This document shows positions 1 through 64,000 of a stretch of DNA of 64,000 nucleotides, in pieces (position 1 is the first letter of the stretch; each line of letters opens with the position of its first letter). The position numbers were made by a program, and so were the translations under genes. Where the stretch lies: positions 384,001-448,000 of the forward strand of contig JBGANV010000005.1 of the NCBI GenBank assembly GCA_044222185.1, given 5' to 3'. A model generated the notes under the pieces. That model was not told the DNA's origin. It did not search any database and was given only the letters and a program-made list of their open reading frames with translations. Source of the stretch: Planctomycetota bacterium (lineage in GTDB: Bacteria > Planctomycetota > GCA-002687715 > CAIWVZ01).

Positions 1-14
1 CAAATACGAGTCGC

Positions 15-3000
15 ATGTGCATCACGGTGACCGACGGCGGTCGGCGGATGTTCTTCTACGACTTCGACTCCACGGCCGGAGCGGAACATTGGTACGTCAT
101 GGAGACCACGCGCTCGTCCCAGGCAGCACAGTGGGGGCCGGCCCAGCAGGTCTGGGTCTTTCCAGCGCCGAGCGCGCGCTTCGCATCATTCGTGACGTAC
201 TTCTCCAACCACGTCGGCACCGCACCCGACGATGGACTGGAGCTCTTCATCACCCTCGATCCGACCTGCTGCACTTGTCAGACGGCGCCGTACGTCCTGC
301 GGCGGAGTTCGCCTGGATCTCCCTTCACGTCGTTTGGCCAGGTGACCGAGTTCCCATCCTGCGGCGGATACCTGGATCATGTGCAGGCACTGCTTTGCAG
401 TCCCGACGGGCTGACCATGCTCTACAGCACCGGGACCTCCGCGACCATGTTGTTCCTGCGGGCGTCGCGCGCGAGCGCATTCGTGAGCACGTCGTCGCAG
501 ATCGTCACGCCGGGCCTAAACTGCATGACCGTGATGTCGGGGACGTCGGATTGGCGCGAGCTTCTCGTGTGGAGCCAGTTCTCCTGTCTCACGCCGGGGT
601 ACAAGCTCGGCCGGACCACGGTGAACGGACTGGTGAACACGGGACACCTGTCGTCGACATCCAGCGCGGATCTCGTCTATCGCGACCTGAGCGCTGCACC
701 CGGAACGGCCGCCGGCGGAGCGATCGCGTGGGGCTTCACCCCTGGGACCACCAGCGGTGGTTCAACATGGCCGCTGACGAACGACGCGCTCTTCCAGCAG
801 ACGTACCTCACGAATCTGCCTGGCTTGACGGCGGGATTCCTCACGGCGCTCGACTCGCTGGGCGAAGCTCACGCGGCCGTCGGCCCGCTCCCACCGCAAA
901 CCGAGGGAGACACGTTCTACTGCGCGTTCGCCACGCTGAACGCGTCGAGCCCGTCCGCGAGCGTCGTCCGGATGTCCAATGCCATTGCCATCCGCATGCA
1001 GCCCGCGTCGGCGGCCGCCCAGGTGCAGCACCCATGCGCGACGGGCACAGGGTGCACCGCGCCGCCCGTCGGCCCGGGGCCCTACGGCGTCCAGTACGGA
1101 CCGCCCGTCGTGCTCCCGCAAGGCCCCCTGAGCTTCGCCGACGCCGTCCATGCGCCCGTGCAGGAGGGCACCTACTACAGCGCCGCATCGACGTTCTGCA
1201 ATCCCTGTGACGCCCTGGGTGCTCCCGACTACGACTCGGGCGACCCTCTGCAGCCTGGTCCCGGGACCGGACACGTGGCGACGCAGCAGCACGGCGCGTA
1301 TTCGCTCGGACATCGCGGTTCGATCGAGCTCGCGTTCACGGACAATGCGCTGACGAACTCCGGATCCAGTCAGCCCGACCTCTACGTCTGGGAAGCCGGC
1401 AACCACGCCGAGGACTTCTTCGTCGCGTTGCACCCGGCTGACGCCTATACGACGACTGTCATGGCCGGGACACCGCCAGGTCTGGACACCGACGGCAACT
1501 TCCCGCTGCCACTCGTGACGGGTCCGTCGTTCGTCCACGGGATCGACATCGACCAGAGCCTTCCCGGGTTCAGCGCTGGATCTCTGCGCTTCGATCGCGT
1601 CAAGCTGAAAGACTCGCCGGGATGCCCGCTCCCGCCGTGTGAGCCACCGACGACATCGGAGACTCAAGCCGGTGCCGACATCGATGCCGTGGCGGCCGTC
1701 GGATTCCCACCGGTCTCGGGGCCACCCCCATTCGTCAGCCTCGTGACGCCGTCCTGCGGCAGCACCGTGGGCGGAACGACGATCACGATCAACGGAGCGT
1801 CGTTCACCGTTCCTGGAGCCGTCGCCGCACCCACCGTGGCGATCGGAGGTTTCCCAGCTCAGGTCGTCTCGTTCACGTCGACTCAGATCGTCGCCGTCAC
1901 GCCGCCATCTCTTCAAATCGGCAACGCCGTCGTCACGGTCACGGCTCCGACTGGCATCGCGACGGCGTCCGCACCGTTCGTGTACACCGCTCAACCGGCC
2001 ATCTCATCGGTCACGCTCGGACAGTCGTGCCCGGTCGTCGGGCAGCCAACGGCCATCACGATCACGGGCACGGGATTCCTTCCGACGTGCACGACGGCAT
2101 TCGTGAACGGCTCCCCCATCGTCGGCACGTCCTCCGGCGGGCCGAACATCACGTCCACCACGTTGACCGGTCAATTCACGGCCGCGACGGCCGGTCCGAT
2201 CACGATCTCGCTCCTGAATCCCGGCTGGCCTGTCGCGCAGTTTGGCGTGCCTGGTTTCGCGGCGAACGCATCGGACGTCGTCCTGACGCAGCCGGTCACC
2301 ATCGACGCGAGCAATCTCGGGGTCTTCACCAATGCGTCGGTCATCGTCTGCAACACCACGCTGACCATCGCGACGCCGACCACCCTGCAGTCGATCGCGC
2401 TCGTAGCCGGTTCGACGCTGACCCACCCTGCCGGGATCACGGGTGGCGCAACGGTCACGGTGTCGGGCAACGCGTACATCGATGCCGGAAGCGCGGTCGA
2501 CGTCAGCGGCCGTGGCGCACTCAGCGCAGCCAGTGGCAGCACCGGTGGAAGTCACGGTGGGCTCGGTGGGCTCGCGGCGACGAACGCCGCTCACGGGAGC
2601 ATCGTCGCTCCCATGGACTGCAGCGCCGGCGGACGCGGTGGTGGCGCGCTGCAACTGATCGTCACGGGAACGCTCACCCACAACGAGGTCATCCGCTCGA
2701 ACGGAGCGAACGGAACGGCGTGCAACGCCGGCGGCGGATCGGGCGGGAGCCTTTGGATCCAGGCCGCCTCCCTCACCGGCCTGGGCACCATCACCGCCAA
2801 CGGAGGTTCTGGCAGCGGCGGCGTTGGTGGCGGCGGATCGGGCGGGCGCATCGCCGTGATCTCGCCCGCCAACACGTCCGCATTCACCTACGCCGTCTCC
2901 GGTGGCGCTGGATTAGGCGGACGCGGCGGAGCCGGCACCATCTACACACAGTTCAACGGGGCGACTCTCGGCGACCTCGTCGTCGACAACGGCGGCAACG

Positions 3001-6000
3001 CCGGCAACCGCACGATCCTCAACGGCACCGTCACCCAGTTCGCCAACGTCCTCGTGAAGGGAGCGGCCACGCTCTCTCATGAGTTCGCCGTCTCAGGACT
3101 GTTCCTCGATGTCCCCGGCACCATCATCGTCGAGGCCGGTGCCGCCATCGACGCGAGTGGGTACGGCAACACGGGCGGCGGCATCACGGCCGGCGGAAGC
3201 CATGGCGGCCAGGGCGGCGGAGCCAGTGGCGCGGTCCACGGCTCCATCGCCAACCCCACGGACTTCGGGACCGGGCGGCATGGACTGCAACGCAGGCGGC
3301 CGCGGCGGTGGAGCCCTCCACCTGCGTTCAGCCTCGGGCCTCATCACCATCAGCGGCGCCGTCCGCGCCAACGGGTTCAACGCGACGGGATGCAACGCCG
3401 GTGGTGGATCCGGCGGCATCTGGATCGAAACGCCTCTCCTCACGGGTGCCGGTGCCATCATCCAACGGCGGAAACGGTAACGGCGGTGGCGGCTGCGGCG
3501 GTGGCGGCGGCCGCATCGCGGTGTTCTCGCCGGTCCCGATCTCGGCGTCGCGTTGACTGCGTTCGGTGGAACGGAGTGCAGAAGGGTGGCGCGGGCACGA
3601 TCTACACCTTGATCGGAGCGGCCACGATCGGAGATCTCGTCGTCGACAACGGCGGCACGACCGTCGGCAACATGACGGACGTCAACGTCGATGGCGTGAT
3701 CAACGTGTTCCAGAACGTAGCCGTTCACGGGGGCGGCGTGTTGATGCTCAGCGGCACGCCGGTGTTCGCGAGCCTCGTCGTCGACACGTCCGGCATCGTC
3801 ACGCACCTCGTCGGGCCCGCGAGCGGACTGACACTCCAGGTTCTCGGCCCCGCGACGATCGCATCCAGTGGATCCGTCGACGTCAGCGGCCGTGGCGCAC
3901 TCAGCGCAGCCAGTGGCAGCACCGGTGGAAGTCACGGTGGGCTCGGTGGGCTCGCGGCGACGAACGCCGCTCACGGGAGCATCGTCGCTCCCGTGGATCT
4001 GGGCAGCGGCGGCGGCATGGACTGCAGCGCCGGCGGACGCGGTGGTGGCGCGCTGCAACTGATCGTCACGGGAACGCTCACCCACAACGGAGTCATCCGC
4101 TCGAACGGAGCGAACGGAACGGCGTGCAACGCCGGCGGCGGATCGGGCGGGAGCCTTTGGATCCAGGCCGCCTCCCTCACCGGCCTGGGCACGATCACGG
4201 CCAACGGCGGTAGTGGGTCTGGCGGCGGCGGTGGCGGAGGATCGGGCGGGCGCATCGCGGTGATCTCGCCCGCCAACACCTCCGCGTTCACCTACGTCGT
4301 CTCCGGTGGAGCTGGTGTGGCAGGTCGCGGCGGAGCCGGCACCATCTACACGCAGTTCAACGGGGCGACTCTCGGCGACCTCGTCGTCGACAACGGCGGC
4401 AACGCCGGCAACCGCACGATCCTCAGCGGCACCGTCACCCAGTTCGCCAACGTCCTCGTGAAGGGAGCGGCCACACTCTCCCATGAGTTCGCCGTCTCAG
4501 GACTGTTCCTCGACGTGCCTGGCACCATCATCGTCGAAGCGGGCGCCGCCATCGACGCGAGTGGGTACGGGAACACGGGTGGCGGCAACATCACGGCCGG
4601 CGGAAGCCACGGCGGCCAGGGCGGCGGAGCCAGTGGCGCGGTCCACGGCTCCATCGCCAACCCCACGGACTTCGGGACCGGAGGCGGCATGGACTGCAAC
4701 GCAGGCGGCCGCGGCGGTGGGGCCATCCACCTGCGTTCAGCCTTGGGCTCCATCACCATCAACGGCGCCGTCCGCGCCAACGGGTTCAACGCGACGGGAT
4801 GCAACGCCGGTGGTGGATCGGGCGGCAGCATCTGGATCGAGACACCGCTGCTTGCCGGCACGGGTGCGATTACGTGCAACGGCGGAAATGGGTCGGGAGG
4901 GAATGGCAATGGCGGTGGCGGCGGCCGCATCGCGGTGTTCTCGCCGATCCCGATCTCGGGCGTCGCGTTGACTGCGTTCGGTGGGAACGGAGTGCAGAAG
5001 GGTGGCGCGGGCACGATCTACACCTTGATCGGAGCGGCCACGATCGGAGATCTCGTCGTCGACAACGGCGGCACGACCGTCGGCAACATGACGGACGTCA
5101 ACGTCGATGGCGTCATCAACGTGTTCCAGAACGTAGCCGTTCACGGGGGCGGAGTGTTGATGCTCAGCGGCACGCCGGTGTTCGCGAGCCTCGTCGTCGA
5201 CACGTCCGGCATCGTCACGCACCTCGTCGGGCCCGCGAGCGGACTGACACTCCAGGTTCTCGGCCCCATGACGATCGCATCCAGTGGATCCGTCGACGTC
5301 AGCGGCCGTGGCGCACTCAGCGCAGCCAGTGGCAGCACCGGTGGAAGTCACGGTGGGCTCGGTGGGCTCGCGGCGACGAACGCCGCTCACGGGAGCATCG
5401 TCGCTCCCGTGGATCTGGGCAGCGGCGGCGGATCGGGCGGGAGCCTTTGGATCCAGGCCGCCTCCCTCACCGGCCTGGGCACCATCACCGCCAACGGAGG
5501 TTCTGGCAGCGGCGGCGTTGGTGGCGGCGGATCGGGCGGGCGCATCGCCGTGATCTCGCCCGCCAACACGTCCGCATTCACCTACGCCGTCTCCGGTGGC
5601 GCTGGATTAGGCGGACGCGGCGGAGCCGGCACCATCTACACACAGTTCAACGGGGCGACTCTCGGCGACCTCGTCGTCGACAACGGCGGCAACGCCGGCA
5701 ACCGCACGATCCTCAGCGGCACCGTCACCCAGTTCGCCAACGTCCTCGTGAAGGGAGCGGCCACGCTCTCTCATGAGTTCGCCGTCTCAGGACTGTTCCT
5801 CGATGTCCCCGGCACCATCATCGTCGAGGCCGGTGCCGCCATCGACGCGAGTGGGTACGGCAACACGGGCGGCGGCAACATCACGGCCGGCGGAAGCCAT
5901 GGCGGCCAGGGCGGCGGAGCCAGTGGCGCGGTCCACGGCTCCATCGCCAACCCCACGGACTTCGGGACCGGAGGCGGCATGGACTGCAACGCAGGCGGCC

Positions 6001-8564
6001 GCGGCGGTGGAGCCCTCCACCTGCGTTCAGCCTCGGGCCTCATCACCATCAACGGCGCCGTCCGCGCCAACGGGTTCAACGCGACGGGATGCAACGCCGG
6101 TGGTGGATCCGGCGGCAGCATCTGGATCGAAACGCCTCTCCTCACGGGTGCCGGTGCCATCACATCCAACGGCGGAAACGGTAACGGCGGTGGCGGCTGC
6201 GGCGGTGGCGGCGGCCGCATCGCGGTGTTCTCGCCGGTCCCGATCTCGGGCGTCGCGCTGACGGCGTTCGGTGGGAACGGAGTGCAGCGCGGCGGCGCCG
6301 GGACGATCGACGTCGTGTTGGCCGGCCAGCATGGAACGTTCGTCGTCGACAATGGTGGTTCGAGCGGGAACGTCACTCCGATCACCGGACCCGTAACCTT
6401 CGACGCCGATCTGATCGTCACGGGCGGCGCGACTCTCCAGATTCCCTCGGGAACGCTGACCTACCTCGGCAACGCCGTCCTCGGCACTGGCCAACTCTCG
6501 GGGTCGGGGACACTGGACGTCGATGGAAGCGTCACCTGCAACGGAATGGCTCTGGCGTCGACGCCGCCTTCCATCCGCTGCGGCGGCAACTGGACTGCGG
6601 ACGCCTCGTTCGCTCCGACCGGTGGCACCATCGAACTGGACGGTGCGGCGCCGAGCACCATCGGCGCGTCGACCTCGGGCGGCGTCGTCAAGTTCTTCAA
6701 CCTCGTCATCCGCAATGGCGTGCGTGGTGCGATGAACTCTCCCGTGGTGAGCGCATCGAGCATCCTGGTCGATGCCAGCGGAACGATCGACGTCGGCACC
6801 GGCCAGGCCCTGACGATCAATCGCGCGCCGGCCCCCACGACCGTCACGATCGACGGAGTCCTATCCGTCGGGACCGCGCAGCTGCTACTTGGCCCAACGA
6901 CGGCACTGAGCGTGACGGCCGCGGGAACCTTGCGGCTCCTGGGCTCGCCCTCGACACGTGCCACGGTGGCGGGCACCGCAGGCGGCGGCTTCGGGTTGAC
7001 GGTGAACGGAACCATCGCAGCCCGCAACTTCGCCGTGCGTGACGTGAACTCGAGCGGCGTCGTCATACCGGCGACCGCGACGATTGCCCCCTTCCCCAAC
7101 GACTTCCGTGGTGGAACGTTCGACCTGCGTGCGGGTGCGACGGCGGGTTCGACGCTCCTCGACATCCAGAGACCGGCGCCGACCACTCTCGCGTACCTGG
7201 ATTTCCGGAACACGCCGGGCGCCGCGGGCGTGACGAACGTCCGCTGCACGAGCGGTGCCCCGATCACGCTGAACAACTGGACGGGGCCATTCGGCGGTTC
7301 CGCGTTCGAGTCCGATCCGGGGAATCGAGTCACCTGGAACGCAGAACAGCACACGACGCTCGCATCGTTTCGAGCGCGTGGACTCGCCGAGAAGGCCGAC
7401 ATCGTCTGGACGACGTCGGTCGAGGTCGACGTCGCCGCGTTCATCGTCGAGCGCGCAAGCACGTCGCTTGGCCCATGGATGACGATCGCGAGTTTCTCTC
7501 CGGCGGGTCCATCGTTCTATGGGATGACCGACGCGGGCCTCACGGCAGGACAGACGTACTACTACCGCCTGTCCGAGCGGCTCACGCATGACCCGGTGAA
7601 CGAGCTCGCCACCGGCCAGGCGACGCCATACAGCTCCGCGCCACCCGCCAACGTCTTCAAGGTCGGCGCGGGCGGGCCCTACGCGACGATCCAATCGGCG
7701 ATCAGCGCCGCGACGGCCCCGACGTCGATCGTCTGGGTGACACCGGGTACGTACCCCGCGTTCATCGTCGACGGCAGTGCTCCGCCCAACCTGAAGGTGA
7801 TCGGCGGCGGATCGGGTCCCGTCATCATCGATACGACGGCTGCAGCGGTGCTGATCTCGGGCGTGCCGGCGGGTCGAACGGTCGAGATCGCGGCGCTCTC
7901 CATCGGTTCCACCACGTCAGGCCACGACGCCGTCGACATCGTCGGCTGCGGGGGCGCCATCGTCCTCGACGCCCTCACGGTGATCGGAGGCTCGGGAATG
8001 CGCGGAATCGACGTCGCCGCGTCGACCGGTGTGGCCATCCAGAGATCTCAGATGTCGGGGACTCCAGGCCTTCGGCTCGCGGGAGGGTCCAACGTCGCGG
8101 CAAGCCGTGGGTCGTTGGATGCTCTCGCAGTCATCACGGGATCGAGCCTCCAGGTCACCGATCTGGTGCCGGGTGCCGTCACGGTCGACGGGACTCAGAC
8201 CCTCGTCGCCAACGCGGGACTCATGCCCGACCTGAACCTCCCACGGTTCCCCTCGCTCGGCGCCTACGAATCGTTCGACCTGACGACGTTCCCGAACAGT
8301 GTCGTCCTGATCGGGATCTCGACGGGTGCGGGATTCATCGGAGGTCTTGCCCCGATCCAGATGCCGTTCCTTCTCGACCCGGCAAGTCTGGCGATCCTGC
8401 CGATCCTTGCGGCTGACGCCACCGGCCACCTCGGATTCGGGTTCGAGTTGGAACCGAACGTCGCACTCCTCGGATTGACGTTCGAAGTGCAGGTGACTTC
8501 ACAGGACCCGTCCACGGGCGTGATCCGATTCTCGAACCTCGCGACGATGGTGGGACTGCCGTGA
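15..8564 (+). CDS. Giant modular surface/secreted protein: N-terminal propeller-like region, internal CTD-like domain, IPT/TIG domains, Gly-rich repeat array, FN3-like domain, beta-helix-like region and a C-terminal conserved domain; probably 5'-truncated
   Basis: 2849-aa ORF. IPT/TIG motif (VTPSCGSTVGGTTITINGASF), repeated GGSHGG/GGGSGGSLWI/GGGGRIAV units, FN3-like DAGLTAGQTYYYRL, and YATIQSAI beta-helix start. There is no signal peptide or RBS at 15, so the true start is probably upstream of the window. The stretch ~3272-3570 is out of frame because of compensating deletions. Confidence 0.8.
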   Translation: MCITVTDGGRRMFFYDFDSTAGAEHWYVMETTRSSQAAQWGPAQQVWVFPAPSARFASFVTYFSNHVGTAPDDGLELFITLDPTCCTCQTAPYVLRRSSPGSPFTSFGQVTEFPSCGGYLDHVQALLCSPDGLTMLYSTGTSATMLFLRASRASAFVSTSSQIVTPGLNCMTVMSGTSDWRELLVWSQFSCLTPGYKLGRTTVNGLVNTGHLSSTSSADLVYRDLSAAPGTAAGGAIAWGFTPGTTSGGSTWPLTNDALFQQTYLTNLPGLTAGFLTALDSLGEAHAAVGPLPPQTEGDTFYCAFATLNASSPSASVVRMSNAIAIRMQPASAAAQVQHPCATGTGCTAPPVGPGPYGVQYGPPVVLPQGPLSFADAVHAPVQEGTYYSAASTFCNPCDALGAPDYDSGDPLQPGPGTGHVATQQHGAYSLGHRGSIELAFTDNALTNSGSSQPDLYVWEAGNHAEDFFVALHPADAYTTTVMAGTPPGLDTDGNFPLPLVTGPSFVHGIDIDQSLPGFSAGSLRFDRVKLKDSPGCPLPPCEPPTTSETQAGADIDAVAAVGFPPVSGPPPFVSLVTPSCGSTVGGTTITINGASFTVPGAVAAPTVAIGGFPAQVVSFTSTQIVAVTPPSLQIGNAVVTVTAPTGIATASAPFVYTAQPAISSVTLGQSCPVVGQPTAITITGTGFLPTCTTAFVNGSPIVGTSSGGPNITSTTLTGQFTAATAGPITISLLNPGWPVAQFGVPGFAANASDVVLTQPVTIDASNLGVFTNASVIVCNTTLTIATPTTLQSIALVAGSTLTHPAGITGGATVTVSGNAYIDAGSAVDVSGRGALSAASGSTGGSHGGLGGLAATNAAHGSIVAPMDCSAGGRGGGALQLIVTGTLTHNEVIRSNGANGTACNAGGGSGGSLWIQAASLTGLGTITANGGSGSGGVGGGGSGGRIAVISPANTSAFTYAVSGGAGLGGRGGAGTIYTQFNGATLGDLVVDNGGNAGNRTILNGTVTQFANVLVKGAATLSHEFAVSGLFLDVPGTIIVEAGAAIDASGYGNTGGGITAGGSHGGQGGGASGAVHGSIANPTDFGTGRHGLQRRRPRRWSPPPAFSLGPHHHQRRRPRQRVQRDGMQRRWWIRRHLDRNASPHGCRCHHPTAETVTAVAAAAVAAAASRCSRRSRSRRRVDCVRWNGVQKGGAGTIYTLIGAATIGDLVVDNGGTTVGNMTDVNVDGVINVFQNVAVHGGGVLMLSGTPVFASLVVDTSGIVTHLVGPASGLTLQVLGPATIASSGSVDVSGRGALSAASGSTGGSHGGLGGLAATNAAHGSIVAPVDLGSGGGMDCSAGGRGGGALQLIVTGTLTHNGVIRSNGANGTACNAGGGSGGSLWIQAASLTGLGTITANGGSGSGGGGGGGSGGRIAVISPANTSAFTYVVSGGAGVAGRGGAGTIYTQFNGATLGDLVVDNGGNAGNRTILSGTVTQFANVLVKGAATLSHEFAVSGLFLDVPGTIIVEAGAAIDASGYGNTGGGNITAGGSHGGQGGGASGAVHGSIANPTDFGTGGGMDCNAGGRGGGAIHLRSALGSITINGAVRANGFNATGCNAGGGSGGSIWIETPLLAGTGAITCNGGNGSGGNGNGGGGGRIAVFSPIPISGVALTAFGGNGVQKGGAGTIYTLIGAATIGDLVVDNGGTTVGNMTDVNVDGVINVFQNVAVHGGGVLMLSGTPVFASLVVDTSGIVTHLVGPASGLTLQVLGPMTIASSGSVDVSGRGALSAASGSTGGSHGGLGGLAATNAAHGSIVAPVDLGSGGGSGGSLWIQAASLTGLGTITANGGSGSGGVGGGGSGGRIAVISPANTSAFTYAVSGGAGLGGRGGAGTIYTQFNGATLGDLVVDNGGNAGNRTILSGTVTQFANVLVKGAATLSHEFAVSGLFLDVPGTIIVEAGAAIDASGYGNTGGGNITAGGSHGGQGGGASGAVHGSIANPTDFGTGGGMDCNAGGRGGGALHLRSASGLITINGAVRANGFNATGCNAGGGSGGSIWIETPLLTGAGAITSNGGNGNGGGGCGGGGGRIAVFSPVPISGVALTAFGGNGVQRGGAGTIDVVLAGQHGTFVVDNGGSSGNVTPITGPVTFDADLIVTGGATLQIPSGTLTYLGNAVLGTGQLSGSGTLDVDGSVTCNGMALASTPPSIRCGGNWTADASFAPTGGTIELDGAAPSTIGASTSGGVVKFFNLVIRNGVRGAMNSPVVSASSILVDASGTIDVGTGQALTINRAPAPTTVTIDGVLSVGTAQLLLGPTTALSVTAAGTLRLLGSPSTRATVAGTAGGGFGLTVNGTIAARNFAVRDVNSSGVVIPATATIAPFPNDFRGGTFDLRAGATAGSTLLDIQRPAPTTLAYLDFRNTPGAAGVTNVRCTSGAPITLNNWTGPFGGSAFESDPGNRVTWNAEQHTTLASFRARGLAEKADIVWTTSVEVDVAAFIVERASTSLGPWMTIASFSPAGPSFYGMTDAGLTAGQTYYYRLSERLTHDPVNELATGQATPYSSAPPANVFKVGAGGPYATIQSAISAATAPTSIVWVTPGTYPAFIVDGSAPPNLKVIGGGSGPVIIDTTAAAVLISGVPAGRTVEIAALSIGSTTSGHDAVDIVGCGGAIVLDALTVIGGSGMRGIDVAASTGVAIQRSQMSGTPGLRLAGGSNVAASRGSLDALAVITGSSLQVTDLVPGAVTVDGTQTLVANAGLMPDLNLPRFPSLGAYESFDLTTFPNSVVLIGISTGAGFIGGLAPIQMPFLLDPASLAILPILAADATGHLGFGFELEPNVALLGLTFEVQVTSQDPSTGVIRFSNLATMVGLP
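2496..6287 (+). repeat. Intragenic tandem direct repeat, ~2.7 copies of a 1416-bp unit
   Basis: GTCGACGTCAGCGGCCGTGGCGCACTC starts at 2496, 3876 and 5292, and the DNA is near-identical after each start. The third copy diverges after ~6287. Confidence 0.95.
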
Positions 8565-8695
8565 TGCTGGTGCGAGGTGAATCCGGCCGGCGTCGACGGC
8601 CGCCCACGCCTCGCCGATGCCGTGGCATAATCCCGCCCGCGCGTCGTGGGTCGCCAGGGGTCGTTGGCCCCTGGGGTCCCGCTCGCGCGGGCCGA

Positions 8696-9265
8696 ATGTC
8701 TGATGCGCTGATCCCGAGCCCTGAAGATGTCGTCCGCACGTTGAGCGACGGCCTGCCGCTCGACTCGGCCCAGCTTCTGCCGCTCGTCTATGGCCGCCTC
8801 CGACGATTCGCCGAGGCGTTGTTGGGCCGAAGCGCCGCCGGCTTCACGCTGAGCCCGACAGACCTGGTCCACTCCGCATACCTGAAGATTTGCGGATCGG
8901 GCGTCGTGACCTTTGAAAGCCGCTCCCACTTCTTCCGCGTCGCCGCCCGCGCCGTCCGCCAAGTGCTGAGTGACCATGCGCGACGCCGCAGCTCGCAAAA
9001 GCGGGGCGGCGGGAAGGCGGCACTCCCGGTGGAGGACACGATCCTCGGCGATGCGGTCCGCGACGAGACGCTCGTCCAGCTGGACGACCTCTTGAGTGAG
9101 CTCGCGGCGGCCGACGACGTGGCCGTGCGGATTCTCGAGCTCCGCTTCTTCGGCGGACTCTCCGTGGAGGAGATCGCGACGGTCCTCGGGGCGTCGAAGG
9201 CGACGGTCGAGCGGCGATACCGAGCGGCGAAGGCCTGGCTCGCCGCGGAAATGCACGCGACGTGA
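8696..9265 (+). CDS. ECF RNA polymerase sigma factor, planctomycete kinase-associated type (TIGR02999-like)
   Basis: LLPLVYGRLRRFA, TLSPTDLVHSAYLKI, HFFRVAARAVRQVL.DHAR, KRGGG, ELRFFGGLSVEEIA. The ATG at 8696 is in frame with ORF 8561..9265, and a TGGCATAAT extended -10-like motif lies upstream (~8623-8631). Confidence 0.92.
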   Translation: MSDALIPSPEDVVRTLSDGLPLDSAQLLPLVYGRLRRFAEALLGRSAAGFTLSPTDLVHSAYLKICGSGVVTFESRSHFFRVAARAVRQVLSDHARRRSSQKRGGGKAALPVEDTILGDAVRDETLVQLDDLLSELAAADDVAVRILELRFFGGLSVEEIATVLGASKATVERRYRAAKAWLAAEMHAT

Positions 9266-9286
9266 CGTCCGGGAGCACGAGCACAG

Positions 9287-11983
9287 ATGCCCGGTAGCTT
9301 CGACGCGAAGTCGACGCGCCGCCTGCTCGCCATCTTCGAAGACGTATGCGACCTGCCGGCCGCGGCGCGCGATGCCGCGCTTGCCGAGGCCTGCGGCAAC
9401 GATCACGTCCTGAGAACGCGCGTCGAACGGTTGCTCGACGAAGACCGCGGGTCACCCTGCAGGGAGGCAGTGTCGTCGTGGGACGAACTGCGCGCCGCCG
9501 TGCATCACATCGCCGCCGACGGTCCGACATCCCCGTCGTCGCAGGTGTTCCCTTCATTCCTCGGCGCCTATCGCCTGATCCGCAAGATCGGCGAAGGCGG
9601 CATGGGCGTCGTCTACGAAGCCGAGCAGCCGAGCCTCGCCCGCCACGTCGCCCTGAAGGTGATCCGAGGAGGGTGGCTCACACCCGGCGGCGTTCGACGC
9701 TTCCGGCGCGAGACGGACGCCCTCGGTCGCCTGGATCACCCGGGCATTGCGCGCATCTTCGAGGCGGGCACGACTCAATCGAATGGACAACCGCTCCCCT
9801 ATTTCGCGATGGAACTCGTCCACGGGGAGGCCATCGATCGCTACGTGACCTCGCACGCTCTGCGTCCGGTGGAGATCGTCCGCCAGATGATCGAGATCTG
9901 CCGAACCATCGACTACGCCCACCAGCGCGGTGTGATCCACCGGGACTTGAAGCCCGCGAACATCCTCGTCGACGCCGACGGGCACACCAAGATCATCGAC
10001 TTCGGAGTCGCGGTCGCACGCCCGGGGCCGGGCGAACAGCCACAGACCACCGCCACACTCGCCCCCTTCGCTGGCACGCTGGCATACACGAGTCCGGAGC
10101 AGGTCTCCGGCGTGGGAGACGGCGGAGACGCCCGTTCGGACATCTATGCGCTTGGGATGGTGTTGTTCGAACTCCTCGCGGGCCGCCCCGCCTTCGATCT
10201 CGCGGGGCGCGGCCTGCTGGACGCGCTGCGTGCGATCCGTGACGACGAGGTGCCCCGACTGAGGACTCTGGCACCGGGCATCCCAGCCGACCTCGAAGCG
10301 ATCGTCGCGAAGGCCACGGAGAAGCCGCGAGAGCGCCGTTATCAGTCTGCGCACGAGTTCGCCGACGACTTGCAGCGATACGTGGACGACGTCCCGGTCG
10401 CCGCGCGCGTCGGAGGAACGTGGTACGGACTGTGGAAGCTCGCGCGCCGCAACCGAAAGGCCGTGATCGCCGCGGCGGCCGTGCTCGTCGCGCTCCTCGC
10501 CGGCGCAACCGCGACGACGATCGCCTGGCAGGCCGCCCGGAAGGAGAAGGCGCTGCGATCGGAGCAGTACTCGGCCGCGCGCCAAGCCTTCACGGACCTG
10601 GTCCGCCAGATCACCAAGGGGGAAGAGAGCGCCGTCCAAGTCGGGTTCCGCCGACAGCTGCTGGACGCCATGCTTCGCCACATCGAGGACCTGTGTCGCG
10701 CCGATCCCAGCAACGCAGGTCTGACTGCATTGCGCGCCGAGGCGCTCGTTCGACTGGGTTCGGCGCAGCGCGAAGCGGGGGATTTCCGCGGAGCTCGCGT
10801 CAGCCAGGAGTCGGCGCTCGCCATTCGCCAGGAACTCGCGTCCGGCGGCACGCCTGAAGTCGCAGCGCGACGGGACCTCGCCGAAAGCGAAGTCAAGCTG
10901 GGGGATCTCGACAAGGAAACCGGCGCGATCATGGACGCGTTCGCGCAGTACGAGCACGCGCTCGCGTTGCACGAACGCCTCGCATCCGAGCATCCGGACG
11001 ATCTCGCAGTCATCGACGACCTGGCGTGGAGCCACGAGCGGATCGGGGCCCTCTGCATGACCCTCGGTGACTTGCGTGCTGCCGATCGACACTTCGAGCT
11101 GCGTCGAGGCCTGGTCGACCGGCTGGCACGTGAACGGCCCACCCAGGCCGAGGCCGTTCACGCGCAGTTCACCAGCGCTGAATATCGCGCGGGACTCTGC
11201 GACCTGCTCGGTGAGACCGAGGAGGCGCGCCGCCTGCGCCATGAAGCCCTCGCGCACGCCCAGCGCATGCTGGAGATGAAGCCCGACTATCCCTCGTTCG
11301 TCCATGCGGCGGACTCCGTGCGCGCGCAGCTCTTCGGCAGAGACAGTCGCCCGGAGTCGCGGATCGCGCCTCGCGACCCGATCGACCAGGCGCTCGTGCA
11401 CGCGGAGAGGCTCCAGCGCGAAGACCCGATCAACCCGTACCTCGCAACGATGCTCGGCAGCGCGCTTCGCGATGCCGCGATGCGGGACGAAGCGGAAGGC
11501 CTTTGGGCTCGCGCTCGCCAGCACGTGACCCGAGCCAACGACGTTCTCCGCTCCGCCCTCTCCATCGCACCCGAGAACGTGGAGGTGATGCACGCGGCCA
11601 TGACGACCCGTCTCCATCTGGCGGCGATCGAGAAGCAGGCCGGCAATTCCGAGGCGGCGCGCGCACTCGACGAGGAGGGGCGGACCCTCGCGACACGACT
11701 CGCCAGCATTTGCCCAAGTCCCCCGATCATCGCTGAGGTCGCCGCGCTGATGCTCGACCCACGCGTCACCGCGCCGGCCGATCCGCGAAGCGTCATCCGC
11801 ATGATCACCCAATCGCCGCCAGGCCGCCGACGACCGGGCTTCCACCTTCTGATGCTCCTGCGCCGCCTGCACGGTCAGACGGGAGACCGCGCCGCAGTGG
11901 CCGAGGACGAACGGGCGCTGCTCGAGGTGATTCCGGAACGCGACACGCCGCTTCGGCGCGAATTGCAGTCCGCAGCTCGATGA
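9287..11983 (+). CDS. Membrane Ser/Thr protein kinase with C-terminal TPR-like sensor region
   Basis: GEGGMG loop, VALK, HRDLKPAN, DFG, GTLAYTSPEQ; TM helix AVIAAAAVLVALLAGA; helical repeats after it. RBS GGAG lies upstream. Confidence 0.95.
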   Translation: MPGSFDAKSTRRLLAIFEDVCDLPAAARDAALAEACGNDHVLRTRVERLLDEDRGSPCREAVSSWDELRAAVHHIAADGPTSPSSQVFPSFLGAYRLIRKIGEGGMGVVYEAEQPSLARHVALKVIRGGWLTPGGVRRFRRETDALGRLDHPGIARIFEAGTTQSNGQPLPYFAMELVHGEAIDRYVTSHALRPVEIVRQMIEICRTIDYAHQRGVIHRDLKPANILVDADGHTKIIDFGVAVARPGPGEQPQTTATLAPFAGTLAYTSPEQVSGVGDGGDARSDIYALGMVLFELLAGRPAFDLAGRGLLDALRAIRDDEVPRLRTLAPGIPADLEAIVAKATEKPRERRYQSAHEFADDLQRYVDDVPVAARVGGTWYGLWKLARRNRKAVIAAAAVLVALLAGATATTIAWQAARKEKALRSEQYSAARQAFTDLVRQITKGEESAVQVGFRRQLLDAMLRHIEDLCRADPSNAGLTALRAEALVRLGSAQREAGDFRGARVSQESALAIRQELASGGTPEVAARRDLAESEVKLGDLDKETGAIMDAFAQYEHALALHERLASEHPDDLAVIDDLAWSHERIGALCMTLGDLRAADRHFELRRGLVDRLARERPTQAEAVHAQFTSAEYRAGLCDLLGETEEARRLRHEALAHAQRMLEMKPDYPSFVHAADSVRAQLFGRDSRPESRIAPRDPIDQALVHAERLQREDPINPYLATMLGSALRDAAMRDEAEGLWARARQHVTRANDVLRSALSIAPENVEVMHAAMTTRLHLAAIEKQAGNSEAARALDEEGRTLATRLASICPSPPIIAEVAALMLDPRVTAPADPRSVIRMITQSPPGRRRPGFHLLMLLRRLHGQTGDRAAVAEDERALLEVIPERDTPLRRELQSAAR

Positions 11984-12260
11984 ATGTCGACGCCGAGCCC
12001 GCACGACCGAAGCGGGGTCCGCAGGCGGCACGGCTCGACGACGACGGCGCATCCCCGCGTCGATCCAGGCCCGGCGAACGGCCGGGCGGGGCCCGTCATC
12101 TCGGCTCACCAACTTTTTTTTCCGGGGGCCTGTAATGCCGAGGCAACTCGACGCACCGGTAAGACTGTTGTGATCGGGGAACCGGTTGCAGTTGGAGCCG
12201 TCGAGCGACGGTTCGGCTGACCGGATCCTGCCCTCGATCCTCTCCCGACATGAGGTCGCC

Positions 12261-14369
12261 GTGAATACACGCATGGATCGCCGTCTGTTCGCAGTCGTCA
12301 TCGTGGCCGGACTGGGGCTTCTCGCCACGGCGCGGCTGATGACGAACACCTCCGGGCGGGGCGGCCGACCTTCGGCGGAAGCCGCGCCGACGCCGATGCG
12401 ACCGGAGTCCCGGCCGACGGTCGCGGCCGAGCGGATCACCGCAAACGCGTTCGCGTCGACGGAGAATGCCGCACTGCGTGGCCAGGCGACCTCCCTGACC
12501 GGTCGCGTGATCGACACCAGCGGCGTCCCGATCGAGGGCGCCCTCGTCGCAATCCACGCGGACCCGACCCGCGGACGCGGCACGCCCGCGGAGACGACGG
12601 CGCTCACCGAGACGATCTCGAACGAGGACGGCCGATTCACGTTCGACGGCATCCTCTGGAGCCAGGTCTACGCCTTGCGCGTGGAACACGACGGATTCCG
12701 CATCAAGCGCGTGCGGCCGATCCACGTGGACGACCCCGCATCGCTGAACCAGACGGTGACTCTCCAGCGCGGCGCTGACCTCACGGGGACCGTCCGGAGC
12801 GACGACCACACGCCGCTCGCCGACGTGGACGTCTCCGTGTTCGAGTCCATCGGTCCTTCAGCGCGCCCGACCCCTCTCTTCGAACGCCACGTCCGCACGG
12901 CCCGCGACGGAACGTTCCGCATCCCGGCGATCACGCCCGGCGTGAAGCGCCTCGTCGCGGAGAAGGCGGGATTCGCCACGGAGATCGTCGAAGAACACCG
13001 CTTCGGCGGAGCGGCGGACGAACCACCCGTCGAGATCATCCTCAGTCATGGCGAGACGGTCTGCGGTCGCGTCATCGATGCGATCGCGGGCGGCGGGCTC
13101 GCCGGCATCCGCATCGGGCTGCGCATGCGCGGCCCGTGGGCACCTCCATCCGGCGTGACGAAGCCCGACGCCGGAACGCCGGCATCCTCGCGCGCCGTCC
13201 CCGCCGGATCGTGCGAGCGCATCGACCCGCACGTCGTGATGAGCTCCGTCGGAGCCGACGACGGCGCGGCCCTGGTCTCGCGCTTTCCGGACGCGATCCG
13301 CTCGCGGGCCCTCTTCGATCTGTTCACCGTGTCCGGCGAGAACGGCGCGTTCAGGTTCACCGGCCTGTGCCGCGCCGAGTACGTCGCATTCATCGCCGAC
13401 GACACGGCGTCCCAGGGCACGGAGTGGATCGTCCACGCCGGAGAAACGGACGTGACGCTCGACATCGCGCCCGGCGGAACGGTGGCGGGCCGCGTCATCG
13501 ACGCTGACTCGGGCTCACCCGTGACCGGCTTCGCCATCGCCGCATCGTGCGCAGCGGAGTCGGGATTCGTGACCGGCGACAAGCGTCGTCAGCTCACGAG
13601 CCGTGACGGCCGCTTCCTCCTGCGGACGGCCGTCGGCGCTGCCGTGAACGTCTTCGTCTGGGCGAATGGGTTCACGGACGGCTACGCCGGCCCGTTCGAG
13701 ATCCGCCCGAACACCGCACTCGCCGACGTCACGATCGCCATGCACCGCGCCGCCCGCGTCCACGGACTCGTCACGGGGCCGCGCGGCGAGACCGTCCGGG
13801 GCGCGATCGTCACGCTCGTCGATCCGTTTCCAGCCGTCGAATCAGGCATGATCCGTTTCATGACGCGCCGCTCGCTCGGCGCCCTCGCGGGGCTGACGAC
13901 CCTCACGGACGACACGGGGAACTTCACGCTCTGCGGCGTCCCCGCCGGGGAGTTCGCGCTCCGCATCCGCCACGCGGAATTCGCCGAGTCGGAAACCCCG
14001 AGCTTCGTGTGCTCCGGCCGCGGAGACCACCAGGTGCAAGACACCACGCTGCATCGCGGCGCCGCACTCGAAGGCAAGGTGCTCGGCATGGAAGGCACGA
14101 CGACCCACGTGATCGTCCGCGGCATGTGGCCCAACGCGCCCATCCGCGAACTCGACGGCGCTGCCGGCACGACCCTCCGCTGCACCGGCCTGCCGGCCGG
14201 CACGTACCAGATCCTCACGTCGACGGGGCAGACACCGGACCCGGCGACGTTCCTGAAACAAGCTCGAACGGTCCCCACCATCGAGCTGCGCGACGGTGAA
14301 ACCACCACGGGATTGTTCTTCGGCGAAGCACCTCCGCAGGAGGCGCCGCCGCGGAGCAAGAACCGATAG
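12261..14369 (+). CDS. Carboxypeptidase-regulatory-like (Cna-B/transthyretin-like) repeat protein with N-terminal membrane anchor
   Basis: Repeated GRVID..G.PI.GA.V and T..DGRF motifs; N-terminal hydrophobic helix. GTG at 12261 follows GAGG (alternative ATG 12273). Confidence 0.8.
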   Translation: MNTRMDRRLFAVVIVAGLGLLATARLMTNTSGRGGRPSAEAAPTPMRPESRPTVAAERITANAFASTENAALRGQATSLTGRVIDTSGVPIEGALVAIHADPTRGRGTPAETTALTETISNEDGRFTFDGILWSQVYALRVEHDGFRIKRVRPIHVDDPASLNQTVTLQRGADLTGTVRSDDHTPLADVDVSVFESIGPSARPTPLFERHVRTARDGTFRIPAITPGVKRLVAEKAGFATEIVEEHRFGGAADEPPVEIILSHGETVCGRVIDAIAGGGLAGIRIGLRMRGPWAPPSGVTKPDAGTPASSRAVPAGSCERIDPHVVMSSVGADDGAALVSRFPDAIRSRALFDLFTVSGENGAFRFTGLCRAEYVAFIADDTASQGTEWIVHAGETDVTLDIAPGGTVAGRVIDADSGSPVTGFAIAASCAAESGFVTGDKRRQLTSRDGRFLLRTAVGAAVNVFVWANGFTDGYAGPFEIRPNTALADVTIAMHRAARVHGLVTGPRGETVRGAIVTLVDPFPAVESGMIRFMTRRSLGALAGLTTLTDDTGNFTLCGVPAGEFALRIRHAEFAESETPSFVCSGRGDHQVQDTTLHRGAALEGKVLGMEGTTTHVIVRGMWPNAPIRELDGAAGTTLRCTGLPAGTYQILTSTGQTPDPATFLKQARTVPTIELRDGETTTGLFFGEAPPQEAPPRSKNR

Positions 14370-14424
14370 GAATCCGCAACCGGAGCCACACCCGGCTCCA
14401 CTCGATCCACAAGGAGTCACGCTC

Positions 14425-15783
14425 ATGAATCGCAGTCTGTCCACACTCGTCGTCTTCGCAGTTCTCGCCGCAGCCGCCTCCGGCCAGACCGGCATCCTCG
14501 TCGGCCAGGCGATCTCCCTCAATCAGCCGATTCCGCCGCAGGGGACCGGTGGCACATGTGGAACGCCGCAGTCGACGGCGGTCGTCGGCTTCACAGTGAC
14601 CACGCTCGGAGTCGTCCACGCACCGGCCATCACCCTCAACATCGACCACACGTTCGTCGGTGACCTCACGATGACGCTCTCGCACGGCGGAACGTCGGTG
14701 ACCCTCTCGAACGGGAACTCCTTCTTGGGACTCCCCGCGACGCGCGAGCTGCACGGCAACTACACCTTCCAGGATTCAGCGCCGACGGCGTTCTTGAACG
14801 CCCCGTGGACCGGGGTCACGTTCAACCCGGGCGCGTACCGTCCCGCGTCGCCGCTCGCCGTCTTCAACGGCATGGCGATCGCCGGCACGTGGACGCTCAC
14901 GATCTGCGACGAGGCGCCCAGCGACTCGGGGGTGCTCCACAGCCTCGAAGTCGTTTGCGAGTTCGGCGGCGCTGCCGTGGCGGACGTCGGTCTGCCGGCC
15001 GCGATCCCGCCGCAGGGAACCGGCGGTGTGTGCTCGTCGCCCGGCAACACGACCGTTCGCACGGTGAACATCGGCACGCCCGGACGCGTCGCCTACATGT
15101 GGGCCGATCTGAACATGAACCACACCTTCTCGAGCGACCTCCGCATCTCCATCAGCCACAACGGCGTCACACGCATGCTCTTCGACGGCGACAACGACGG
15201 AACGGGCAGCGCCGCCTTCGCCGGGACGTACTCGTTCAACTCCGGACCAGGTCCCCAGATCAACGGCGCGAGCGTCAGCGGCGGCACGGTGCAGCCCGGG
15301 AGCTACGCGGCGAGGGAGTCGCTCTCGGTCTTCACCGGCATGGAGATGAGCGGGGCGTGGACCCTCAGCATCTGTGACCAGTACTCGGTCGACACGGGGA
15401 GCTTGAACGGCCTCGTGCTGCGCCTCGCGAGCGAAGGGTTCACGCTCTCGCTTGCGCAGCCGTCCGGGTCGGCGTCGATCTCGGCGCATGACGCCAACGG
15501 GTCCGCAGTCGGCAACGGCTACTTCAACGCGTTCACGACGACGGCCGGTGCCTATCCCTACGGCTGGTTCGAGGGCATCGACATCCTGCAAAGCGAGCTG
15601 CTCTTCCAGTTGAACCTGCCGCTGCCGCTCTTCGCCGGCACGCTCGGCGCCAACGTCGATGCGACGCCGACACTGACTGCGACGATCCCGGGCGGCATCA
15701 CGCTCTACGGCGTCGCCCTCGAGATCGGCGGGAACCAGATCCGCCAGGTCGCTCCGCCGATCGCCTACACGACGGCCCCCTGA
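14425..15783 (+). CDS. Secreted protein with two proprotein-convertase P-domains and a conserved C-terminal domain
   Basis: AAGGAG RBS and signal peptide (AAAASG/Q). Two copies of HTF..DL...LSH and F.G....G.WTL.ICD....D.G.L P-domain motifs; no subtilase catalytic domain. Confidence 0.85.
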   Translation: MNRSLSTLVVFAVLAAAASGQTGILVGQAISLNQPIPPQGTGGTCGTPQSTAVVGFTVTTLGVVHAPAITLNIDHTFVGDLTMTLSHGGTSVTLSNGNSFLGLPATRELHGNYTFQDSAPTAFLNAPWTGVTFNPGAYRPASPLAVFNGMAIAGTWTLTICDEAPSDSGVLHSLEVVCEFGGAAVADVGLPAAIPPQGTGGVCSSPGNTTVRTVNIGTPGRVAYMWADLNMNHTFSSDLRISISHNGVTRMLFDGDNDGTGSAAFAGTYSFNSGPGPQINGASVSGGTVQPGSYAARESLSVFTGMEMSGAWTLSICDQYSVDTGSLNGLVLRLASEGFTLSLAQPSGSASISAHDANGSAVGNGYFNAFTTTAGAYPYGWFEGIDILQSELLFQLNLPLPLFAGTLGANVDATPTLTATIPGGITLYGVALEIGGNQIRQVAPPIAYTTAP

Positions 15784-15852
15784 TTCGTCGCGCGGCTCGC
15801 GGCGTCCGCATCAAGACGCCGCCAGAACCTCGCTTCACGAAGGAAGAACATC

Positions 15853-17214
15853 ATGCTTCGCAACGACACGCTCCGACTCTCGGCTCTCATCCTCGTCCTC
15901 ACCTCTTCACTGGCGGCCCAGACGGCGGCGACGCGCGCGTTCCATTTCACGCCCAACGCCACGATCCCACCCAGCGGATCGGGCGGCGCCTGCGGCACGA
16001 CCTCATCGACGTTCACCGTTCCCATGCCGATTTCGGCCGTGGGACTCGTGAGCAGGGTGAGCGTCACGCTCGGAATCGACCACACGTACGTCGGTGACCT
16101 GGACATCTCCCTCCAACACGATGGCGTGACCGTTCCGCTGTGCAGCGGCTCCAACGCCTCCAACCCGACGCTCCAGCTCCACGGGCAGTACACGTTCGCG
16201 GATGCAGCGGGCGCGGCGTTCGTGCTCGCGTCCTCGGCGGGATCTCCGCCCACGATCGTGCCCGGCACGTACCGTCCGACGCAATTCCTCTCGGCGTTCA
16301 ACGGCACGAGCGCTGGCGGAGTGTGGAGCCTCACGGTGTGCGATCAAGCGTCCGCGGACGTGGGCGTGCTCCACGACGTCACCGTCACGGTCGGACTCGC
16401 GGGGCCGACGATCATCGACCCCGCGCCGCCCTCCGCGATTCCGCCCACCGGCACCGGCGGCACCTGCGGCCTGCCGTCGACGACGTTCACGCGAACGATC
16501 GGCGTGCCAGCGTCCGGTCACGTGGCTGAAGTGCGAGTCCGGCTGAACATGGGCCACAGCTGGGCGTCCGACCTCGTCATCACCCTGAGCCACGACGGCG
16601 TCTCGCGGCTGTTGTTCAACGGGCCGGGCTCGGGGCTGAGCGACCAGGATCTCTCGGGCAACTACACGTTCGCGGACACGGACGGCGTCTCCATCGCGAC
16701 CGGCGTCGTCAACGGAGTCGTCCAACAAGGGACGTACCTGCCGTCCGCGAGCTTCGTCCCATTCCGGGGTCGGGAGGCCGCGGGCACGTGGCAGCTCACG
16801 GTGTGCGACCGCGCGTCGAGCGACGTGGGTTACCTCTCCGCGTTCGAACTGGACCTGGTGATGGAGGGCTTCACGATGGCGATCCAGCAGCCGGCGGGCG
16901 CGGCCTCGGTGTCGACCCGTGACCAGAACGGCGCGCAGGCCGGTGACACGTACTTCAACGCGCTCACGCTCACGGCGGGCAGCTACCCCTACGGGTGGTT
17001 CCACGGAATCGACATCGGCTTCGACGAACTCACGTTCCAGTTGAACCTGCCGATCCCGTTCTTCAACGGCACGCTCGATGGTTCGGTGACGGCCGTGGGC
17101 ACGATCCCGGGACCGATCCCGGGCGGCATCCACGTCTATGCCGTCGGGATCGACTTCCGCGCGGGCGCCGCAGCGCAGACGTCGGTGCCCGTCAGCTACG
17201 TGACGGCGCCCTGA
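15853..17214 (+). CDS. Secreted tandem P-domain protein, paralog of 14425..15783
   Basis: Signal peptide (SSLAA/Q); [32 protein letters not shown]; collinear with the upstream paralog. Confidence 0.85.
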
Positions 17215-17893
17215 TCGCCCGCGCAACGAGATCGCCGGCGTCGCGCTCGACCACGATCGCGAAGTCGAATCGGTCGATCTCCGTCGCGAGACGGAGGTCG
17301 GCGGCACTGATCCAGTCGACGGCCGGGTCCTGCGCCCGTCGACCCGCGGGCGATTCGACGACGCGCCGGACCACCTCGCGTGGATCGCACGGCTCTCCGC
17401 GGAGCCGCGCGCGGATCAACTCGGCGCACGCCACGTCCTCGTCGCCGTCCGAACCGTCGGGCATGCCCGTGGCGACGAGCAACACCTCTCGCGCTCCGAC
17501 CGCCTGCAGGTAGCGCGCCGTGGCACTGGCGACGCTGAGGCTCGCGACGAGGAGGCCCCGCGCCGCCGTCGCGCGCACGACGCCCTGAGTGCCGCTGCTG
17601 CTCCGCAGGATCACGGTGCGCCCGCGCAAGTCCGCACGGCTCACGACATCCGGCGAGTTGCCGAAGTCGAACCCGGGGATCGGCCGACCGTCGACCTCGC
17701 CGACGGCGACCGAGCCCGGAGTGGACGCGCGACGGGCGAGCGCCTCCTCGACGCTGCCGACGAGGACGATCCGCTCCGCCCCCGCCGCAAGCGCGTGCGC
17801 CGTCGTGGTGAACGCCCGGAGCACGTCGATCACGACGACCCACCCGCGCCCTTCCCCGGCGGAAGCCGCCCCTTCCCTGATGCTGATGTTCAT
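17192..17893 (-). CDS. comB: 2-phosphosulfolactate phosphatase family protein
   Basis: [15 protein letters not shown]....[21 protein letters not shown]. The real start MNISIREG at 17893 lies inside ORF 17192..18688; the 3' end overlaps the convergent gene. Confidence 0.9.
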
Positions 17894-18061
17894 GGTTCGA
17901 GCGAATCGCCGCCCGGCCCCGTCGATCTGAGCGACTTTCGGGGCGGAAGCAGTTATCGGCGCGGACGATACGAAGCCCGGCAAGACGCCCGATCCGCGAA
18001 TCGAGAATCGTTCGGGAAGCTTCCGGCATCGGAAAGGGTTGTGATGATGAGGCCCAACTCC

Positions 18062-18670
18062 ATGAGACCCCAAACCGGAACGTTGTTTCACTCGATGGCG
18101 TCGATGCTCGCGCTCTCCGTGCTCCTTTCGGGATGCGCTCGCGAACCGGCGGCGACCGCGAAGATCTCGGCGCCCACCCCCGGCGAGGCGCGATCGTCGA
18201 GCGCCGCCAGCGCCCTCGAAACCACTCCTTCCAACGCGGAGTCCCAACCCATGCCAGAGAAAATCACCAAGTCGGACGCAGAGTGGCGAAAAGAGCTCAC
18301 GCCCGAGCAGTACCACGTGCTTCGTGAGAAGGGCACGGAGCGAGCGTTCACCGGCAAGTACTGGAACACGAAGACCAAGGGCGTCTACAAGTGCGCCGGT
18401 TGCGGAGCCGAGCTGTTCACGTCCGACTCGAAGTTCGACTCCGGCTGCGGGTGGCCGAGCTTCGACCGCCCGATGGCCGGCCAGGGAATCGAGGAACACG
18501 CGGACCGCAGCTTCGGGATGGTGCGGACGGAAGTGACGTGCGCCCGCTGCGGCGCACACCTCGGACATGTCTTCGACGATGGCCCGACGCCCACGGGCCT
18601 GCGTTACTGCATCAACTCGGTGTCGATCGACCTGAAGGCCGACGAGAAGGCGGCGGACGAGAAGAAGTAG
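18062..18670 (+). CDS. msrB: Peptide-methionine (R)-S-oxide reductase MsrB with N-terminal lipoprotein-like signal
   Basis: [26 protein letters not shown] zinc motifs, GCGWPSF, HLGHVF, RYCINS. The start is uncertain (18044/18062/18095/18251). Confidence 0.95.
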
Positions 18671-18703
18671 ACGAACGCGCGCCGCCAACGGCGCGCAGCC
18701 GAC

Positions 18704-20386
18704 TCACACGCCGAGTTCGAGGTCCAGACCGTTGGTCACCTGGTAGATGGGATTCTGTGACGCCGGAACCAGGATGGCCTGAAGGCGGAAGGTCACGCAT
18801 TCGACGGCGGGATCGCTCGGAAGCGGCCCCGTCAACGACCAACCGCCGCTGGCGTTCGTCGTGAATGCCGTGAGGATGTCGAGCCCCAGGACCCAGAGGT
18901 AGCCCTGGCACCCTCCAACGAGTTCGGTCGGCCCGGGCGGAATGGCACTCACGAGGAGGAGCCCCGCGGTCGACGGAACGGCCCCCGAGACCGACAACGT
19001 GCCGATCGAACCGAGGACTGGCGGCGTGCCGCTCAGTGATGGCCCGGGGAGACCGCCATAGGAGCATCCGAAACCCACCGTGAACACCAGCGCGGTGTGC
19101 CGGACGACGGACAGCTTGAACGTCCCTTGCTGGCCGTTGTAGCCAGCCACGCGAATGAAGTACGCATGGCCCGCGATCGTCGGGAACGTGACGTCGGTCA
19201 GGAATCCCTGCGGCCCGCATCCCGAATCGTCGGCACACCCGACGATGTCCCCCGCCGAAGGACACGTGGGCGAATCATAGACCGTGATCTGAGAGTCCGT
19301 CATCGTGCCCCCGGCCGCGACCGTGGGACACGTGGAGACCGTCGCCTCACCGGTGCATCCGGCGATCCAGAAGAAGAAGACGTCGCTTCCTCCCAGGTTG
19401 CCGAGCGCACCGCACGCGGTGGCGAACGTCGGTGAATTCGAGAGGGTCGCGCCGACGTTCGTGTACAGACCCGACGCCGGGTTGAGACCCTCGGCGAGTT
19501 GGATCGCGCCGAAGCACTCGTCGTTCGGGAGCTGGACGAGGAGCGCGATGAGCCCGGTCGCCGTCCGGTTCGAGGAATCCGTCGCCGTGAGGGGCAGGTT
19601 GTAAGGAGCTGCCTGCACGCCGGGCGGCAGGACGTAGGCGAGCGAGAACGTGCGGTCGCCGGCCACGGCGTCGCCATGCGTTCCGTCGTCGAAGAACGTG
19701 GCGTTGGCGGATCCGCCGACTGCGGCGAGGTTCGCGTGCACGCTCACGGCGGTCGGCGGGTTGGGTGGTGCCGTCGCCGTGACGGCGGCCGTGAGCAGAA
19801 CGTTGTTCGCGATGACGACCGCGCTCGGCGACGCCGCTCCGGCCACCTGGAGAGTCGGGGCGGTCACGACGGCGAGCGTGTAATCCTCCGTATTGCCGAA
19901 TCCCGCGCTGCCGCAGGCGGACGGTGGCCCTCCCGGGCAGCATCCGTCGAACACCAAGCGCACGCGCATGCGGACCGACGCGGCGCTCCCAGCAGGCGGC
20001 GTGACGTTCGCGACGAACGTCCGCGTGGTTCCGCCGCCGGCCGTCAACGAAAGCGGGATCGTCTCGTTGGAATCGAGGAAATCACCGTCGGCGTTCCAGT
20101 CGCAGAACGCGGTGACCTGATCCCCGGGGAGATAACGGCTCACGGTGACCGTCATCGGTGACGGAACGCCGGGCACGAGCGACGTCGACGTCGACGTGTA
20201 ATCCTCGTAGCCAGGCGGCGCGACACACGCGGAGCTTCGGTCGATGGACGCGAGCTGCACGCGGCTGATGTACTCGTCGCTCCCGCAGTTGAATCCCGTG
20301 TTGGGAGCGCTGCAGTACTGGGCGCGTGCGACTGGAACGCTGAGGACGATCGTCGCACACAGTGCGGCGAGTTGGGACGACTTCAT
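18704..20386 (-). CDS. Secreted GEVED-domain protein with choice-of-anchor-X-like Ca-binding motif and conserved C-terminal domain
   Basis: Signal peptide (VARA/Q); EYISRVQLASI, DWNADGDF.D..E, RMRVR, GNTEDY (GEVED); FDDGTHGDAVAGD..F; PNDEC..A and YFIRVAGY domain. Confidence 0.85.
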   Translation of the reverse strand: MKSSQLAALCATIVLSVPVARAQYCSAPNTGFNCGSDEYISRVQLASIDRSSACVAPPGYEDYTSTSTSLVPGVPSPMTVTVSRYLPGDQVTAFCDWNADGDFLDSNETIPLSLTAGGGTTRTFVANVTPPAGSAASVRMRVRLVFDGCCPGGPPSACGSAGFGNTEDYTLAVVTAPTLQVAGAASPSAVVIANNVLLTAAVTATAPPNPPTAVSVHANLAAVGGSANATFFDDGTHGDAVAGDRTFSLAYVLPPGVQAAPYNLPLTATDSSNRTATGLIALLVQLPNDECFGAIQLAEGLNPASGLYTNVGATLSNSPTFATACGALGNLGGSDVFFFWIAGCTGEATVSTCPTVAAGGTMTDSQITVYDSPTCPSAGDIVGCADDSGCGPQGFLTDVTFPTIAGHAYFIRVAGYNGQQGTFKLSVVRHTALVFTVGFGCSYGGLPGPSLSGTPPVLGSIGTLSVSGAVPSTAGLLLVSAIPPGPTELVGGCQGYLWVLGLDILTAFTTNASGGWSLTGPLPSDPAVECVTFRLQAILVPASQNPIYQVTNGLDLELGV

Positions 20387-20611
20387 CGATTGAGCACCTC
20401 TGGCGGCGGATCGCGGTGCGGGGTCGGCACCGCCTCAGCGCGGGACCACGGGTCACGCCAGTTGCGCGCTGAAGGCACCGGCCACTCCGTCTGCGCGGCA
20501 GTGGCACGACGCCAGGGAACGGCGACAGGTTACCGTCCACGCCGCGCGCCCGCCACTCGCCTGCCGCGCCGTCCTCTGGGGCGATTGCACGCCGCGAGAT
20601 ATCACCGCACG

Positions 20612-21787
20612 GTGGACTCTATTTATCGAAGTGAGATCAACCGCGACGTCCGCGCGCCACTCCCCGGCGAGTTCAAACCGATCACGGTCGGAAGCTTGCG
20701 GATCTGGCCACCGGTCGTTCTCGCGCCCATGGCGGGAGTGACGAACTACCCGTTCCGCGCGCAATGCCGCAAGTACGGCGCGGGCCTCTACGTCAGCGAG
20801 ATGATCACGGCACGACCGCTCGTCGAGGGGCATCGCAAGACGCTGAAACTCGCGGACTTCGGTCCGGACGAATCGCCCCGCAGTCTCCAGCTCTACGGGG
20901 TCGATCCGCACTACGTGGGCGAGGCCGTCCGGTTGCTGGTGTCGGAGGGTCGCGTCGACCACATCGACATGAATTTCGGCTGTCCCGTACCCAAGGTGAC
21001 GCGTCGCGGCGGCGGCGCGGCGTTGCCCCTGAAGCGCAACCTCCTGCGCGCGATCGTCCGATCGGCCGTGCGGAACGCGGGATCGGTCCCCGTGACGATC
21101 AAGTTCAGGATCGGCGTGAATGACGGGCTGATCACGTACCTGGACGCGGGCCGCATCGGCGAGGAGGAAGGATGCGCGGCGGTCGCGCTGCACGCGCGGA
21201 CCGCGGCCCAGCTTTACCACGGCGAGGCCCGCTGGGACGCGATCGCGCGCCTCAAGGAACACGTCAGGAAGATCCCCGTGCTCGGGAACGGCGACATCTG
21301 GGAGGGGCACGACGCGCTCCGCATGATGCGCTCGACGGGCTGCGACGGCGTCGTCGTGGGACGCGGGTGCCTGGGCCGGCCGTGGCTGTTTCGTGATCTC
21401 GCCGATGTGTTCGAGGGGCGCGAACCGCAGAACCCTCCGCGGTTCGGTGAAGTGACGCAGATCATGATCGAACACGCAGTCTTGCTCGCGGAGTGGGTCG
21501 GCGAGCTGAACGCCATGCGGATGTTCCGCCGTCACGCGGCCTGGTACACGAAGGGGTTCCGGGGAAGCGCCGCCGTGCGTGAGCGACTCAGCGCCATGGA
21601 AACGCTGGACGACCTGCGCCGGTGCGTGGCGACCATCGACGCCGACGAACCGTTCCCGCCGGCCGCCATGCGCGTCGTCAGGGGCAAGTCCACGGGGACG
21701 CAGTCCGTCGCACTCCCGCCCGGGTTCCTCGACGACCTGGAAGACCTCACGCCTCCGTGCGCGGAGGAGCCGGGTGACGGCGGCTGA
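20612..21787 (+). CDS. dusB: tRNA-dihydrouridine synthase DusB family
   Basis: LAPMAGVTN, QLYG, DMNFGCP, HART, GNGDI, GRG.LGRPWLF. The GTG start at 20612 is inferred within ORF 20372..21787. Confidence 0.93.
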   Translation: MDSIYRSEINRDVRAPLPGEFKPITVGSLRIWPPVVLAPMAGVTNYPFRAQCRKYGAGLYVSEMITARPLVEGHRKTLKLADFGPDESPRSLQLYGVDPHYVGEAVRLLVSEGRVDHIDMNFGCPVPKVTRRGGGAALPLKRNLLRAIVRSAVRNAGSVPVTIKFRIGVNDGLITYLDAGRIGEEEGCAAVALHARTAAQLYHGEARWDAIARLKEHVRKIPVLGNGDIWEGHDALRMMRSTGCDGVVVGRGCLGRPWLFRDLADVFEGREPQNPPRFGEVTQIMIEHAVLLAEWVGELNAMRMFRRHAAWYTKGFRGSAAVRERLSAMETLDDLRRCVATIDADEPFPPAAMRVVRGKSTGTQSVALPPGFLDDLEDLTPPCAEEPGDGG

Positions 21788-21805
21788 CGGCGAGCGTCGC
21801 GTCCG

Positions 21806-24800
21806 TCACCGCTCCGGGATCAACGCTTCGGCTTCGCGGAGGAACGCGGCGATGTCGCCGTCGGTCGCGAACTCCGGTTCGCGAATCCGCTCGCGCGCGA
21901 GTTGGAGCGTCGCTCGCGCCTCGTCCATCTTCCCCGCCTTGAACTGCGCCATGGCAAGCACGACGAGATCGAGCGGATGCGGCGCGCCGATCAGCGTGCG
22001 CTGCATCTGATTGCACCGTTCGAGCGTCGCGATCGCGTCGGTGAACTTGCCGGCTCGATACTCGGCCACTCCACGCGTGTTGAGGAACCCCGCCTGCTCG
22101 GGCCAGGCCTTGCACACGATCTCCGCGGCGCGCAGCGCGAGTGCCACGCCGTCCGGGTCCGTCGTGCGATTGCGGGCCAGGTCCCAGGCTTGACTGTTGA
22201 GCTGCGTAGGATGGTCGCCCCGCGCGCGCGCCCGCGCCACCGCATCCGCCCGCACGTCGTCCGGCAGTGAGGCGTCGTCCTCCAGCGCGCGTGTCACGCG
22301 CTCGACGAGGACACGCGTGCCGAAGAGCGGCTCGACGAGGTCGCGTGTCGCGCGCACGCGCTCCCGCGCGACCAGATCGGCGTCGGGAACGGCGCCCTCG
22401 CAGAACCGCAGCCCATTCCCCGTGGACGCCACGAGTGCGCCCGCGACCCACGCGATGGCGTTGACCGACAACGCGCGCGGTGGTCGGTCCAGCAGCAGCG
22501 GCGCCGTGTCGTCCATGTCCCACAGGTAGAGGGCGCCGTCGGCACCGGCGAATGCCACGCGAGACTCTTCCGGCAGGTACGTCGATGCGACGACACCGCC
22601 CGCCGGCAGGCTCGTCGTCGCGGTGGCGGCCCCCGTATCGACGTTCCACGAGAACACCCGCCCATCGTCGCCGCCGGAAGCAACGTGTCCTCCGTCGGGC
22701 GTGGCCGTCAGCGTGCGGACCGAGCCCGCGTGTCCCGCGAGGACGTGGACCGAATCCCCGCTCGCGAGATCCCAGATCTCGAGAGGCCCGTGCACGATCT
22801 CGGCTGATGGTCGCGACACCGGTGCCGCGGCAGGGTCGGGTGCGTCGGCCGCGACGGCCACGAGTCGCCCGTCGCCGACGACGATCATTCGGCGAATGGC
22901 CCCCGAGCAGGTTCCCAGTCGCGTCGTTCCGCCCGCTTGCGCCCGGCGGATCACCACGACGGAGCCGTCTCCGCATCCCGCGAGGATCGCCGTGCCATCC
23001 GGCAACCACGCGAGCGCCGTGCACGTCGCCGGGAGCCGCTCGTTGGCGAACGCGATCTCGCGCCCGTCGATGCCGAGCACGTGAACCCGGCGGCCATCGC
23101 CGGCCACCGCGACCATCGATTCGTCGGGCGAGAACGCACAGGCATGAAGCCATGTCGGCGAGGGGCTCGCGGACCAACGCAGCGCGCCCGTAACCAGATC
23201 CCAGAGCGTGATCGAACCCCAGCCGACGCTGACCCCGAGGCGAGATCTGGGGGCGAACGTGCCCGCGAGCGAAACGTCACCCGACGGTGGAACGACCGGC
23301 GTCGCCTCGTGCAGCGCCGTTGGCCACAGTTTCACCGTGCGGTCTTGGGCGGCGGAGACCAGCCAGCCACCGGCGTGCGAGTAGGCGACGCGAGTGACGA
23401 CGGCGACGTGGCCTTCGAGCATCGCCACGACCGTCCCGGTACTCGGGTCGCGCAGCGCGATTGCGCCCGACGCCTCGCCCGACGCGAGCCCTCGCCCGCT
23501 GGGTGAGCGCGCGTGTGCGCCGGCGGAGAGGCTCGTCGCCGGCTGGCTGGACCACTTCGGAACACCATCCTGAACGCCGAGGAGCTTCAGACCGGTCTGT
23601 CGCTCGATGGGATCCGCCAGAACGAATCCCCCGCCGAACGTCCGCCCCGACGCTTCCGGACTCCGCCATCGCAGCGACCCAGTTCGTGCATCCAACGCGA
23701 ACGTGCCGTAGGCGCTCGCGAGGATCACCGAAGACTCGTCACCCGTGATTTCCGGTGTCTCGACCGTGTTCACGCTCACGGGCCACGACGCCACGTCGTC
23801 GCCCGAATCGCTCGCCACTCGCACGACGCGTCCACCGTTGTCCGTGAGGAGTGTGAGCGTCCGTCCGTCCGTCGAGAATGCCCCGCGGACCACGTGATGC
23901 ACGTCGGGCCGCTGCCAGATCTCCCGCCCCGTCTGCAGATCGAATGCCGCCGGCGGGTCGAACGTCATGCCCAACCGGCCATCCGGCGAGATCTCGTCGA
24001 TCCGCAGCCCCCCGTTCGTCGGGGAAACGACGTCCTGCCGCGCACCCGTGGCCAGATCCCACCGAGAGACGGAATGATCGACGCCCAGGGTGACGAGCGA
24101 GTCGTCGTCGGCCGTGAATGCGAGACGCACGACGACGTGAGGCGCCTGCAGCGTCTTCGCGCTGCGGTCGGCGATCCAGTTCAGTCGACGCCACTCGAAC
24201 CGCCGCAGGTCGGGTGCGGCCAGATCCAGGTGCGTCCGACACGCGCGGTAGTCGTGGCTGGCAAACGCCTGGAACGCCGCCGTGTAGTTCGCGCGATAGG
24301 CGTCGCGACGGCTGCGGGCCTCGGCGCTTCGAGCAGCCGTCTCGCTCGCGTTCGCCGCACGCAGGAGGTCGAGTGTGACGATCAGCGCAACCGTCAGAAC
24401 GAGGATGATCCCGGCGAGGCTCGCCGCGAGCCACGGGTTCCGCTCGGCCCATCGACGGGCGCGACCGAGGGACGTGATCGGCCGCGCGAGGATCGGCTCG
24501 TGCTCGCGCACACGGCGCAAGTCCTCCGCCAAGGCGAGCGCCGTCTGGTACCGCTGGTCCTGGTTCTTCTCGAGGGCCGTCTCGACGACGACGCGCAGAT
24601 CTGCCGGTGCCGACGGCTCGAGTCTCCGGATGTCCGGCGGGTCGTCGTTGAGGATGGATCGGTACAGGCCCTGGCGCGTCGGCGACGCGAACGGTCGTTC
24701 GAGCGTGATCGCCTCGAAGAGCGTGACTCCGAGGGCCCACACGTCGGCCCGTCGATCGACCGTGGCGTGCTGGCGCGAGATCTGCTCGGGCGCCATGTAG

Positions 24801-25624
24801 ACGGGCGTGCCGAGCACGTCTCCGGACCGGGTCAGCGCCGCGCTGGCGTCGTCCTCGTCGCGCGCCAGGCCGAAGTCCATCAGCACGGGCTCGCCGTCCG
24901 CGCGCACCATGATGTTGCCGGGCTTGATGTCGCGGTGGATGACGCCCGCTTCATGCGCCACGTGCGTGGCGCGGCAGACGGACTCCATCAACCGGAGCGT
25001 CGCGAGCACGCGGGCGCGCCCCGCCGCGCCGCGGCGGCTCGATGGCGTGACCGGAGTCGTGGGCGTTCGGGACGACGCCTCGCCGTCGTGGGTCGCACCT
25101 TCGGAGCCGGGGGTACGCTGGAGCTTGTCGCGTGAGATCCGCGACGCCAGCGACTGTCCCTCCACGTACTGCATGACGATGTAGGGCGTGCCGTTTTCGG
25201 TTCCGGCATCGTGGATGGTGCAGAGCGCCGGATGCTGCAGCCGCGATGCGACGAGCGCTTCCCGCTTGAAGCGCGACAGGAGCTCCGGCGACATCGGCCC
25301 GCGATTGCGAAGCACCTTCACGGCAACTCGTCGCCCGAGGTTCGGGTCCTCCGCGAGCCAGACCACGCCCTGGCCACCACGACCCAGTTCGCGAATCAAC
25401 CGGTAGGACCCGAACGTTCCGTCGGCGCTTCCGGGAAGGTCCGACGGGAACGGCTTTCCCCGCGCGAAGCTCGCGAACATGGAGTCTGCGTGCGCGAGCA
25501 GAGACTCCATCTTCGAGCGCAGCTCCGCGTCATTCCCGCAATGTTCGTCGAGGAACGCCCGGCGTGCGTCGCCGTCGAGCGTCAACGTCTGCCGGATCAG
25601 CGACTCGATCTGGGTCTCGTCCAT
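21806..25624 (-). CDS. Membrane Ser/Thr protein kinase with WD40 propellers and C-terminal TPR
   Basis: GRGGQG, VAVK, HRDIKPGN, DFG, GTPVYMAPEQ; TM helix; GH...V..VA.S..G..L.SA..D.TVKLW WD40 repeats; NTRGVAEYRAG TPR. ATG 25624 chosen as the start. Confidence 0.93.
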   Translation of the reverse strand: MDETQIESLIRQTLTLDGDARRAFLDEHCGNDAELRSKMESLLAHADSMFASFARGKPFPSDLPGSADGTFGSYRLIRELGRGGQGVVWLAEDPNLGRRVAVKVLRNRGPMSPELLSRFKREALVASRLQHPALCTIHDAGTENGTPYIVMQYVEGQSLASRISRDKLQRTPGSEGATHDGEASSRTPTTPVTPSSRRGAAGRARVLATLRLMESVCRATHVAHEAGVIHRDIKPGNIMVRADGEPVLMDFGLARDEDDASAALTRSGDVLGTPVYMAPEQISRQHATVDRRADVWALGVTLFEAITLERPFASPTRQGLYRSILNDDPPDIRRLEPSAPADLRVVVETALEKNQDQRYQTALALAEDLRRVREHEPILARPITSLGRARRWAERNPWLAASLAGIILVLTVALIVTLDLLRAANASETAARSAEARSRRDAYRANYTAAFQAFASHDYRACRTHLDLAAPDLRRFEWRRLNWIADRSAKTLQAPHVVVRLAFTADDDSLVTLGVDHSVSRWDLATGARQDVVSPTNGGLRIDEISPDGRLGMTFDPPAAFDLQTGREIWQRPDVHHVVRGAFSTDGRTLTLLTDNGGRVVRVASDSGDDVASWPVSVNTVETPEITGDESSVILASAYGTFALDARTGSLRWRSPEASGRTFGGGFVLADPIERQTGLKLLGVQDGVPKWSSQPATSLSAGAHARSPSGRGLASGEASGAIALRDPSTGTVVAMLEGHVAVVTRVAYSHAGGWLVSAAQDRTVKLWPTALHEATPVVPPSGDVSLAGTFAPRSRLGVSVGWGSITLWDLVTGALRWSASPSPTWLHACAFSPDESMVAVAGDGRRVHVLGIDGREIAFANERLPATCTALAWLPDGTAILAGCGDGSVVVIRRAQAGGTTRLGTCSGAIRRMIVVGDGRLVAVAADAPDPAAAPVSRPSAEIVHGPLEIWDLASGDSVHVLAGHAGSVRTLTATPDGGHVASGGDDGRVFSWNVDTGAATATTSLPAGGVVASTYLPEESRVAFAGADGALYLWDMDDTAPLLLDRPPRALSVNAIAWVAGALVASTGNGLRFCEGAVPDADLVARERVRATRDLVEPLFGTRVLVERVTRALEDDASLPDDVRADAVARARARGDHPTQLNSQAWDLARNRTTDPDGVALALRAAEIVCKAWPEQAGFLNTRGVAEYRAGKFTDAIATLERCNQMQRTLIGAPHPLDLVVLAMAQFKAGKMDEARATLQLARERIREPEFATDGDIAAFLREAEALIPER

Positions 25625-26032
25625 TCTTTGCAGCGGGGTGCGCGGGCCCCATCCGCTGGTGGCGACCCGGTCGTCACGCCGAGCCGCCGCCACGGATCCC
25701 ACGCGGGGGGCACTCTACATGACGAGGCGCGGGGGACGACGCACCCGCCCACGCGTCGAGCGGCCTCCGTCGCGCGGTCGAATCGGCGCGCCCCAAGGAA
25801 ATTCCTCCGGGTCGAGCGGGTTGGCGGCGCCAGCACCGAACCCCCGCTCGCCGGCGTCCGACGAAGGGGTGACGCACCCGACCGATGGCGACCGCCGATC
25901 CCCGGGGCGACTCCGGCGAATTCCGCCTGACGGAGTCCCAGCTCCGCGCCATCGGCGCGAACGCGACGGGGGCTCGCCTCGCCGGCCCGAATGAGGCTTG
26001 CTTCGTCGAGCGCCGTTCCGTGAAATGCTCCG

Positions 26033-28696
26033 GTGCTTCGGAGGACATTCATCAGTGGGCTGGTCCTGGCGGGGGCCATCGTCCTGGCGGCGATCGTGGC
26101 GTGGGGCCTCGCGTCCGCCGGCACCAGGGACGAGATCACGGCGCGCCCCGGCGAAGCGACTCCCGCGGCGCCCGACGATCGGGCTGCCGAATCGCGCCGC
26201 GCGCCGACCCCCGCGGCACCGGTACGTGCGCGCCCGTTCACGGAACCGATCGATCCGGATCTGGGCGACGCGCCGCTCCAACGACCGCCGAACGAGGGCG
26301 TTCGCATCGTCGTGACGGACGGTCCCGGCGGCCCGCCCGTCGCGCACGCCGACGTGCACTGCGGGTCCTATCTCGGCGCGGAGTCGGACTTCCGGTTCGG
26401 GACGACGGTCCTGCAACTCGGCAACTCCGAGGACGCGGCGCTCGACGGATTTCCACCGGCGGTCGCGGCGGAGCGGCGACTGCGGGAACGCGGATGGCAC
26501 ACGCGCACGGGGCCGGACGGTGTGGCGATCGTCCCTCGCGCGTCGCTGGCGCGCTCCGTCCTCGCCCGCACGGGGTCCAAGTCCGCGCTCATGCGTCTCG
26601 ACGTGCGCGAGGACTCGCTCACCGTCGCGCTGCAACCCGACCTTCCCTGCGACGTGCGCGTGGTTCAGGCGGATGGCGCGCCGGCACCGGGGATCGACGT
26701 CGTGATGGGCATCGTGCGCGGCGGCACGACGTCCTTCGACGAGCGACCCACCAGAAGCGGTCCCGATGGCGTGGCGAAGCTCGGGAACCTGCGCTTGCTG
26801 CCATTCATCGGTCCAGGCATGGCGATCGCCTGCGAAGCCCGCGGCGTCATCGCGCCGGACTGCCGCCTCGTCGTCCCTTTCGAGTCGATCGAGGCCGAGC
26901 GCCGCCGGCCCCTCGGCGATCTTCGACTTCCGGCGATGGGTAGGCTCCTCGTCTCCATCGTCGACCGCCGCGGGCAACCGATCCAGGGACGGGCGACGGT
27001 GCGCGTATCGCTCGACGCTCGTCAGCGGGTCCCCCCACGTGCGATGCGCACACCGGTCACGCGCGCCCAGGAGTTCGACGCCGTGGAACCGATCCTGATC
27101 CCAAGGATCGCCCTGGGGGAACCCGTGATGGTCGAAGGCCGACGGGCCGGACTCCCCTCCCTCCGGAAGACCGTGACCGTCACGGACCCGGACGAGCCAT
27201 TGGTCGTCGCACTCCGCCTCCCGTTCAACGTCGTCCCCGTCGTCGGACGCCTCGTGGATGACGCGAGCCGACCGCTCGGTCCGGAGTGGCGAGTCGACGC
27301 AACGGTCGTGACCGAGAGCGGCGCGTCCGCGACGGCGAGCGCGCGAATGCTCGATGACGGAGCCTTCACCTTCCCGCACCAGCTGAAGCGCGACGATCCT
27401 CCGCGGCGAGTGCAATTCGTGGTGCACCGCTTCCTGAACCCACTGTCGTTCGAAGGCGAAGGTTCGTTCACGGCACCGATCCCGGAGGACGCTGCCAAGA
27501 TCGACCTGGGGACGATCGTCCTCGCACAGATCCCCGTCGTCGCGGCCGGTCTCGTGGTCGACGAAGACGGTGAGCCGGTCGAGGGTGCGAGCGTCGACGT
27601 GGTGCGCCCCGATCGCGCGGAACTCACGAACGAGGACGGTTCCGAATGGACCGTCGACGCGGAGCTTGGCTCACCTACGGGATACGACGGCCGATTCGTC
27701 CTCCGCGGCCGCATGAAGGTGCCGACGCTGCGCCTGCGCGCGTCCGTCGACGGGTTCACGTTCGAGCCCGTCGAGGTCGCAAACGGAGCGAAGGACGTCC
27801 GGCTCACCGTCTCACGCGGCGTCGTGCTCTCAGGGCGACTGGCGCCGCCGAGCGGATTCCGGCCGACCGAGTTCACGCTGGTTGCGCGCGTCACGCCCAC
27901 GCGAGCCGAGCGCGCCGTCGACTCGACGCGGTTCGCCACGATCCTGCCCGACGGTCGTTTCCGGTTTCCGCCGTTGCCTGTGGGCGAAGCGACGGTCTAC
28001 CTGCGACACGAGAACGCGGCCACGATCGCGCTCAGGGTCGTGGACGGCGTCGTCCTGCCCAAGGCTGGATCCGTCATCGACTCACGGCTCGACCCGCTGC
28101 TCGTGCCCGCCGGATTCAACGCATTCACGCTGAATGCGGCCAGCGCCGACGGAAGGCCGCTTTCCGAAGTGCTCGTCGTCGCCCATTCGCGCGAGGCCGA
28201 GCGCGTGCCGCGGGGCGTCCTCGACGAGCACGCGCCCATCGATCCCGCCGTGCGGCTCGTGCGCGCTCTGCATTTCATCTTCCCGGACTCCACGCCTCGA
28301 TCGTTCACGGTCTCGGCCGTGGGATTCAGGACCCAGACCATCACGGACGTGGTCACGGATCGCACCGTGATCGTGGAACGCGGCATGCCCGTCGCGATCA
28401 CGGTGGAGAACCTTCCGCCGATGAAGGCCGGATTCGCGGCCGGGGTGACGCTCGAGCTCGAAGGGCAGTCCGTTTCCACGTCTGCGCCGTGTGACGGCAA
28501 GGGCGTGGCGTTGCCCGCGGTGACGGTCCCGGGCACCTATCGCGTTTCGCTGACGCTCGCCCCGCCGCGGTCGAGCCTGTTCATGGTGCCCGAGCCCGTT
28601 CCGCTCGGCAGCGTGACGGTCGGCACCGTGCCGCCTGCGCCGGCGACGTTCCGACTGACGGACGAGCAGGTGAAGGAGATCCTCAGCTCGATGTAG
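26033..28696 (+). CDS. Carboxypeptidase-regulatory-like repeat protein with N-terminal membrane anchor
   Basis: N-terminal hydrophobic helix; GLVVDEDGEPVEGASV, TGYDGRF, GRLVDD, PDGRFRF motifs. Confidence 0.75.
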   Translation: MLRRTFISGLVLAGAIVLAAIVAWGLASAGTRDEITARPGEATPAAPDDRAAESRRAPTPAAPVRARPFTEPIDPDLGDAPLQRPPNEGVRIVVTDGPGGPPVAHADVHCGSYLGAESDFRFGTTVLQLGNSEDAALDGFPPAVAAERRLRERGWHTRTGPDGVAIVPRASLARSVLARTGSKSALMRLDVREDSLTVALQPDLPCDVRVVQADGAPAPGIDVVMGIVRGGTTSFDERPTRSGPDGVAKLGNLRLLPFIGPGMAIACEARGVIAPDCRLVVPFESIEAERRRPLGDLRLPAMGRLLVSIVDRRGQPIQGRATVRVSLDARQRVPPRAMRTPVTRAQEFDAVEPILIPRIALGEPVMVEGRRAGLPSLRKTVTVTDPDEPLVVALRLPFNVVPVVGRLVDDASRPLGPEWRVDATVVTESGASATASARMLDDGAFTFPHQLKRDDPPRRVQFVVHRFLNPLSFEGEGSFTAPIPEDAAKIDLGTIVLAQIPVVAAGLVVDEDGEPVEGASVDVVRPDRAELTNEDGSEWTVDAELGSPTGYDGRFVLRGRMKVPTLRLRASVDGFTFEPVEVANGAKDVRLTVSRGVVLSGRLAPPSGFRPTEFTLVARVTPTRAERAVDSTRFATILPDGRFRFPPLPVGEATVYLRHENAATIALRVVDGVVLPKAGSVIDSRLDPLLVPAGFNAFTLNAASADGRPLSEVLVVAHSREAERVPRGVLDEHAPIDPAVRLVRALHFIFPDSTPRSFTVSAVGFRTQTITDVVTDRTVIVERGMPVAITVENLPPMKAGFAAGVTLELEGQSVSTSAPCDGKGVALPAVTVPGTYRVSLTLAPPRSSLFMVPEPVPLGSVTVGTVPPAPATFRLTDEQVKEILSSM

Positions 28697-28754
28697 GCGA
28701 CCGTGGTCGCATCGACCTCCGCAAGCATTCGCCGCCGCCGGATGAAATGCCCCC

Positions 28755-29701
28755 GTGGGAATCAGGTCGACTCGGGCATGGATGGGCATCGGAGCCATCG
28801 TCGCGGCGATCGCCGTCTTGGCGTGGCTGGCGTGGCTGGCGTGGCTGGCGTGGTTGGCGTGGCCGGGCGGCGATGCACCGGCCGCCCAAGAGACCTATGG
28901 CCCGAAAGCGCCCGCAGAGCGCCTGATCCTCTCCGCAAGTTGCATCTCCTACGACGAGCCGCGCGAGGCCGACATCCCGTTCAAGCCGCTGGCGGATGTC
29001 GCGCCGCCCGGGTCGTTGGACCTGGGGACGATCGTCATCCACGAGTCGCGGGTGGTGGCGGCCGGCCAGGTCGTCGACCAGGACGGCAAGCCAGTCGGGG
29101 GCGTGCAGGTCGAGGTCGCGACCCAGGCCGCCATTCCGTCGGCCGAACCCTCTGAGTTCTCGCCAGTTCCACCGCCTGAGCTTCGAGCCTCGACGAACTA
29201 CGATGGGACCTTCGTGATCCACGGTCACGCGACGACTCCGACGATCACGCTGCGCGCTTCCCGGCTCGGCCTTCCCGACCAGCGCCCGATCGCCGTCGAC
29301 GTCGGTTCACGAGCCGTCCGCGAAGGGGTCACCTCCGACCTGACGGTGGTGCTGAAACACAGCCTGACCGTCACCGTTCGGATCACGAATCTCCCGAGCC
29401 TTCGCGAGACCGTTCAGGCGTACCTTCGTCTCTCGCCGTCACACGCCGAGCCGGCGCTGAACGCTCTGGCACCGAAGAACGGTGGGGGGAGCTGGGGCGC
29501 GTCGACTCGCCGGGAGAATCCACGTGGCTGGTCGACCGCCCGGGCATCCATGTCGTCGAGCTCACGCTCAACCGTGGATCGCTGACGTCCATCGAACGCG
29601 GCACGATCGACGTCACCGAACCCGACGGCGCGACGGCCGAGTTCCGCCTCACCGACGCTCAGCGCGCGCTACTGGTCGGGCCCACGCCGGCGCGTCGATA
29701 G
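28755..29701 (+). pseudogene. Shortened, frameshifted paralog of 26033..28696
   Basis: Shares DLGTIV, VVAAG.VVD.DG.PV.G, T.YDG.F and NLP blocks. After the G6 run at 29484-29489 another frame reads PGIHVVELTL...FRLTDAQ, matching the paralog's PGTYRVSLTL...FRLTDEQ, and stops at 29701. It could be an intact gene with a homopolymer sequencing error. Confidence 0.65.
28818..28862 (+). repeat. 9-bp coding tandem repeat, ~5 copies (YTGGCGTGG), encoding LAWLAWLAWLAWLAW
   Basis: TTGGCGTGG CTGGCGTGG CTGGCGTGG CTGGCGTGG TTGGCGTGG read directly from the sequence. Confidence 0.9.
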
Positions 29702-29710
29702 CATGGCACG

Positions 29711-31861
29711 ATGACCGGCTTTCAGATTGCGATGGTCGTGATCGGCGTCGCCGTCCTCGCGTGGCTCTACGAGCGATGGCGCGCGGGGCGCGGGCAGGAT
29801 CCGACGCGCGCTCCCATCTCCGGCGGCGAGTACCTCACGCCACCGAGTCCGTGGGTGAAGCCGGGTGCGAGCGTGACCGTCGCCGGTTTCGTGATCCCGG
29901 ACGGCATGATCTACGTGGGCTCGCGGCTCTCCCGCGTCGCCGGTGGCGACAAGCCGGACCCGGCGTTGATCGACCCGGCGCTGCCCGTCGATCGGAAGCA
30001 CCCGGACCGCCAGGGCGACGACCTCTCGCCGTCGCCGAGCTACGCCGCGCTCTCGCCCGCGGGACGCGCCGCCTTCCTCGAATGGCTCGCGGGTGGCCGC
30101 GCGGCGCCCGAGATGCCGGCCGGCTACGTCCAGCTCGCGTTCTTCGCCATCGAGCGCCGCGTGCTTCACGAGACCGCGGACGTCCGTGCCAGCGGCGAAT
30201 GGCCCGCGCTGCGTCGCGAGGTCGAACGTCTCGAAGCGCTCTACGGCGGGCACCGCGCATTCGCCCGTCGCTGCCGTGAGTTCCTCGACGTCGCCGTGCC
30301 GCTGCTGCAGGCTGCGGCGCTCGAGGACCTGCGCCCCGAGGCCCTCGGCGACGGCGTCTCGCCCACGACCCGTCTCGCGGTGCTCGGGCGCTTCGCCGCC
30401 AGCGGTCGCCCGCTTCCTCCATCCTGGGCGTTCGACTGGCTCACGCACCAGGAGGATGCGCCGCTCTCGAAGACCGCGGAGCGATGTCTGCCGGAGCTGC
30501 GCACGCTCTTCGGGCTGCGCTACGCGGCGACGTTCGGCGACGGGTTGCGAGTCGCCCCGTCGACGACTCCGCTCGCCGTGCAGTATCGGCCTGCGAGTCG
30601 CACGTTCGGCGGCGAGATCGAGATCGGGCTCGGCGTTCCCGACTCGACGGCATCCGCCGTGGCCCTCCGTCCGCTGCGCGCGCTCTTCGAGTCCTGCCTG
30701 ACCGATCTCGAAGCGCTCGGCCGATGGCTCGGACGGAACCCCGACGGACGCCAGTCGCCACAAGCCATCGCCCTCCTCCCGGCCGAGTTGCTCACTCGCG
30801 AGACGCCCGCCGCGCTCCGCCCCCTGCTCGATCTGGCGACGCGCATCACGGCGGGCGACGTCGTCGGGACGATCGCAGGTCGCATGGTCCTCGACGTCTG
30901 GCCGGGCGCCGCCGACGGCAAACTCTCGAAGGCCGAAGCCGTGACGCTCGCGCGCGTCCTCGAATCGCACGGATTCGGCGTCGTGCCCGACGTGCGCTTC
31001 GGACAGCCGCCGCTGAACGCGGGGATGACGGCGGCGATGTTCAAGCTTCCGCCGAATGCCCCTTCCGCGCCCACGGCCGACTTCGCCGCGGCGTCGCTCC
31101 TCGTGGAGATGGCGGCCGCAGTCGGCGCCGCCGACGGCACCGTCTCTCCGGCCGAACTCCGCCACGTGGAGGGTCATCTCGCGCTCGGGCTCAAGCTGTC
31201 ACGCGGCGAGCAACCGCGCCTGTTGGCGCAGCTCCAATGGCTCGCGGCGGATCCGCCCAAGCTCTCGACCATCCGCCGGCGGGCGTCGCAGATCGATGCG
31301 AGCCGCCGGACGGACGTGGCCCGCTTCCTCTTGGACGTGGCCGCCAGCGACGGACAGCTCGAGCGCAACGAGATCGCGCTCCTCGAACACGCCTATGCCG
31401 CGCTCGGCCTTCCCGCGGAGGCGCTCCACCGCGACCTCCACGCCCGCACGCTCGGCACCGAGACGAAGGCGCCCACGGCCGGCGGACTCACGCTCGACAC
31501 GGACGTGATCGCCGCGAAGATCCGCGAGAGCGCCGCCGCGTCGGCGATCCTCGGGCAGATCTTCGCCGAAGCGGAGGCGGCGCCGCCCGCGCCGCCACCC
31601 GCGCCCGCGACGACGACGATCCCCGGCCTGGACGGGCGCCACGCCACGCTGTTCACGCAGCTCGCGGCCAGGACGTCGTGGCCCCGTGCGGAGGTCGACG
31701 CACTTTGTCGCGCGCTCGGCTTGATGCCGGACGGCGCCATCGAGATCCTCAACGACGCCGCGATCGAGCGCTCGGGTCAGCCGTTGTGTGACGGCGAGGA
31801 TCCGATCGTCGTCGACGCCGCCGTAGCCCGGGAGATGCAGTCGTGCCCGACCCAGTCGTGA
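29711..31861 (+). CDS. sngA: Shango SngA-like protein (TM + TerB-N + TerB + TerB-C)
   Basis: WVKPG..V.VAG..IP.GMIYVG, P.LIDP.LPV, PSY..LSP..R..FL.WLA.GR (TerB-N); A.ADG.VSPAE and A.SDG.L...E (TerB metal sites); LMPDGAIE.LND (TerB-C). First gene of a three-gene overlapping operon. Confidence 0.88.
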   Translation: MTGFQIAMVVIGVAVLAWLYERWRAGRGQDPTRAPISGGEYLTPPSPWVKPGASVTVAGFVIPDGMIYVGSRLSRVAGGDKPDPALIDPALPVDRKHPDRQGDDLSPSPSYAALSPAGRAAFLEWLAGGRAAPEMPAGYVQLAFFAIERRVLHETADVRASGEWPALRREVERLEALYGGHRAFARRCREFLDVAVPLLQAAALEDLRPEALGDGVSPTTRLAVLGRFAASGRPLPPSWAFDWLTHQEDAPLSKTAERCLPELRTLFGLRYAATFGDGLRVAPSTTPLAVQYRPASRTFGGEIEIGLGVPDSTASAVALRPLRALFESCLTDLEALGRWLGRNPDGRQSPQAIALLPAELLTRETPAALRPLLDLATRITAGDVVGTIAGRMVLDVWPGAADGKLSKAEAVTLARVLESHGFGVVPDVRFGQPPLNAGMTAAMFKLPPNAPSAPTADFAAASLLVEMAAAVGAADGTVSPAELRHVEGHLALGLKLSRGEQPRLLAQLQWLAADPPKLSTIRRRASQIDASRRTDVARFLLDVAASDGQLERNEIALLEHAYAALGLPAEALHRDLHARTLGTETKAPTAGGLTLDTDVIAAKIRESAAASAILGQIFAEAEAAPPAPPPAPATTTIPGLDGRHATLFTQLAARTSWPRAEVDALCRALGLMPDGAIEILNDAAIERSGQPLCDGEDPIVVDAAVAREMQSCPTQS

Positions 31862-33186
31862 TCCGGCCGAAGGACCGCGATGCCGTCATCCAGTCGCTTC
31901 GCGCCGGCGTCGTTCCCCGCGCGGGTCAGCACCTGATCCAGGTGGGACGCGTCGCCGAGATCCAGGAGATGGTGCGCGACATCGACCGCCTCGCCGACGG
32001 CGGCGCGGCGATCCGGTTCATCATCGGCGACTACGGAGCCGGAAAGACGTTCTTCCTCCACCTCGTGCGCGCCGTCGCCATGGAGAAGAAGCTCGTCACG
32101 GCTCACGCCGATCTCACGCCCGATCGCCGCCTGCAATCCAGCGGAGGCCAGGCCCGTGGCCTCTACGCCGAACTGATGCGCAACGTGGCGACGCGGGCCA
32201 AGCCCGACGGCGGCGCGCTGTCGAGCGTCGTCGAGAAGTTCGTCGCGTCCACGACGGCGGAGGCACAGACCCGTGGCGTCAAGCCCGACGTGGTCATCCA
32301 CGAGAAGCTCGCGGACCTGACGGAGATGGTGGGCGGGTTCGACTTCGCGCAGGTGATCGCGGCCTACTGGCGCGCCCACGACACGGGCGACGAGGTGCTG
32401 AAGTCGAACGCGATCCGATGGCTGCGGGGCGAGTTCACGACGCGGACGGATGCGCGCAACGCGCTCGGCGTCCGCGCGTTCATCGACGACAACGGGTTCT
32501 ACGACTACCTGAAGCTGTTCGCGCGATTCGTGCGACACGCCGGGTACGCGGGGCTGCTCGTCTGCCTCGACGAGTTGGTGAACCTGTACAAGATCACGAG
32601 TCCGCAATCGCGCGCCGGCAACTACGAGCAGGTGCTGCGCATCCTGAACGACAGTCTGCAAGGAATCGCCGTGGGCCTGGGCTTCGTGCTGTGCGGCACA
32701 CCGGAGTCGCTGACGGATACGCGCCGCGGATTGTTCAGCTATCCCGCGCTCCAGTCGCGCCTCGCGGAGAACGCGTTCGCGAAGGCGGGGCTCGTGGACT
32801 TGTCGGGCCCCGTGATCCGGCTCGCGGCCCTGTCGGCGGAGGACCTGTACGTGCTCCTGGCGAAGGTGCGGCGCGTGTTCACGAGCGACGACCCGCTCTC
32901 GACGTTGCTGCCGGACGACGGCATCCGCGCGTTCATGGCGCATTGCTCGAAACGGATCGGCGACTCCTACTTCCGCACGCCGCGCAGCACCGTTCGCGAG
33001 TTCGTGAACCTGCTGGCGATCCTCGAACAGAATCCCAAGGCATCGTGGCGCGAGCTGGTGGACGCCGTCGAGTTCAAGCCGGACGTGAATCCCGATCTGA
33101 CGCCGCCGCCCGATGATCCCGCCCAGCCGCCGCCGGCGCCGCCCACACCGGGACCTCGCGATGACCTCGCCTCCTTCAAACTCTGA
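31843..33186 (+). CDS. sngB: Shango SngB-like P-loop ATPase (DUF2791/BrxD-like)
   Basis: IRPKDRDAVIQSLRAGVVPR.G...IQVGR, Walker A GDYGAGKT, Walker B LLVCLDE, GLFSYPALQSRL. GTG follows GGAG and overlaps the sngA stop. Confidence 0.9.
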   Translation: MPDPVVIRPKDRDAVIQSLRAGVVPRAGQHLIQVGRVAEIQEMVRDIDRLADGGAAIRFIIGDYGAGKTFFLHLVRAVAMEKKLVTAHADLTPDRRLQSSGGQARGLYAELMRNVATRAKPDGGALSSVVEKFVASTTAEAQTRGVKPDVVIHEKLADLTEMVGGFDFAQVIAAYWRAHDTGDEVLKSNAIRWLRGEFTTRTDARNALGVRAFIDDNGFYDYLKLFARFVRHAGYAGLLVCLDELVNLYKITSPQSRAGNYEQVLRILNDSLQGIAVGLGFVLCGTPESLTDTRRGLFSYPALQSRLAENAFAKAGLVDLSGPVIRLAALSAEDLYVLLAKVRRVFTSDDPLSTLLPDDGIRAFMAHCSKRIGDSYFRTPRSTVREFVNLLAILEQNPKASWRELVDAVEFKPDVNPDLTPPPDDPAQPPPAPPTPGPRDDLASFKL

Positions 33187-35371
33187 CGCTGGCGACGCGC
33201 CTCGCGAGTCGGCGTACTTCCAGCTCGACGAGCGCATCCAGCGGTGGGTGTGGGAGCAACGCTGGGACGACCTGCGGCCGATCCAGGAGATGTCCATCCC
33301 GGCGATCCTCGCCGGGGATCGGGACGTGATCCTCTCGGCGGCGACCGCCGCGGGAAAGACCGAGGCGGCGTTCCTCCCGATCTGCTCGCGCATCGTGGAT
33401 GCGGAGGGCCCTGGGATCCGCGCGCTCTACGTGGGGCCGCTGAAGGCGCTCATCAACGACCAGTTCGGCCGGCTGGAGCTCTTGTGCGAGCACTTGCATA
33501 TCCCCGTCCACCGCTGGCACGGCGACGTCGACGCGTCGGCGAAGGAACGCGCGATGAAGGATCCGCGGGGCATCCTTCTGATCACGCCGGAGTCGCTGGA
33601 GGCGAGGCTCGTCCTGTCGTCGGGCGTCCTTCGGAACATGCTCGCGCCGATTCAGTACGTCGTGATCGATGAGTTGCATGCATTCATCGGAACGGAGCGC
33701 GGACGGCATCTCCAATCGCTGGTGCACAGGTTGGATCTGCTCGTTCAGCGATCCCCGCCTCGCATCGGGCTATCGGCCACGCTCGGCGACATGGAGCTGG
33801 CGGCGAACTTCCTGCGGCCCGGGCGGGGCGGGGAAGTCGTCGTCGCGAATCCACCGAGCGTGAAAGCGGAGAAGAAGATCCAGGTTCGCGGATACGCGGC
33901 GGCGCTTCCGCCCCGGGGTGCGGAGGACGTCGGCGCGCGCGATGCCATCGCCACGCACCTCTTCGAGAAGCTGCGGGGCAAGAACAACCTCGTGTTCGCG
34001 GACTCGCGTCGCGACGTCGAGAGTCTGGCCGACGCGTTGCGCGTGATCTCCGAGACGCGCGGAGTTCCCAACGAGTTCTTCGCGCACCACGGATCTCTCG
34101 ACCGCGATCACCGCGAGCGGCTCGAGCAGCGCCTGAAGGCCGGTCGAGAGCCCACGACTGCGATCTGCACGAGCACGCTCGAGATGGGGATCGACATCGG
34201 CTCGGTCGAGAGCGTCGCGCAGGTGGGAGTGCCTCATGGCGTGGCATCGCTCCAGCAGCGCATGGGACGCTCGGGCCGCAAGCCGGGCAAGGCGGCGACG
34301 CTCCGCGTCTACGTCACGGAGGCGGCCGCGCGCACCGATGCGGATCCGCAGGACGCACTGCGCGAGCAACTCGTGCAGGCGATCGCCGTGGTGCAGCTGC
34401 TGTTGGAGAAGTGGTATGAGCCGCCGCGACACGGTGCGCTGCACCTCTCGACGCTGGTTCACCAGATTCTGGCCTTCATCGCCCAGCAGGAGGGCGCGAC
34501 GGCGGCGCGTCTTCACGACGTGCTGTGCAAGACCGGCCCGTTCGCTGCAGTGACGCCGTCGGTGTTCGCGGAACTTCTACGCGGGCTCGGTGCGCGGCAG
34601 GTCCTCATGCAGGCGCCGGACGGACTCCTGCTGCTCGGACAAGAGGGCGAGAGCCTCGTCGGTCACCACACGTTCTTCTCCGTGTTCCAGACGCGCGAGG
34701 AGTTCCGGGTCGTATGCGGAGGCGACGTGCTGGGTTCGCTGCCGGTCGAGCAGCATCTGCTTGCGATCGGCGAGTGCCTGCTGTTCGCCGGGCGGCCCTG
34801 GCAGATCACGAACGTGGATGAGGACGCGCGGGTGATCGAGGTCCGGTCGGCGCCGCGGGGACGGGCGCCGCGATTCGCCGGGGGTGTGGGCTTCGTGCAC
34901 GATCGCGTGCGCGCTCGCATGCGCGAGATCTACGCGGGTTCGGACGAGCCGATCTTCCTCGACGACGGCGGCGTGGCACTCCTGCGGGACGCGCGCGTGG
35001 CGTGGCGCTCGCTCGGTCTCGACGCGGCCTCCGTGATCGACTGGCGCGGCGACGTGCTCGTCTACACCTGGTGCGGCGACGTCATCGCGAACACGCTGGC
35101 GTTGATGCTGCGGCAAGGCGGGCTGTCGGTCGTACCCCACGGTGCTGCGGTTCGCTGCCAAGGCACGACCGTCGCCGCCGTCGTGGATGAGCTGGCCGCG
35201 CTTGCCGCGAACCCGCCGCCGGACGCTCCGTCTCTCGCGGTTCTCGCCGACGCCCTCGAACGCGAGAAGTTCGACTCGCTCGTCCCCCCGACGCTCCTCG
35301 CGCGTGACTACGCTTCGCGTCACCTGGACGTGCCCGGTGCCCTCTCGGCCGTCGCCAAACTGACCCGGTAA
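33161..35371 (+). CDS. sngC: Shango SngC-like Lhr-type DEAD/DEAH helicase
   Basis: LRPIQ, AATAAGKTEAAFLP, PLKALINDQ, TPESLE, DELH, SAT, HHGSL, TSTLEMGIDIG, QRMGRSGR; overlaps the sngB 3' end. Confidence 0.9.
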   Translation: MTSPPSNSDAGDAPRESAYFQLDERIQRWVWEQRWDDLRPIQEMSIPAILAGDRDVILSAATAAGKTEAAFLPICSRIVDAEGPGIRALYVGPLKALINDQFGRLELLCEHLHIPVHRWHGDVDASAKERAMKDPRGILLITPESLEARLVLSSGVLRNMLAPIQYVVIDELHAFIGTERGRHLQSLVHRLDLLVQRSPPRIGLSATLGDMELAANFLRPGRGGEVVVANPPSVKAEKKIQVRGYAAALPPRGAEDVGARDAIATHLFEKLRGKNNLVFADSRRDVESLADALRVISETRGVPNEFFAHHGSLDRDHRERLEQRLKAGREPTTAICTSTLEMGIDIGSVESVAQVGVPHGVASLQQRMGRSGRKPGKAATLRVYVTEAAARTDADPQDALREQLVQAIAVVQLLLEKWYEPPRHGALHLSTLVHQILAFIAQQEGATAARLHDVLCKTGPFAAVTPSVFAELLRGLGARQVLMQAPDGLLLLGQEGESLVGHHTFFSVFQTREEFRVVCGGDVLGSLPVEQHLLAIGECLLFAGRPWQITNVDEDARVIEVRSAPRGRAPRFAGGVGFVHDRVRARMREIYAGSDEPIFLDDGGVALLRDARVAWRSLGLDAASVIDWRGDVLVYTWCGDVIANTLALMLRQGGLSVVPHGAAVRCQGTTVAAVVDELAALAANPPPDAPSLAVLADALEREKFDSLVPPTLLARDYASRHLDVPGALSAVAKLTR

Positions 35372-35379
35372 ACGGCTTC

Positions 35380-35794
35380 GCGGAACGCTCGGTTCTGCCC
35401 TGCCGGGCGGCGGGGCTCGGCTCCGCTGGAATGGCGACCGCCGGACTTCATCGGACGGCTGGGCCGGCGGCGCGCGGTCGAGGGATGGGGGCTGCTGCGG
35501 GTCGTCGCGGGTCGTCGCGGGTCGCTGCGGGCTGCCGCCAGCCGCCGCGCAGGCAGGGCGGAGCCCTGCCATCCGGCCGGGTGAAACCCGGCGCTCCGGA
35601 GAGCGGAACGCTCGGTTCTGCCCGGCCGGGAGCGGCGGGGCTCGGCTCCGCTGGAATGGCGACCGCCGGACTTCATCGGACGGCTCGGCCGGCTGCGCGC
35701 GATCGACGGATGGGGGCTGCCGAAGGTCGCCGCAGGCCGCCGCGCAGGCAGGGCGGAGCCCTGCCGTCCGGCCGGGTGAAACCCGGCGCTCCGG
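35380..35794. repeat. Two tandem REPIN/MITE-like units (35380-35599 and 35603-35794), each with imperfect terminal inverted repeats and internal hairpins
   Basis: GCGGAACGCTCGGTTCTGCCC starts at 35380 and 35603. Both units end GGCAGGGCGGAGCCCTGCC..GCCGGGTGAAACCCGGCGCTCCGG. The left end aligns with the reverse complement of the right end. Confidence 0.85.
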
Positions 35795-35863
35795 TCCGGT
35801 ATCGCCCGGGGGAAGTCCCGGTATTGGATTCGCCAGGTCGATCGTCCGAGAATCAGGACCCTC

Positions 35864-36421
35864 ATGACCATGTCGGACGCCGACCTCGTTCACGCCGTGC
35901 GAACGGGGTGGCGCGAAGCCTATGACGAGCTCATCCGCCGCTACGCGGGACGGGTGCGGTCCGCCTGCTTTGCGCGGGTCGGCGTGCGAGGCCCAGTGGA
36001 TGACCTGGCCGCGGACGCATTCCTGCGCGCACTTCGCGCGATCAACACGCTCTCGAACCCGGACCTCTTCGGTAACTGGCTTCATGGCATCGCTGTCAAG
36101 ACGTGTCTCGACTGGATCAAGGCGCCCGCGAACAAGCAGGTGCCGTTCTCGGTCCTCGACTCGACGGGCGAGACTCTCGGCAACATCCCCGGACCGCTCG
36201 CGGCGAGGCCGGAAGAGCTCGAGGAGCGGCAGCGGCTGTGGCGCGAGATCGAGGCCCTGCCCGAGATCTATCGAGAGACCCTCGTCATGTTCTACTTCGA
36301 CGAGCTGAGCTACGTGGACATCGGAGCCACGCTCGGGGTCACGCCCGCGGCCATCAACGCCCGACTGACGAAGGCGCGCGCCATGCTGCGCCGCCGCCTC
36401 ACCCCAGGACGAACACCATGA
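35864..36421 (+). CDS. ECF RNA polymerase sigma factor
   Basis: SDADLV, AYDELIRRY, F..WL..IA...CLDW, LPEIYRE...MFYFDELSY.DIG..LG, RL.KAR..LR. Confidence 0.93.
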   Translation: MTMSDADLVHAVRTGWREAYDELIRRYAGRVRSACFARVGVRGPVDDLAADAFLRALRAINTLSNPDLFGNWLHGIAVKTCLDWIKAPANKQVPFSVLDSTGETLGNIPGPLAARPEELEERQRLWREIEALPEIYRETLVMFYFDELSYVDIGATLGVTPAAINARLTKARAMLRRRLTPGRTP

Positions 36422-37740
36422 GCTGCGAATTCGAGAACAGGATCGACGCGTTCGTCGACGGGCAACTCGGCGACGAGCAGGCCGCGACGTTCGCGCGCCA
36501 CATCGAGGAGTGCGCCGGGTGCGCGGCACTCACCGAGCAGTTGCGCGCATTCGACGGCGAGCTGCGCGCCGGCTTCCGACCCTGGCGCACGTCCCACGAA
36601 GGGTTCGCCGAGCGCACCGCGCACGCAGCCCGCGAGGTGACGCCCCTGGCGCGCAAACGCCCGTGGCTGGCGCCCGTGGCGGCCGCCGCCATCGGGTTCT
36701 TCGGCGGGTGGATCGCCTTCCACGGGAGCAGCCGGCACCTGCCGCCCGCCGATCCCATGATCGCGGGCGGCAGCGCAGCCACGTTCGCGCGCCTCTCCGT
36801 CAGCACCGGCACCGTCGAAATCCAACGCCCTCGTGAATCCGAGTGGACGCCGCTACCCCGCGAAGGCTCCGTCCCCGCTGGCAGCCACATCAGGACTTCC
36901 GATCACGCCAAGGGCGTGGTCACGTTCGCGGATGGCTCGGAGATCCGCATCGATGCGGGGACCGAAGTGAGCGTCGCCTCGAACCGCGCGGTGGACGTGC
37001 CGCGGGGTCGGATCTTCCTCCGCGCAACGGCGGCATCCCAGCCGTTCTCGATCGTGACGCTGGACGGCCGCGTGACGACACTCGGAGCACGCATCGACGT
37101 GACCTGCCTGCCGGAACCGACGCTCAGCGCATCCGACGGCGAAGTGACGCCTCCTGGCACCACCGTCCTCGTCGTCGACGGCACGGCATTCAATGGACCA
37201 ACGACCATTCCCGCGGGTTTCGAGTGCCGGATGGAGGACGGCACGTGCCACACGCCGCGTCGCGCCACGGACCCGCTCGTCGCGACGAGTTGGATCCACG
37301 AGTTGCTCGCGGCCGCCCCCCAGAATCCCGAGCTCGACCAGCGGCTGTCGGCGCTGCTCGATCGCCTCGCTCGAGACGTCACCGATCCGCGGGTCGAAGC
37401 CGAGCTGCGCGCCGTGGGCGATCAAGCGCTGCCGGCACTCGCTCGCTTCATCGAGACGAACGCCACCCGCGAACGTTCGGCGAACCGCTGCCGGGCCGTG
37501 ACGATCCTGGCGGACCTCGCGGACGTCACCGTCGTGTGCAATCTGCTGTCCCTGCTCGCCGACTCGGATCCCGAGGTCCGCGCCGAATCGTCGCGCGGTC
37601 TGCGCCGTCTCACGGGTGAAACGCTCGGCTTCGACGACACGTACTGGCTCGGGCCGGATACTTCGGCAGGTCTGACCGCGTGGAACTCCTACCTGCGACG
37701 TCCGGGCTCGGTCTGGAATCGCTGCCAGAGCAGCCGATAG
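36418..37740 (+). CDS. Anti-sigma factor: zinc-finger (ZAS) + TM + FecR-like + HEAT repeats
   Basis: HIEECAGC (HxxxCxxC); TM APVAAAAIGFFGGW; FADGSEIRIDAGT (FecR); LADSDPEVRAE (HEAT). Its ATG overlaps the sigma stop (ATGA). Confidence 0.88.
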   Translation: MSCEFENRIDAFVDGQLGDEQAATFARHIEECAGCAALTEQLRAFDGELRAGFRPWRTSHEGFAERTAHAAREVTPLARKRPWLAPVAAAAIGFFGGWIAFHGSSRHLPPADPMIAGGSAATFARLSVSTGTVEIQRPRESEWTPLPREGSVPAGSHIRTSDHAKGVVTFADGSEIRIDAGTEVSVASNRAVDVPRGRIFLRATAASQPFSIVTLDGRVTTLGARIDVTCLPEPTLSASDGEVTPPGTTVLVVDGTAFNGPTTIPAGFECRMEDGTCHTPRRATDPLVATSWIHELLAAAPQNPELDQRLSALLDRLARDVTDPRVEAELRAVGDQALPALARFIETNATRERSANRCRAVTILADLADVTVVCNLLSLLADSDPEVRAESSRGLRRLTGETLGFDDTYWLGPDTSAGLTAWNSYLRRPGSVWNRCQSSR

Positions 37741-37935
37741 CCGGTTCGAATCGGACGGGGCCCGGCGCTCCGGTTTGCGGGCCGGCACGACGCCGCGCCG
37801 AGCCGCCCGACGGCCCGCGCATGGCCAGGAGCGTTGACGTTCGCGGAACCCCCGGCCATGATGCCCGACCGCGTGGCTCGACGCTCCACCGCATTCGCGA
37901 TGCGTCGATCCGGCCGCGCACGAAGGGGACCGCCA

Positions 37936-40900
37936 GTGACGCTCCGCGGCTATCGGGTCGGCGACGTGCTCGTTCAAGACGGGTACGTCGTCCGTCGGGG
38001 AGCCCGTGAGCGCGACCTCGCGCCCGTCATCCTGAAGTCCCTCCCGCCGGGAGTCACGGACCCGCTGGCGGACGCGGCGCTTCGCCGGGAAGCGGACGTG
38101 ATGGCGGGCCTGACGTTCGAAGGCGTTCCGCAGGGCGTCATCTTCGACGCACCCTCGGGCACGCTCGCCTTCGACGACGGCGGCGGCGAACTCCTGTCGA
38201 CCAGGCTGCGTCGAGGCGCACTCGACGTCGGGGACGTCCTGGCTCTCGGCACGAGCCTCGCGTCGACGCTCGCGCGGATCCACGACTGCGGGATCACGCA
38301 CAAATCGCTGAATCCGCACGCGATCCTCGTGGATGCGGAAAGTCATCAGGCGCAGGTCTTCGACTTCAGCGTCGCCACGCGGCTCGCCCAGGAGTCGCCC
38401 GAGCACGTCGCGGACGTCACGACGCCGGATCGACTCGCATTCGTCTCGCCGGAACAGACCGGGCGGATGAATCGCTCGGTCGACCACCGCACGGACCTCT
38501 ATTCATTCGGCGCGGTCCTGTATGCGGCCCTCGTCGGCCGCCCGCCGTTCGACTCCGCCGACCCGCTGGACGTCGTCCATGGACACATCGCGCGGACCCC
38601 GAACGCCCCATCCCAGGTGAACGCGCAGATCCCCCGCGCGCTCTCCGACATCGTCATGAAGCTGCTCTCGAAGATGGCGGAGCAGCGATACCAGAGTGCG
38701 AGCGGCGTTGCCGCCGACCTGGAGCAATGCCGGAGACAGTGGGAGCTCACGGGTTCGATCGTTCCGTTCGCGCTGGCTCGCCGGGACGTATCGGCCACGT
38801 TCACGATCCCCGAGCATCTCTACGGCCGCGAAGCCGAGGTGGATCGGCTGCTGCGAACCTTCGAGTCGACGCTCCACGGTCCGACGGCGATGATGCTCGT
38901 CGCTGGCTACGCCGGCATCGGGAAGACGTCGCTGGTGAACGAGATCCACAAGCCGATCCTCCGGCAGAAGGGACGGTTCGTCGCGGGAAAGTTCGATCAG
39001 CTCGAACGGAGCACACCCTACGGGGCGCTGCTCCACGCACTTCGCGCGCTCGTGCGCCAGGTCCTCGCGGAGGACGACGGCGCGATTCGCCTCATCCGCG
39101 ACCGCCTGTCGTCCGCACTCGGCGTCAATGCCAGCGTGATCTGCGCGGTGATACCGGAACTGGAAAGACTGGTCGGCGCGCAGCCCGCTCCTCCGAGCCT
39201 GGGGGCAACCGAGGCGCAGAACCGCTTCAACTTCGCGCTCCAGGGCTTCGTCGGAGCGTTCGCGTCGTCGGACGCGCCGCTCGTGATCTTCCTCGACGAT
39301 CTGCAGTGGGCTGACTCGGCCACTCTCCGGCTCCTCCCCCAGCTCACGGCGACACCGAGCCTGCGGGGCTTGTTCCTCATCGGGGCCTATCGCGACAACG
39401 AGGTGTCCGACGATCACCCGCTCCAGCGAGCGCTCGCCGAGACCCGTCAGGGCGGGGCGATCGTCGAGCGCGTCACGTTGCGCCCGTTGCGAGCCGAACA
39501 CCTGCAGCAGTTCGTCGCCGATGCGCTCCGCGTCGCGTACCACGAAGCCGAGCCGCTGGCGGCACTGATCCGGCGAAAGACCGACGGCAACCCGTTCTTC
39601 GTCGCCCAGTTCCTGAAGGCTCTCCACTCCAACGGGCTGTTGATTCTCGACAGGGACATCGGGCGGTGGACGTGCGACCTCGGGGCGGTGGAGCGGGCGG
39701 CGATCACCGAGAACGTCGTCGACCTGATGACGCGCAAGCTGCGGGACCTCGCGCCTCAGACCCAGCAGGCCCTGATGCTCGCTGCCTGCGTCGGGTCGAC
39801 GTTCAGTCTCCAGACCGTCGGAACGATCCGCGAGCGACCGCTCCGCATCGTCGCGGCCGAACTGTGGGAGTCCATCCAGGCGGGGCTCCTCATTCCCACG
39901 AACGAGCGCTGGGAGCAGTACGCCGACGCACCAGAAACCGTCCTCGCGACGATCGGCGCGGGGTTCAGGTTCCTTCACGACCGGGTCCAACAGGCGGCTT
40001 ATGGACTGATTCCCGAGGACGAGCGCAAGCCACTGCATTTGCGGATCGGCCGGCTGCTGCTCGCCGAGTGTGGTGACGACGTGGACGACGCGCGGCTCTT
40101 CGCCGTGGTCGAGCACCTGAACGTCGGTGGCGAGCTCATCCAGGACTCTGACGAACGACTGCGTCTCGTTCGGCTCAACCTCGTCGCCGGCCGACGAGCC
40201 AAGACTTCGGCGGCATTTCGGGCGGCGCTGAGGCACTTCGAGTGCGGCGTCGAGATCCTCCCCGTCGATCGGTGGGAAACCCAGTACGACCTGACCCTCG
40301 CGCTCACGCTGGAACTGGCGGAGTGCCGCTACCTCTGTGGCGCATTCGCGGAAGCCGAGGATGCCTACGACGGACTGCTCCGGCGGGTCCGCATGCCGAT
40401 CGAGAAGGCCGTCGTCCGTCGCATGCAGCTCGTTCAACACGAGAGCCAGGCGCGTTACGCCGAAGCCCTCGCCGCGGGCCGCGAAGGGTTGGCGCTGCTC
40501 GGCATCCAGCTGCCCGAGGGCGAAGCCGCGAAGAAGGAGGCGCTGGCGCGCGAACTTCGCGCGATCAGGGCAGCCCTCGCCACGCGCTCGATCGCCACGC
40601 TCGTCGATCTGCCGACGATGGCCGACCCGGGGACGAAGATGCTCGTCTCCCTCGCCACCGCCATGTGGGCACCGGCGTACATCCTGGGCGACCGCGTGCT
40701 CGCGTCGCTGCTCTCGGCGCGCATGATCACGCTCTCGATCGAGCACGGAAACACGGAGGAGTCGGCGTATGGGTACGTGACCCACGCGATCGCCGTGGGT
40801 CCCGTCGCGGGCGATTATCGATCGGCCTACGAATGGGGCGATCTCGCCCTGCGCGTGACCGATCGGTTCCCCGATCGAAAGCTCCGCGCCAAGATCCACC

Positions 40901-43431
40901 AGCAATTCAACGCGCACGTGGCCTTGTGGCGGCGACCGTTTCAAACGTCGATCATGCACGCGCGTGAGGCCTGTCGGTGCGGCGTCGAGACGGGCGATTT
41001 CATGTACGCGGGCTACGGAGCATTCACGGAGTCGTGGTCGGCCATGCTCGTTTGCCGCGACCTCGAGGGATTCGTGCGCGAGTTCACGCCGACGGTCGCC
41101 TTGCTCGAGCGGCTTCGCCTGCCGACTCTCTCCCAGGCGCAGGAGCTCATCTTGAACTGGGCCCGGGCGCTCCAGGGGCGAACGGTCGGTCCGCTGTCGC
41201 TCGATCACGGGGCGTTCACCGAAGCCGCCTACCTGGAGCGAAACGCGGCGAACCGGTTCAACCTGACGTTCTGCTTCGTGATGAAGCTGCAGCTCGCCGT
41301 GCTCTTCGGCGAGACGACGCAGGCACGCGAGTTCGCACGCCGCGCCCGAACGGAGGCCTGGACTCCCCTCGGCACGATCTGGCCCGTGCTCATCGACTTC
41401 TGGGAGGGTCTGGCGCTGGCCGCGTCCCACGACGCCGAGCCAGAGGCGGAGCGTCCCGTGCTCTGCGAAACCGTGGCGCGGGCGCAGGAAGCGATGCAAC
41501 GGCTCGCGGACAACTGCCCGGAGAACTTCGCGGGATTCGCTCGCATCCTCGCGGGCGAGCTGGCACGGATCCACGGGGATGCGGACTCCGCGGCCCAGGC
41601 GTTCGACGACGCCGTCCGTCACGGCCGCGAGACGGCGAACCTCTCCACGGAGGCGCTGGCGAACGAACTGTGCGCGCGAATGTGGATCGCGCATGGACGG
41701 GAGGCCGTCGCGGCCGCTCACCTCGGCGAGGCCCATCGATGCTGGGCGTCGTGGCGCGCGACGGCCAAGGTCGCGGATCTCCAACGACGCCACGGAAAAC
41801 TCCTGCGGCCGAGCCCTGACGAGAGTTCGGCCGGGGCGACGCTTCGAGGCCTGGACGTCGCGACGGCGCTGAAGGCGGCGCACGCGATCTCCGCAGAGAT
41901 CGAGCTCGACCGGCTCCTTCGAACGCTCGTGAGCATCGCTGCGGAGAACGCGGGAGCGACGCGCGGGATCCTCATCGCGGACCGAGGCGGGCGACTGGCG
42001 GTGCTCGCCGAGGGAACGGGTGCCGCCGTCGCGCTTTCCGGCACTCCGCTGGACGGCCGAACCGACCTCGCCAAGTCCGTCGTGATGCTCGCGATGCGAA
42101 CGACGGAGTGCATTCACGTGGACGACGCCACGTGTGATCCGCGGTTCCTGGCGGATCCGTACCTCGGATCAGCCGGTCCACGATCGATCCTCTGCGTCCC
42201 CATCGTCCACCAAGGCCGATCCGGCGGGCTGATCTACCTCGAGAACGATCTGGCGGCGCACGCATTCGGGCGTGATCGGATCGAGATGATGCAGATCCTC
42301 TCGGCGGAGGCTGCGATCGCGCTGGAGAACGCCCGCCTCTACGACGAGATGCGGCAGGAAGTGGAGCGGCGCACGCGCGCGGAGAAGGCGCTTCAGGGCG
42401 CGGTGGCGGAGCTGCAGCGTCTGAAGGACCGCCTCCACGCCGAGAACGTCTACCTCCAGGAAGAGATTCGCACGCAGCACAACTTCGACGAGATCGTCGG
42501 CGCCAGCCCCGCGCTCCTCGAAGCGCTGAAGAAGGTCGAGCAGGTTTCCCAGACCGAGGCCACGGTGCTCATCCTCGGCGAGACCGGCTCGGGCAAGGAG
42601 CTCTTCGCCCGCGCGATCCACAGCCGCAGCCATCGCAGCACGCGGCCGCTCGTCAAGGTCAACTGCGGTGCGATTCCGGCCGGGCTGGTGGAGAGCGAGA
42701 TCTTCGGCCACGTGAAAGGAGCGTTCACGGGGGCGCTCCAGAACCGCACCGGCCGGTTCGAAGTGGCGAACGGCGGCACGATCTTCCTGGACGAGGTGGG
42801 TGAACTCCCTGCCGACACGCAGGTCAAGCTCCTGCGCGTTCTGCAGGAGCGTGAGTTCGAGCCGGTCGGCGGAACGAAGACCGTTCGTGTCGACGTGCGC
42901 GTCATCGCCGCCACGAATCGCAACCTGGAGGAAGCGGTCGCGGCGGGGCGCTTCCGCGCGGACCTCCTCTACCGGCTGAACGTGTTCCCGATCCGGGTGC
43001 CTTCCCTGCGCGAGCGCGCGTCCGACATTCCCATGCTCGTCTCGTTCCTCATCGACGGGCTGTCGAAGCGGCTCGGCAAGCCGCTGAGCGGCGTCAGTCG
43101 CCGGAGCATGGAGCGGCTGGTGGCCTACGGGTGGCCAGGCAACGTGCGTGAGCTTCAGAACGTCATCGAGCGCGCCGCGATCCTCGCGACGTCACCCGTC
43201 ATCGATCTGGGCGACGACGTGCTGACACCCCAGCGACCGGTCGACGGCTCATCCGAGGGGACGACGCTCGAGGAGGTCGAGCGGCGGCACATCGAGAGGA
43301 CGCTGCGGGCGACGCGCGGGGTCGTCGAAGGCCCTGCCGGCGCGGCGACGATCCTCGGACTCCACCCCAACACGCTCCGCAGCCGCCTGAAGAAGCTCGG
43401 CATCGACCGATCGAGCCACGACATTTCGTAG
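37936..43431 (+). CDS. Multidomain sigma54 enhancer-binding protein: Ser/Thr pseudokinase + STAND/AAA ATPase + TPR + GAF + sigma54 AAA+ + Fis-type HTH
   Basis: SPEQTGRMNR.VD.RTDLYS; GYAGIGKT; LDDLQWAD; GNPFF; RSILCVPI..LIYLEN (GAF); GETGSGKE, ESEIFGH.KGAFTGA, FLDEVGE, RLNVFP, WPGNVRELQN; AATILGLHPNTLRSRLKKLGI. GTG 37936 follows AAGGGG. Confidence 0.93.
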   Translation: MTLRGYRVGDVLVQDGYVVRRGARERDLAPVILKSLPPGVTDPLADAALRREADVMAGLTFEGVPQGVIFDAPSGTLAFDDGGGELLSTRLRRGALDVGDVLALGTSLASTLARIHDCGITHKSLNPHAILVDAESHQAQVFDFSVATRLAQESPEHVADVTTPDRLAFVSPEQTGRMNRSVDHRTDLYSFGAVLYAALVGRPPFDSADPLDVVHGHIARTPNAPSQVNAQIPRALSDIVMKLLSKMAEQRYQSASGVAADLEQCRRQWELTGSIVPFALARRDVSATFTIPEHLYGREAEVDRLLRTFESTLHGPTAMMLVAGYAGIGKTSLVNEIHKPILRQKGRFVAGKFDQLERSTPYGALLHALRALVRQVLAEDDGAIRLIRDRLSSALGVNASVICAVIPELERLVGAQPAPPSLGATEAQNRFNFALQGFVGAFASSDAPLVIFLDDLQWADSATLRLLPQLTATPSLRGLFLIGAYRDNEVSDDHPLQRALAETRQGGAIVERVTLRPLRAEHLQQFVADALRVAYHEAEPLAALIRRKTDGNPFFVAQFLKALHSNGLLILDRDIGRWTCDLGAVERAAITENVVDLMTRKLRDLAPQTQQALMLAACVGSTFSLQTVGTIRERPLRIVAAELWESIQAGLLIPTNERWEQYADAPETVLATIGAGFRFLHDRVQQAAYGLIPEDERKPLHLRIGRLLLAECGDDVDDARLFAVVEHLNVGGELIQDSDERLRLVRLNLVAGRRAKTSAAFRAALRHFECGVEILPVDRWETQYDLTLALTLELAECRYLCGAFAEAEDAYDGLLRRVRMPIEKAVVRRMQLVQHESQARYAEALAAGREGLALLGIQLPEGEAAKKEALARELRAIRAALATRSIATLVDLPTMADPGTKMLVSLATAMWAPAYILGDRVLASLLSARMITLSIEHGNTEESAYGYVTHAIAVGPVAGDYRSAYEWGDLALRVTDRFPDRKLRAKIHQQFNAHVALWRRPFQTSIMHAREACRCGVETGDFMYAGYGAFTESWSAMLVCRDLEGFVREFTPTVALLERLRLPTLSQAQELILNWARALQGRTVGPLSLDHGAFTEAAYLERNAANRFNLTFCFVMKLQLAVLFGETTQAREFARRARTEAWTPLGTIWPVLIDFWEGLALAASHDAEPEAERPVLCETVARAQEAMQRLADNCPENFAGFARILAGELARIHGDADSAAQAFDDAVRHGRETANLSTEALANELCARMWIAHGREAVAAAHLGEAHRCWASWRATAKVADLQRRHGKLLRPSPDESSAGATLRGLDVATALKAAHAISAEIELDRLLRTLVSIAAENAGATRGILIADRGGRLAVLAEGTGAAVALSGTPLDGRTDLAKSVVMLAMRTTECIHVDDATCDPRFLADPYLGSAGPRSILCVPIVHQGRSGGLIYLENDLAAHAFGRDRIEMMQILSAEAAIALENARLYDEMRQEVERRTRAEKALQGAVAELQRLKDRLHAENVYLQEEIRTQHNFDEIVGASPALLEALKKVEQVSQTEATVLILGETGSGKELFARAIHSRSHRSTRPLVKVNCGAIPAGLVESEIFGHVKGAFTGALQNRTGRFEVANGGTIFLDEVGELPADTQVKLLRVLQEREFEPVGGTKTVRVDVRVIAATNRNLEEAVAAGRFRADLLYRLNVFPIRVPSLRERASDIPMLVSFLIDGLSKRLGKPLSGVSRRSMERLVAYGWPGNVRELQNVIERAAILATSPVIDLGDDVLTPQRPVDGSSEGTTLEEVERRHIERTLRATRGVVEGPAGAATILGLHPNTLRSRLKKLGIDRSSHDIS

Positions 43432-43451
43432 GACCCACGAGATTTCGGAGG
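43416..43451. promoter_or_regulatory. Putative upstream activating sequence: two tandem quasi-palindromes CCACGA(C/G)ATTTCG(T/G)AGG
   Basis: CCACGACATTTCGTAGG (43416-43432) and CCACGAGATTTCGGAGG (43435-43451), centred ~110-130 bp upstream of the predicted sigma54 start site. Confidence 0.7.
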
Positions 43452-43526
43452 AGCGGGGTGGCGGTGCGACGCGGCGCCGTGCACATAGCCTCTGAGTCGC
43501 ACTGAACTTGCGTCCGTTCGCCGGCT

Positions 43527-43543
43527 CCGGCACGCGCCTCGCT
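43527..43543 (+). promoter_or_regulatory. Sigma54 (-24/-12) promoter
   Basis: CCGGCACG-CGCC-TCGCT: GG at 43529-43530, exactly 10 nt, then GC at 43541-43542. It closely matches TGGCACG-N4-TTGC and lies directly after a bEBP gene. Confidence 0.8.
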
Positions 43544-43554
43544 AAGTGCGGTGC

Positions 43555-43818
43555 ATGCTCCGCATCACCCACGACGTCACCACGACCGCTTCGACCCTCA
43601 CGATCGAGGGGCAGGTGCGGGGGCCATGGGTTGCAGAACTCCGACGCGCCGTCGCCCAGGCCGGGGCTCCCGGGCGCGCCATCCACGTGGACGCCGCGGG
43701 CGTGCGGTTCGCCGACTCCGACGGCACGGCGCTCCTCCGCGAACTCGCCCGCCAGGGTGTGACGTTCGTCCGCACCTCCCCCTTCGTCGACCACCTGCTC
43801 GGTCGAGACATCACATGA
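43555..43818 (+). CDS. Small STAS-domain protein
   Basis: MLRIT...TL.IEG...GPWV.EL and VDAAGVRFADSDG..LL, resembling the STAS D...V.F.DSSG motif. Confidence 0.8.
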   Translation: MLRITHDVTTTASTLTIEGQVRGPWVAELRRAVAQAGAPGRAIHVDAAGVRFADSDGTALLRELARQGVTFVRTSPFVDHLLGRDIT

Positions 43819-44456
43819 GATCAGCCGCCTCGTCCGCCATTCACTCCGCGTCCTCGACGTACGCCCAGGAAACCGATCAGGCACTCGTCGACCGCCTTCG
43901 GGCTGGGGACGATGACGCCGCGGAGTGGCTCATCCGGACCTACTCGCCCGGGCTCCTTGCGACCGCGCGCCGCTACGTTCGCGGCGATGACGACGCTCAG
44001 GACGTGCTCCAGGAGGCCTTCCTCCAGGCGCTGCGTGCGCTCGACCAGTTCCGGGCCGATTCCCGACTGGCGACATGGCTGCATCGCATCGTGATCAACG
44101 CGGCGTTGATGAAGCTCCGTTCGCGGCGACGGCGCCCGGAGCTGGCGCTCGATGACCTCCTCCCGAGCTTCGACACCGAAGGCCGACACGCATCACCGGT
44201 TGCAGCCTGGCACTGTGGTGCCGAGGCGGCGCTCGAAGGCAGCGAGCTTCGTGCACTGGTTCGGGGAGCGATCGCGCGCCTCCCAGCGGCCTACCGCGAG
44301 GTGATCATCCTCCGGGACATCGAAGGCCTCGACACGGCGGAGGCGGCGGAGGCGCTCGGGACGACGGTCGCCGCGGTGAAGGTGCGGCTGCATCGCGCGC
44401 GGATCGCGCTGCGTGCGTTGATCGAGCCGCTCATGCGCGACGCCGTCCCGACATGA
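43815..44456 (+). CDS. ECF RNA polymerase sigma factor
   Basis: DAQDVLQEAFLQA, TWLHRIVINAALMKLR, LPAAYREVIILRDIEG, VKVRLHRAR. Its ATG overlaps the STAS stop (ATGA). Confidence 0.93.
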   Translation: MRSAASSAIHSASSTYAQETDQALVDRLRAGDDDAAEWLIRTYSPGLLATARRYVRGDDDAQDVLQEAFLQALRALDQFRADSRLATWLHRIVINAALMKLRSRRRRPELALDDLLPSFDTEGRHASPVAAWHCGAEAALEGSELRALVRGAIARLPAAYREVIILRDIEGLDTAEAAEALGTTVAAVKVRLHRARIALRALIEPLMRDAVPT

Positions 44457-44531
44457 GTCCGAGCCGGCGCGGCGGTGCGCGGCGTGCGAGCGGCGGCGAC
44501 GACGCCGGCCCGCCCGCACGGCCCACGGCGA

Positions 44532-46181
44532 TCACGGGAACTGTTGCGTGTCGACGTCTGTGAGGCTCGTCGTCGCCCCGACGATCTGAACCGACCGTGC
44601 CTGCAGCGTGATCGGGAAGTTCAGTCCGGGGATCTGCTGGTGGTACGCCCCAGACGCATTCGTCGTCGCCGTGAGCGGCGGGATGCCGTACAGCGCGATG
44701 AAGTTGGTGAAGGCGGAGACGTCCAGTCCGAAGAACGGCCCGGATCCGGCCGGCGTCAGGGGCGTCGTGCTCACGAGCGTGTAGACGACCTGATTCGGCG
44801 CCGCGTTCGAGATCGAGAAGTCCAGCACGCCCGTCGACGGCTTGCTGATGTCGAGCGTGAACGTGGGCGCCGGCGGAACCTGCATGAACACGTGATAGCC
44901 GACGCAATTGCCGACGATGAAGTCCAGCGCGCCGTCGTTGTTCAGGTCGATGAACGCCGTGTCGTGCGTGCCCGTCGTGTAGATGTTCGGCGTGATTCCT
45001 GCCTGGGCGTAGTCATCCGTGAGGATGATGGGGTCGTTCGGATGCACCGTGAGGAGCACCGCGTGCCGGCTGCAGCCGGGGATGTCTACGTCCGTGTCGT
45101 CGAGCGCCACGTACCGCTTGCCGTTCATCGTGATCACGTAGGCGTTCCCGGAGAACCCGGTCGTATTCGGCGAGAAGCCCGGCTGCCCAGCGTTCGTGTT
45201 CAACGCGAACGTGGCGAAGGTCGGATTCCCCGACGTCGGATAGGGGGAAGTCGTGTTGAGGCTGTAGGCATCCTGGGGGTCACGGCCCTGGTAGATGTCG
45301 ACCTTGCCGTCACCGTCGAGGTCACCCACGGCCGACACGTACGTCGCGTTGGCCGACACCTGCAGCATCGTGTTGAAGCCTCCCGCCCCGTTGTTGACGT
45401 GGAGCTTCATCAGACCAGCCGTGCCGTCGGACTCGGCGATGTCCTTCCAGCCGTCGCCGTTGAAGTCGGCGAAGTTGATCTCCACGGAGAAGTTGCTGGA
45501 CGGGTTGGCCAGGCGCGTCGACGTCACGTCCGTGAAGAAGCCGGCGCCGTTGTTCAGCAGCAACCGATCCTCGAGCGTGTTGTTGTAGTCGCCCAGCATC
45601 AGGTCGAGGTCGCCGTCGTTGTCGATGTCCCCGGCCGAACCCGCGCAAAAGCGCGGAACGGGATTGAAGGTCGGGACGTGGCCCGGCTCCAGCAGCAGCC
45701 CCTGCCAGACGCCGCCCACGGAGCCCAGGTTCCGGTAGTAGTCGGTCTGGAAGCTCGTCGGCGCATTGGGCGGCTCGGTGTTCGTGTTCACCACGATCAC
45801 GTCGAGCCAGCCGTCGCCGTTGAAGTCGCCGATGATCGGCTTTCGCGCGAGCGTCGGAGTCAGGAATCCCGGCGCCAACGCGGAGGTCATGTCCGTGAGG
45901 ACGCCGTTCACGTTCATCAGAAGGAAGTGCGTGCGCGGGCCGGGGGCGTAGAACGCCTCCTTTCGGACGCAGACGAGGTCGAGATCGCCGTCGTTGTCCA
46001 AGTCGCCCGTCTCGAAGTCCTTCTCATCCGGGTCAGTCGTGACGTTCGGCATGATGAGCCGCGTCGAGACCTGGTCGACGAAGACGGGAAGTTGGGCCTG
46101 CCCCACGCCGACGCCCGTAACCAGGGTGACCGCAGCGGCAACGGCCAGCAGCCGGCGCGCGATCGAGTTGCAATCAGTCAT
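44532..46181 (-). CDS. Secreted FG-GAP/VCBS repeat protein with conserved C-terminal domain
   Basis: Signal peptide (GVGQA/Q); GDLDNDGDLD, GDFNGDGWLD, GDIDNDGDLD, ADFNGDGWKD, GDLDGDGKVD, DLNNDGALD. Confidence 0.9.
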   Translation of the reverse strand: MTDCNSIARRLLAVAAAVTLVTGVGVGQAQLPVFVDQVSTRLIMPNVTTDPDEKDFETGDLDNDGDLDLVCVRKEAFYAPGPRTHFLLMNVNGVLTDMTSALAPGFLTPTLARKPIIGDFNGDGWLDVIVVNTNTEPPNAPTSFQTDYYRNLGSVGGVWQGLLLEPGHVPTFNPVPRFCAGSAGDIDNDGDLDLMLGDYNNTLEDRLLLNNGAGFFTDVTSTRLANPSSNFSVEINFADFNGDGWKDIAESDGTAGLMKLHVNNGAGGFNTMLQVSANATYVSAVGDLDGDGKVDIYQGRDPQDAYSLNTTSPYPTSGNPTFATFALNTNAGQPGFSPNTTGFSGNAYVITMNGKRYVALDDTDVDIPGCSRHAVLLTVHPNDPIILTDDYAQAGITPNIYTTGTHDTAFIDLNNDGALDFIVGNCVGYHVFMQVPPAPTFTLDISKPSTGVLDFSISNAAPNQVVYTLVSTTPLTPAGSGPFFGLDVSAFTNFIALYGIPPLTATTNASGAYHQQIPGLNFPITLQARSVQIVGATTSLTDVDTQQFP

Positions 46182-46236
46182 CCAGAGTCTCCTCGTGAAG
46201 GTTCGTTGGTTGGTCGTGTTGCCGACGGGCGGCCCG

Positions 46237-47235
46237 TCACGTCGTGAAGCGCTGTGGCGCCGTCCATTCGACGATGTTGCCGCCCGCGATTCGCAGGCCG
46301 ACCGCGTCGAACGTCAGCCCGGCCGGGATGTTGATCGGACCGAGCGAGAACTGGCCGGTAGCGCTCAACAGCACGTGGAAGGGGATCGAGCCGATCGGGC
46401 TGAGCACTTGGGAAATGATCCCGTCATCGAATGCGATCCCGAACACCGGGCCCGTACCCGCCGGCTGCACCAGCGAGAAGCTGAACAGGTTGTAGACCTC
46501 GGCTCCCGGATTCGCGGGCGCCTGGTTGCGGAACGTGTACTGCCCGCCCCCGTTGTTGACGAGGGAGATGGACATGGGTGGCGGCGGGACGGTCCCGAGT
46601 CGAACGTTGTCCAGGTAGGCCGAAGACGGAACGGCCCCGTCACCGACGTTCGCGACGTAGATGCGAAGGGTGAATGCAGTCGACGGAGTCGACGACGGGA
46701 ACAAGGCGAGGAGATCGACGGAGATCGTCGCCTTTGCGGTCGCTGGATTGCCGCTCGTCGCGGCGCACGCCGTCTGCGAGAACTGGCCGGTCGCCGAGTC
46801 GATGAGTGCGAGCTGCACCGTGGTGGTCCCGCTGGAGATCGTCACGGCGGTGAAGTCGTTGAACGTCATCTGCCCAGGCCCCTCCGCCGTGATGAACGCG
46901 AGGTCGAGCTGCAGGAAGGTGTTCGTCGCGGTACCCGTCGTGAACGTCTGGCTGATGTTGTTCGCGTTCGAATAGGACGCGGTGGTCGCCTGCGGGCCGG
47001 CGTCCACTCGGACCCACTTCGAGCCCTGGGACGGGAACCCGATGCCCGTTTCCAGCACGCAGCCCTGATAGGGGAAGATGCGCGCGACGCCCGTCGCGGA
47101 CCCGACCCATCCCGTGGGCATCGTCGTCGATCCGGCGGTGGCGCCCTCGAATGACCCTTGGCTGATCTGCGCAACCACACCGGCGCTCGCGACGAGCGCC
47201 ACGGCGAGCGTGGAAACCAGGAGACGTTCCTTCAT
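46237..47235 (-). CDS. Secreted hypothetical protein (jelly-roll/CBM-like region + conserved C-terminal domain)
   Basis: GAGG RBS and signal peptide (GVVA/Q); GSFEG, F.TAE...FNDF, VGD....SSAYLDNVRL. Confidence 0.75.
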   Translation of the reverse strand: MKERLLVSTLAVALVASAGVVAQISQGSFEGATAGSTTMPTGWVGSATGVARIFPYQGCVLETGIGFPSQGSKWVRVDAGPQATTASYSNANNISQTFTTGTATNTFLQLDLAFITAEGPGQMTFNDFTAVTISSGTTTVQLALIDSATGQFSQTACAATSGNPATAKATISVDLLALFPSSTPSTAFTLRIYVANVGDGAVPSSAYLDNVRLGTVPPPPMSISLVNNGGGQYTFRNQAPANPGAEVYNLFSFSLVQPAGTGPVFGIAFDDGIISQVLSPIGSIPFHVLLSATGQFSLGPINIPAGLTFDAVGLRIAGGNIVEWTAPQRFTT

Positions 47236-47353
47236 CGATGTCCTCGGCTTTCAGATCGAGATGCAATCGCACACGACGCGAGGGCCGCGGCGACGACCAA
47301 CCTGCGGGCGGGAGCTTGCCCGTCCGCATTGCGGCGTGCGGAACTATCGTCGT

Positions 47354-49000
47354 TCAGTTCGCCGTGTACGTGGTCAGAATGAGGCCAGAGCTTACCGCGA
47401 GACCGTTCGTGGCACCTGCATCGAGGACGAACCACTGACCGAATCCGGTCAGGTCCGAATACGACGCCTGGTTCGGGATGTTCACGAGGAACGAGGTGTG
47501 GCCCGCACCCGCAACGCCCGGACTTCCGGACAGAGTCAGCGGGACGAGAGTCTCGGGCGGCGAATCGATCCAAAGCGGCTTGCCGAGGATCGTCGCACCG
47601 GGCTGCGCGGGATTCGGAGTGAACGCGAAGTAGGCCGTGGCGCCGCCGACCGCGTTCGTCAGGCCGATCACGAAGTGGTCGTTCCCGACGTACGGCGGGT
47701 GCGGTGCGGCCCAGGTCGGGACGAAGCCGCCCGTACCTGACGAACCCGTGCCATAGGTCGCCGGGAAGTTGAACGTCAGTTCCGAGTTGAGCGTCGGGCG
47801 ATCGAACGGCGGCAGGGCGTTGGCAACGCGGGGATCGATCAACGCGTTCGTCACGAAGTCGAGCAGCTCAGCCTCCTGCGTGTGCGTCATGATCAAGGGC
47901 AGCAAGCGGACGTCCAGGTTCGGACCCGGGAAGTCACCGCCCACCTTGTAGAACGTCAGCACGTCCTGGAGCGTCGCCTTTCCTCCGTTGTGGAAGAACG
48001 GCGCGCGCAACCCGACGTTGCGAAGCGACGGAACGCGGAACTTGCCCTTGTCCGTGATCAGATTCGTCACCTCGTTGCGGCCCAGGTCCTCGATGTCGGG
48101 CCGAACGCCGATGTTGGCGAAGGAATGGTCCGTGAACAGCGGCGGGATGTGGCAGAGCGCACAGTTGGCGATGCCATTGAAGAGCAGGAGACCGTTCGTC
48201 TGCGCCGGCGTCAACGCGCTCGGGTTGCCTCCCGTGAAGAGGTCCCAGGGCGTCTGATCCGGAATCAGCGTGCGCTCGTAGGTCGCGATCGCCATGGCGA
48301 TGCGGGCGGCCGTGACGGCAGGGTCGCCGAATGCCGCCTGGAACAGCTGCGGGTAGGTCGGGTTCGCCGCGATGGCCGCGGCCATCGGGGCCGGAACGTT
48401 GGTGGCGAGATGCAATGGAACGAGTGTCGTCACCTTGGCAGCCAGCGCGGCGGGGCTGCGATTCTGGCAGGCCATCTCCACGTCCGAGACCGACGGACCC
48501 GCGGCCTGACTCTCCAATGCGCCGTCGTTCTGGATCACGACCTGCTGCGTGACGGGGTCATGGAACGTGCCGCCGGCGCGACCATCCCAGAAGAGCTCGG
48601 GGGACCATTGCGCCCCGATGAAGCTCGGCGACTTCCGCCGCGTCACCTGAGCGTTTGGGAAGAAGAAAGGCTCCGGCGTGAAATGTCCCAACGGATCGCA
48701 ACGAACGACGCCACGCGAACCGCGGATGTCGTCGGCCGTGTTGAAGACGCCATCGGGTCCGGGGCTGACGTTCTGCGGCGTTGCGGCGCGCGGATCTCCG
48801 CCGCCGACCTCGGCCATGTGGCATGAACCACACGCCGTGGTGTTGTCTGAGCTCAGCTGCTCGTCCCAGAACAGGATCTTGCCCAGCATCGCCTTTGCGG
48901 GCGTGATGGGGTTTTCGACGGGGACAGGAACGGGAGGCAGCTGCGCAACAGCGATGCGCGCCGCGGCGATGGCGACGAGAACGAAGAGTCGTGGAGACAT
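47354..49000 (-). CDS. Secreted di-heme cytochrome c peroxidase, MauG/BthA-like, with conserved C-terminal domain
   Basis: P.ENP.T.AK..LGK.LFWD..LS, CGSCH, FWDGRA, CALCH, F.VPSLRNV..RAPFFHNG. ATG 49000 follows GGAG; signal peptide AVA/Q. Confidence 0.9.
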   Translation of the reverse strand: MSPRLFVLVAIAAARIAVAQLPPVPVPVENPITPAKAMLGKILFWDEQLSSDNTTACGSCHMAEVGGGDPRAATPQNVSPGPDGVFNTADDIRGSRGVVRCDPLGHFTPEPFFFPNAQVTRRKSPSFIGAQWSPELFWDGRAGGTFHDPVTQQVVIQNDGALESQAAGPSVSDVEMACQNRSPAALAAKVTTLVPLHLATNVPAPMAAAIAANPTYPQLFQAAFGDPAVTAARIAMAIATYERTLIPDQTPWDLFTGGNPSALTPAQTNGLLLFNGIANCALCHIPPLFTDHSFANIGVRPDIEDLGRNEVTNLITDKGKFRVPSLRNVGLRAPFFHNGGKATLQDVLTFYKVGGDFPGPNLDVRLLPLIMTHTQEAELLDFVTNALIDPRVANALPPFDRPTLNSELTFNFPATYGTGSSGTGGFVPTWAAPHPPYVGNDHFVIGLTNAVGGATAYFAFTPNPAQPGATILGKPLWIDSPPETLVPLTLSGSPGVAGAGHTSFLVNIPNQASYSDLTGFGQWFVLDAGATNGLAVSSGLILTTYTAN

Positions 49001-49600
49001 GGAACTACAACTCCGTGAAGGGGGCTCGACTTTGGGAACTGTACTCCAACGACTCGGGAAAGAGACCATCCGAGCGGTCCATTTCCCGTCCGCGGAGCAC
49101 CGGCAATCCTCCCTCGGCGTTCAGGAATGGTCCCGAGGAAACGACCTGTCGGGCGGTCCAATGCGGACGCCTCGATGACGAGTTCATGGACCGCCGGCGG
49201 CGTACGGATGCCGGCCGCTCCGCCGATTCTGAACCCATAGAAAAGGCGCGGTCGCAATCACGCCGAGGAGCCCGGCCCGGCCCCCATCGGAGCGTCGACC
49301 CCTCGGCCTCTCGGCGTCCTTCCGGGACGGCGTGCCCGCTCGTCCCGCCTGGGGTCGCGGCACCGCTCGGAACGAATCCGCGCAGGCGATCCCACGCAGC
49401 AGTTTTGAACGTTCTCCCGGCGCGACGATCCGAGACCGCGCCCAGCCCAACAGCCTTTGCCACGCCACGTTGGGGACGGCGTCGGTCCGTCTCGTGGCTG
49501 TCCCGTTCGGGGTGCTCTCGAAGGAACCCGGTCCTGAAATTCTCCCGAGGGTGCCTCTATGAATTGAGCGACGACGCTGCCGGTGACTCGCAGGGGAATT

Positions 49601-49617
49601 CATACCACGGTGGTATG
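49601..49617. promoter_or_regulatory. Perfect palindrome CATACCAC-G-GTGGTATG, candidate operator
   Basis: 8-bp perfect inverted repeat with a 1-bp spacer in a relatively AT-rich intergenic patch. Confidence 0.45.
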
Positions 49618-49626
49618 GATGAGTTA

Positions 49627-49647
49627 CCGACGGCGTCGGCCTTTTTT
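49627..49647 (+). terminator. Weak intrinsic terminator-like hairpin
   Basis: CCGAC-GGC-GTCGG followed by CCTTTTTT, abutting the addA stop codon. The stem is short. Confidence 0.35.
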
Positions 49648-52600
49648 ACCGACGCTCGTTTGCGCCGCCTCGCCGTTCCTCCGCGCCCTCGCAGGCGCCT
49701 GAACTGCGGTGAGAGCAGGTCGCACAAAGCTGAGCGTCACTCGTCCGCACGAAGCCGGAAACGTCGGTCCCGCTCAGCTCGTCGAGCGTTCGCTCGACCT
49801 CTGCGGGCCCAAGGTCAGCCTGCACGCCCCCGTGGCACGTCACGGCGAGCGGGATCCCCGAACCTGTGAAGAACAACCATGCCTCGACGGGCTCCGCTGA
49901 CGCCGCGCCGACGGCTGCGGCGTACACGGATAGTTGATCCACGTACCCGTCAGCGCGGGCCAGACTCCGCGCCTTCGCCTCCGTCGCCGGCGACTCCGTC
50001 TTGTAGTCGATGACGTAGACACGACCGGGCTCGCGAAACACGAGGTCCATCACGCCGTGCACGCGGGTCGTGCCTCTTCCGAAGATGAACGGGACTTCCG
50101 TCTCCACTCCCCTTGGTGCCGCCGCGAGGATGCGCGCCCCGAGCGGCCATCGACGGAACCCTTCGAGTGCCAGGCGCACGTGCTCGGAGAGCTCGTCGAT
50201 CGCCTCGGCTCCGACGACGCCGAAACGCGCCGCGGCGGCCGGGACGAGACTCGACGGATCCGCGCCCGTCGCCAGCCCCTCGAACGCCGCATGAACGACG
50301 AGGCCGCGCGTGCGGCCGTCGACGCGGCGGCGAGCGCCATCGGATTCGGCTGCGTGCGCCGGCTCCGGCCTCCGGTCCTCAGCCAGCCCCGCCACCGTGT
50401 CGAGGTAGAAGCGACGCGCGCACCGACGAAGGTCAGAGAATGACGTCGCGGGAACCGCGACGGCCTCGGATCGCCGAGCCCGGTGCGCGTCCACCGCTCG
50501 CGGCGACGCGGCCTCGGAGATCGGATCGATGATGGGCGACGGCGACGAGCGGGGCGGCATCGGTGCGAGAGGCGGATCCGGCAGCACCTCGCAATGGGCT
50601 CGCGGCTCGGCGCTCGCCGCCACGGCTGCAATCACGGCATCGTCCGCCGCATCTCGCACCCAGCGCAGCCAGCTGTCCGCGTGGATGTCGCGGGCATTGC
50701 CCACGGCGGACCCGCTGACGACGAGGTGGTCCCGCGCGCGCGTCAGCGCAACGTAGAGAAGCCGCTTGGATTCGGCCAGCTTCTCCTCGCGGGCACGCGC
50801 CCGCACGACGCTCGTCAACGTCCCGGGCTCATCGGTCGCTTCGAGTTCGGGAAGGGCGAGGAGCGGCGCTTCGCCGGGGCGATCGCGATGCATGCGAATG
50901 GGACGCTGAGCATCCGACGGCCGATTGACGAGCCCGCCTCCACAGTCCGGCACGAAGACGATGGGCCACTCGCGGCCCTTTGCGGCGTGGACGGTGAGGA
51001 TCGACACGGCGTTTCGGCCCTCGGCCGGCGGGTCCGCCTGGGGTTCGCTGTCGTTGTCACCGGCTCGCTCCAGGGCCCGTGCGACGGCCACGAGCGATGC
51101 CTCACCGGCTCGCTGGAGGTCGCCCACGATCCTGAGGACGCGCGCGACGTTCGAGGCCGACCTGCCGGACGGGTCGGCCGCCTCGAGTATGAACGGGAGG
51201 TCCGACTCGCGAACGACGAGCGAAAGAAGCTCATGCGGTGCGACGCGGCCGGCGAGCGAGCGCCAGCGCCGAAGCCTGGCGACCCCATCACGCAGCGACG
51301 CGGAATCCGACGCCGTCGGCAGCGCGGTGCGTCCCTGCACGACCGCGTCACAAAGCCGCGTCACGCGCCCCCAGAGCGTCCGGACCTCCGGCGCGCCGGC
51401 CTCATCGACCGCGGCCGCGAGAAGGACGGAATCCGGCAGCCCGATCAAGGGCGATCGCAGGACGCCGAGCAGCGAGACGTCGTCCCGATCGTCGACGAAG
51501 AAGCGCACGAGGTTCGTGATCACCCGAACCTCGTGGCGCGCATAAAGTCCGACGCCGGAAAGGACCTGGAAGGGCACCCCGGCATCCGTGAGCGCCCGTT
51601 CGAGTTCCTCGAGAACGGTGCGCCCGCGCAGGAGGATCGCCTGATCGGAGAACCTCGCCGGCCCGACTCCGACGTCACCGCACTCCCCCTCTCTCCGGTG
51701 CACGAGCGTCGCCTCGCGCACGAACCGACCGGCCCGCGCAGCGACCCACGCGAGCTCGCGATCGCGCGGCCGCGGCGAGTCCTCTCCGGGAAGGAACGTG
51801 GCGATCTCGATGCGCGTGGGGACGAGCGTCTCGACGGCGCGTTTCGGCACCGCCTCCTGGAAGCGCGCTTCGAAGATCTCCGCCGGCTCGTCTTCGAAGA
51901 GGCGGCGCGCAACGCGGTTCGCGAACGTCACGATCCCGTGGGTCGAGCGGTAGTTGTCCCGAAGCTCGAGAATTCCGGTCACCGGAACGTTCGCCGCGAC
52001 CGCCGCGTGCGGCGGCAGTATGGGTCGGACGCCCGCGAACGGGCCCCGATCCAGGGCCGCGATCTCCCGACCCACCCGCCGGAACGTGGCCACGTCGCCG
52101 TCGCGGAACGAGAAGATCGACTGTTTCTCGTCGCCCACGACGCACAGCCCGGGCCGCTCGAGGCGGTCCCCCCCGAACAAGCCGCGGAGGATCTCCCACT
52201 GGAGCGGATCCGTGTCCTGGAACTCGTCCACGAGGACGTGACGGAAACGCGGAACGCCGCCCGCACCGCCGCGATGCACCACGGCGCGCAGATCCTCGAG
52301 CAGGCGGTGGAAGTCGGACGTGCCGGAGACCGCGAGATCGGATCGATACGCCTCGAGCACACGAACGAGGAGGTGCGCGACGGCTCGCAGGCCGCGCTCG
52401 ACCTCGCCGGGGATCTTCACCGATGACGGCGCAGTTCCCCCGTCGTCGCTTCCGGCGGCCACGCCGGTTTTCCTCGCTCGTCGCTTTCGCGGCGACGTCT
52501 CGACGGCGCGAGTCGCGAGGAACTCGGTCGCGATCACCTCCTGCTGCCTGACGCCTCGCTCCGGATCGAGCACGGCCTGGGCCCACGCCTCGGAGCGTTC

Positions 52601-53137
52601 CCGACACCGGACCAGATCGGCGAGGCGATCGATGAGCGATTGGCGGGAGAACCCCGACAGGAGCGCGGCGACGTGTTCTCGGTCGGGATCGGAGCGGTCA
52701 TCGGCGACGGCGTCGATCGTGCGCGAGACCACTTCGTCGAGTCTCGCGGCCTCGCCGACTCCGGAGACGATCGTCCGCGCGGCCGCCATGCCGCCGGCCG
52801 GGCCGACGTTGGCGAGCAGGCGGGCAGCGAATCCGTGAATCGTCGAGATCCACGCCTCGGGCAAGTGATCCCGGACGTCCCGCCAGAGTCGACGCGTGGC
52901 GGCGTCGCCGTCGCGGGCTCGCGCCGCAACCTCGGCGCGAATCCGCCCGCTGATCTCGGCCGCCGCCTTGGTGGTGAACGTGACGGCCGCCACCGAGCCC
53001 ACGTCGAACGCAGATTGCTCGAGCGCCCACAACCAGCGCGCCACGAGAACGCGGGTCTTCCCCGACCCGGCGCTCGCGGACAGGAAGATCGGCCGCGCGA
53101 GGTCCAGCGCGGCCATTTGCTCGGCGCTCAGACTCAC
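49646..53137 (-). CDS. addA: UvrD-type helicase/nuclease, AddA-like
   Basis: ASAGSGKT, TFT.KAA.E, STIHGF, VDEFQDT, VGDEKQSIFSFR, NYRS, TVHAAKGREWP, LLYVALTRAR, GVMDLV/IDYKT. Confidence 0.9.
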   Translation of the reverse strand: MSLSAEQMAALDLARPIFLSASAGSGKTRVLVARWLWALEQSAFDVGSVAAVTFTTKAAAEISGRIRAEVAARARDGDAATRRLWRDVRDHLPEAWISTIHGFAARLLANVGPAGGMAAARTIVSGVGEAARLDEVVSRTIDAVADDRSDPDREHVAALLSGFSRQSLIDRLADLVRCRERSEAWAQAVLDPERGVRQQEVIATEFLATRAVETSPRKRRARKTGVAAGSDDGGTAPSSVKIPGEVERGLRAVAHLLVRVLEAYRSDLAVSGTSDFHRLLEDLRAVVHRGGAGGVPRFRHVLVDEFQDTDPLQWEILRGLFGGDRLERPGLCVVGDEKQSIFSFRDGDVATFRRVGREIAALDRGPFAGVRPILPPHAAVAANVPVTGILELRDNYRSTHGIVTFANRVARRLFEDEPAEIFEARFQEAVPKRAVETLVPTRIEIATFLPGEDSPRPRDRELAWVAARAGRFVREATLVHRREGECGDVGVGPARFSDQAILLRGRTVLEELERALTDAGVPFQVLSGVGLYARHEVRVITNLVRFFVDDRDDVSLLGVLRSPLIGLPDSVLLAAAVDEAGAPEVRTLWGRVTRLCDAVVQGRTALPTASDSASLRDGVARLRRWRSLAGRVAPHELLSLVVRESDLPFILEAADPSGRSASNVARVLRIVGDLQRAGEASLVAVARALERAGDNDSEPQADPPAEGRNAVSILTVHAAKGREWPIVFVPDCGGGLVNRPSDAQRPIRMHRDRPGEAPLLALPELEATDEPGTLTSVVRARAREEKLAESKRLLYVALTRARDHLVVSGSAVGNARDIHADSWLRWVRDAADDAVIAAVAASAEPRAHCEVLPDPPLAPMPPRSSPSPIIDPISEAASPRAVDAHRARRSEAVAVPATSFSDLRRCARRFYLDTVAGLAEDRRPEPAHAAESDGARRRVDGRTRGLVVHAAFEGLATGADPSSLVPAAAARFGVVGAEAIDELSEHVRLALEGFRRWPLGARILAAAPRGVETEVPFIFGRGTTRVHGVMDLVFREPGRVYVIDYKTESPATEAKARSLARADGYVDQLSVYAAAVGAASAEPVEAWLFFTGSGIPLAVTCHGGVQADLGPAEVERTLDELSGTDVSGFVRTSDAQLCATCSHRSSGACEGAEERRGGANERR

Positions 53138-56100
53138 GCGTCATCCTCCGGGTCGGCCTTCACGACGATCGCCCGCCGCTGCTCCACCCTGCGAGGTTCG
53201 CTCATGGCGTCGATCCGCTCGCCTTCGCCGTCGCCGCGGCAGCCGGCCCGGAACCGGCAGGGCTCGCAGGCCTTCGAGTCGCGCGTGGGGTGGAACCTCC
53301 CGTCCGCGATGCACGCCATGAACTCGGCGGCGCGCGTCGTGTAGGCCTGCACGACGTCGTCGAGCTGCCCGGGCGCCAGGGCCTTTCGTCCCTTCTTGCC
53401 GTTGATCGCGATCGTCGCTTCCGCCTCCGCGAGCGAGACGTCGAGCGCCACCGTCTCCCCTGGTCGGATCAGGTAGTAGCCGCCGCCCACGACGTGGACC
53501 GGCTTGCCGCCGCAGTGTGCGGGAAGCAACTCGGGAAGCACTTTCGCGTAAAGCGGAAGCTGGAACTTCTCGCCCTTCTTGATGCCCGAGTGCAGGTGCG
53601 ACACCTGGCTCGTCTTGTAGTCCACGATGAACGCCTCGCAGAGGCCGTCCCGCTCGCGGATGTCGACCCGGTCGACGGAACCCACGAGCCTCACGCGGTA
53701 TTCGCGCCCGCCGAACCGTCCCACGAACTCGGCCGGCTCGCCGTGGATCGCGATCGACGGCGCGGCTTCATCCGGAGCCCGGCCGAACCGTGCCTCGAAG
53801 AACCTGGGCTGGAAGGTGGAGTTTCGCCTGGCCTCCGCGTCCAGGTACTGGCGGAAGAGCCCGGGGGCCTGATCGTCGGTCAGTCCAGCCCGAAGTCGGC
53901 GGGCGAGCGCCTCGGCAAAGAGATCGTCGCGGCCGCGGCGAGCCACTTCGTCCCCGATGATCCGGTCGAGTCGCGCCGCGCGCGCGGCCTCGGTCTCCGA
54001 CACCGCCGCCTCCGCATGGAATCGGAACAGGACGTTGTGGACGAGGCTGCCACGTTCGGATGGAGTGGGTTCCCGATCGACCTCTTCGTCCGGCGTGATC
54101 CCGAGGATCCGGCGAAAGAAGTACATCATCGGGCACGCGGCGTAGTCGTCGAAGCGCGAGACGGACATCACCGCCGTCGCGGGGTCGAATCGACGCGCGA
54201 GCGCCGGCAGCGCGGCCGGTTCGAGGAGTCCTTCGAAACGGCCGAGCCGCGCCGGGTCGGACCGCTCGAGTTCGATTCGCGCCCTGCGCCACGCGCTGGG
54301 ACCGTCCCCGCCCACGCCCACCCACGCGGCGACTCGCTCCGCCAGATTCGGGTCCGCGGAGGCGCGCCCGCTCCGGGTCGCGGCCGCGAGAGCGCGGCCC
54401 GCGGCGCGCGCGGCCAGCGTCCGCCCCCGGGTTCCGGGGTGGGCGAGGAGCTCCGCAGCCGGATGCTCGGGCACCCGCGTGCGGAGCAACTCCACGATCG
54501 TCGCCGCCGGGACTTCGCATCCGCCGACGAGCTCGGGCCGCACCAACGTCACCGAGCGCCGGCCCGACGCCAGGGCGTGCACGAGGAGGTGATCGACCTC
54601 GCGGCGGCGCAACGTGGCCGTGTGGAGCCCCGCGCGCGTGGCGTCGGCCTCCGAGATCAGAGGAGTGGGCGGTGTGGCCCCCGGAATCCGATCCGCGGTC
54701 AGACCCGCGACGATCACGTGGTCGGCGGAGGTTCCCCGGATCTCGCGCAGCCCCAGGAGCCGGACGCCGCGTGCAGGACGGGGCGACTCGGGAATCGTCG
54801 TGGCGCGCACCAGCTCACGGATGCCCGCGACGTGCTCGTCGAATCGCCGGTCATCGTCACCGAGGATTCCACCGGCCCGGCGCCAGGTCTCGACGACACC
54901 CTCCAGTGCCCGACGCGCGTGCGCGGTGACCGCCGTCGCACGGAGCACCAGCGGATCGACGCCGATCGGCGAGTCGTGACGCACCGCGCCGGGATCGATC
55001 ACGCGAAGCAGCGCCAGCGCCAGATCGGCGAAAGCCCTCGTTCCCATGGCGTGCGAAGGGACGGGGATCGCCGAGAACAGCGCCGTCATGCCGCGCGCGA
55101 CGGCTTCCGCGTCGGCGAGGCTGCGATCGACGGACTCGGCGTCGTCCGGATCCCGAGTGGCGCGGTCACGCGTCAGGCTCTGCACGTGCGCCGCGAGCTT
55201 CGCGTTCCATTCGGCTCGGCCGCCGACGACACCGGCAGCCCGAGAGACCCGGTCGACCTGCGACGCGCGCAGGCGGAACTCGCCGAGACGGCACTCGGAG
55301 CTCGGGAGGCTGCGCAGGAGGGTCACGACGCGTGCCCGGGGGAAATCACGGGCGGCCAGGTCGAGGAGTTCGAGCAGCGCCTGCGCGGGCGCGGTCTCGG
55401 CGAGCGGCACCTGCGCGGCGACGATCAGCGGCACACCGACCTCGGCGAATGCCTCTCGCAGGAGCGCCGCGGCGTCGCGATCGGAGGGATACACGACGAC
55501 GACGTCCGCGTGTGGATCGCCGACGACGAAGGCGGCCGCTCGCTCGGCACAGAACGCCGCCTCCTCCTCGTCATCGGTGGCACGGACAAGCCGCAGGCGA
55601 TCGGCGATGCCGGGCTCCAGCGTCGCGAGCGGGTCCTCGGGGTCAAGAACCCCGCACGGGATCGCCCCGACGAACTCGGCTCCGATGACCTCCCTGAGCC
55701 AACGCAGGTCGCCGAGAAGCGCGGCGCCATCGCTCGCGCGATCGGCGAACACGCCGTATCCGAAGGCCGACCGCGCGCCCTCCTCGGGGAGATCGAGCAG
55801 CCAGTCGACGCGGTCGAACGCGGTCACCAACCGCGCGAAGACGGCGCGCTCCACGGGATTGCACTGGTAATAGCCCTCGATCACGAGGTGCTTGCGCGCC
55901 CGAAACGCCCGATCGAACGCCAACTCGTCCGTGCCCAGATCTCGCGCGACCTCCAGGTAGAGGCCGTCGTCGTCGTAGAGGTCACGCTCGACGAGGCGCG
56001 CCTGGTAGAGACCGAACAGTCGAACCGCCTCGGCGGTCCCCGGACTCGAAGGGTCGAGCGACGGAAACACCGAATAGACGCGATCGAGGCTGAAGACGTC

Positions 56101-56466
56101 CGACTGCTTGAGCGCGCTGAAAAACGCGGCGAGCCAGAGGTCCAGCCCGGCAACGCCCCTGAGCGGAGGTCCCGCCTGGCGCCTGGCCAGGTCTCCGATG
56201 AGGACCATCCGCTCGTCCGGCCCGAGCTTCCGGCGAGCATGGCGGCGCCGGGCCGCGCAGCGACGCACGAGATCGGGCAGCGTGATGACGGGCTCATCCA
56301 GGGCGACCCCGCGAGCTTCGAGGATCATCGTCTCGAGTTCGGCGACGCGCGTCTGGGTCCGCACCACGTGTCGGTAGCCGTCCAACGAACCTGCGGCGAG
56401 GGCTTCCGCAAGCAACGTACGGGCTCGCCCGTCCGCCGGTCGTCCGAAATGCGCGCGCACGTTCAT
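53134..56466 (-). CDS. addB: AddB-like PD-(D/E)XK nuclease subunit with Fe-S staple
   Basis: SVSRFDDYAACPMMYF, GSLVH, GSVDRVD, IVDYKT, QLPLY, CEPCRFRAGC. Its stop overlaps the addA start (GTGA). Confidence 0.85.
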   Translation of the reverse strand: MNVRAHFGRPADGRARTLLAEALAAGSLDGYRHVVRTQTRVAELETMILEARGVALDEPVITLPDLVRRCAARRRHARRKLGPDERMVLIGDLARRQAGPPLRGVAGLDLWLAAFFSALKQSDVFSLDRVYSVFPSLDPSSPGTAEAVRLFGLYQARLVERDLYDDDGLYLEVARDLGTDELAFDRAFRARKHLVIEGYYQCNPVERAVFARLVTAFDRVDWLLDLPEEGARSAFGYGVFADRASDGAALLGDLRWLREVIGAEFVGAIPCGVLDPEDPLATLEPGIADRLRLVRATDDEEEAAFCAERAAAFVVGDPHADVVVVYPSDRDAAALLREAFAEVGVPLIVAAQVPLAETAPAQALLELLDLAARDFPRARVVTLLRSLPSSECRLGEFRLRASQVDRVSRAAGVVGGRAEWNAKLAAHVQSLTRDRATRDPDDAESVDRSLADAEAVARGMTALFSAIPVPSHAMGTRAFADLALALLRVIDPGAVRHDSPIGVDPLVLRATAVTAHARRALEGVVETWRRAGGILGDDDRRFDEHVAGIRELVRATTIPESPRPARGVRLLGLREIRGTSADHVIVAGLTADRIPGATPPTPLISEADATRAGLHTATLRRREVDHLLVHALASGRRSVTLVRPELVGGCEVPAATIVELLRTRVPEHPAAELLAHPGTRGRTLAARAAGRALAAATRSGRASADPNLAERVAAWVGVGGDGPSAWRRARIELERSDPARLGRFEGLLEPAALPALARRFDPATAVMSVSRFDDYAACPMMYFFRRILGITPDEEVDREPTPSERGSLVHNVLFRFHAEAAVSETEAARAARLDRIIGDEVARRGRDDLFAEALARRLRAGLTDDQAPGLFRQYLDAEARRNSTFQPRFFEARFGRAPDEAAPSIAIHGEPAEFVGRFGGREYRVRLVGSVDRVDIRERDGLCEAFIVDYKTSQVSHLHSGIKKGEKFQLPLYAKVLPELLPAHCGGKPVHVVGGGYYLIRPGETVALDVSLAEAEATIAINGKKGRKALAPGQLDDVVQAYTTRAAEFMACIADGRFHPTRDSKACEPCRFRAGCRGDGEGERIDAMSEPRRVEQRRAIVVKADPEDDA

Positions 56467-56596
56467 CGCGGGGGATGGTAGCGGCCAGTAGGGACATCAC
56501 CCGCGGTGTCGTCCCGCGCGTCGACGCGCCTTCGCGCGAGAAGTCCCGCGCATCCCCGGTATGATCCCGGCTCGGCGACACCCGGAGATCGCTCGA

Positions 56597-58753
56597 ATGA
56601 CGAAGAAGGAACTCACCGGTCGCGGCGCGCGCGTCGCGTGCGTTGCTGCGGCCTCGCTCATGCTTTTCGCGTGCCGTTCGGCGGAGGATCGCACGGCATT
56701 CGAGGGAACGACGAGGATGGAATACCCGCAGACGAGCCGATCCGACCAGACCGACGTCTTCTTCGGAACGACGGTCGCCGACCCGTACCGCTGGCTCGAG
56801 GATCCCAATACTCCTGAAGCCCGTGCGTGGATCGAGGCCCAGAACGCCGTCACGGAAACCTACCTGGCGTCGATCCCGCAGCGCGCGGCGATCCGCGACC
56901 GCCTGACGGCCCTGTGGAACTTCGAGCGCACCATGCCGCCCATCAAGCGCGGCGGGACGTACCTCGTGAATCGGAACGACGGGCTCCAGAACCAGAACGT
57001 CATCTATGCAGCGTCCTCGCTGGCGGCAGAACCACGAGTGCTCCTCGACCCGAACCAGCTCTCGAAGGACGGCACCATCGCCCTGAGCGGGATGAACCTG
57101 AGCCCCGACGGGAAGCTCCTCGCCTACGGCATCACGGATGGGGGCTCGGACTGGAACACCTGGCGCGTGCGCGACGTCGCCACGGGTCGGGATCTCGCGG
57201 ACACGGTCGCGTGGGTGAAGTTCTCGAACGCCTCGTGGACCCACGACTCCGCAGGGTTCTATTACAGCCGCTACGACGCTCCGAAGCCGGGCGAGGCCCT
57301 TCAGGAAGCCAACTTCGGCCACCAGGTGTGGTTCCATCGGATCGGGACCGGCCAGGAACAGGATCTCCTGGTGTTCAAGCGTTCGGACGAGAAGGAATGG
57401 AACTTCGACGCCGAAGTGACCGAGGACGGCCGCTACCTCGTCATCAAGGTCGAGAAGGGCACGCAGCGTCAGAACGACGTCTTCGTGAAGGACCTGATGA
57501 CCGACGGTCCGATCGTCGAGCTGCTGACGGGGTTTCGCGCCGGCTACGACTTCCTCGGCAACGTCGGGAGCCGGTTCTGGTTCATGACCGACGGGGACGC
57601 GCCGCGCGGGCGGATCATCAGCCTGGACTCGTCGGGCGCCACTCGCGGGCCGGTGGAGATCGTTCCACAGGCGAAGGCCACGCTCACGAGCGCGCGATTC
57701 GCTGGCGGCAGGATCGTCGCGGACTACCTGGACGACGCTCACTCGGTGTTGAAGGTGTTCGAGCTCGACGGCCGAGCGGTCGGTGAGATTCCACTGCCGG
57801 GGCTCGGCACCGTCGACCTCGTGTCGAGCAGTGCGGACGACCCGGACGTCTTCTTTCGATACACGAGCTTCACGGACGCCGGCGCGGTCTTCCGCTACGA
57901 CGTCGCGAGCGGCAAGACGTCGCTCTACCGAGCGCCGAAGGTGGCGTTCGACGCGGGCGACTACGTCACGACGCAGGTGTTCGCGACCAGCCGCGATGGC
58001 ACCAAGGTCCCCATGTTCCTCTCGCACAAGAAGGGGCTCGCGCCGAACGGGAATGCCCCGGTGCTGCTCTACGGGTACGGCGGGTTCAACATCCCCCTCA
58101 CCCCGTCGTTCTCGGTCACGGCGCTCGTGTGGATGGAGATGGGCGGCGTCTACGCCGTGGCGAACTTGCGAGGTGGCGGAGAGTACGGCGAGGCCTGGCA
58201 CGAGGCCGGGACGAAGCTCCGCAAGCAAAACGTGTTCGACGACTTCATCGCGTGCGCAACGTCGTTGATCACGACGGGCTGGACGCGCGCGGGGCGCATC
58301 GCGATCTCTGGTGCGAGCAACGGCGGCCTGCTCGTGGGTGCATGCCTCGTGCAGCGACCGGATCTCTTCGGCGCGTGCCTTCCCGCAGTCGGCGTGCTGG
58401 ACATGCTCCGCTTCCACAAGTTCACCATCGGTTGGGCGTGGACGAGCGACTACGGTTCACCGGACGACCCGACCGAATTCCAGGCTCTCTACGCCTATTC
58501 CCCGTACCACCAGCTGAAGGCCGGGGCGAAGTACCCAGCCACGCTCATCACGACCGGGGATCACGACGATCGCGTGGTTCCCGCACACAGCTTCAAGTTC
58601 GGGGCGGCCCTCCAGCATGCGCAGGCGGGAAGCGCGCCGACCTTGCTGCGTATCGAGACCCGGGCCGGTCATGGCGCCGGCAAACCGACTCGCATGCGCA
58701 TCGACGAGGCGGCGGATCAGCTCACGTTCGTCGTCCGGAATCTGGGGATGTGA
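56597..58753 (+). CDS. Prolyl oligopeptidase (peptidase S9A), predicted lipoprotein
   Basis: DPYRWLED, YGYGGF, RGGGEYG, GASNGG (Ser), DDRV (Asp), AGHG (His); lipobox LFAC. Confidence 0.95.
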   Translation: MTKKELTGRGARVACVAAASLMLFACRSAEDRTAFEGTTRMEYPQTSRSDQTDVFFGTTVADPYRWLEDPNTPEARAWIEAQNAVTETYLASIPQRAAIRDRLTALWNFERTMPPIKRGGTYLVNRNDGLQNQNVIYAASSLAAEPRVLLDPNQLSKDGTIALSGMNLSPDGKLLAYGITDGGSDWNTWRVRDVATGRDLADTVAWVKFSNASWTHDSAGFYYSRYDAPKPGEALQEANFGHQVWFHRIGTGQEQDLLVFKRSDEKEWNFDAEVTEDGRYLVIKVEKGTQRQNDVFVKDLMTDGPIVELLTGFRAGYDFLGNVGSRFWFMTDGDAPRGRIISLDSSGATRGPVEIVPQAKATLTSARFAGGRIVADYLDDAHSVLKVFELDGRAVGEIPLPGLGTVDLVSSSADDPDVFFRYTSFTDAGAVFRYDVASGKTSLYRAPKVAFDAGDYVTTQVFATSRDGTKVPMFLSHKKGLAPNGNAPVLLYGYGGFNIPLTPSFSVTALVWMEMGGVYAVANLRGGGEYGEAWHEAGTKLRKQNVFDDFIACATSLITTGWTRAGRIAISGASNGGLLVGACLVQRPDLFGACLPAVGVLDMLRFHKFTIGWAWTSDYGSPDDPTEFQALYAYSPYHQLKAGAKYPATLITTGDHDDRVVPAHSFKFGAALQHAQAGSAPTLLRIETRAGHGAGKPTRMRIDEAADQLTFVVRNLGM

Positions 58754-58937
58754 CGGTGCGCCAGCGACTCACGACCGGGCTTCGCACCGCGTATCCTCAA
58801 GCAGCGTCCGGAGTTCGCCCGATGAACCGACGGAGGCCACGTCCGAAAAACGCGCTCGATGGCGCGTCGACGGGTCTCTTTCGCCGCGGCGCGGGCCCCG
58901 CGGCGGATCGCGAGGCACCGTGCGGAGGATCGGTCCA

Positions 58938-60455
58938 GTGCCGGTGACGTTGAAGACCTGGGACCGGCTGCCACTGGCCGACCAGCGAGCATGGCAGATC
59001 CAGCGGCTGCGCGCGTTCCTCCGCGAGCGCGTCGTGCCGTTCAGCCCGTTCTACCGGCGCAAGTTCGCCGAGTGGAAGATCGACCCCGCCTCGATCCGCA
59101 GCTTCGACGACCTTCGGCGGATCCCCTTCACGTCGAAGCAGGACCTGCTCACGACGCCCGCGAACCCGCAGGGAGCGCTCGACTTCGTGCTGCGGCCGAC
59201 GGAGGAACTGATCAAGACTCGGCTGCCGAGGTCGGAGCTGCTGAAGTTCGCGCTGCGCAAGCTGCGGTTCGGGTCCGACGGGCTCAAGGAGCGGCTCGCC
59301 CGCGAATTCAGTCCCAACTCCGTGATCTTCACTACGGGACGAAGCACGGGCAGCGTTCCGTTCTTCACGACGCCGTACGACCAGCAGATCCTCTTCGAAG
59401 CCGGTCGTCGCATCACGTCCGTGCTCGGGCTCGACCCGAACACCGATCGCGTGGTGAGCCTCTTCCCCTACGCTCCGCACCTGGCGTTCTGGCAGGTCGC
59501 GTACTGCGGCATGGCCGCAGGAACCCTCACGCTGAACACCGGTGGTGGCCGCATCATGCCGACCGATCGCCTGCTCAATGCCATCGAGCAGCTGAAGGCG
59601 ACGTGCGTCGTCGGCATGCCCGGCTTCTTCTATCACCTGCTTCGCCGGGCCGTGGAGGAGAACCGGAACCTCTCGTCAGTCCGCTGCATCGCGCTCGGCG
59701 GCGAGAACGTCCCGCCGGGGCTCCGCGCGAAGATCCAGGAGACGATGCCCAAGGTCGGCGCGAACGACGTCCGTGTCGCGAGCGTGCTCGGGTTCACGGA
59801 GGCGCGCCTTTGCTGGACCGAGTGCGTGAAGGCATCGGCGACCGGCTTCCACGTCTACCCGGACCTGACCCTGTTCGAGGTCGTGAACCCGCAGACGGGC
59901 GAGCCCGTGGGCGAGGGCGAGACCGGCGAACTCGTGTTCACCGCACTCGATGGTCGCGGGAGCGTCGTCCTGCGCTACCGCACGGGCGACGTGATCGAGG
60001 GCGGGATGGTCGAGTCTGCACCATGCCCAGGCTGCGGGCGTCGCGTCCCTCGCGTGATGTCCAATCTCCAGCGCGTGTCGAACGTGAAGTCCCTCGAGAT
60101 CGGCAAGATCAAGGGCACGCTGGTCAACCTCAACGCCTTGAGCGAACTGCTCTCGGGCGATCGCGAGATCGACGAGTGGCAGGTGGAGATCCGCAAACGC
60201 AACGACGATCCGTTCGACGTCGACGAGATCGTGTTGAGCTGCGCGCTCCGCGGACGTGAATCCGCCGATGCGTTCTGCTCCCGCATCCAGGAACAGGTGT
60301 ACGCGCGGACGGAGGTCCACCTGACGGCCGTGCGCATCGAGGACCTCCAGACCATGCTCCGGCGCGTGGGCATGGAAACGCTGAACAAGGAAGAGCGCAT
60401 CGTCGATCGGCGAAAGCAGGCGCAGAAGGCGGCGGACCCGTCGCCCCGTCCATGA
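58938..60455 (+). CDS. AMP-dependent ligase, phenylacetate-CoA ligase (PaaK)-like
   Basis: SPFYR, IPFTSKQDL, TTGRSTG, GGE, GFTE, GETGELVFT, LRYRTGD. GTG 58938 follows GGAGGA. Confidence 0.82.
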   Translation: MPVTLKTWDRLPLADQRAWQIQRLRAFLRERVVPFSPFYRRKFAEWKIDPASIRSFDDLRRIPFTSKQDLLTTPANPQGALDFVLRPTEELIKTRLPRSELLKFALRKLRFGSDGLKERLAREFSPNSVIFTTGRSTGSVPFFTTPYDQQILFEAGRRITSVLGLDPNTDRVVSLFPYAPHLAFWQVAYCGMAAGTLTLNTGGGRIMPTDRLLNAIEQLKATCVVGMPGFFYHLLRRAVEENRNLSSVRCIALGGENVPPGLRAKIQETMPKVGANDVRVASVLGFTEARLCWTECVKASATGFHVYPDLTLFEVVNPQTGEPVGEGETGELVFTALDGRGSVVLRYRTGDVIEGGMVESAPCPGCGRRVPRVMSNLQRVSNVKSLEIGKIKGTLVNLNALSELLSGDREIDEWQVEIRKRNDDPFDVDEIVLSCALRGRESADAFCSRIQEQVYARTEVHLTAVRIEDLQTMLRRVGMETLNKEERIVDRRKQAQKAADPSPRP

Positions 60456-61393
60456 TGCACCCCTCCGTAGCGGTCGCCCTTGGCGGCGGCGGTGCGCGGG
60501 GAATCGCGCACCTGGGCGTGCTCGAGGTCCTCCACGACGCCGGGATCCGCCCGTCGCGCTACTTCGGCGTGAGCATCGGAAGCATCGTCGGCGCACTCGT
60601 CGCGTTCGAGCCGGACATCCACGTGGTTTGCGAACAGGCGCTGAAGTACCTCCTCTCCCCCGCGTTCCAGAAGTACAGCGCGGGGCTCGGAGGCGGGCCG
60701 TCGCAGGGGTTGGGAGACGACGATTCCCACGTCCACCATCACGGCTGGTTCGACAAGTTCCGCGACTACATCCGCGCGAATCGCACCTTCCACCGGATGA
60801 TCCTCGGTTCATCGCTCCTCCCCGGTCGGATCCTCGAAGAGGTGGTCAACTCGCTCGTACCGGACGCCGACGTCGCGGATGCCAAGGTACCCCTCACGAT
60901 CGTTGCCGTGGACCTCATCACCGGACGCGAGGTCGAGATCACACGCGGGCCCCTTCGGCGCGCCGTGCTCGGGTCCGCGTCGCTGCCGGGCATCTTTCCC
61001 CCGGTCGAATACGGCGGATGTCTCCTCGCCGACATCGGCGTGGTGTCCGCTGTCCCGTCGCACGCCGCCCGACGGAGCGGCGTCGAGCGCGTGATCGCCA
61101 TCGACGTGACCCACCACCCTCAGCGCAAACGCGCGTTTCCAAGCGCGATCGACGTGATGCTCCGCCTGGAAGACGTGGCCAGCAGCCTGTTCCTGAACGT
61201 CGTCCTCCAGCACGCGGACGTCGTCATCCAACCGGACGTGTCCAGGCTCGAGTGGTCGGATTTCTCGCGGATCGAGGCAACGATCGTGAAAGGTCGCGAG
61301 GCCGCGCACGCGGCGCTGCCGCGCGTGTGCGGAGCCCTCGGTGTGGAGTACATGCCACCGTCGCGCGTTCCCGACGCGACGGGCGGTGACTGA
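60452..61393 (+). CDS. Patatin-like phospholipase
   Basis: ALGGGGARG.AH.GV, GVSIG (Ser), S.SLPGIFPP, ADIGV (Asp; DGG variant). Confidence 0.92.
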   Translation: MMHPSVAVALGGGGARGIAHLGVLEVLHDAGIRPSRYFGVSIGSIVGALVAFEPDIHVVCEQALKYLLSPAFQKYSAGLGGGPSQGLGDDDSHVHHHGWFDKFRDYIRANRTFHRMILGSSLLPGRILEEVVNSLVPDADVADAKVPLTIVAVDLITGREVEITRGPLRRAVLGSASLPGIFPPVEYGGCLLADIGVVSAVPSHAARRSGVERVIAIDVTHHPQRKRAFPSAIDVMLRLEDVASSLFLNVVLQHADVVIQPDVSRLEWSDFSRIEATIVKGREAAHAALPRVCGALGVEYMPPSRVPDATGGD

Positions 61394-61413
61394 CGGAAGC
61401 AGAGGAGCCCAAC

Positions 61414-63429
61414 GTGGCCAACACGGTTCGACTCGATCAGCTCGAGGGCCGCATCGCGGCACTCACGCTCGATGCCCCGGACATGCCGTTCGTCTTCGGG
61501 GAGGCGCAGATGTCGCAGCTGCGCGATGCGGTCGCGACGCTCGCCGCGCGCACGGACGTCGACGGCCTGATCATCCGCTCGACGCACCCGGAAACGTTTT
61601 GCGCGGGCGCCGACGTGGACGCCATGGCGGCCCTCGCGGCGCCATCGGAAGCCGAACGGCTCGTCACCATGGGGCAGGAGGTCTACGTCGCGCTCGCCAG
61701 ACTCCCCATGCCGCGCGTCGCGCTGATCCACGGCACCTGCGTGGGCGGAGGTCTGGAACTGGCGCTCTCGTGTTCGGCCCGCGTCGCGACCGAATCGGCG
61801 AAGCTCGGTTTGCCGGAAACGAAGCTCGGGATCCTGCCGGCCTGGGGAGGCAGCACGCGGCTTCCACGGCTGATCGGTCTCGTTCCCGCGATCGAGATGA
61901 TCACGGCAGGCCGCATCGTGAACGCGTTTCGAGCCCGCAAGGCGGGTCTCGTCGACAGCATCTGCCCCCGCGAATCCATGGAGCGCGAGGGGCGGCGACT
62001 GATCGCGATCCTCCGCGAGAAGGGCTCGCTGCCGCGCCCCAAGCCGCCGCTCGCTCCGCGGCTCCTCGCTGCAATCCCCGGCGGACCAGGGTTCGTCGCC
62101 AAGCAGGCGCGCAAGAAGATCCTCGCGGAGACGCACGGCCACTACCCGGCTCCGTTGCGCGCGCTGGATGTCATCATCGAGCAGCACGGCCAGGACCCAT
62201 CCGTCGGCATGGCGGCCGAGCGGAAGGCCGTCGTCGAACTGTTGGCGACGCCCGTGGCGCGCGAGCTCCTGCGCTTGTTCCTGCTGACTCGCGACAGCGC
62301 GCGGCCTGCGATCTACTCGGAGGCGAAGGACGCGCCCGCACTCCGCGAGGTTGCCGTGATCGGAGCGGGCGTCATGGGCGCGGGCATCGCCCAGGTCTGC
62401 GCCACGAAGGGACTCGCCGTTCGCATCATCGACGCGTTCCCGGAGTCGCTGGCGAAGGCCCGCAAGTCCATCGTCGATGAACTCCGCCGCCTGTCGGACC
62501 GGCGCGACATCACGACCTACGAAGCCGCGAATCGACTGTCGCGGGTCACGTTTTCCACGGCGATCGACGGGCTGCGCGGCGTCGATCTCGTCATCGAAGC
62601 CGTGCCCGAGCGGCGCGACGTGAAGGACAAGGTTCTGCGCGCCGTCTGCGCGCAGGTCCGCGACGACGCCATCGTCGCGACGAACACGTCGTCGTTCCCG
62701 CTGGACGACCTCGCCGCATCCGTGACGATCCCGGAGCGGTTCATGGGGCTGCACTTCTTCAACCCGGCGCCCAAGATGCCGCTCCTCGAAGTCGTCTGCG
62801 GCTCGTCGACGACGGAGGAGAACCTCCGTCGCGGCGTGCGTTTCGCCAAGGAGATCGGCAAGACGGCCGTCGTGGTGGCGGACGCGCCGGGCTTCCTCGT
62901 CAACCGTCTGCTCGCGCCCTACTTCCGCGAGGCCTGCAACCTGGCCGCGGAGGGCGTGCCGATCACGGTCGTCGACGACGCGCTCGTGGCATTCGGCATG
63001 CCGATGGGTCCGTTCACGTTGATGGACACGGTCGGGATCGACGTGCTTCGCGACGCATCGGTGCACATGGCCGAGCGGACGCAACGCGAGCTGTTGCACC
63101 CGGTCGTTCGAGACCTCGCCGAGAAGAAGGACTTCGGCCGCAAGACGGGGCGCGGGTTCTACGGCTGGACGAAGACCGGCCGCGGCGACCCGAACCCGGC
63201 CGCGATCCGCGCCGACCGCCCCGCCGGATCGTGGATGCCGTTGCGCGACGACATCACGCGGCGGCTGATCCACGTGATGGTCCTGGAGGCGAAGTCCGCC
63301 CTGGATGAGGGCCTCGTTCCCACACCCGAGGAAATCGACATCGCCACGATCTTCGGTATCGGCTTCCCCCCGTTCCGCGGCGGGCTCATGCACTACGCGA
63401 ACGTCGCGACAGCGGAGGTGACCGTATGA
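61414..63429 (+). CDS. fadJ: Fatty-acid oxidation multifunctional enzyme (enoyl-CoA hydratase / 3-hydroxyacyl-CoA dehydrogenase)
   Basis: FCAGAD, GGGLELAL, LPETKLGILP, GAGVMGAGIA, IEAVPE, TNTSS, GLHFFNP, PMGPF, GFPPFRGG. GTG follows GAGGAG. Confidence 0.9.
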   Translation: MANTVRLDQLEGRIAALTLDAPDMPFVFGEAQMSQLRDAVATLAARTDVDGLIIRSTHPETFCAGADVDAMAALAAPSEAERLVTMGQEVYVALARLPMPRVALIHGTCVGGGLELALSCSARVATESAKLGLPETKLGILPAWGGSTRLPRLIGLVPAIEMITAGRIVNAFRARKAGLVDSICPRESMEREGRRLIAILREKGSLPRPKPPLAPRLLAAIPGGPGFVAKQARKKILAETHGHYPAPLRALDVIIEQHGQDPSVGMAAERKAVVELLATPVARELLRLFLLTRDSARPAIYSEAKDAPALREVAVIGAGVMGAGIAQVCATKGLAVRIIDAFPESLAKARKSIVDELRRLSDRRDITTYEAANRLSRVTFSTAIDGLRGVDLVIEAVPERRDVKDKVLRAVCAQVRDDAIVATNTSSFPLDDLAASVTIPERFMGLHFFNPAPKMPLLEVVCGSSTTEENLRRGVRFAKEIGKTAVVVADAPGFLVNRLLAPYFREACNLAAEGVPITVVDDALVAFGMPMGPFTLMDTVGIDVLRDASVHMAERTQRELLHPVVRDLAEKKDFGRKTGRGFYGWTKTGRGDPNPAAIRADRPAGSWMPLRDDITRRLIHVMVLEAKSALDEGLVPTPEEIDIATIFGIGFPPFRGGLMHYANVATAEVTV

Positions 63430-64000
63430 CCGCTCCACTCGCCATCTTCTCCGGGATCCGCACTCCGTTCGGCAAGGCCGGCGGCGCCCTGGCGGAACTG
63501 TTCGCGGAGGATCTGGGCGCGCTCGCCGCGCGCGAGGTCCTTCTGCGCACGGGGGTCGATCGCAACGCCCTCGACGGCGTCATCGTCGGCAACGTGGGGC
63601 AATCGGCCCGGGCTGCGAACGTGGCGCGCGTGATCGCACTCCGCGCGGGCGTCCCGGAGCGCACGCCGGCGTGGACCGTTCACCGGAACTGCGCGTCGGG
63701 AATCGAGGCTCTGACCCAGGCTGCGGACCAGGTCGCGCTGGGACGCGGCGGTCTCTACCTGGCGCTCGGCGTCGAATCGATGAGCAACTACCCACTCGAG
63801 TTCAACGCCCGGGGCAAGGCCTGGTTCACGCGCCTCTCCCGCGCTCGAACGCTCGGCCAGCGGCTGGCGGCCTTCTCCGGCATGCGGCCATCGATGTTCG
63901 CTCCCAAGGTCGCGCTCCTCGAAGGACTGACGGACCCCGTCGCCGGCATCAGCATGGGAGTGACCGCCGAGATCCTCGCCCGCGAGTGGAACGTCTCGCG
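63426..64000 (+). CDS. fadI: Acetyl-CoA C-acyltransferase (thiolase), 3'-truncated by the window end
   Basis: Hand translation: MTAPLAIFSGIRTPFGKAGG...GNV...NVAR...TVHRNCASG...GVESMS. Its ATG overlaps the fadJ stop. It is absent from the ORF track because there is no stop in the window. Confidence 0.9.
   Translation, partial: MTAPLAIFSGIRTPFGKAGGALAELFAEDLGALAAREVLLRTGVDRNALDGVIVGNVGQSARAANVARVIALRAGVPERTPAWTVHRNCASGIEALTQAADQVALGRGGLYLALGVESMSNYPLEFNARGKAWFTRLSRARTLGQRLAAFSGMRPSMFAPKVALLEGLTDPVAGISMGVTAEILAREWNVS

Follow-up and report, generated by a model that had tools for sequence, protein, structure and literature searches.

Do the secreted proteins of unrelated function that are encoded close together in this planctomycete share a C-terminal module, and what could such a module do for them? 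The initial annotation of the window, i.e., the whole analyzed stretch of 64,000 nt to whose coordinates all positions below refer, had proposed that every large secreted non-lipoprotein encoded there ends in a similar tail of one of two subtypes, and that these tails represent a lineage-specific export or surface-display tag. Translation confirmed all seven tails, the seven proteins, and the quoted motifs at their positions. The word "every" proved roughly right. The two remaining large envelope proteins of the window (12174-14369 and 26024-28696) are tailless and carry a membrane anchor at the N-terminus.

The first subtype is found in three of the proteins. A giant secreted protein, whose gene reaches the window with its 3' part (1-8564, + strand; stop-to-stop ORF of 3,025 aa starting 513 nt upstream of the window), ends in a divergent copy without Cys pair (8184-8561, +), which is a row of the subtype I alignment. 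The GEVED/choice-of-anchor X protein P0004 (18704-20386, − strand; PF20009, 46.1 bits) carries a copy with a G.GC ... GC Cys pair (18707-19081, −), which forms the first row of that alignment and was modeled by AF2 (m3e9d37faa44d). The MauG/MbnH-like di-heme cytochrome c peroxidase (47354-49000, −; PF03150, 120 bits; start taken at the Met of MSPRLF...) ends in a Cys-less 'G.G..G.GG..P' variant recognized by the subtype I HMMs (47357-47758, −), and its orthologues on MAGs titled Planctomycetota retain this domain. The second subtype comprises the tails of four proteins. P-domain paralogue 1 (14425-15783, +), which consists of a signal peptide and two P_proprotein domains (Pfam) before the tail, matches the subtype II HMMs with 6e-17 to 3e-31 (15376-15780, +; row of the subtype II alignments), and paralogue 2 (15853-17214, +) matches with 1e-25 to 2e-32 (16807-17211, +). 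The FG-GAP repeat protein (44532-46181, −), like paralogue 2 defined by translation and Pfam, matches with ~1e-18 (44535-44939, −). The last is a hypothetical secreted protein defined by translation (46237-47235, −), whose cargo belongs to no Pfam or NCBIfam family and whose end-domain (46240-46599, −) provides the first row of the subtype II alignment and the AF2 model m432fe46c8717.

Likeness by eye was insufficient to define families, because pairwise BLAST of the 140-aa tails was weak and clear only for the two P-domain paralogues (50% identity) and for the FG-GAP and hypothetical proteins (30% over 108 aa). Iterated HMM searches were applied to 40,487 stop-to-stop ORFs of at least 90 aa from the genome (7.1 Mb, 93.8% complete). 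Those started from the giant, GEVED, and peroxidase tails converged on one set (192, 214, and 193 ORFs; pairwise overlap 181-188), and those from the P-domain paralogue 2, FG-GAP, and hypothetical tails gave a second one (73, 78, and 68 ORFs; overlap 51-67), with only 0-2 ORFs common to both. Reversed-sequence databases yielded 0 matches for both HMMs. Subtype I (214 ORFs) and subtype II (78 ORFs) are thus two separate HMM-defined families of ~115-130 residues, related but distinct. No entry of Pfam or NCBIfam and no sequence of the PDB matches either family, and both are unnamed in Pfam-A and NCBIfam. For the giant protein, the complete 3,025-aa ORF gave no score with the final subtype I HMM; its 299-aa end matched with 2.9e-13 (residues 130-297 of 299), and phmmer connected its tail to four paralogous tails that also match.

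AF2 models of the GEVED subtype I domain (pLDDT 94.8, pTM 0.87) and the hypothetical protein's subtype II domain (pLDDT 95.4, pTM 0.86) confidently predict an Ig-like β-sandwich for both families. The best VIA Z-scores, 8.5 for subtype I (rmsd 2.5, 88 aligned) and 7.1 for subtype II (rmsd 3.4, 88 aligned), lie within the tool's stated background. Since the sandwich is generic and its matches are at background level, structure is uninformative on binding.

By inspection, all seven window proteins start with a signal peptide and have Gln directly behind it, including the giant protein, whose N-terminus (...STAA|QA) lies outside the window and was read from the genome; six had been reported initially. 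Genome-wide, a signal-peptide-like N-terminus was assigned heuristically to 159 of the 182 C-terminal subtype I ORFs and to 77/78 subtype II ORFs. Approximately 290 Sec-exported proteins of unrelated function carry one of the two Ig-like families, usually as the last domain and in a single copy (213/214 subtype I and 78/78 subtype II ORFs). For subtype II, the distance between domain end and stop codon is within 5-15 residues in 78/78 ORFs of this genome, and the domain was terminal in 153/154 rescored proteins (the best 150 of 1,072 database clusters and the window's four). Subtype I ends at most 15 residues before the stop codon in 182/214 ORFs of this genome and 0-1 residue before it in all 25 matches in loci of relatives. 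The end-domains are nevertheless not obligatorily C-terminal, although the bias is very strong. The other 32 of the 214 copies of subtype I occur at the N-terminus, inside the protein, or in tandem; most of them directly follow the signal peptide, the N-terminal copies precede Kelch propellers, and a few proteins contain tandem copies with poly-Pro linkers. The proposed C-terminal position on signal-peptide proteins thus holds as a strong bias rather than a rule.

Such placement could reflect an export or sorting signal that is read in the periplasm by a yet undescribed machinery for translocation or attachment at the outer membrane, as known for the T9SS CTD (PF18962/TIGR04183 type A; TIGR04131 type B) of Bacteroidetes (Bacteroidota), the T9SS phylum; the tails would then perhaps be cleaved or covalently attached, and the two subtypes might serve different routes. 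We regard this scheme, taken together, as rather improbable and as less likely than a module for surface retention or binding. T9SS CTDs are also small Ig-like sandwiches at the end of unrelated Sec-exported proteins, single per protein and numerous per genome, and some homologues of the GEVED cargo have one where P0004 has its tail (P0255, Por_Secre_tail, 58.7 bits; P0248, FlgD_ig, 48.6 bits). The tails, however, are longer (115-130 aa) and match neither PF18962 nor TIGR04183, and we know of no N-terminal, internal, or tandem copies of T9SS CTDs comparable to those of subtype I. PorZ chain 5m11_A (residues 686-776) aligns with subtype I at Z 7.5 (rmsd 2.4, 80 aligned); for a PorU chain, Z was 6.0, and neither value is better than for unrelated Ig domains. 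In favor of an export signal, a tail is present in 174 of the 548 ORFs of this genome in which [AGS]-Gln follows a signal peptide, i.e., about one third, and PMC5837995 describes Gln at +1 for Bacteroidetes. Genome-wide profile searches revealed no T9SS CTD, SprA, PorV, exosortase, PEP-CTERM, or Dockerin_1 in the 93.8% complete genome. Neighbors of tail genes included no ligand, receptor, scaffold, translocon, or sortase; besides further tail-like proteins, there were only Ser/Thr kinases in abundance. The non-terminal subtype I copies, the internal copies in peroxidases of other phyla, and the module that follows the domain in many Phycisphaerales orthologues (the latter two described below) speak against a strict C-terminal export signal. 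Surface display or anchoring accordingly stays plausible from the initial proposal, and the export tag is weakened.

Two further systems had been set apart from the tails at the outset, and profile searches agree. PEP-CTERM/exosortase and other short tripartite sorting signals likewise are lineage-restricted C-terminal marks on many unrelated exported proteins, but the tails are folded domains, without transmembrane helix or basic end in the seven window proteins, and the genome has no match to TIGR02595 or PF09721, with TIGR02595 also silent in every control genome. Dockerins (PF00404), which dock secreted proteins non-covalently via cohesins, are cargo-independent C-terminal modules as well. 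In contrast to them, the tails are β-sandwiches without Ca-loop repeats, and PF00404 matched neither the seven window proteins nor the genome. In seven GEVED cargo homologues, dockerin-like pairs of Asp-rich repeats were recognized by eye at the position of the tail. Pfam did not confirm such modules as Dockerin_1: among nine scanned proteins with them, only P0249 gave a match (20.2 bits, below the cut-off of 22.9).

The cargo itself is diverse, as had been claimed for the window: 244 cargo regions of this genome fell into 103 similarity clusters, and the cargo includes a peroxidase, P-domains, GEVED, FG-GAP, M14 carboxypeptidase, NIDO, Reeler, and HYR. Three clusters contain both I-tailed and II-tailed members, and the GEVED cargo homologue P0238 ends in a subtype II tail (5.5e-25). 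NCBI "choice-of-anchor" domains owe their name to preceding short sorting signals such as PEP-CTERM, and P0004 carries one of them (NF041940, 28.7 bits, cut-off 25). The largest cluster has 86 members; part of the tail count is therefore due to paralogue expansion. Together with the generic fold and the ordinary internal domain in CCP-type peroxidases outside Planctomycetota, this would suit a purely structural Ig-like domain that stabilizes, spaces, or oligomerizes and owes its spread to the shuffling of domains and the expansion of paralogues, with no targeting or binding. We consider this very improbable, given 103 distinct tailed clusters, the same cargo with either tail, the replacement of tails by T9SS or dockerin-like ones in cargo homologues, the strict terminal bias, and the near absence of second copies; Ig domains that act as spacers are usually arranged in arrays.

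Another reading, unlikely yet to be taken seriously, is a lectin/CBM-like or adhesion module for an external substrate, e.g., algal polysaccharide or another cell, with no role in location at the own surface. CBMs (CBM39/GNBP3 N-terminal domain, CBM56) are lone β-sandwiches at either end of a protein, sometimes in tandem with Pro-rich linkers, as are some subtype I copies. Fungal galactose oxidase has a sugar-binding β-sandwich before its Kelch propeller, i.e., at the place of the N-terminal copies, and much of the cargo is of adhesion type (FG-GAP, NIDO, Reeler, HYR). Weak neighbors of subtype II include the β-1,3-glucan-binding GNBP3/β-GRP N-terminal domain (Foldseek E 1e-2, TMq 0.39-0.43) and CBM56 (5t7a_B; Z 6.7, rmsd 3.3, 87 aligned; CBM Z-scores overall 6.0-6.7), and those of subtype I include chitin-binding CBP21 (TMq 0.46). 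However, all of these fall within the background of generic Ig-like matches, the cargo mostly consists of non-CAZymes with glycoside hydrolases rare among those scanned, and ~290 single-copy terminal placements would be unusual for a substrate-binding module.

Our preferred, though tentative, reading is that the tails are cargo-independent modules for surface retention or binding. After Sec export, signal peptidase I would remove the signal peptide and expose Gln; the folded tail may then bind a shared envelope component non-covalently, possibly a glycan or a protein partner, and keep the cargo on the envelope or the cell surface. By analogy, the tails would be closer to SLH, dockerin, or CBM-type anchoring domains than to a position-dependent export signal. 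In favor of a retention module we count the scale, the variety of cargo clusters, export, terminal single-copy placement, the well-modeled fold, the choice-of-anchor context, the absence of other systems, and the lineage pattern; a binding module also accommodates the N-terminal, internal, and tandem copies more readily than a signal that depends on the protein's end. Against retention stand the generic Ig-like fold, the lack of a ligand, receptor, or scaffold near tail genes, and the strong C-terminal bias with exact ending at the stop codon, for which position-free binding does not account.

Regarding distribution, both families were found in 22/22 sampled genomes of the same order, and subtype I in 18/18 genomes of the class (10-123 copies per genome). 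The end-domains are thus lineage-enriched and amplified in this planctomycete lineage; the proposed lineage specificity does not extend further, as MAGs labeled Acidobacteriota and Binatia contain the subtype I domain inside peroxidases. In loci around peroxidase orthologues, 20/63 domain matches are followed by a further ~54-77 aa. This Asp-rich module, found in orthologues of MAGs titled Phycisphaerales, comes after subtype I and not instead of it, unlike a substituting dockerin; if it is the anchor, subtype I has another role there, which would count against retention. The unnamed accessory domain of the Acidobacteriota/Binatia CCP/MauG-type di-heme peroxidases is a member of the subtype I sequence family (1e-16 to 1e-23 with the subtype I HMM, HMM positions ~30-160; 2e-16 with a profile of the subtype I alignment). 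Unlike the tails, it is internal and has not spread to other cargo, with one copy inside one peroxidase in each of two genomes, labeled Binatia and "uncultured bacterium". In these enzymes, it resembles a common accessory domain, which also speaks against a retention module. In P0190, the CCP domain is followed by the subtype I domain and then by FG-GAP repeats.

The seven secreted proteins that the initial annotation had described as sharing a C-terminal domain of two subtypes were found at their described places upon translation of the window, with the quoted motifs present. Subtype I tails end the giant protein (~8225-8564), the GEVED protein (P0004; 18704-~19085), and the peroxidase (P0007; 47354-~47756); subtype II tails end the two P-domain paralogues Pdom1 and Pdom2 (15439-15783 and 16870-17214), the FG-GAP protein (44532-~44861), and a hypothetical protein (46237-~46575). 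Named cargo in Pfam-A and NCBIfam comprises two P_proprotein domains per paralogue, GEVED, FG-GAP repeats, and CCP_MauG, and the GEVED protein also matches choice-of-anchor X (NF041940; 28.7 bits, cut-off 25). The tails of all seven proteins gave no Pfam-A or NCBIfam match at E ≤ 1. By inspection, a signal peptide with a small-x-small pattern followed by Gln, earlier noted for the proteins with a visible N-terminus, is present in all seven. The giant protein is no exception: it begins 513 nt ahead of the window, and its signal peptide was found there in the genome sequence.

When the C-terminal 140 residues were compared pairwise by BLAST, Pdom1 aligned with Pdom2 (50% identity) and the FG-GAP protein with the hypothetical one (30% identity across 108 residues), all other pairs being unconvincing. 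As this was too weak to join the subtypes, we used iterated HMMs across the whole genome (7.08 Mb, 16 contigs, 93.8% complete; GC content of the window ~69%). Each tail was applied to phmmer and subsequently to five rounds of hmmbuild and hmmsearch (domain E-value ≤ 1e-4) against all stop-to-stop ORFs of ≥ 90 aa (n = 40,487). Searches seeded with the tails of the giant protein, the GEVED protein, and the peroxidase reached one common set (192, 214, and 193 ORFs; overlaps 181–188), those seeded with the tails of Pdom2, the FG-GAP protein, and the hypothetical protein a second one (73, 78, and 68 ORFs; overlaps 51–67), and 0–2 ORFs were common to the subtype I and II sets. Reversed-sequence databases yielded 0 matches with either HMM. 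Since the seeds converged on two nearly disjoint sets and the reversed controls were empty, the proposed division into two subtypes proved correct. The tail of the giant protein is a divergent subtype I member: the full 3,025-aa ORF was left unscored by the final HMM, while its last 299 residues scored 2.9e-13, and paralogous tails of this tail also match the subtype I HMM. The resulting ~290 tail ORFs are a minimum count for the genome, because a survey of neighboring genes revealed more divergent tails missed by the HMMs; the tail family exceeds this count in both size and divergence. Such subtype I-like tails (...FQALV.DP...L..L.L..) outside the HMM sets end secreted-looking proteins at C15:97294-100317(+), C11:112551-114683(+), and C4:95142-97088(+), and in the clusters of these proteins (C numbers denote contigs of this genome; the window is C15:384001-448000).

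The consensus of the trimmed subtype I alignment (44 sequences) reads ..G.GC.G..G..P.L.....P..G...[strand]...A...L..S.....P.....GC...LD....[variable]....G.......IP..P.L.G.....Q..V.D.........SNGL......-stop, with a Cys pair in most members that is absent from the peroxidase-type members. The subtype II consensus (42 sequences) reads Q.G.G...........PG.E..N.FS.......G.GP..GL......L..Q...P.G..PFH......G......P...P.G...D.V.....GG.....S...R....-stop. AlphaFold2 modeled both with confidence as Ig-like beta-sandwiches (subtype I: eight strands, pLDDT 94.8, pTM 0.87; subtype II: pLDDT 95.4, pTM 0.86). Profile comparison between the subtypes using hhalign was weak (probability 19% and 25.5%, E 1.2e-3 and 7.5e-4), the alignments being collinear over 81 and 92 columns and reaching the C-terminus or last strand. 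Furthermore, two tails (C16:58043-60565 and C1:554444-555637) match both HMM sets (1e-13 and 3e-16), and the models have the structural neighbors 9jtz_A, 6k7o_A, and 7khf_A in common. A common origin of subtypes I and II is plausible, though not proven.

As to whether the tails already carry a family name, which had been left open, they match no curated Pfam-A or NCBIfam family recurrently: no family in Pfam-A or NCBIfam 20.0 was matched at E ≤ 1 by more than one of the aligned tails (44 of subtype I, 42 of subtype II). PDB sequence profiles gave nothing significant (best E 0.74 and 0.26). Foldseek against the PDB returned only weak beta-sandwich neighbors (TMq ≤ 0.51), and the best VIA-align hits, CHIR-AB1 for subtype I (Z 8.5, rmsd 2.5, 88 aligned) and a Z of 7.1 for subtype II (rmsd 3.4, 88 aligned), lie within the background stated for the tool, so that neither search of the PDB found anything above generic Ig-like, FN3, or CBM neighbors. 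Complex prediction for a subtype I with a subtype II domain gave a score of 0.01 (mark 0.32), which is no answer and counts for neither side on binding.

Placement within the ORFs was strongly biased to the C-terminus. The subtype II domain ends 5–15 residues before the stop in 78/78 ORFs, and subtype I lies ≤ 15 residues from it in 182/214; a single domain per ORF was found in 213/214 (subtype I) and 78/78 (subtype II). Using a heuristic for signal peptides (start codon, basic n-region, 9-residue hydrophobic core), we detected a signal-peptide-like N-terminus in 159 of the 182 C-terminal subtype I ORFs and in 77/78 subtype II ORFs. Conversely, a tail is present in 174 of the 548 ORFs in which a signal peptide is followed by [AGS]-Gln. 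The cargo regions (n = 244) fell into 103 single-linkage clusters, the largest with 86 members, and tails of both subtypes occur side by side in three of the clusters. Most of the 32/214 non-terminal subtype I copies are N-terminal, directly behind the signal peptide, and are followed by Kelch propellers in two proteins scanned and by unnamed regions in others. Some are internal and precede another domain of 190–240 residues. Three proteins, C1:1117461-1119257(-), C1:1725175-1727154(+), and C14:352296-354284(+), carry a conserved extension of 27–28 residues (...G[MI]T.W.N..P..GA.F.V.F.I...) behind subtype I. The only array-type architecture seen comprises two or three related ~125-residue copies in tandem, joined by PPPPP linkers, in two proteins (C1:1324421-1325803(-) and C6:335673-336992(-)).

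The survey of genes next to the tail genes, a crude one, covered ORFs ≥ 150 aa within 3 kb (1,218 ORFs in 1,033 clusters; the filter retained 237 of ~313 tail ORFs) and revealed no candidate machinery. Its largest cluster comprises 71 ORFs near 85 tail genes (e.g., C1:672621-675581) and is abundant genome-wide; these are large proteins, taken as Ser/Thr kinases, whose C-terminal region resembles formylglycine-generating-enzyme (sulfatase-modifying) domains by eye.

Gln was the first polar residue past the hydrophobic core in 97/159, 52/76, and 26/30 carriers (61–87%), usually with Ala, Gly, or Ser before it, against a background of 13.6% for Gln among those residue types. The same habit is found in 517/1,593 other signal-peptide-like ORFs, and Gln-at-+1 N-termini occur in window genes at 14425, 15853, 20386(-), 46181(-), 47235(-), and 49000(-). 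A Q-rule has been described by its authors as specific to Bacteroidetes, and term look-up in that paper retrieved no mention of Planctomycetes or PVC (PMC5837995); the occurrence of Gln at +1 beyond Bacteroidetes is relevant to this rule. The glutaminyl cyclase family PF05096 had no match in the genome.

Among the 30 nearest genomes, both families were present in all 22 from the same order (subtype II with 5–53 matches each, subtype I with at least 12–92), whereas the eight from other orders had subtype II in 0/8 and subtype I in 2/8. The collection holds 18 genomes of the class that are ≥ 85% complete, all of that same order, and subtype I was found in 18/18 (10–123 matches). When the phylum was sampled evenly (151 genomes, this one included), 30 genomes carried subtype I and 13 carried subtype II. 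Carriers beyond the class amount to 22 of 30 for subtype I, mostly with ≥ 20 matches each, and to 5 of 13 for subtype II, with 1–2 weak matches each and all with subtype I as well. A search of 1.84 billion representative proteins with the profile of subtype II matched 1,072 clusters at E ≤ 1e-3, of which 503 reached E ≤ 1e-10 and 41 reached E ≤ 1e-30; of the 154 proteins rescored by HMM (the best 150 of the 1,072 clusters and the four from the window), 153 have the domain at the terminus. The loci of relatives agree, with subtype I 0–1 residue from the stop in 25/25 matches and complete subtype II matches 7–10 residues from it in 20/20. The closest clusters in the ESM-Atlas consist of unnamed fragments, with Planctomycetota as the most frequent source, and a word-indexed protein search with the tail of the GEVED protein returned only the query.

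A different placement emerged from peroxidases of other lineages. The best orthologues of the peroxidase (59–60% identity, tail covered) come from MAGs titled "Planctomycetota bacterium" or "uncultured planctomycete", and the MAG titles of more distant orthologues read Phycisphaerales or Phycisphaerae. CCP-type peroxidases predominated in a word-indexed search with the untrimmed subtype I alignment; as this alignment still contained cargo flanks, the sample is biased to peroxidases and uninformative on the overall cargo range. Rescoring the 79 proteins retrieved with the trimmed HMM showed that 34 end with subtype I, 7 have 6–22 extra residues, 8 have ~60 extra residues forming two Asp-rich loops, dockerin-like by eye, and 30 have an internal domain with 227–281 residues behind it. 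One homologue labeled Acidobacteriota by NCBI (P0190) shows the order CCP, subtype I domain, FG-GAP repeats. Pfam left the Asp-rich modules unconfirmed as Dockerin_1, the single match among nine proteins scanned being that of the homologue P0249 (20.2 bits, below the cut-off of 22.9). Across 80 peroxidase orthologue loci we found 63 domain matches, of which 37 were terminal and 20 were followed by 54–77 residues, mostly in MAGs titled Phycisphaerales. Of five genomes with non-planctomycete or unclassified titles that these loci led to, two hold exactly one copy, internal and in a peroxidase, and three hold none. Outside the lineage, subtype I is thus an accessory domain of a single enzyme family, and some Planctomycetota have amplified it and spread it onto many cargos. 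In the window, the peroxidase lies beside subtype II-tailed proteins (44532-49000(-)), an arrangement kept in the loci of the three closest relatives (L079, L080, L082), where a subtype II protein directly adjoins the peroxidase orthologue. The peroxidase and its subtype II neighbors may form a conserved functional unit.

The tails were also compared with known sorting systems. The T9SS CTD (PF18962/TIGR04183/TIGR04131) matched none of the seven proteins at E ≤ 1 and none of the 44 and 42 aligned tails. In the genome, TIGR04183 had 0 matches, but control genomes were also silent. The T9SS machinery, searched as SprA (TIGR04189) and PorV (NF033710), likewise had 0 matches, with control genomes silent for SprA and a PorV control match only in Bacteroides thetaiotaomicron and below the cut-off. 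At the fold level, the PorZ chain 5m11_A (residues 686–776; Z 7.5, rmsd 2.4, 80 aligned) tied with hundreds of unrelated Ig domains, and the PorU chain 6za2_B (Z 6.0) lay in the same background. The rule that a T9SS CTD always comes last is followed by subtype II (78/78) but not by subtype I, with 32/214 elsewhere. Dockerin type I (PF00404) was found neither in the seven proteins nor in the genome (0 matches; controls positive in 2 genomes), and pairs of Asp-rich loops are not visible in the seven tails. Unlike PEP-CTERM tags, the tails form folded domains, and their ends are neither hydrophobic nor basic; exosortase (PF09721) had 0 matches in the genome with a positive control, and PEP-CTERM (TIGR02595) had 0 matches with control genomes also silent. 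Among 19 homologues of the GEVED cargo besides the query, one ends in a subtype II tail (5.5e-25), two in a T9SS CTD, and seven in repeats that are dockerin-like by eye, the remainder being truncated or showing nothing recognizable. Such varied ends are the pattern behind the label "choice-of-anchor".

Taken together, several features of the tails point to a role in localization: their scale, their independence of the cargo, their occurrence as one copy per protein, their bias to the terminus, the signal peptides of their carriers, and the swap pattern, along with the lack of other known sorting systems. Within such a role, a T9SS-like export signal that depends on its position seems unlikely: N-terminal, internal, and tandem copies occur, other phyla have a single internal copy, Phycisphaerales orthologues carry an extra module behind the domain, and the neighbor survey found no machinery. 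On these four points a folded binding module fits better, and our tentative preference is for a module of non-covalent surface retention or anchoring. We hold it somewhat unlikely that the tails form a module binding external ligands, and a purely structural role appears improbable. We would only speculate that the tails are cargo tags of a new pathway by which Planctomycetota export proteins across, and attach them to, the outer membrane. In function it would be analogous to type IX secretion; it would handle roughly a third of the proteins that the class exports via Sec, direct subtypes I and II to different destinations, and use a domain recruited from the accessory domain of a di-heme peroxidase.

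A literature search on planctomycete C-terminal domains, sorting, and choice-of-anchor proteins found no description of these tail domains. In two papers accessed by term look-up (PMC11266412 and PMC12673574), the retrieved text mentions neither C-terminal domains, sorting, nor secretion systems, and does not cover outer-membrane protein export or display in planctomycetes. If the tails are localization modules, the HMM pair would make the surface proteome predictable for an entire uncultured class and for many genomes of the Phycisphaerae type, and the tails would be a handle on their partner. Should they be no more than amplified Ig-like domains, they would remain large families without a Pfam or NCBIfam name and worth curating, with 1,072 clusters at 50% identity for subtype II and tens to > 100 copies per genome for subtype I.

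Regarding other genes in the window, a 1,865-aa fusion of a Ser/Thr kinase, an AAA_16/STAND ATPase, a GAF domain, a sigma-54 activator, and a Fis HTH (37834-43431(+)) has an ECF sigma factor (43551-44456) as one neighbor and a FecR-like anti-sigma gene (36103-37740) as another. It is located immediately upstream of the cluster of tail proteins. A TerB_N/TerB/TerB_C protein followed by a DEAD/Helicase_C protein is encoded at 29711-35371(+), and an AddAB-like nuclease-helicase pair at 49646-56466(-).
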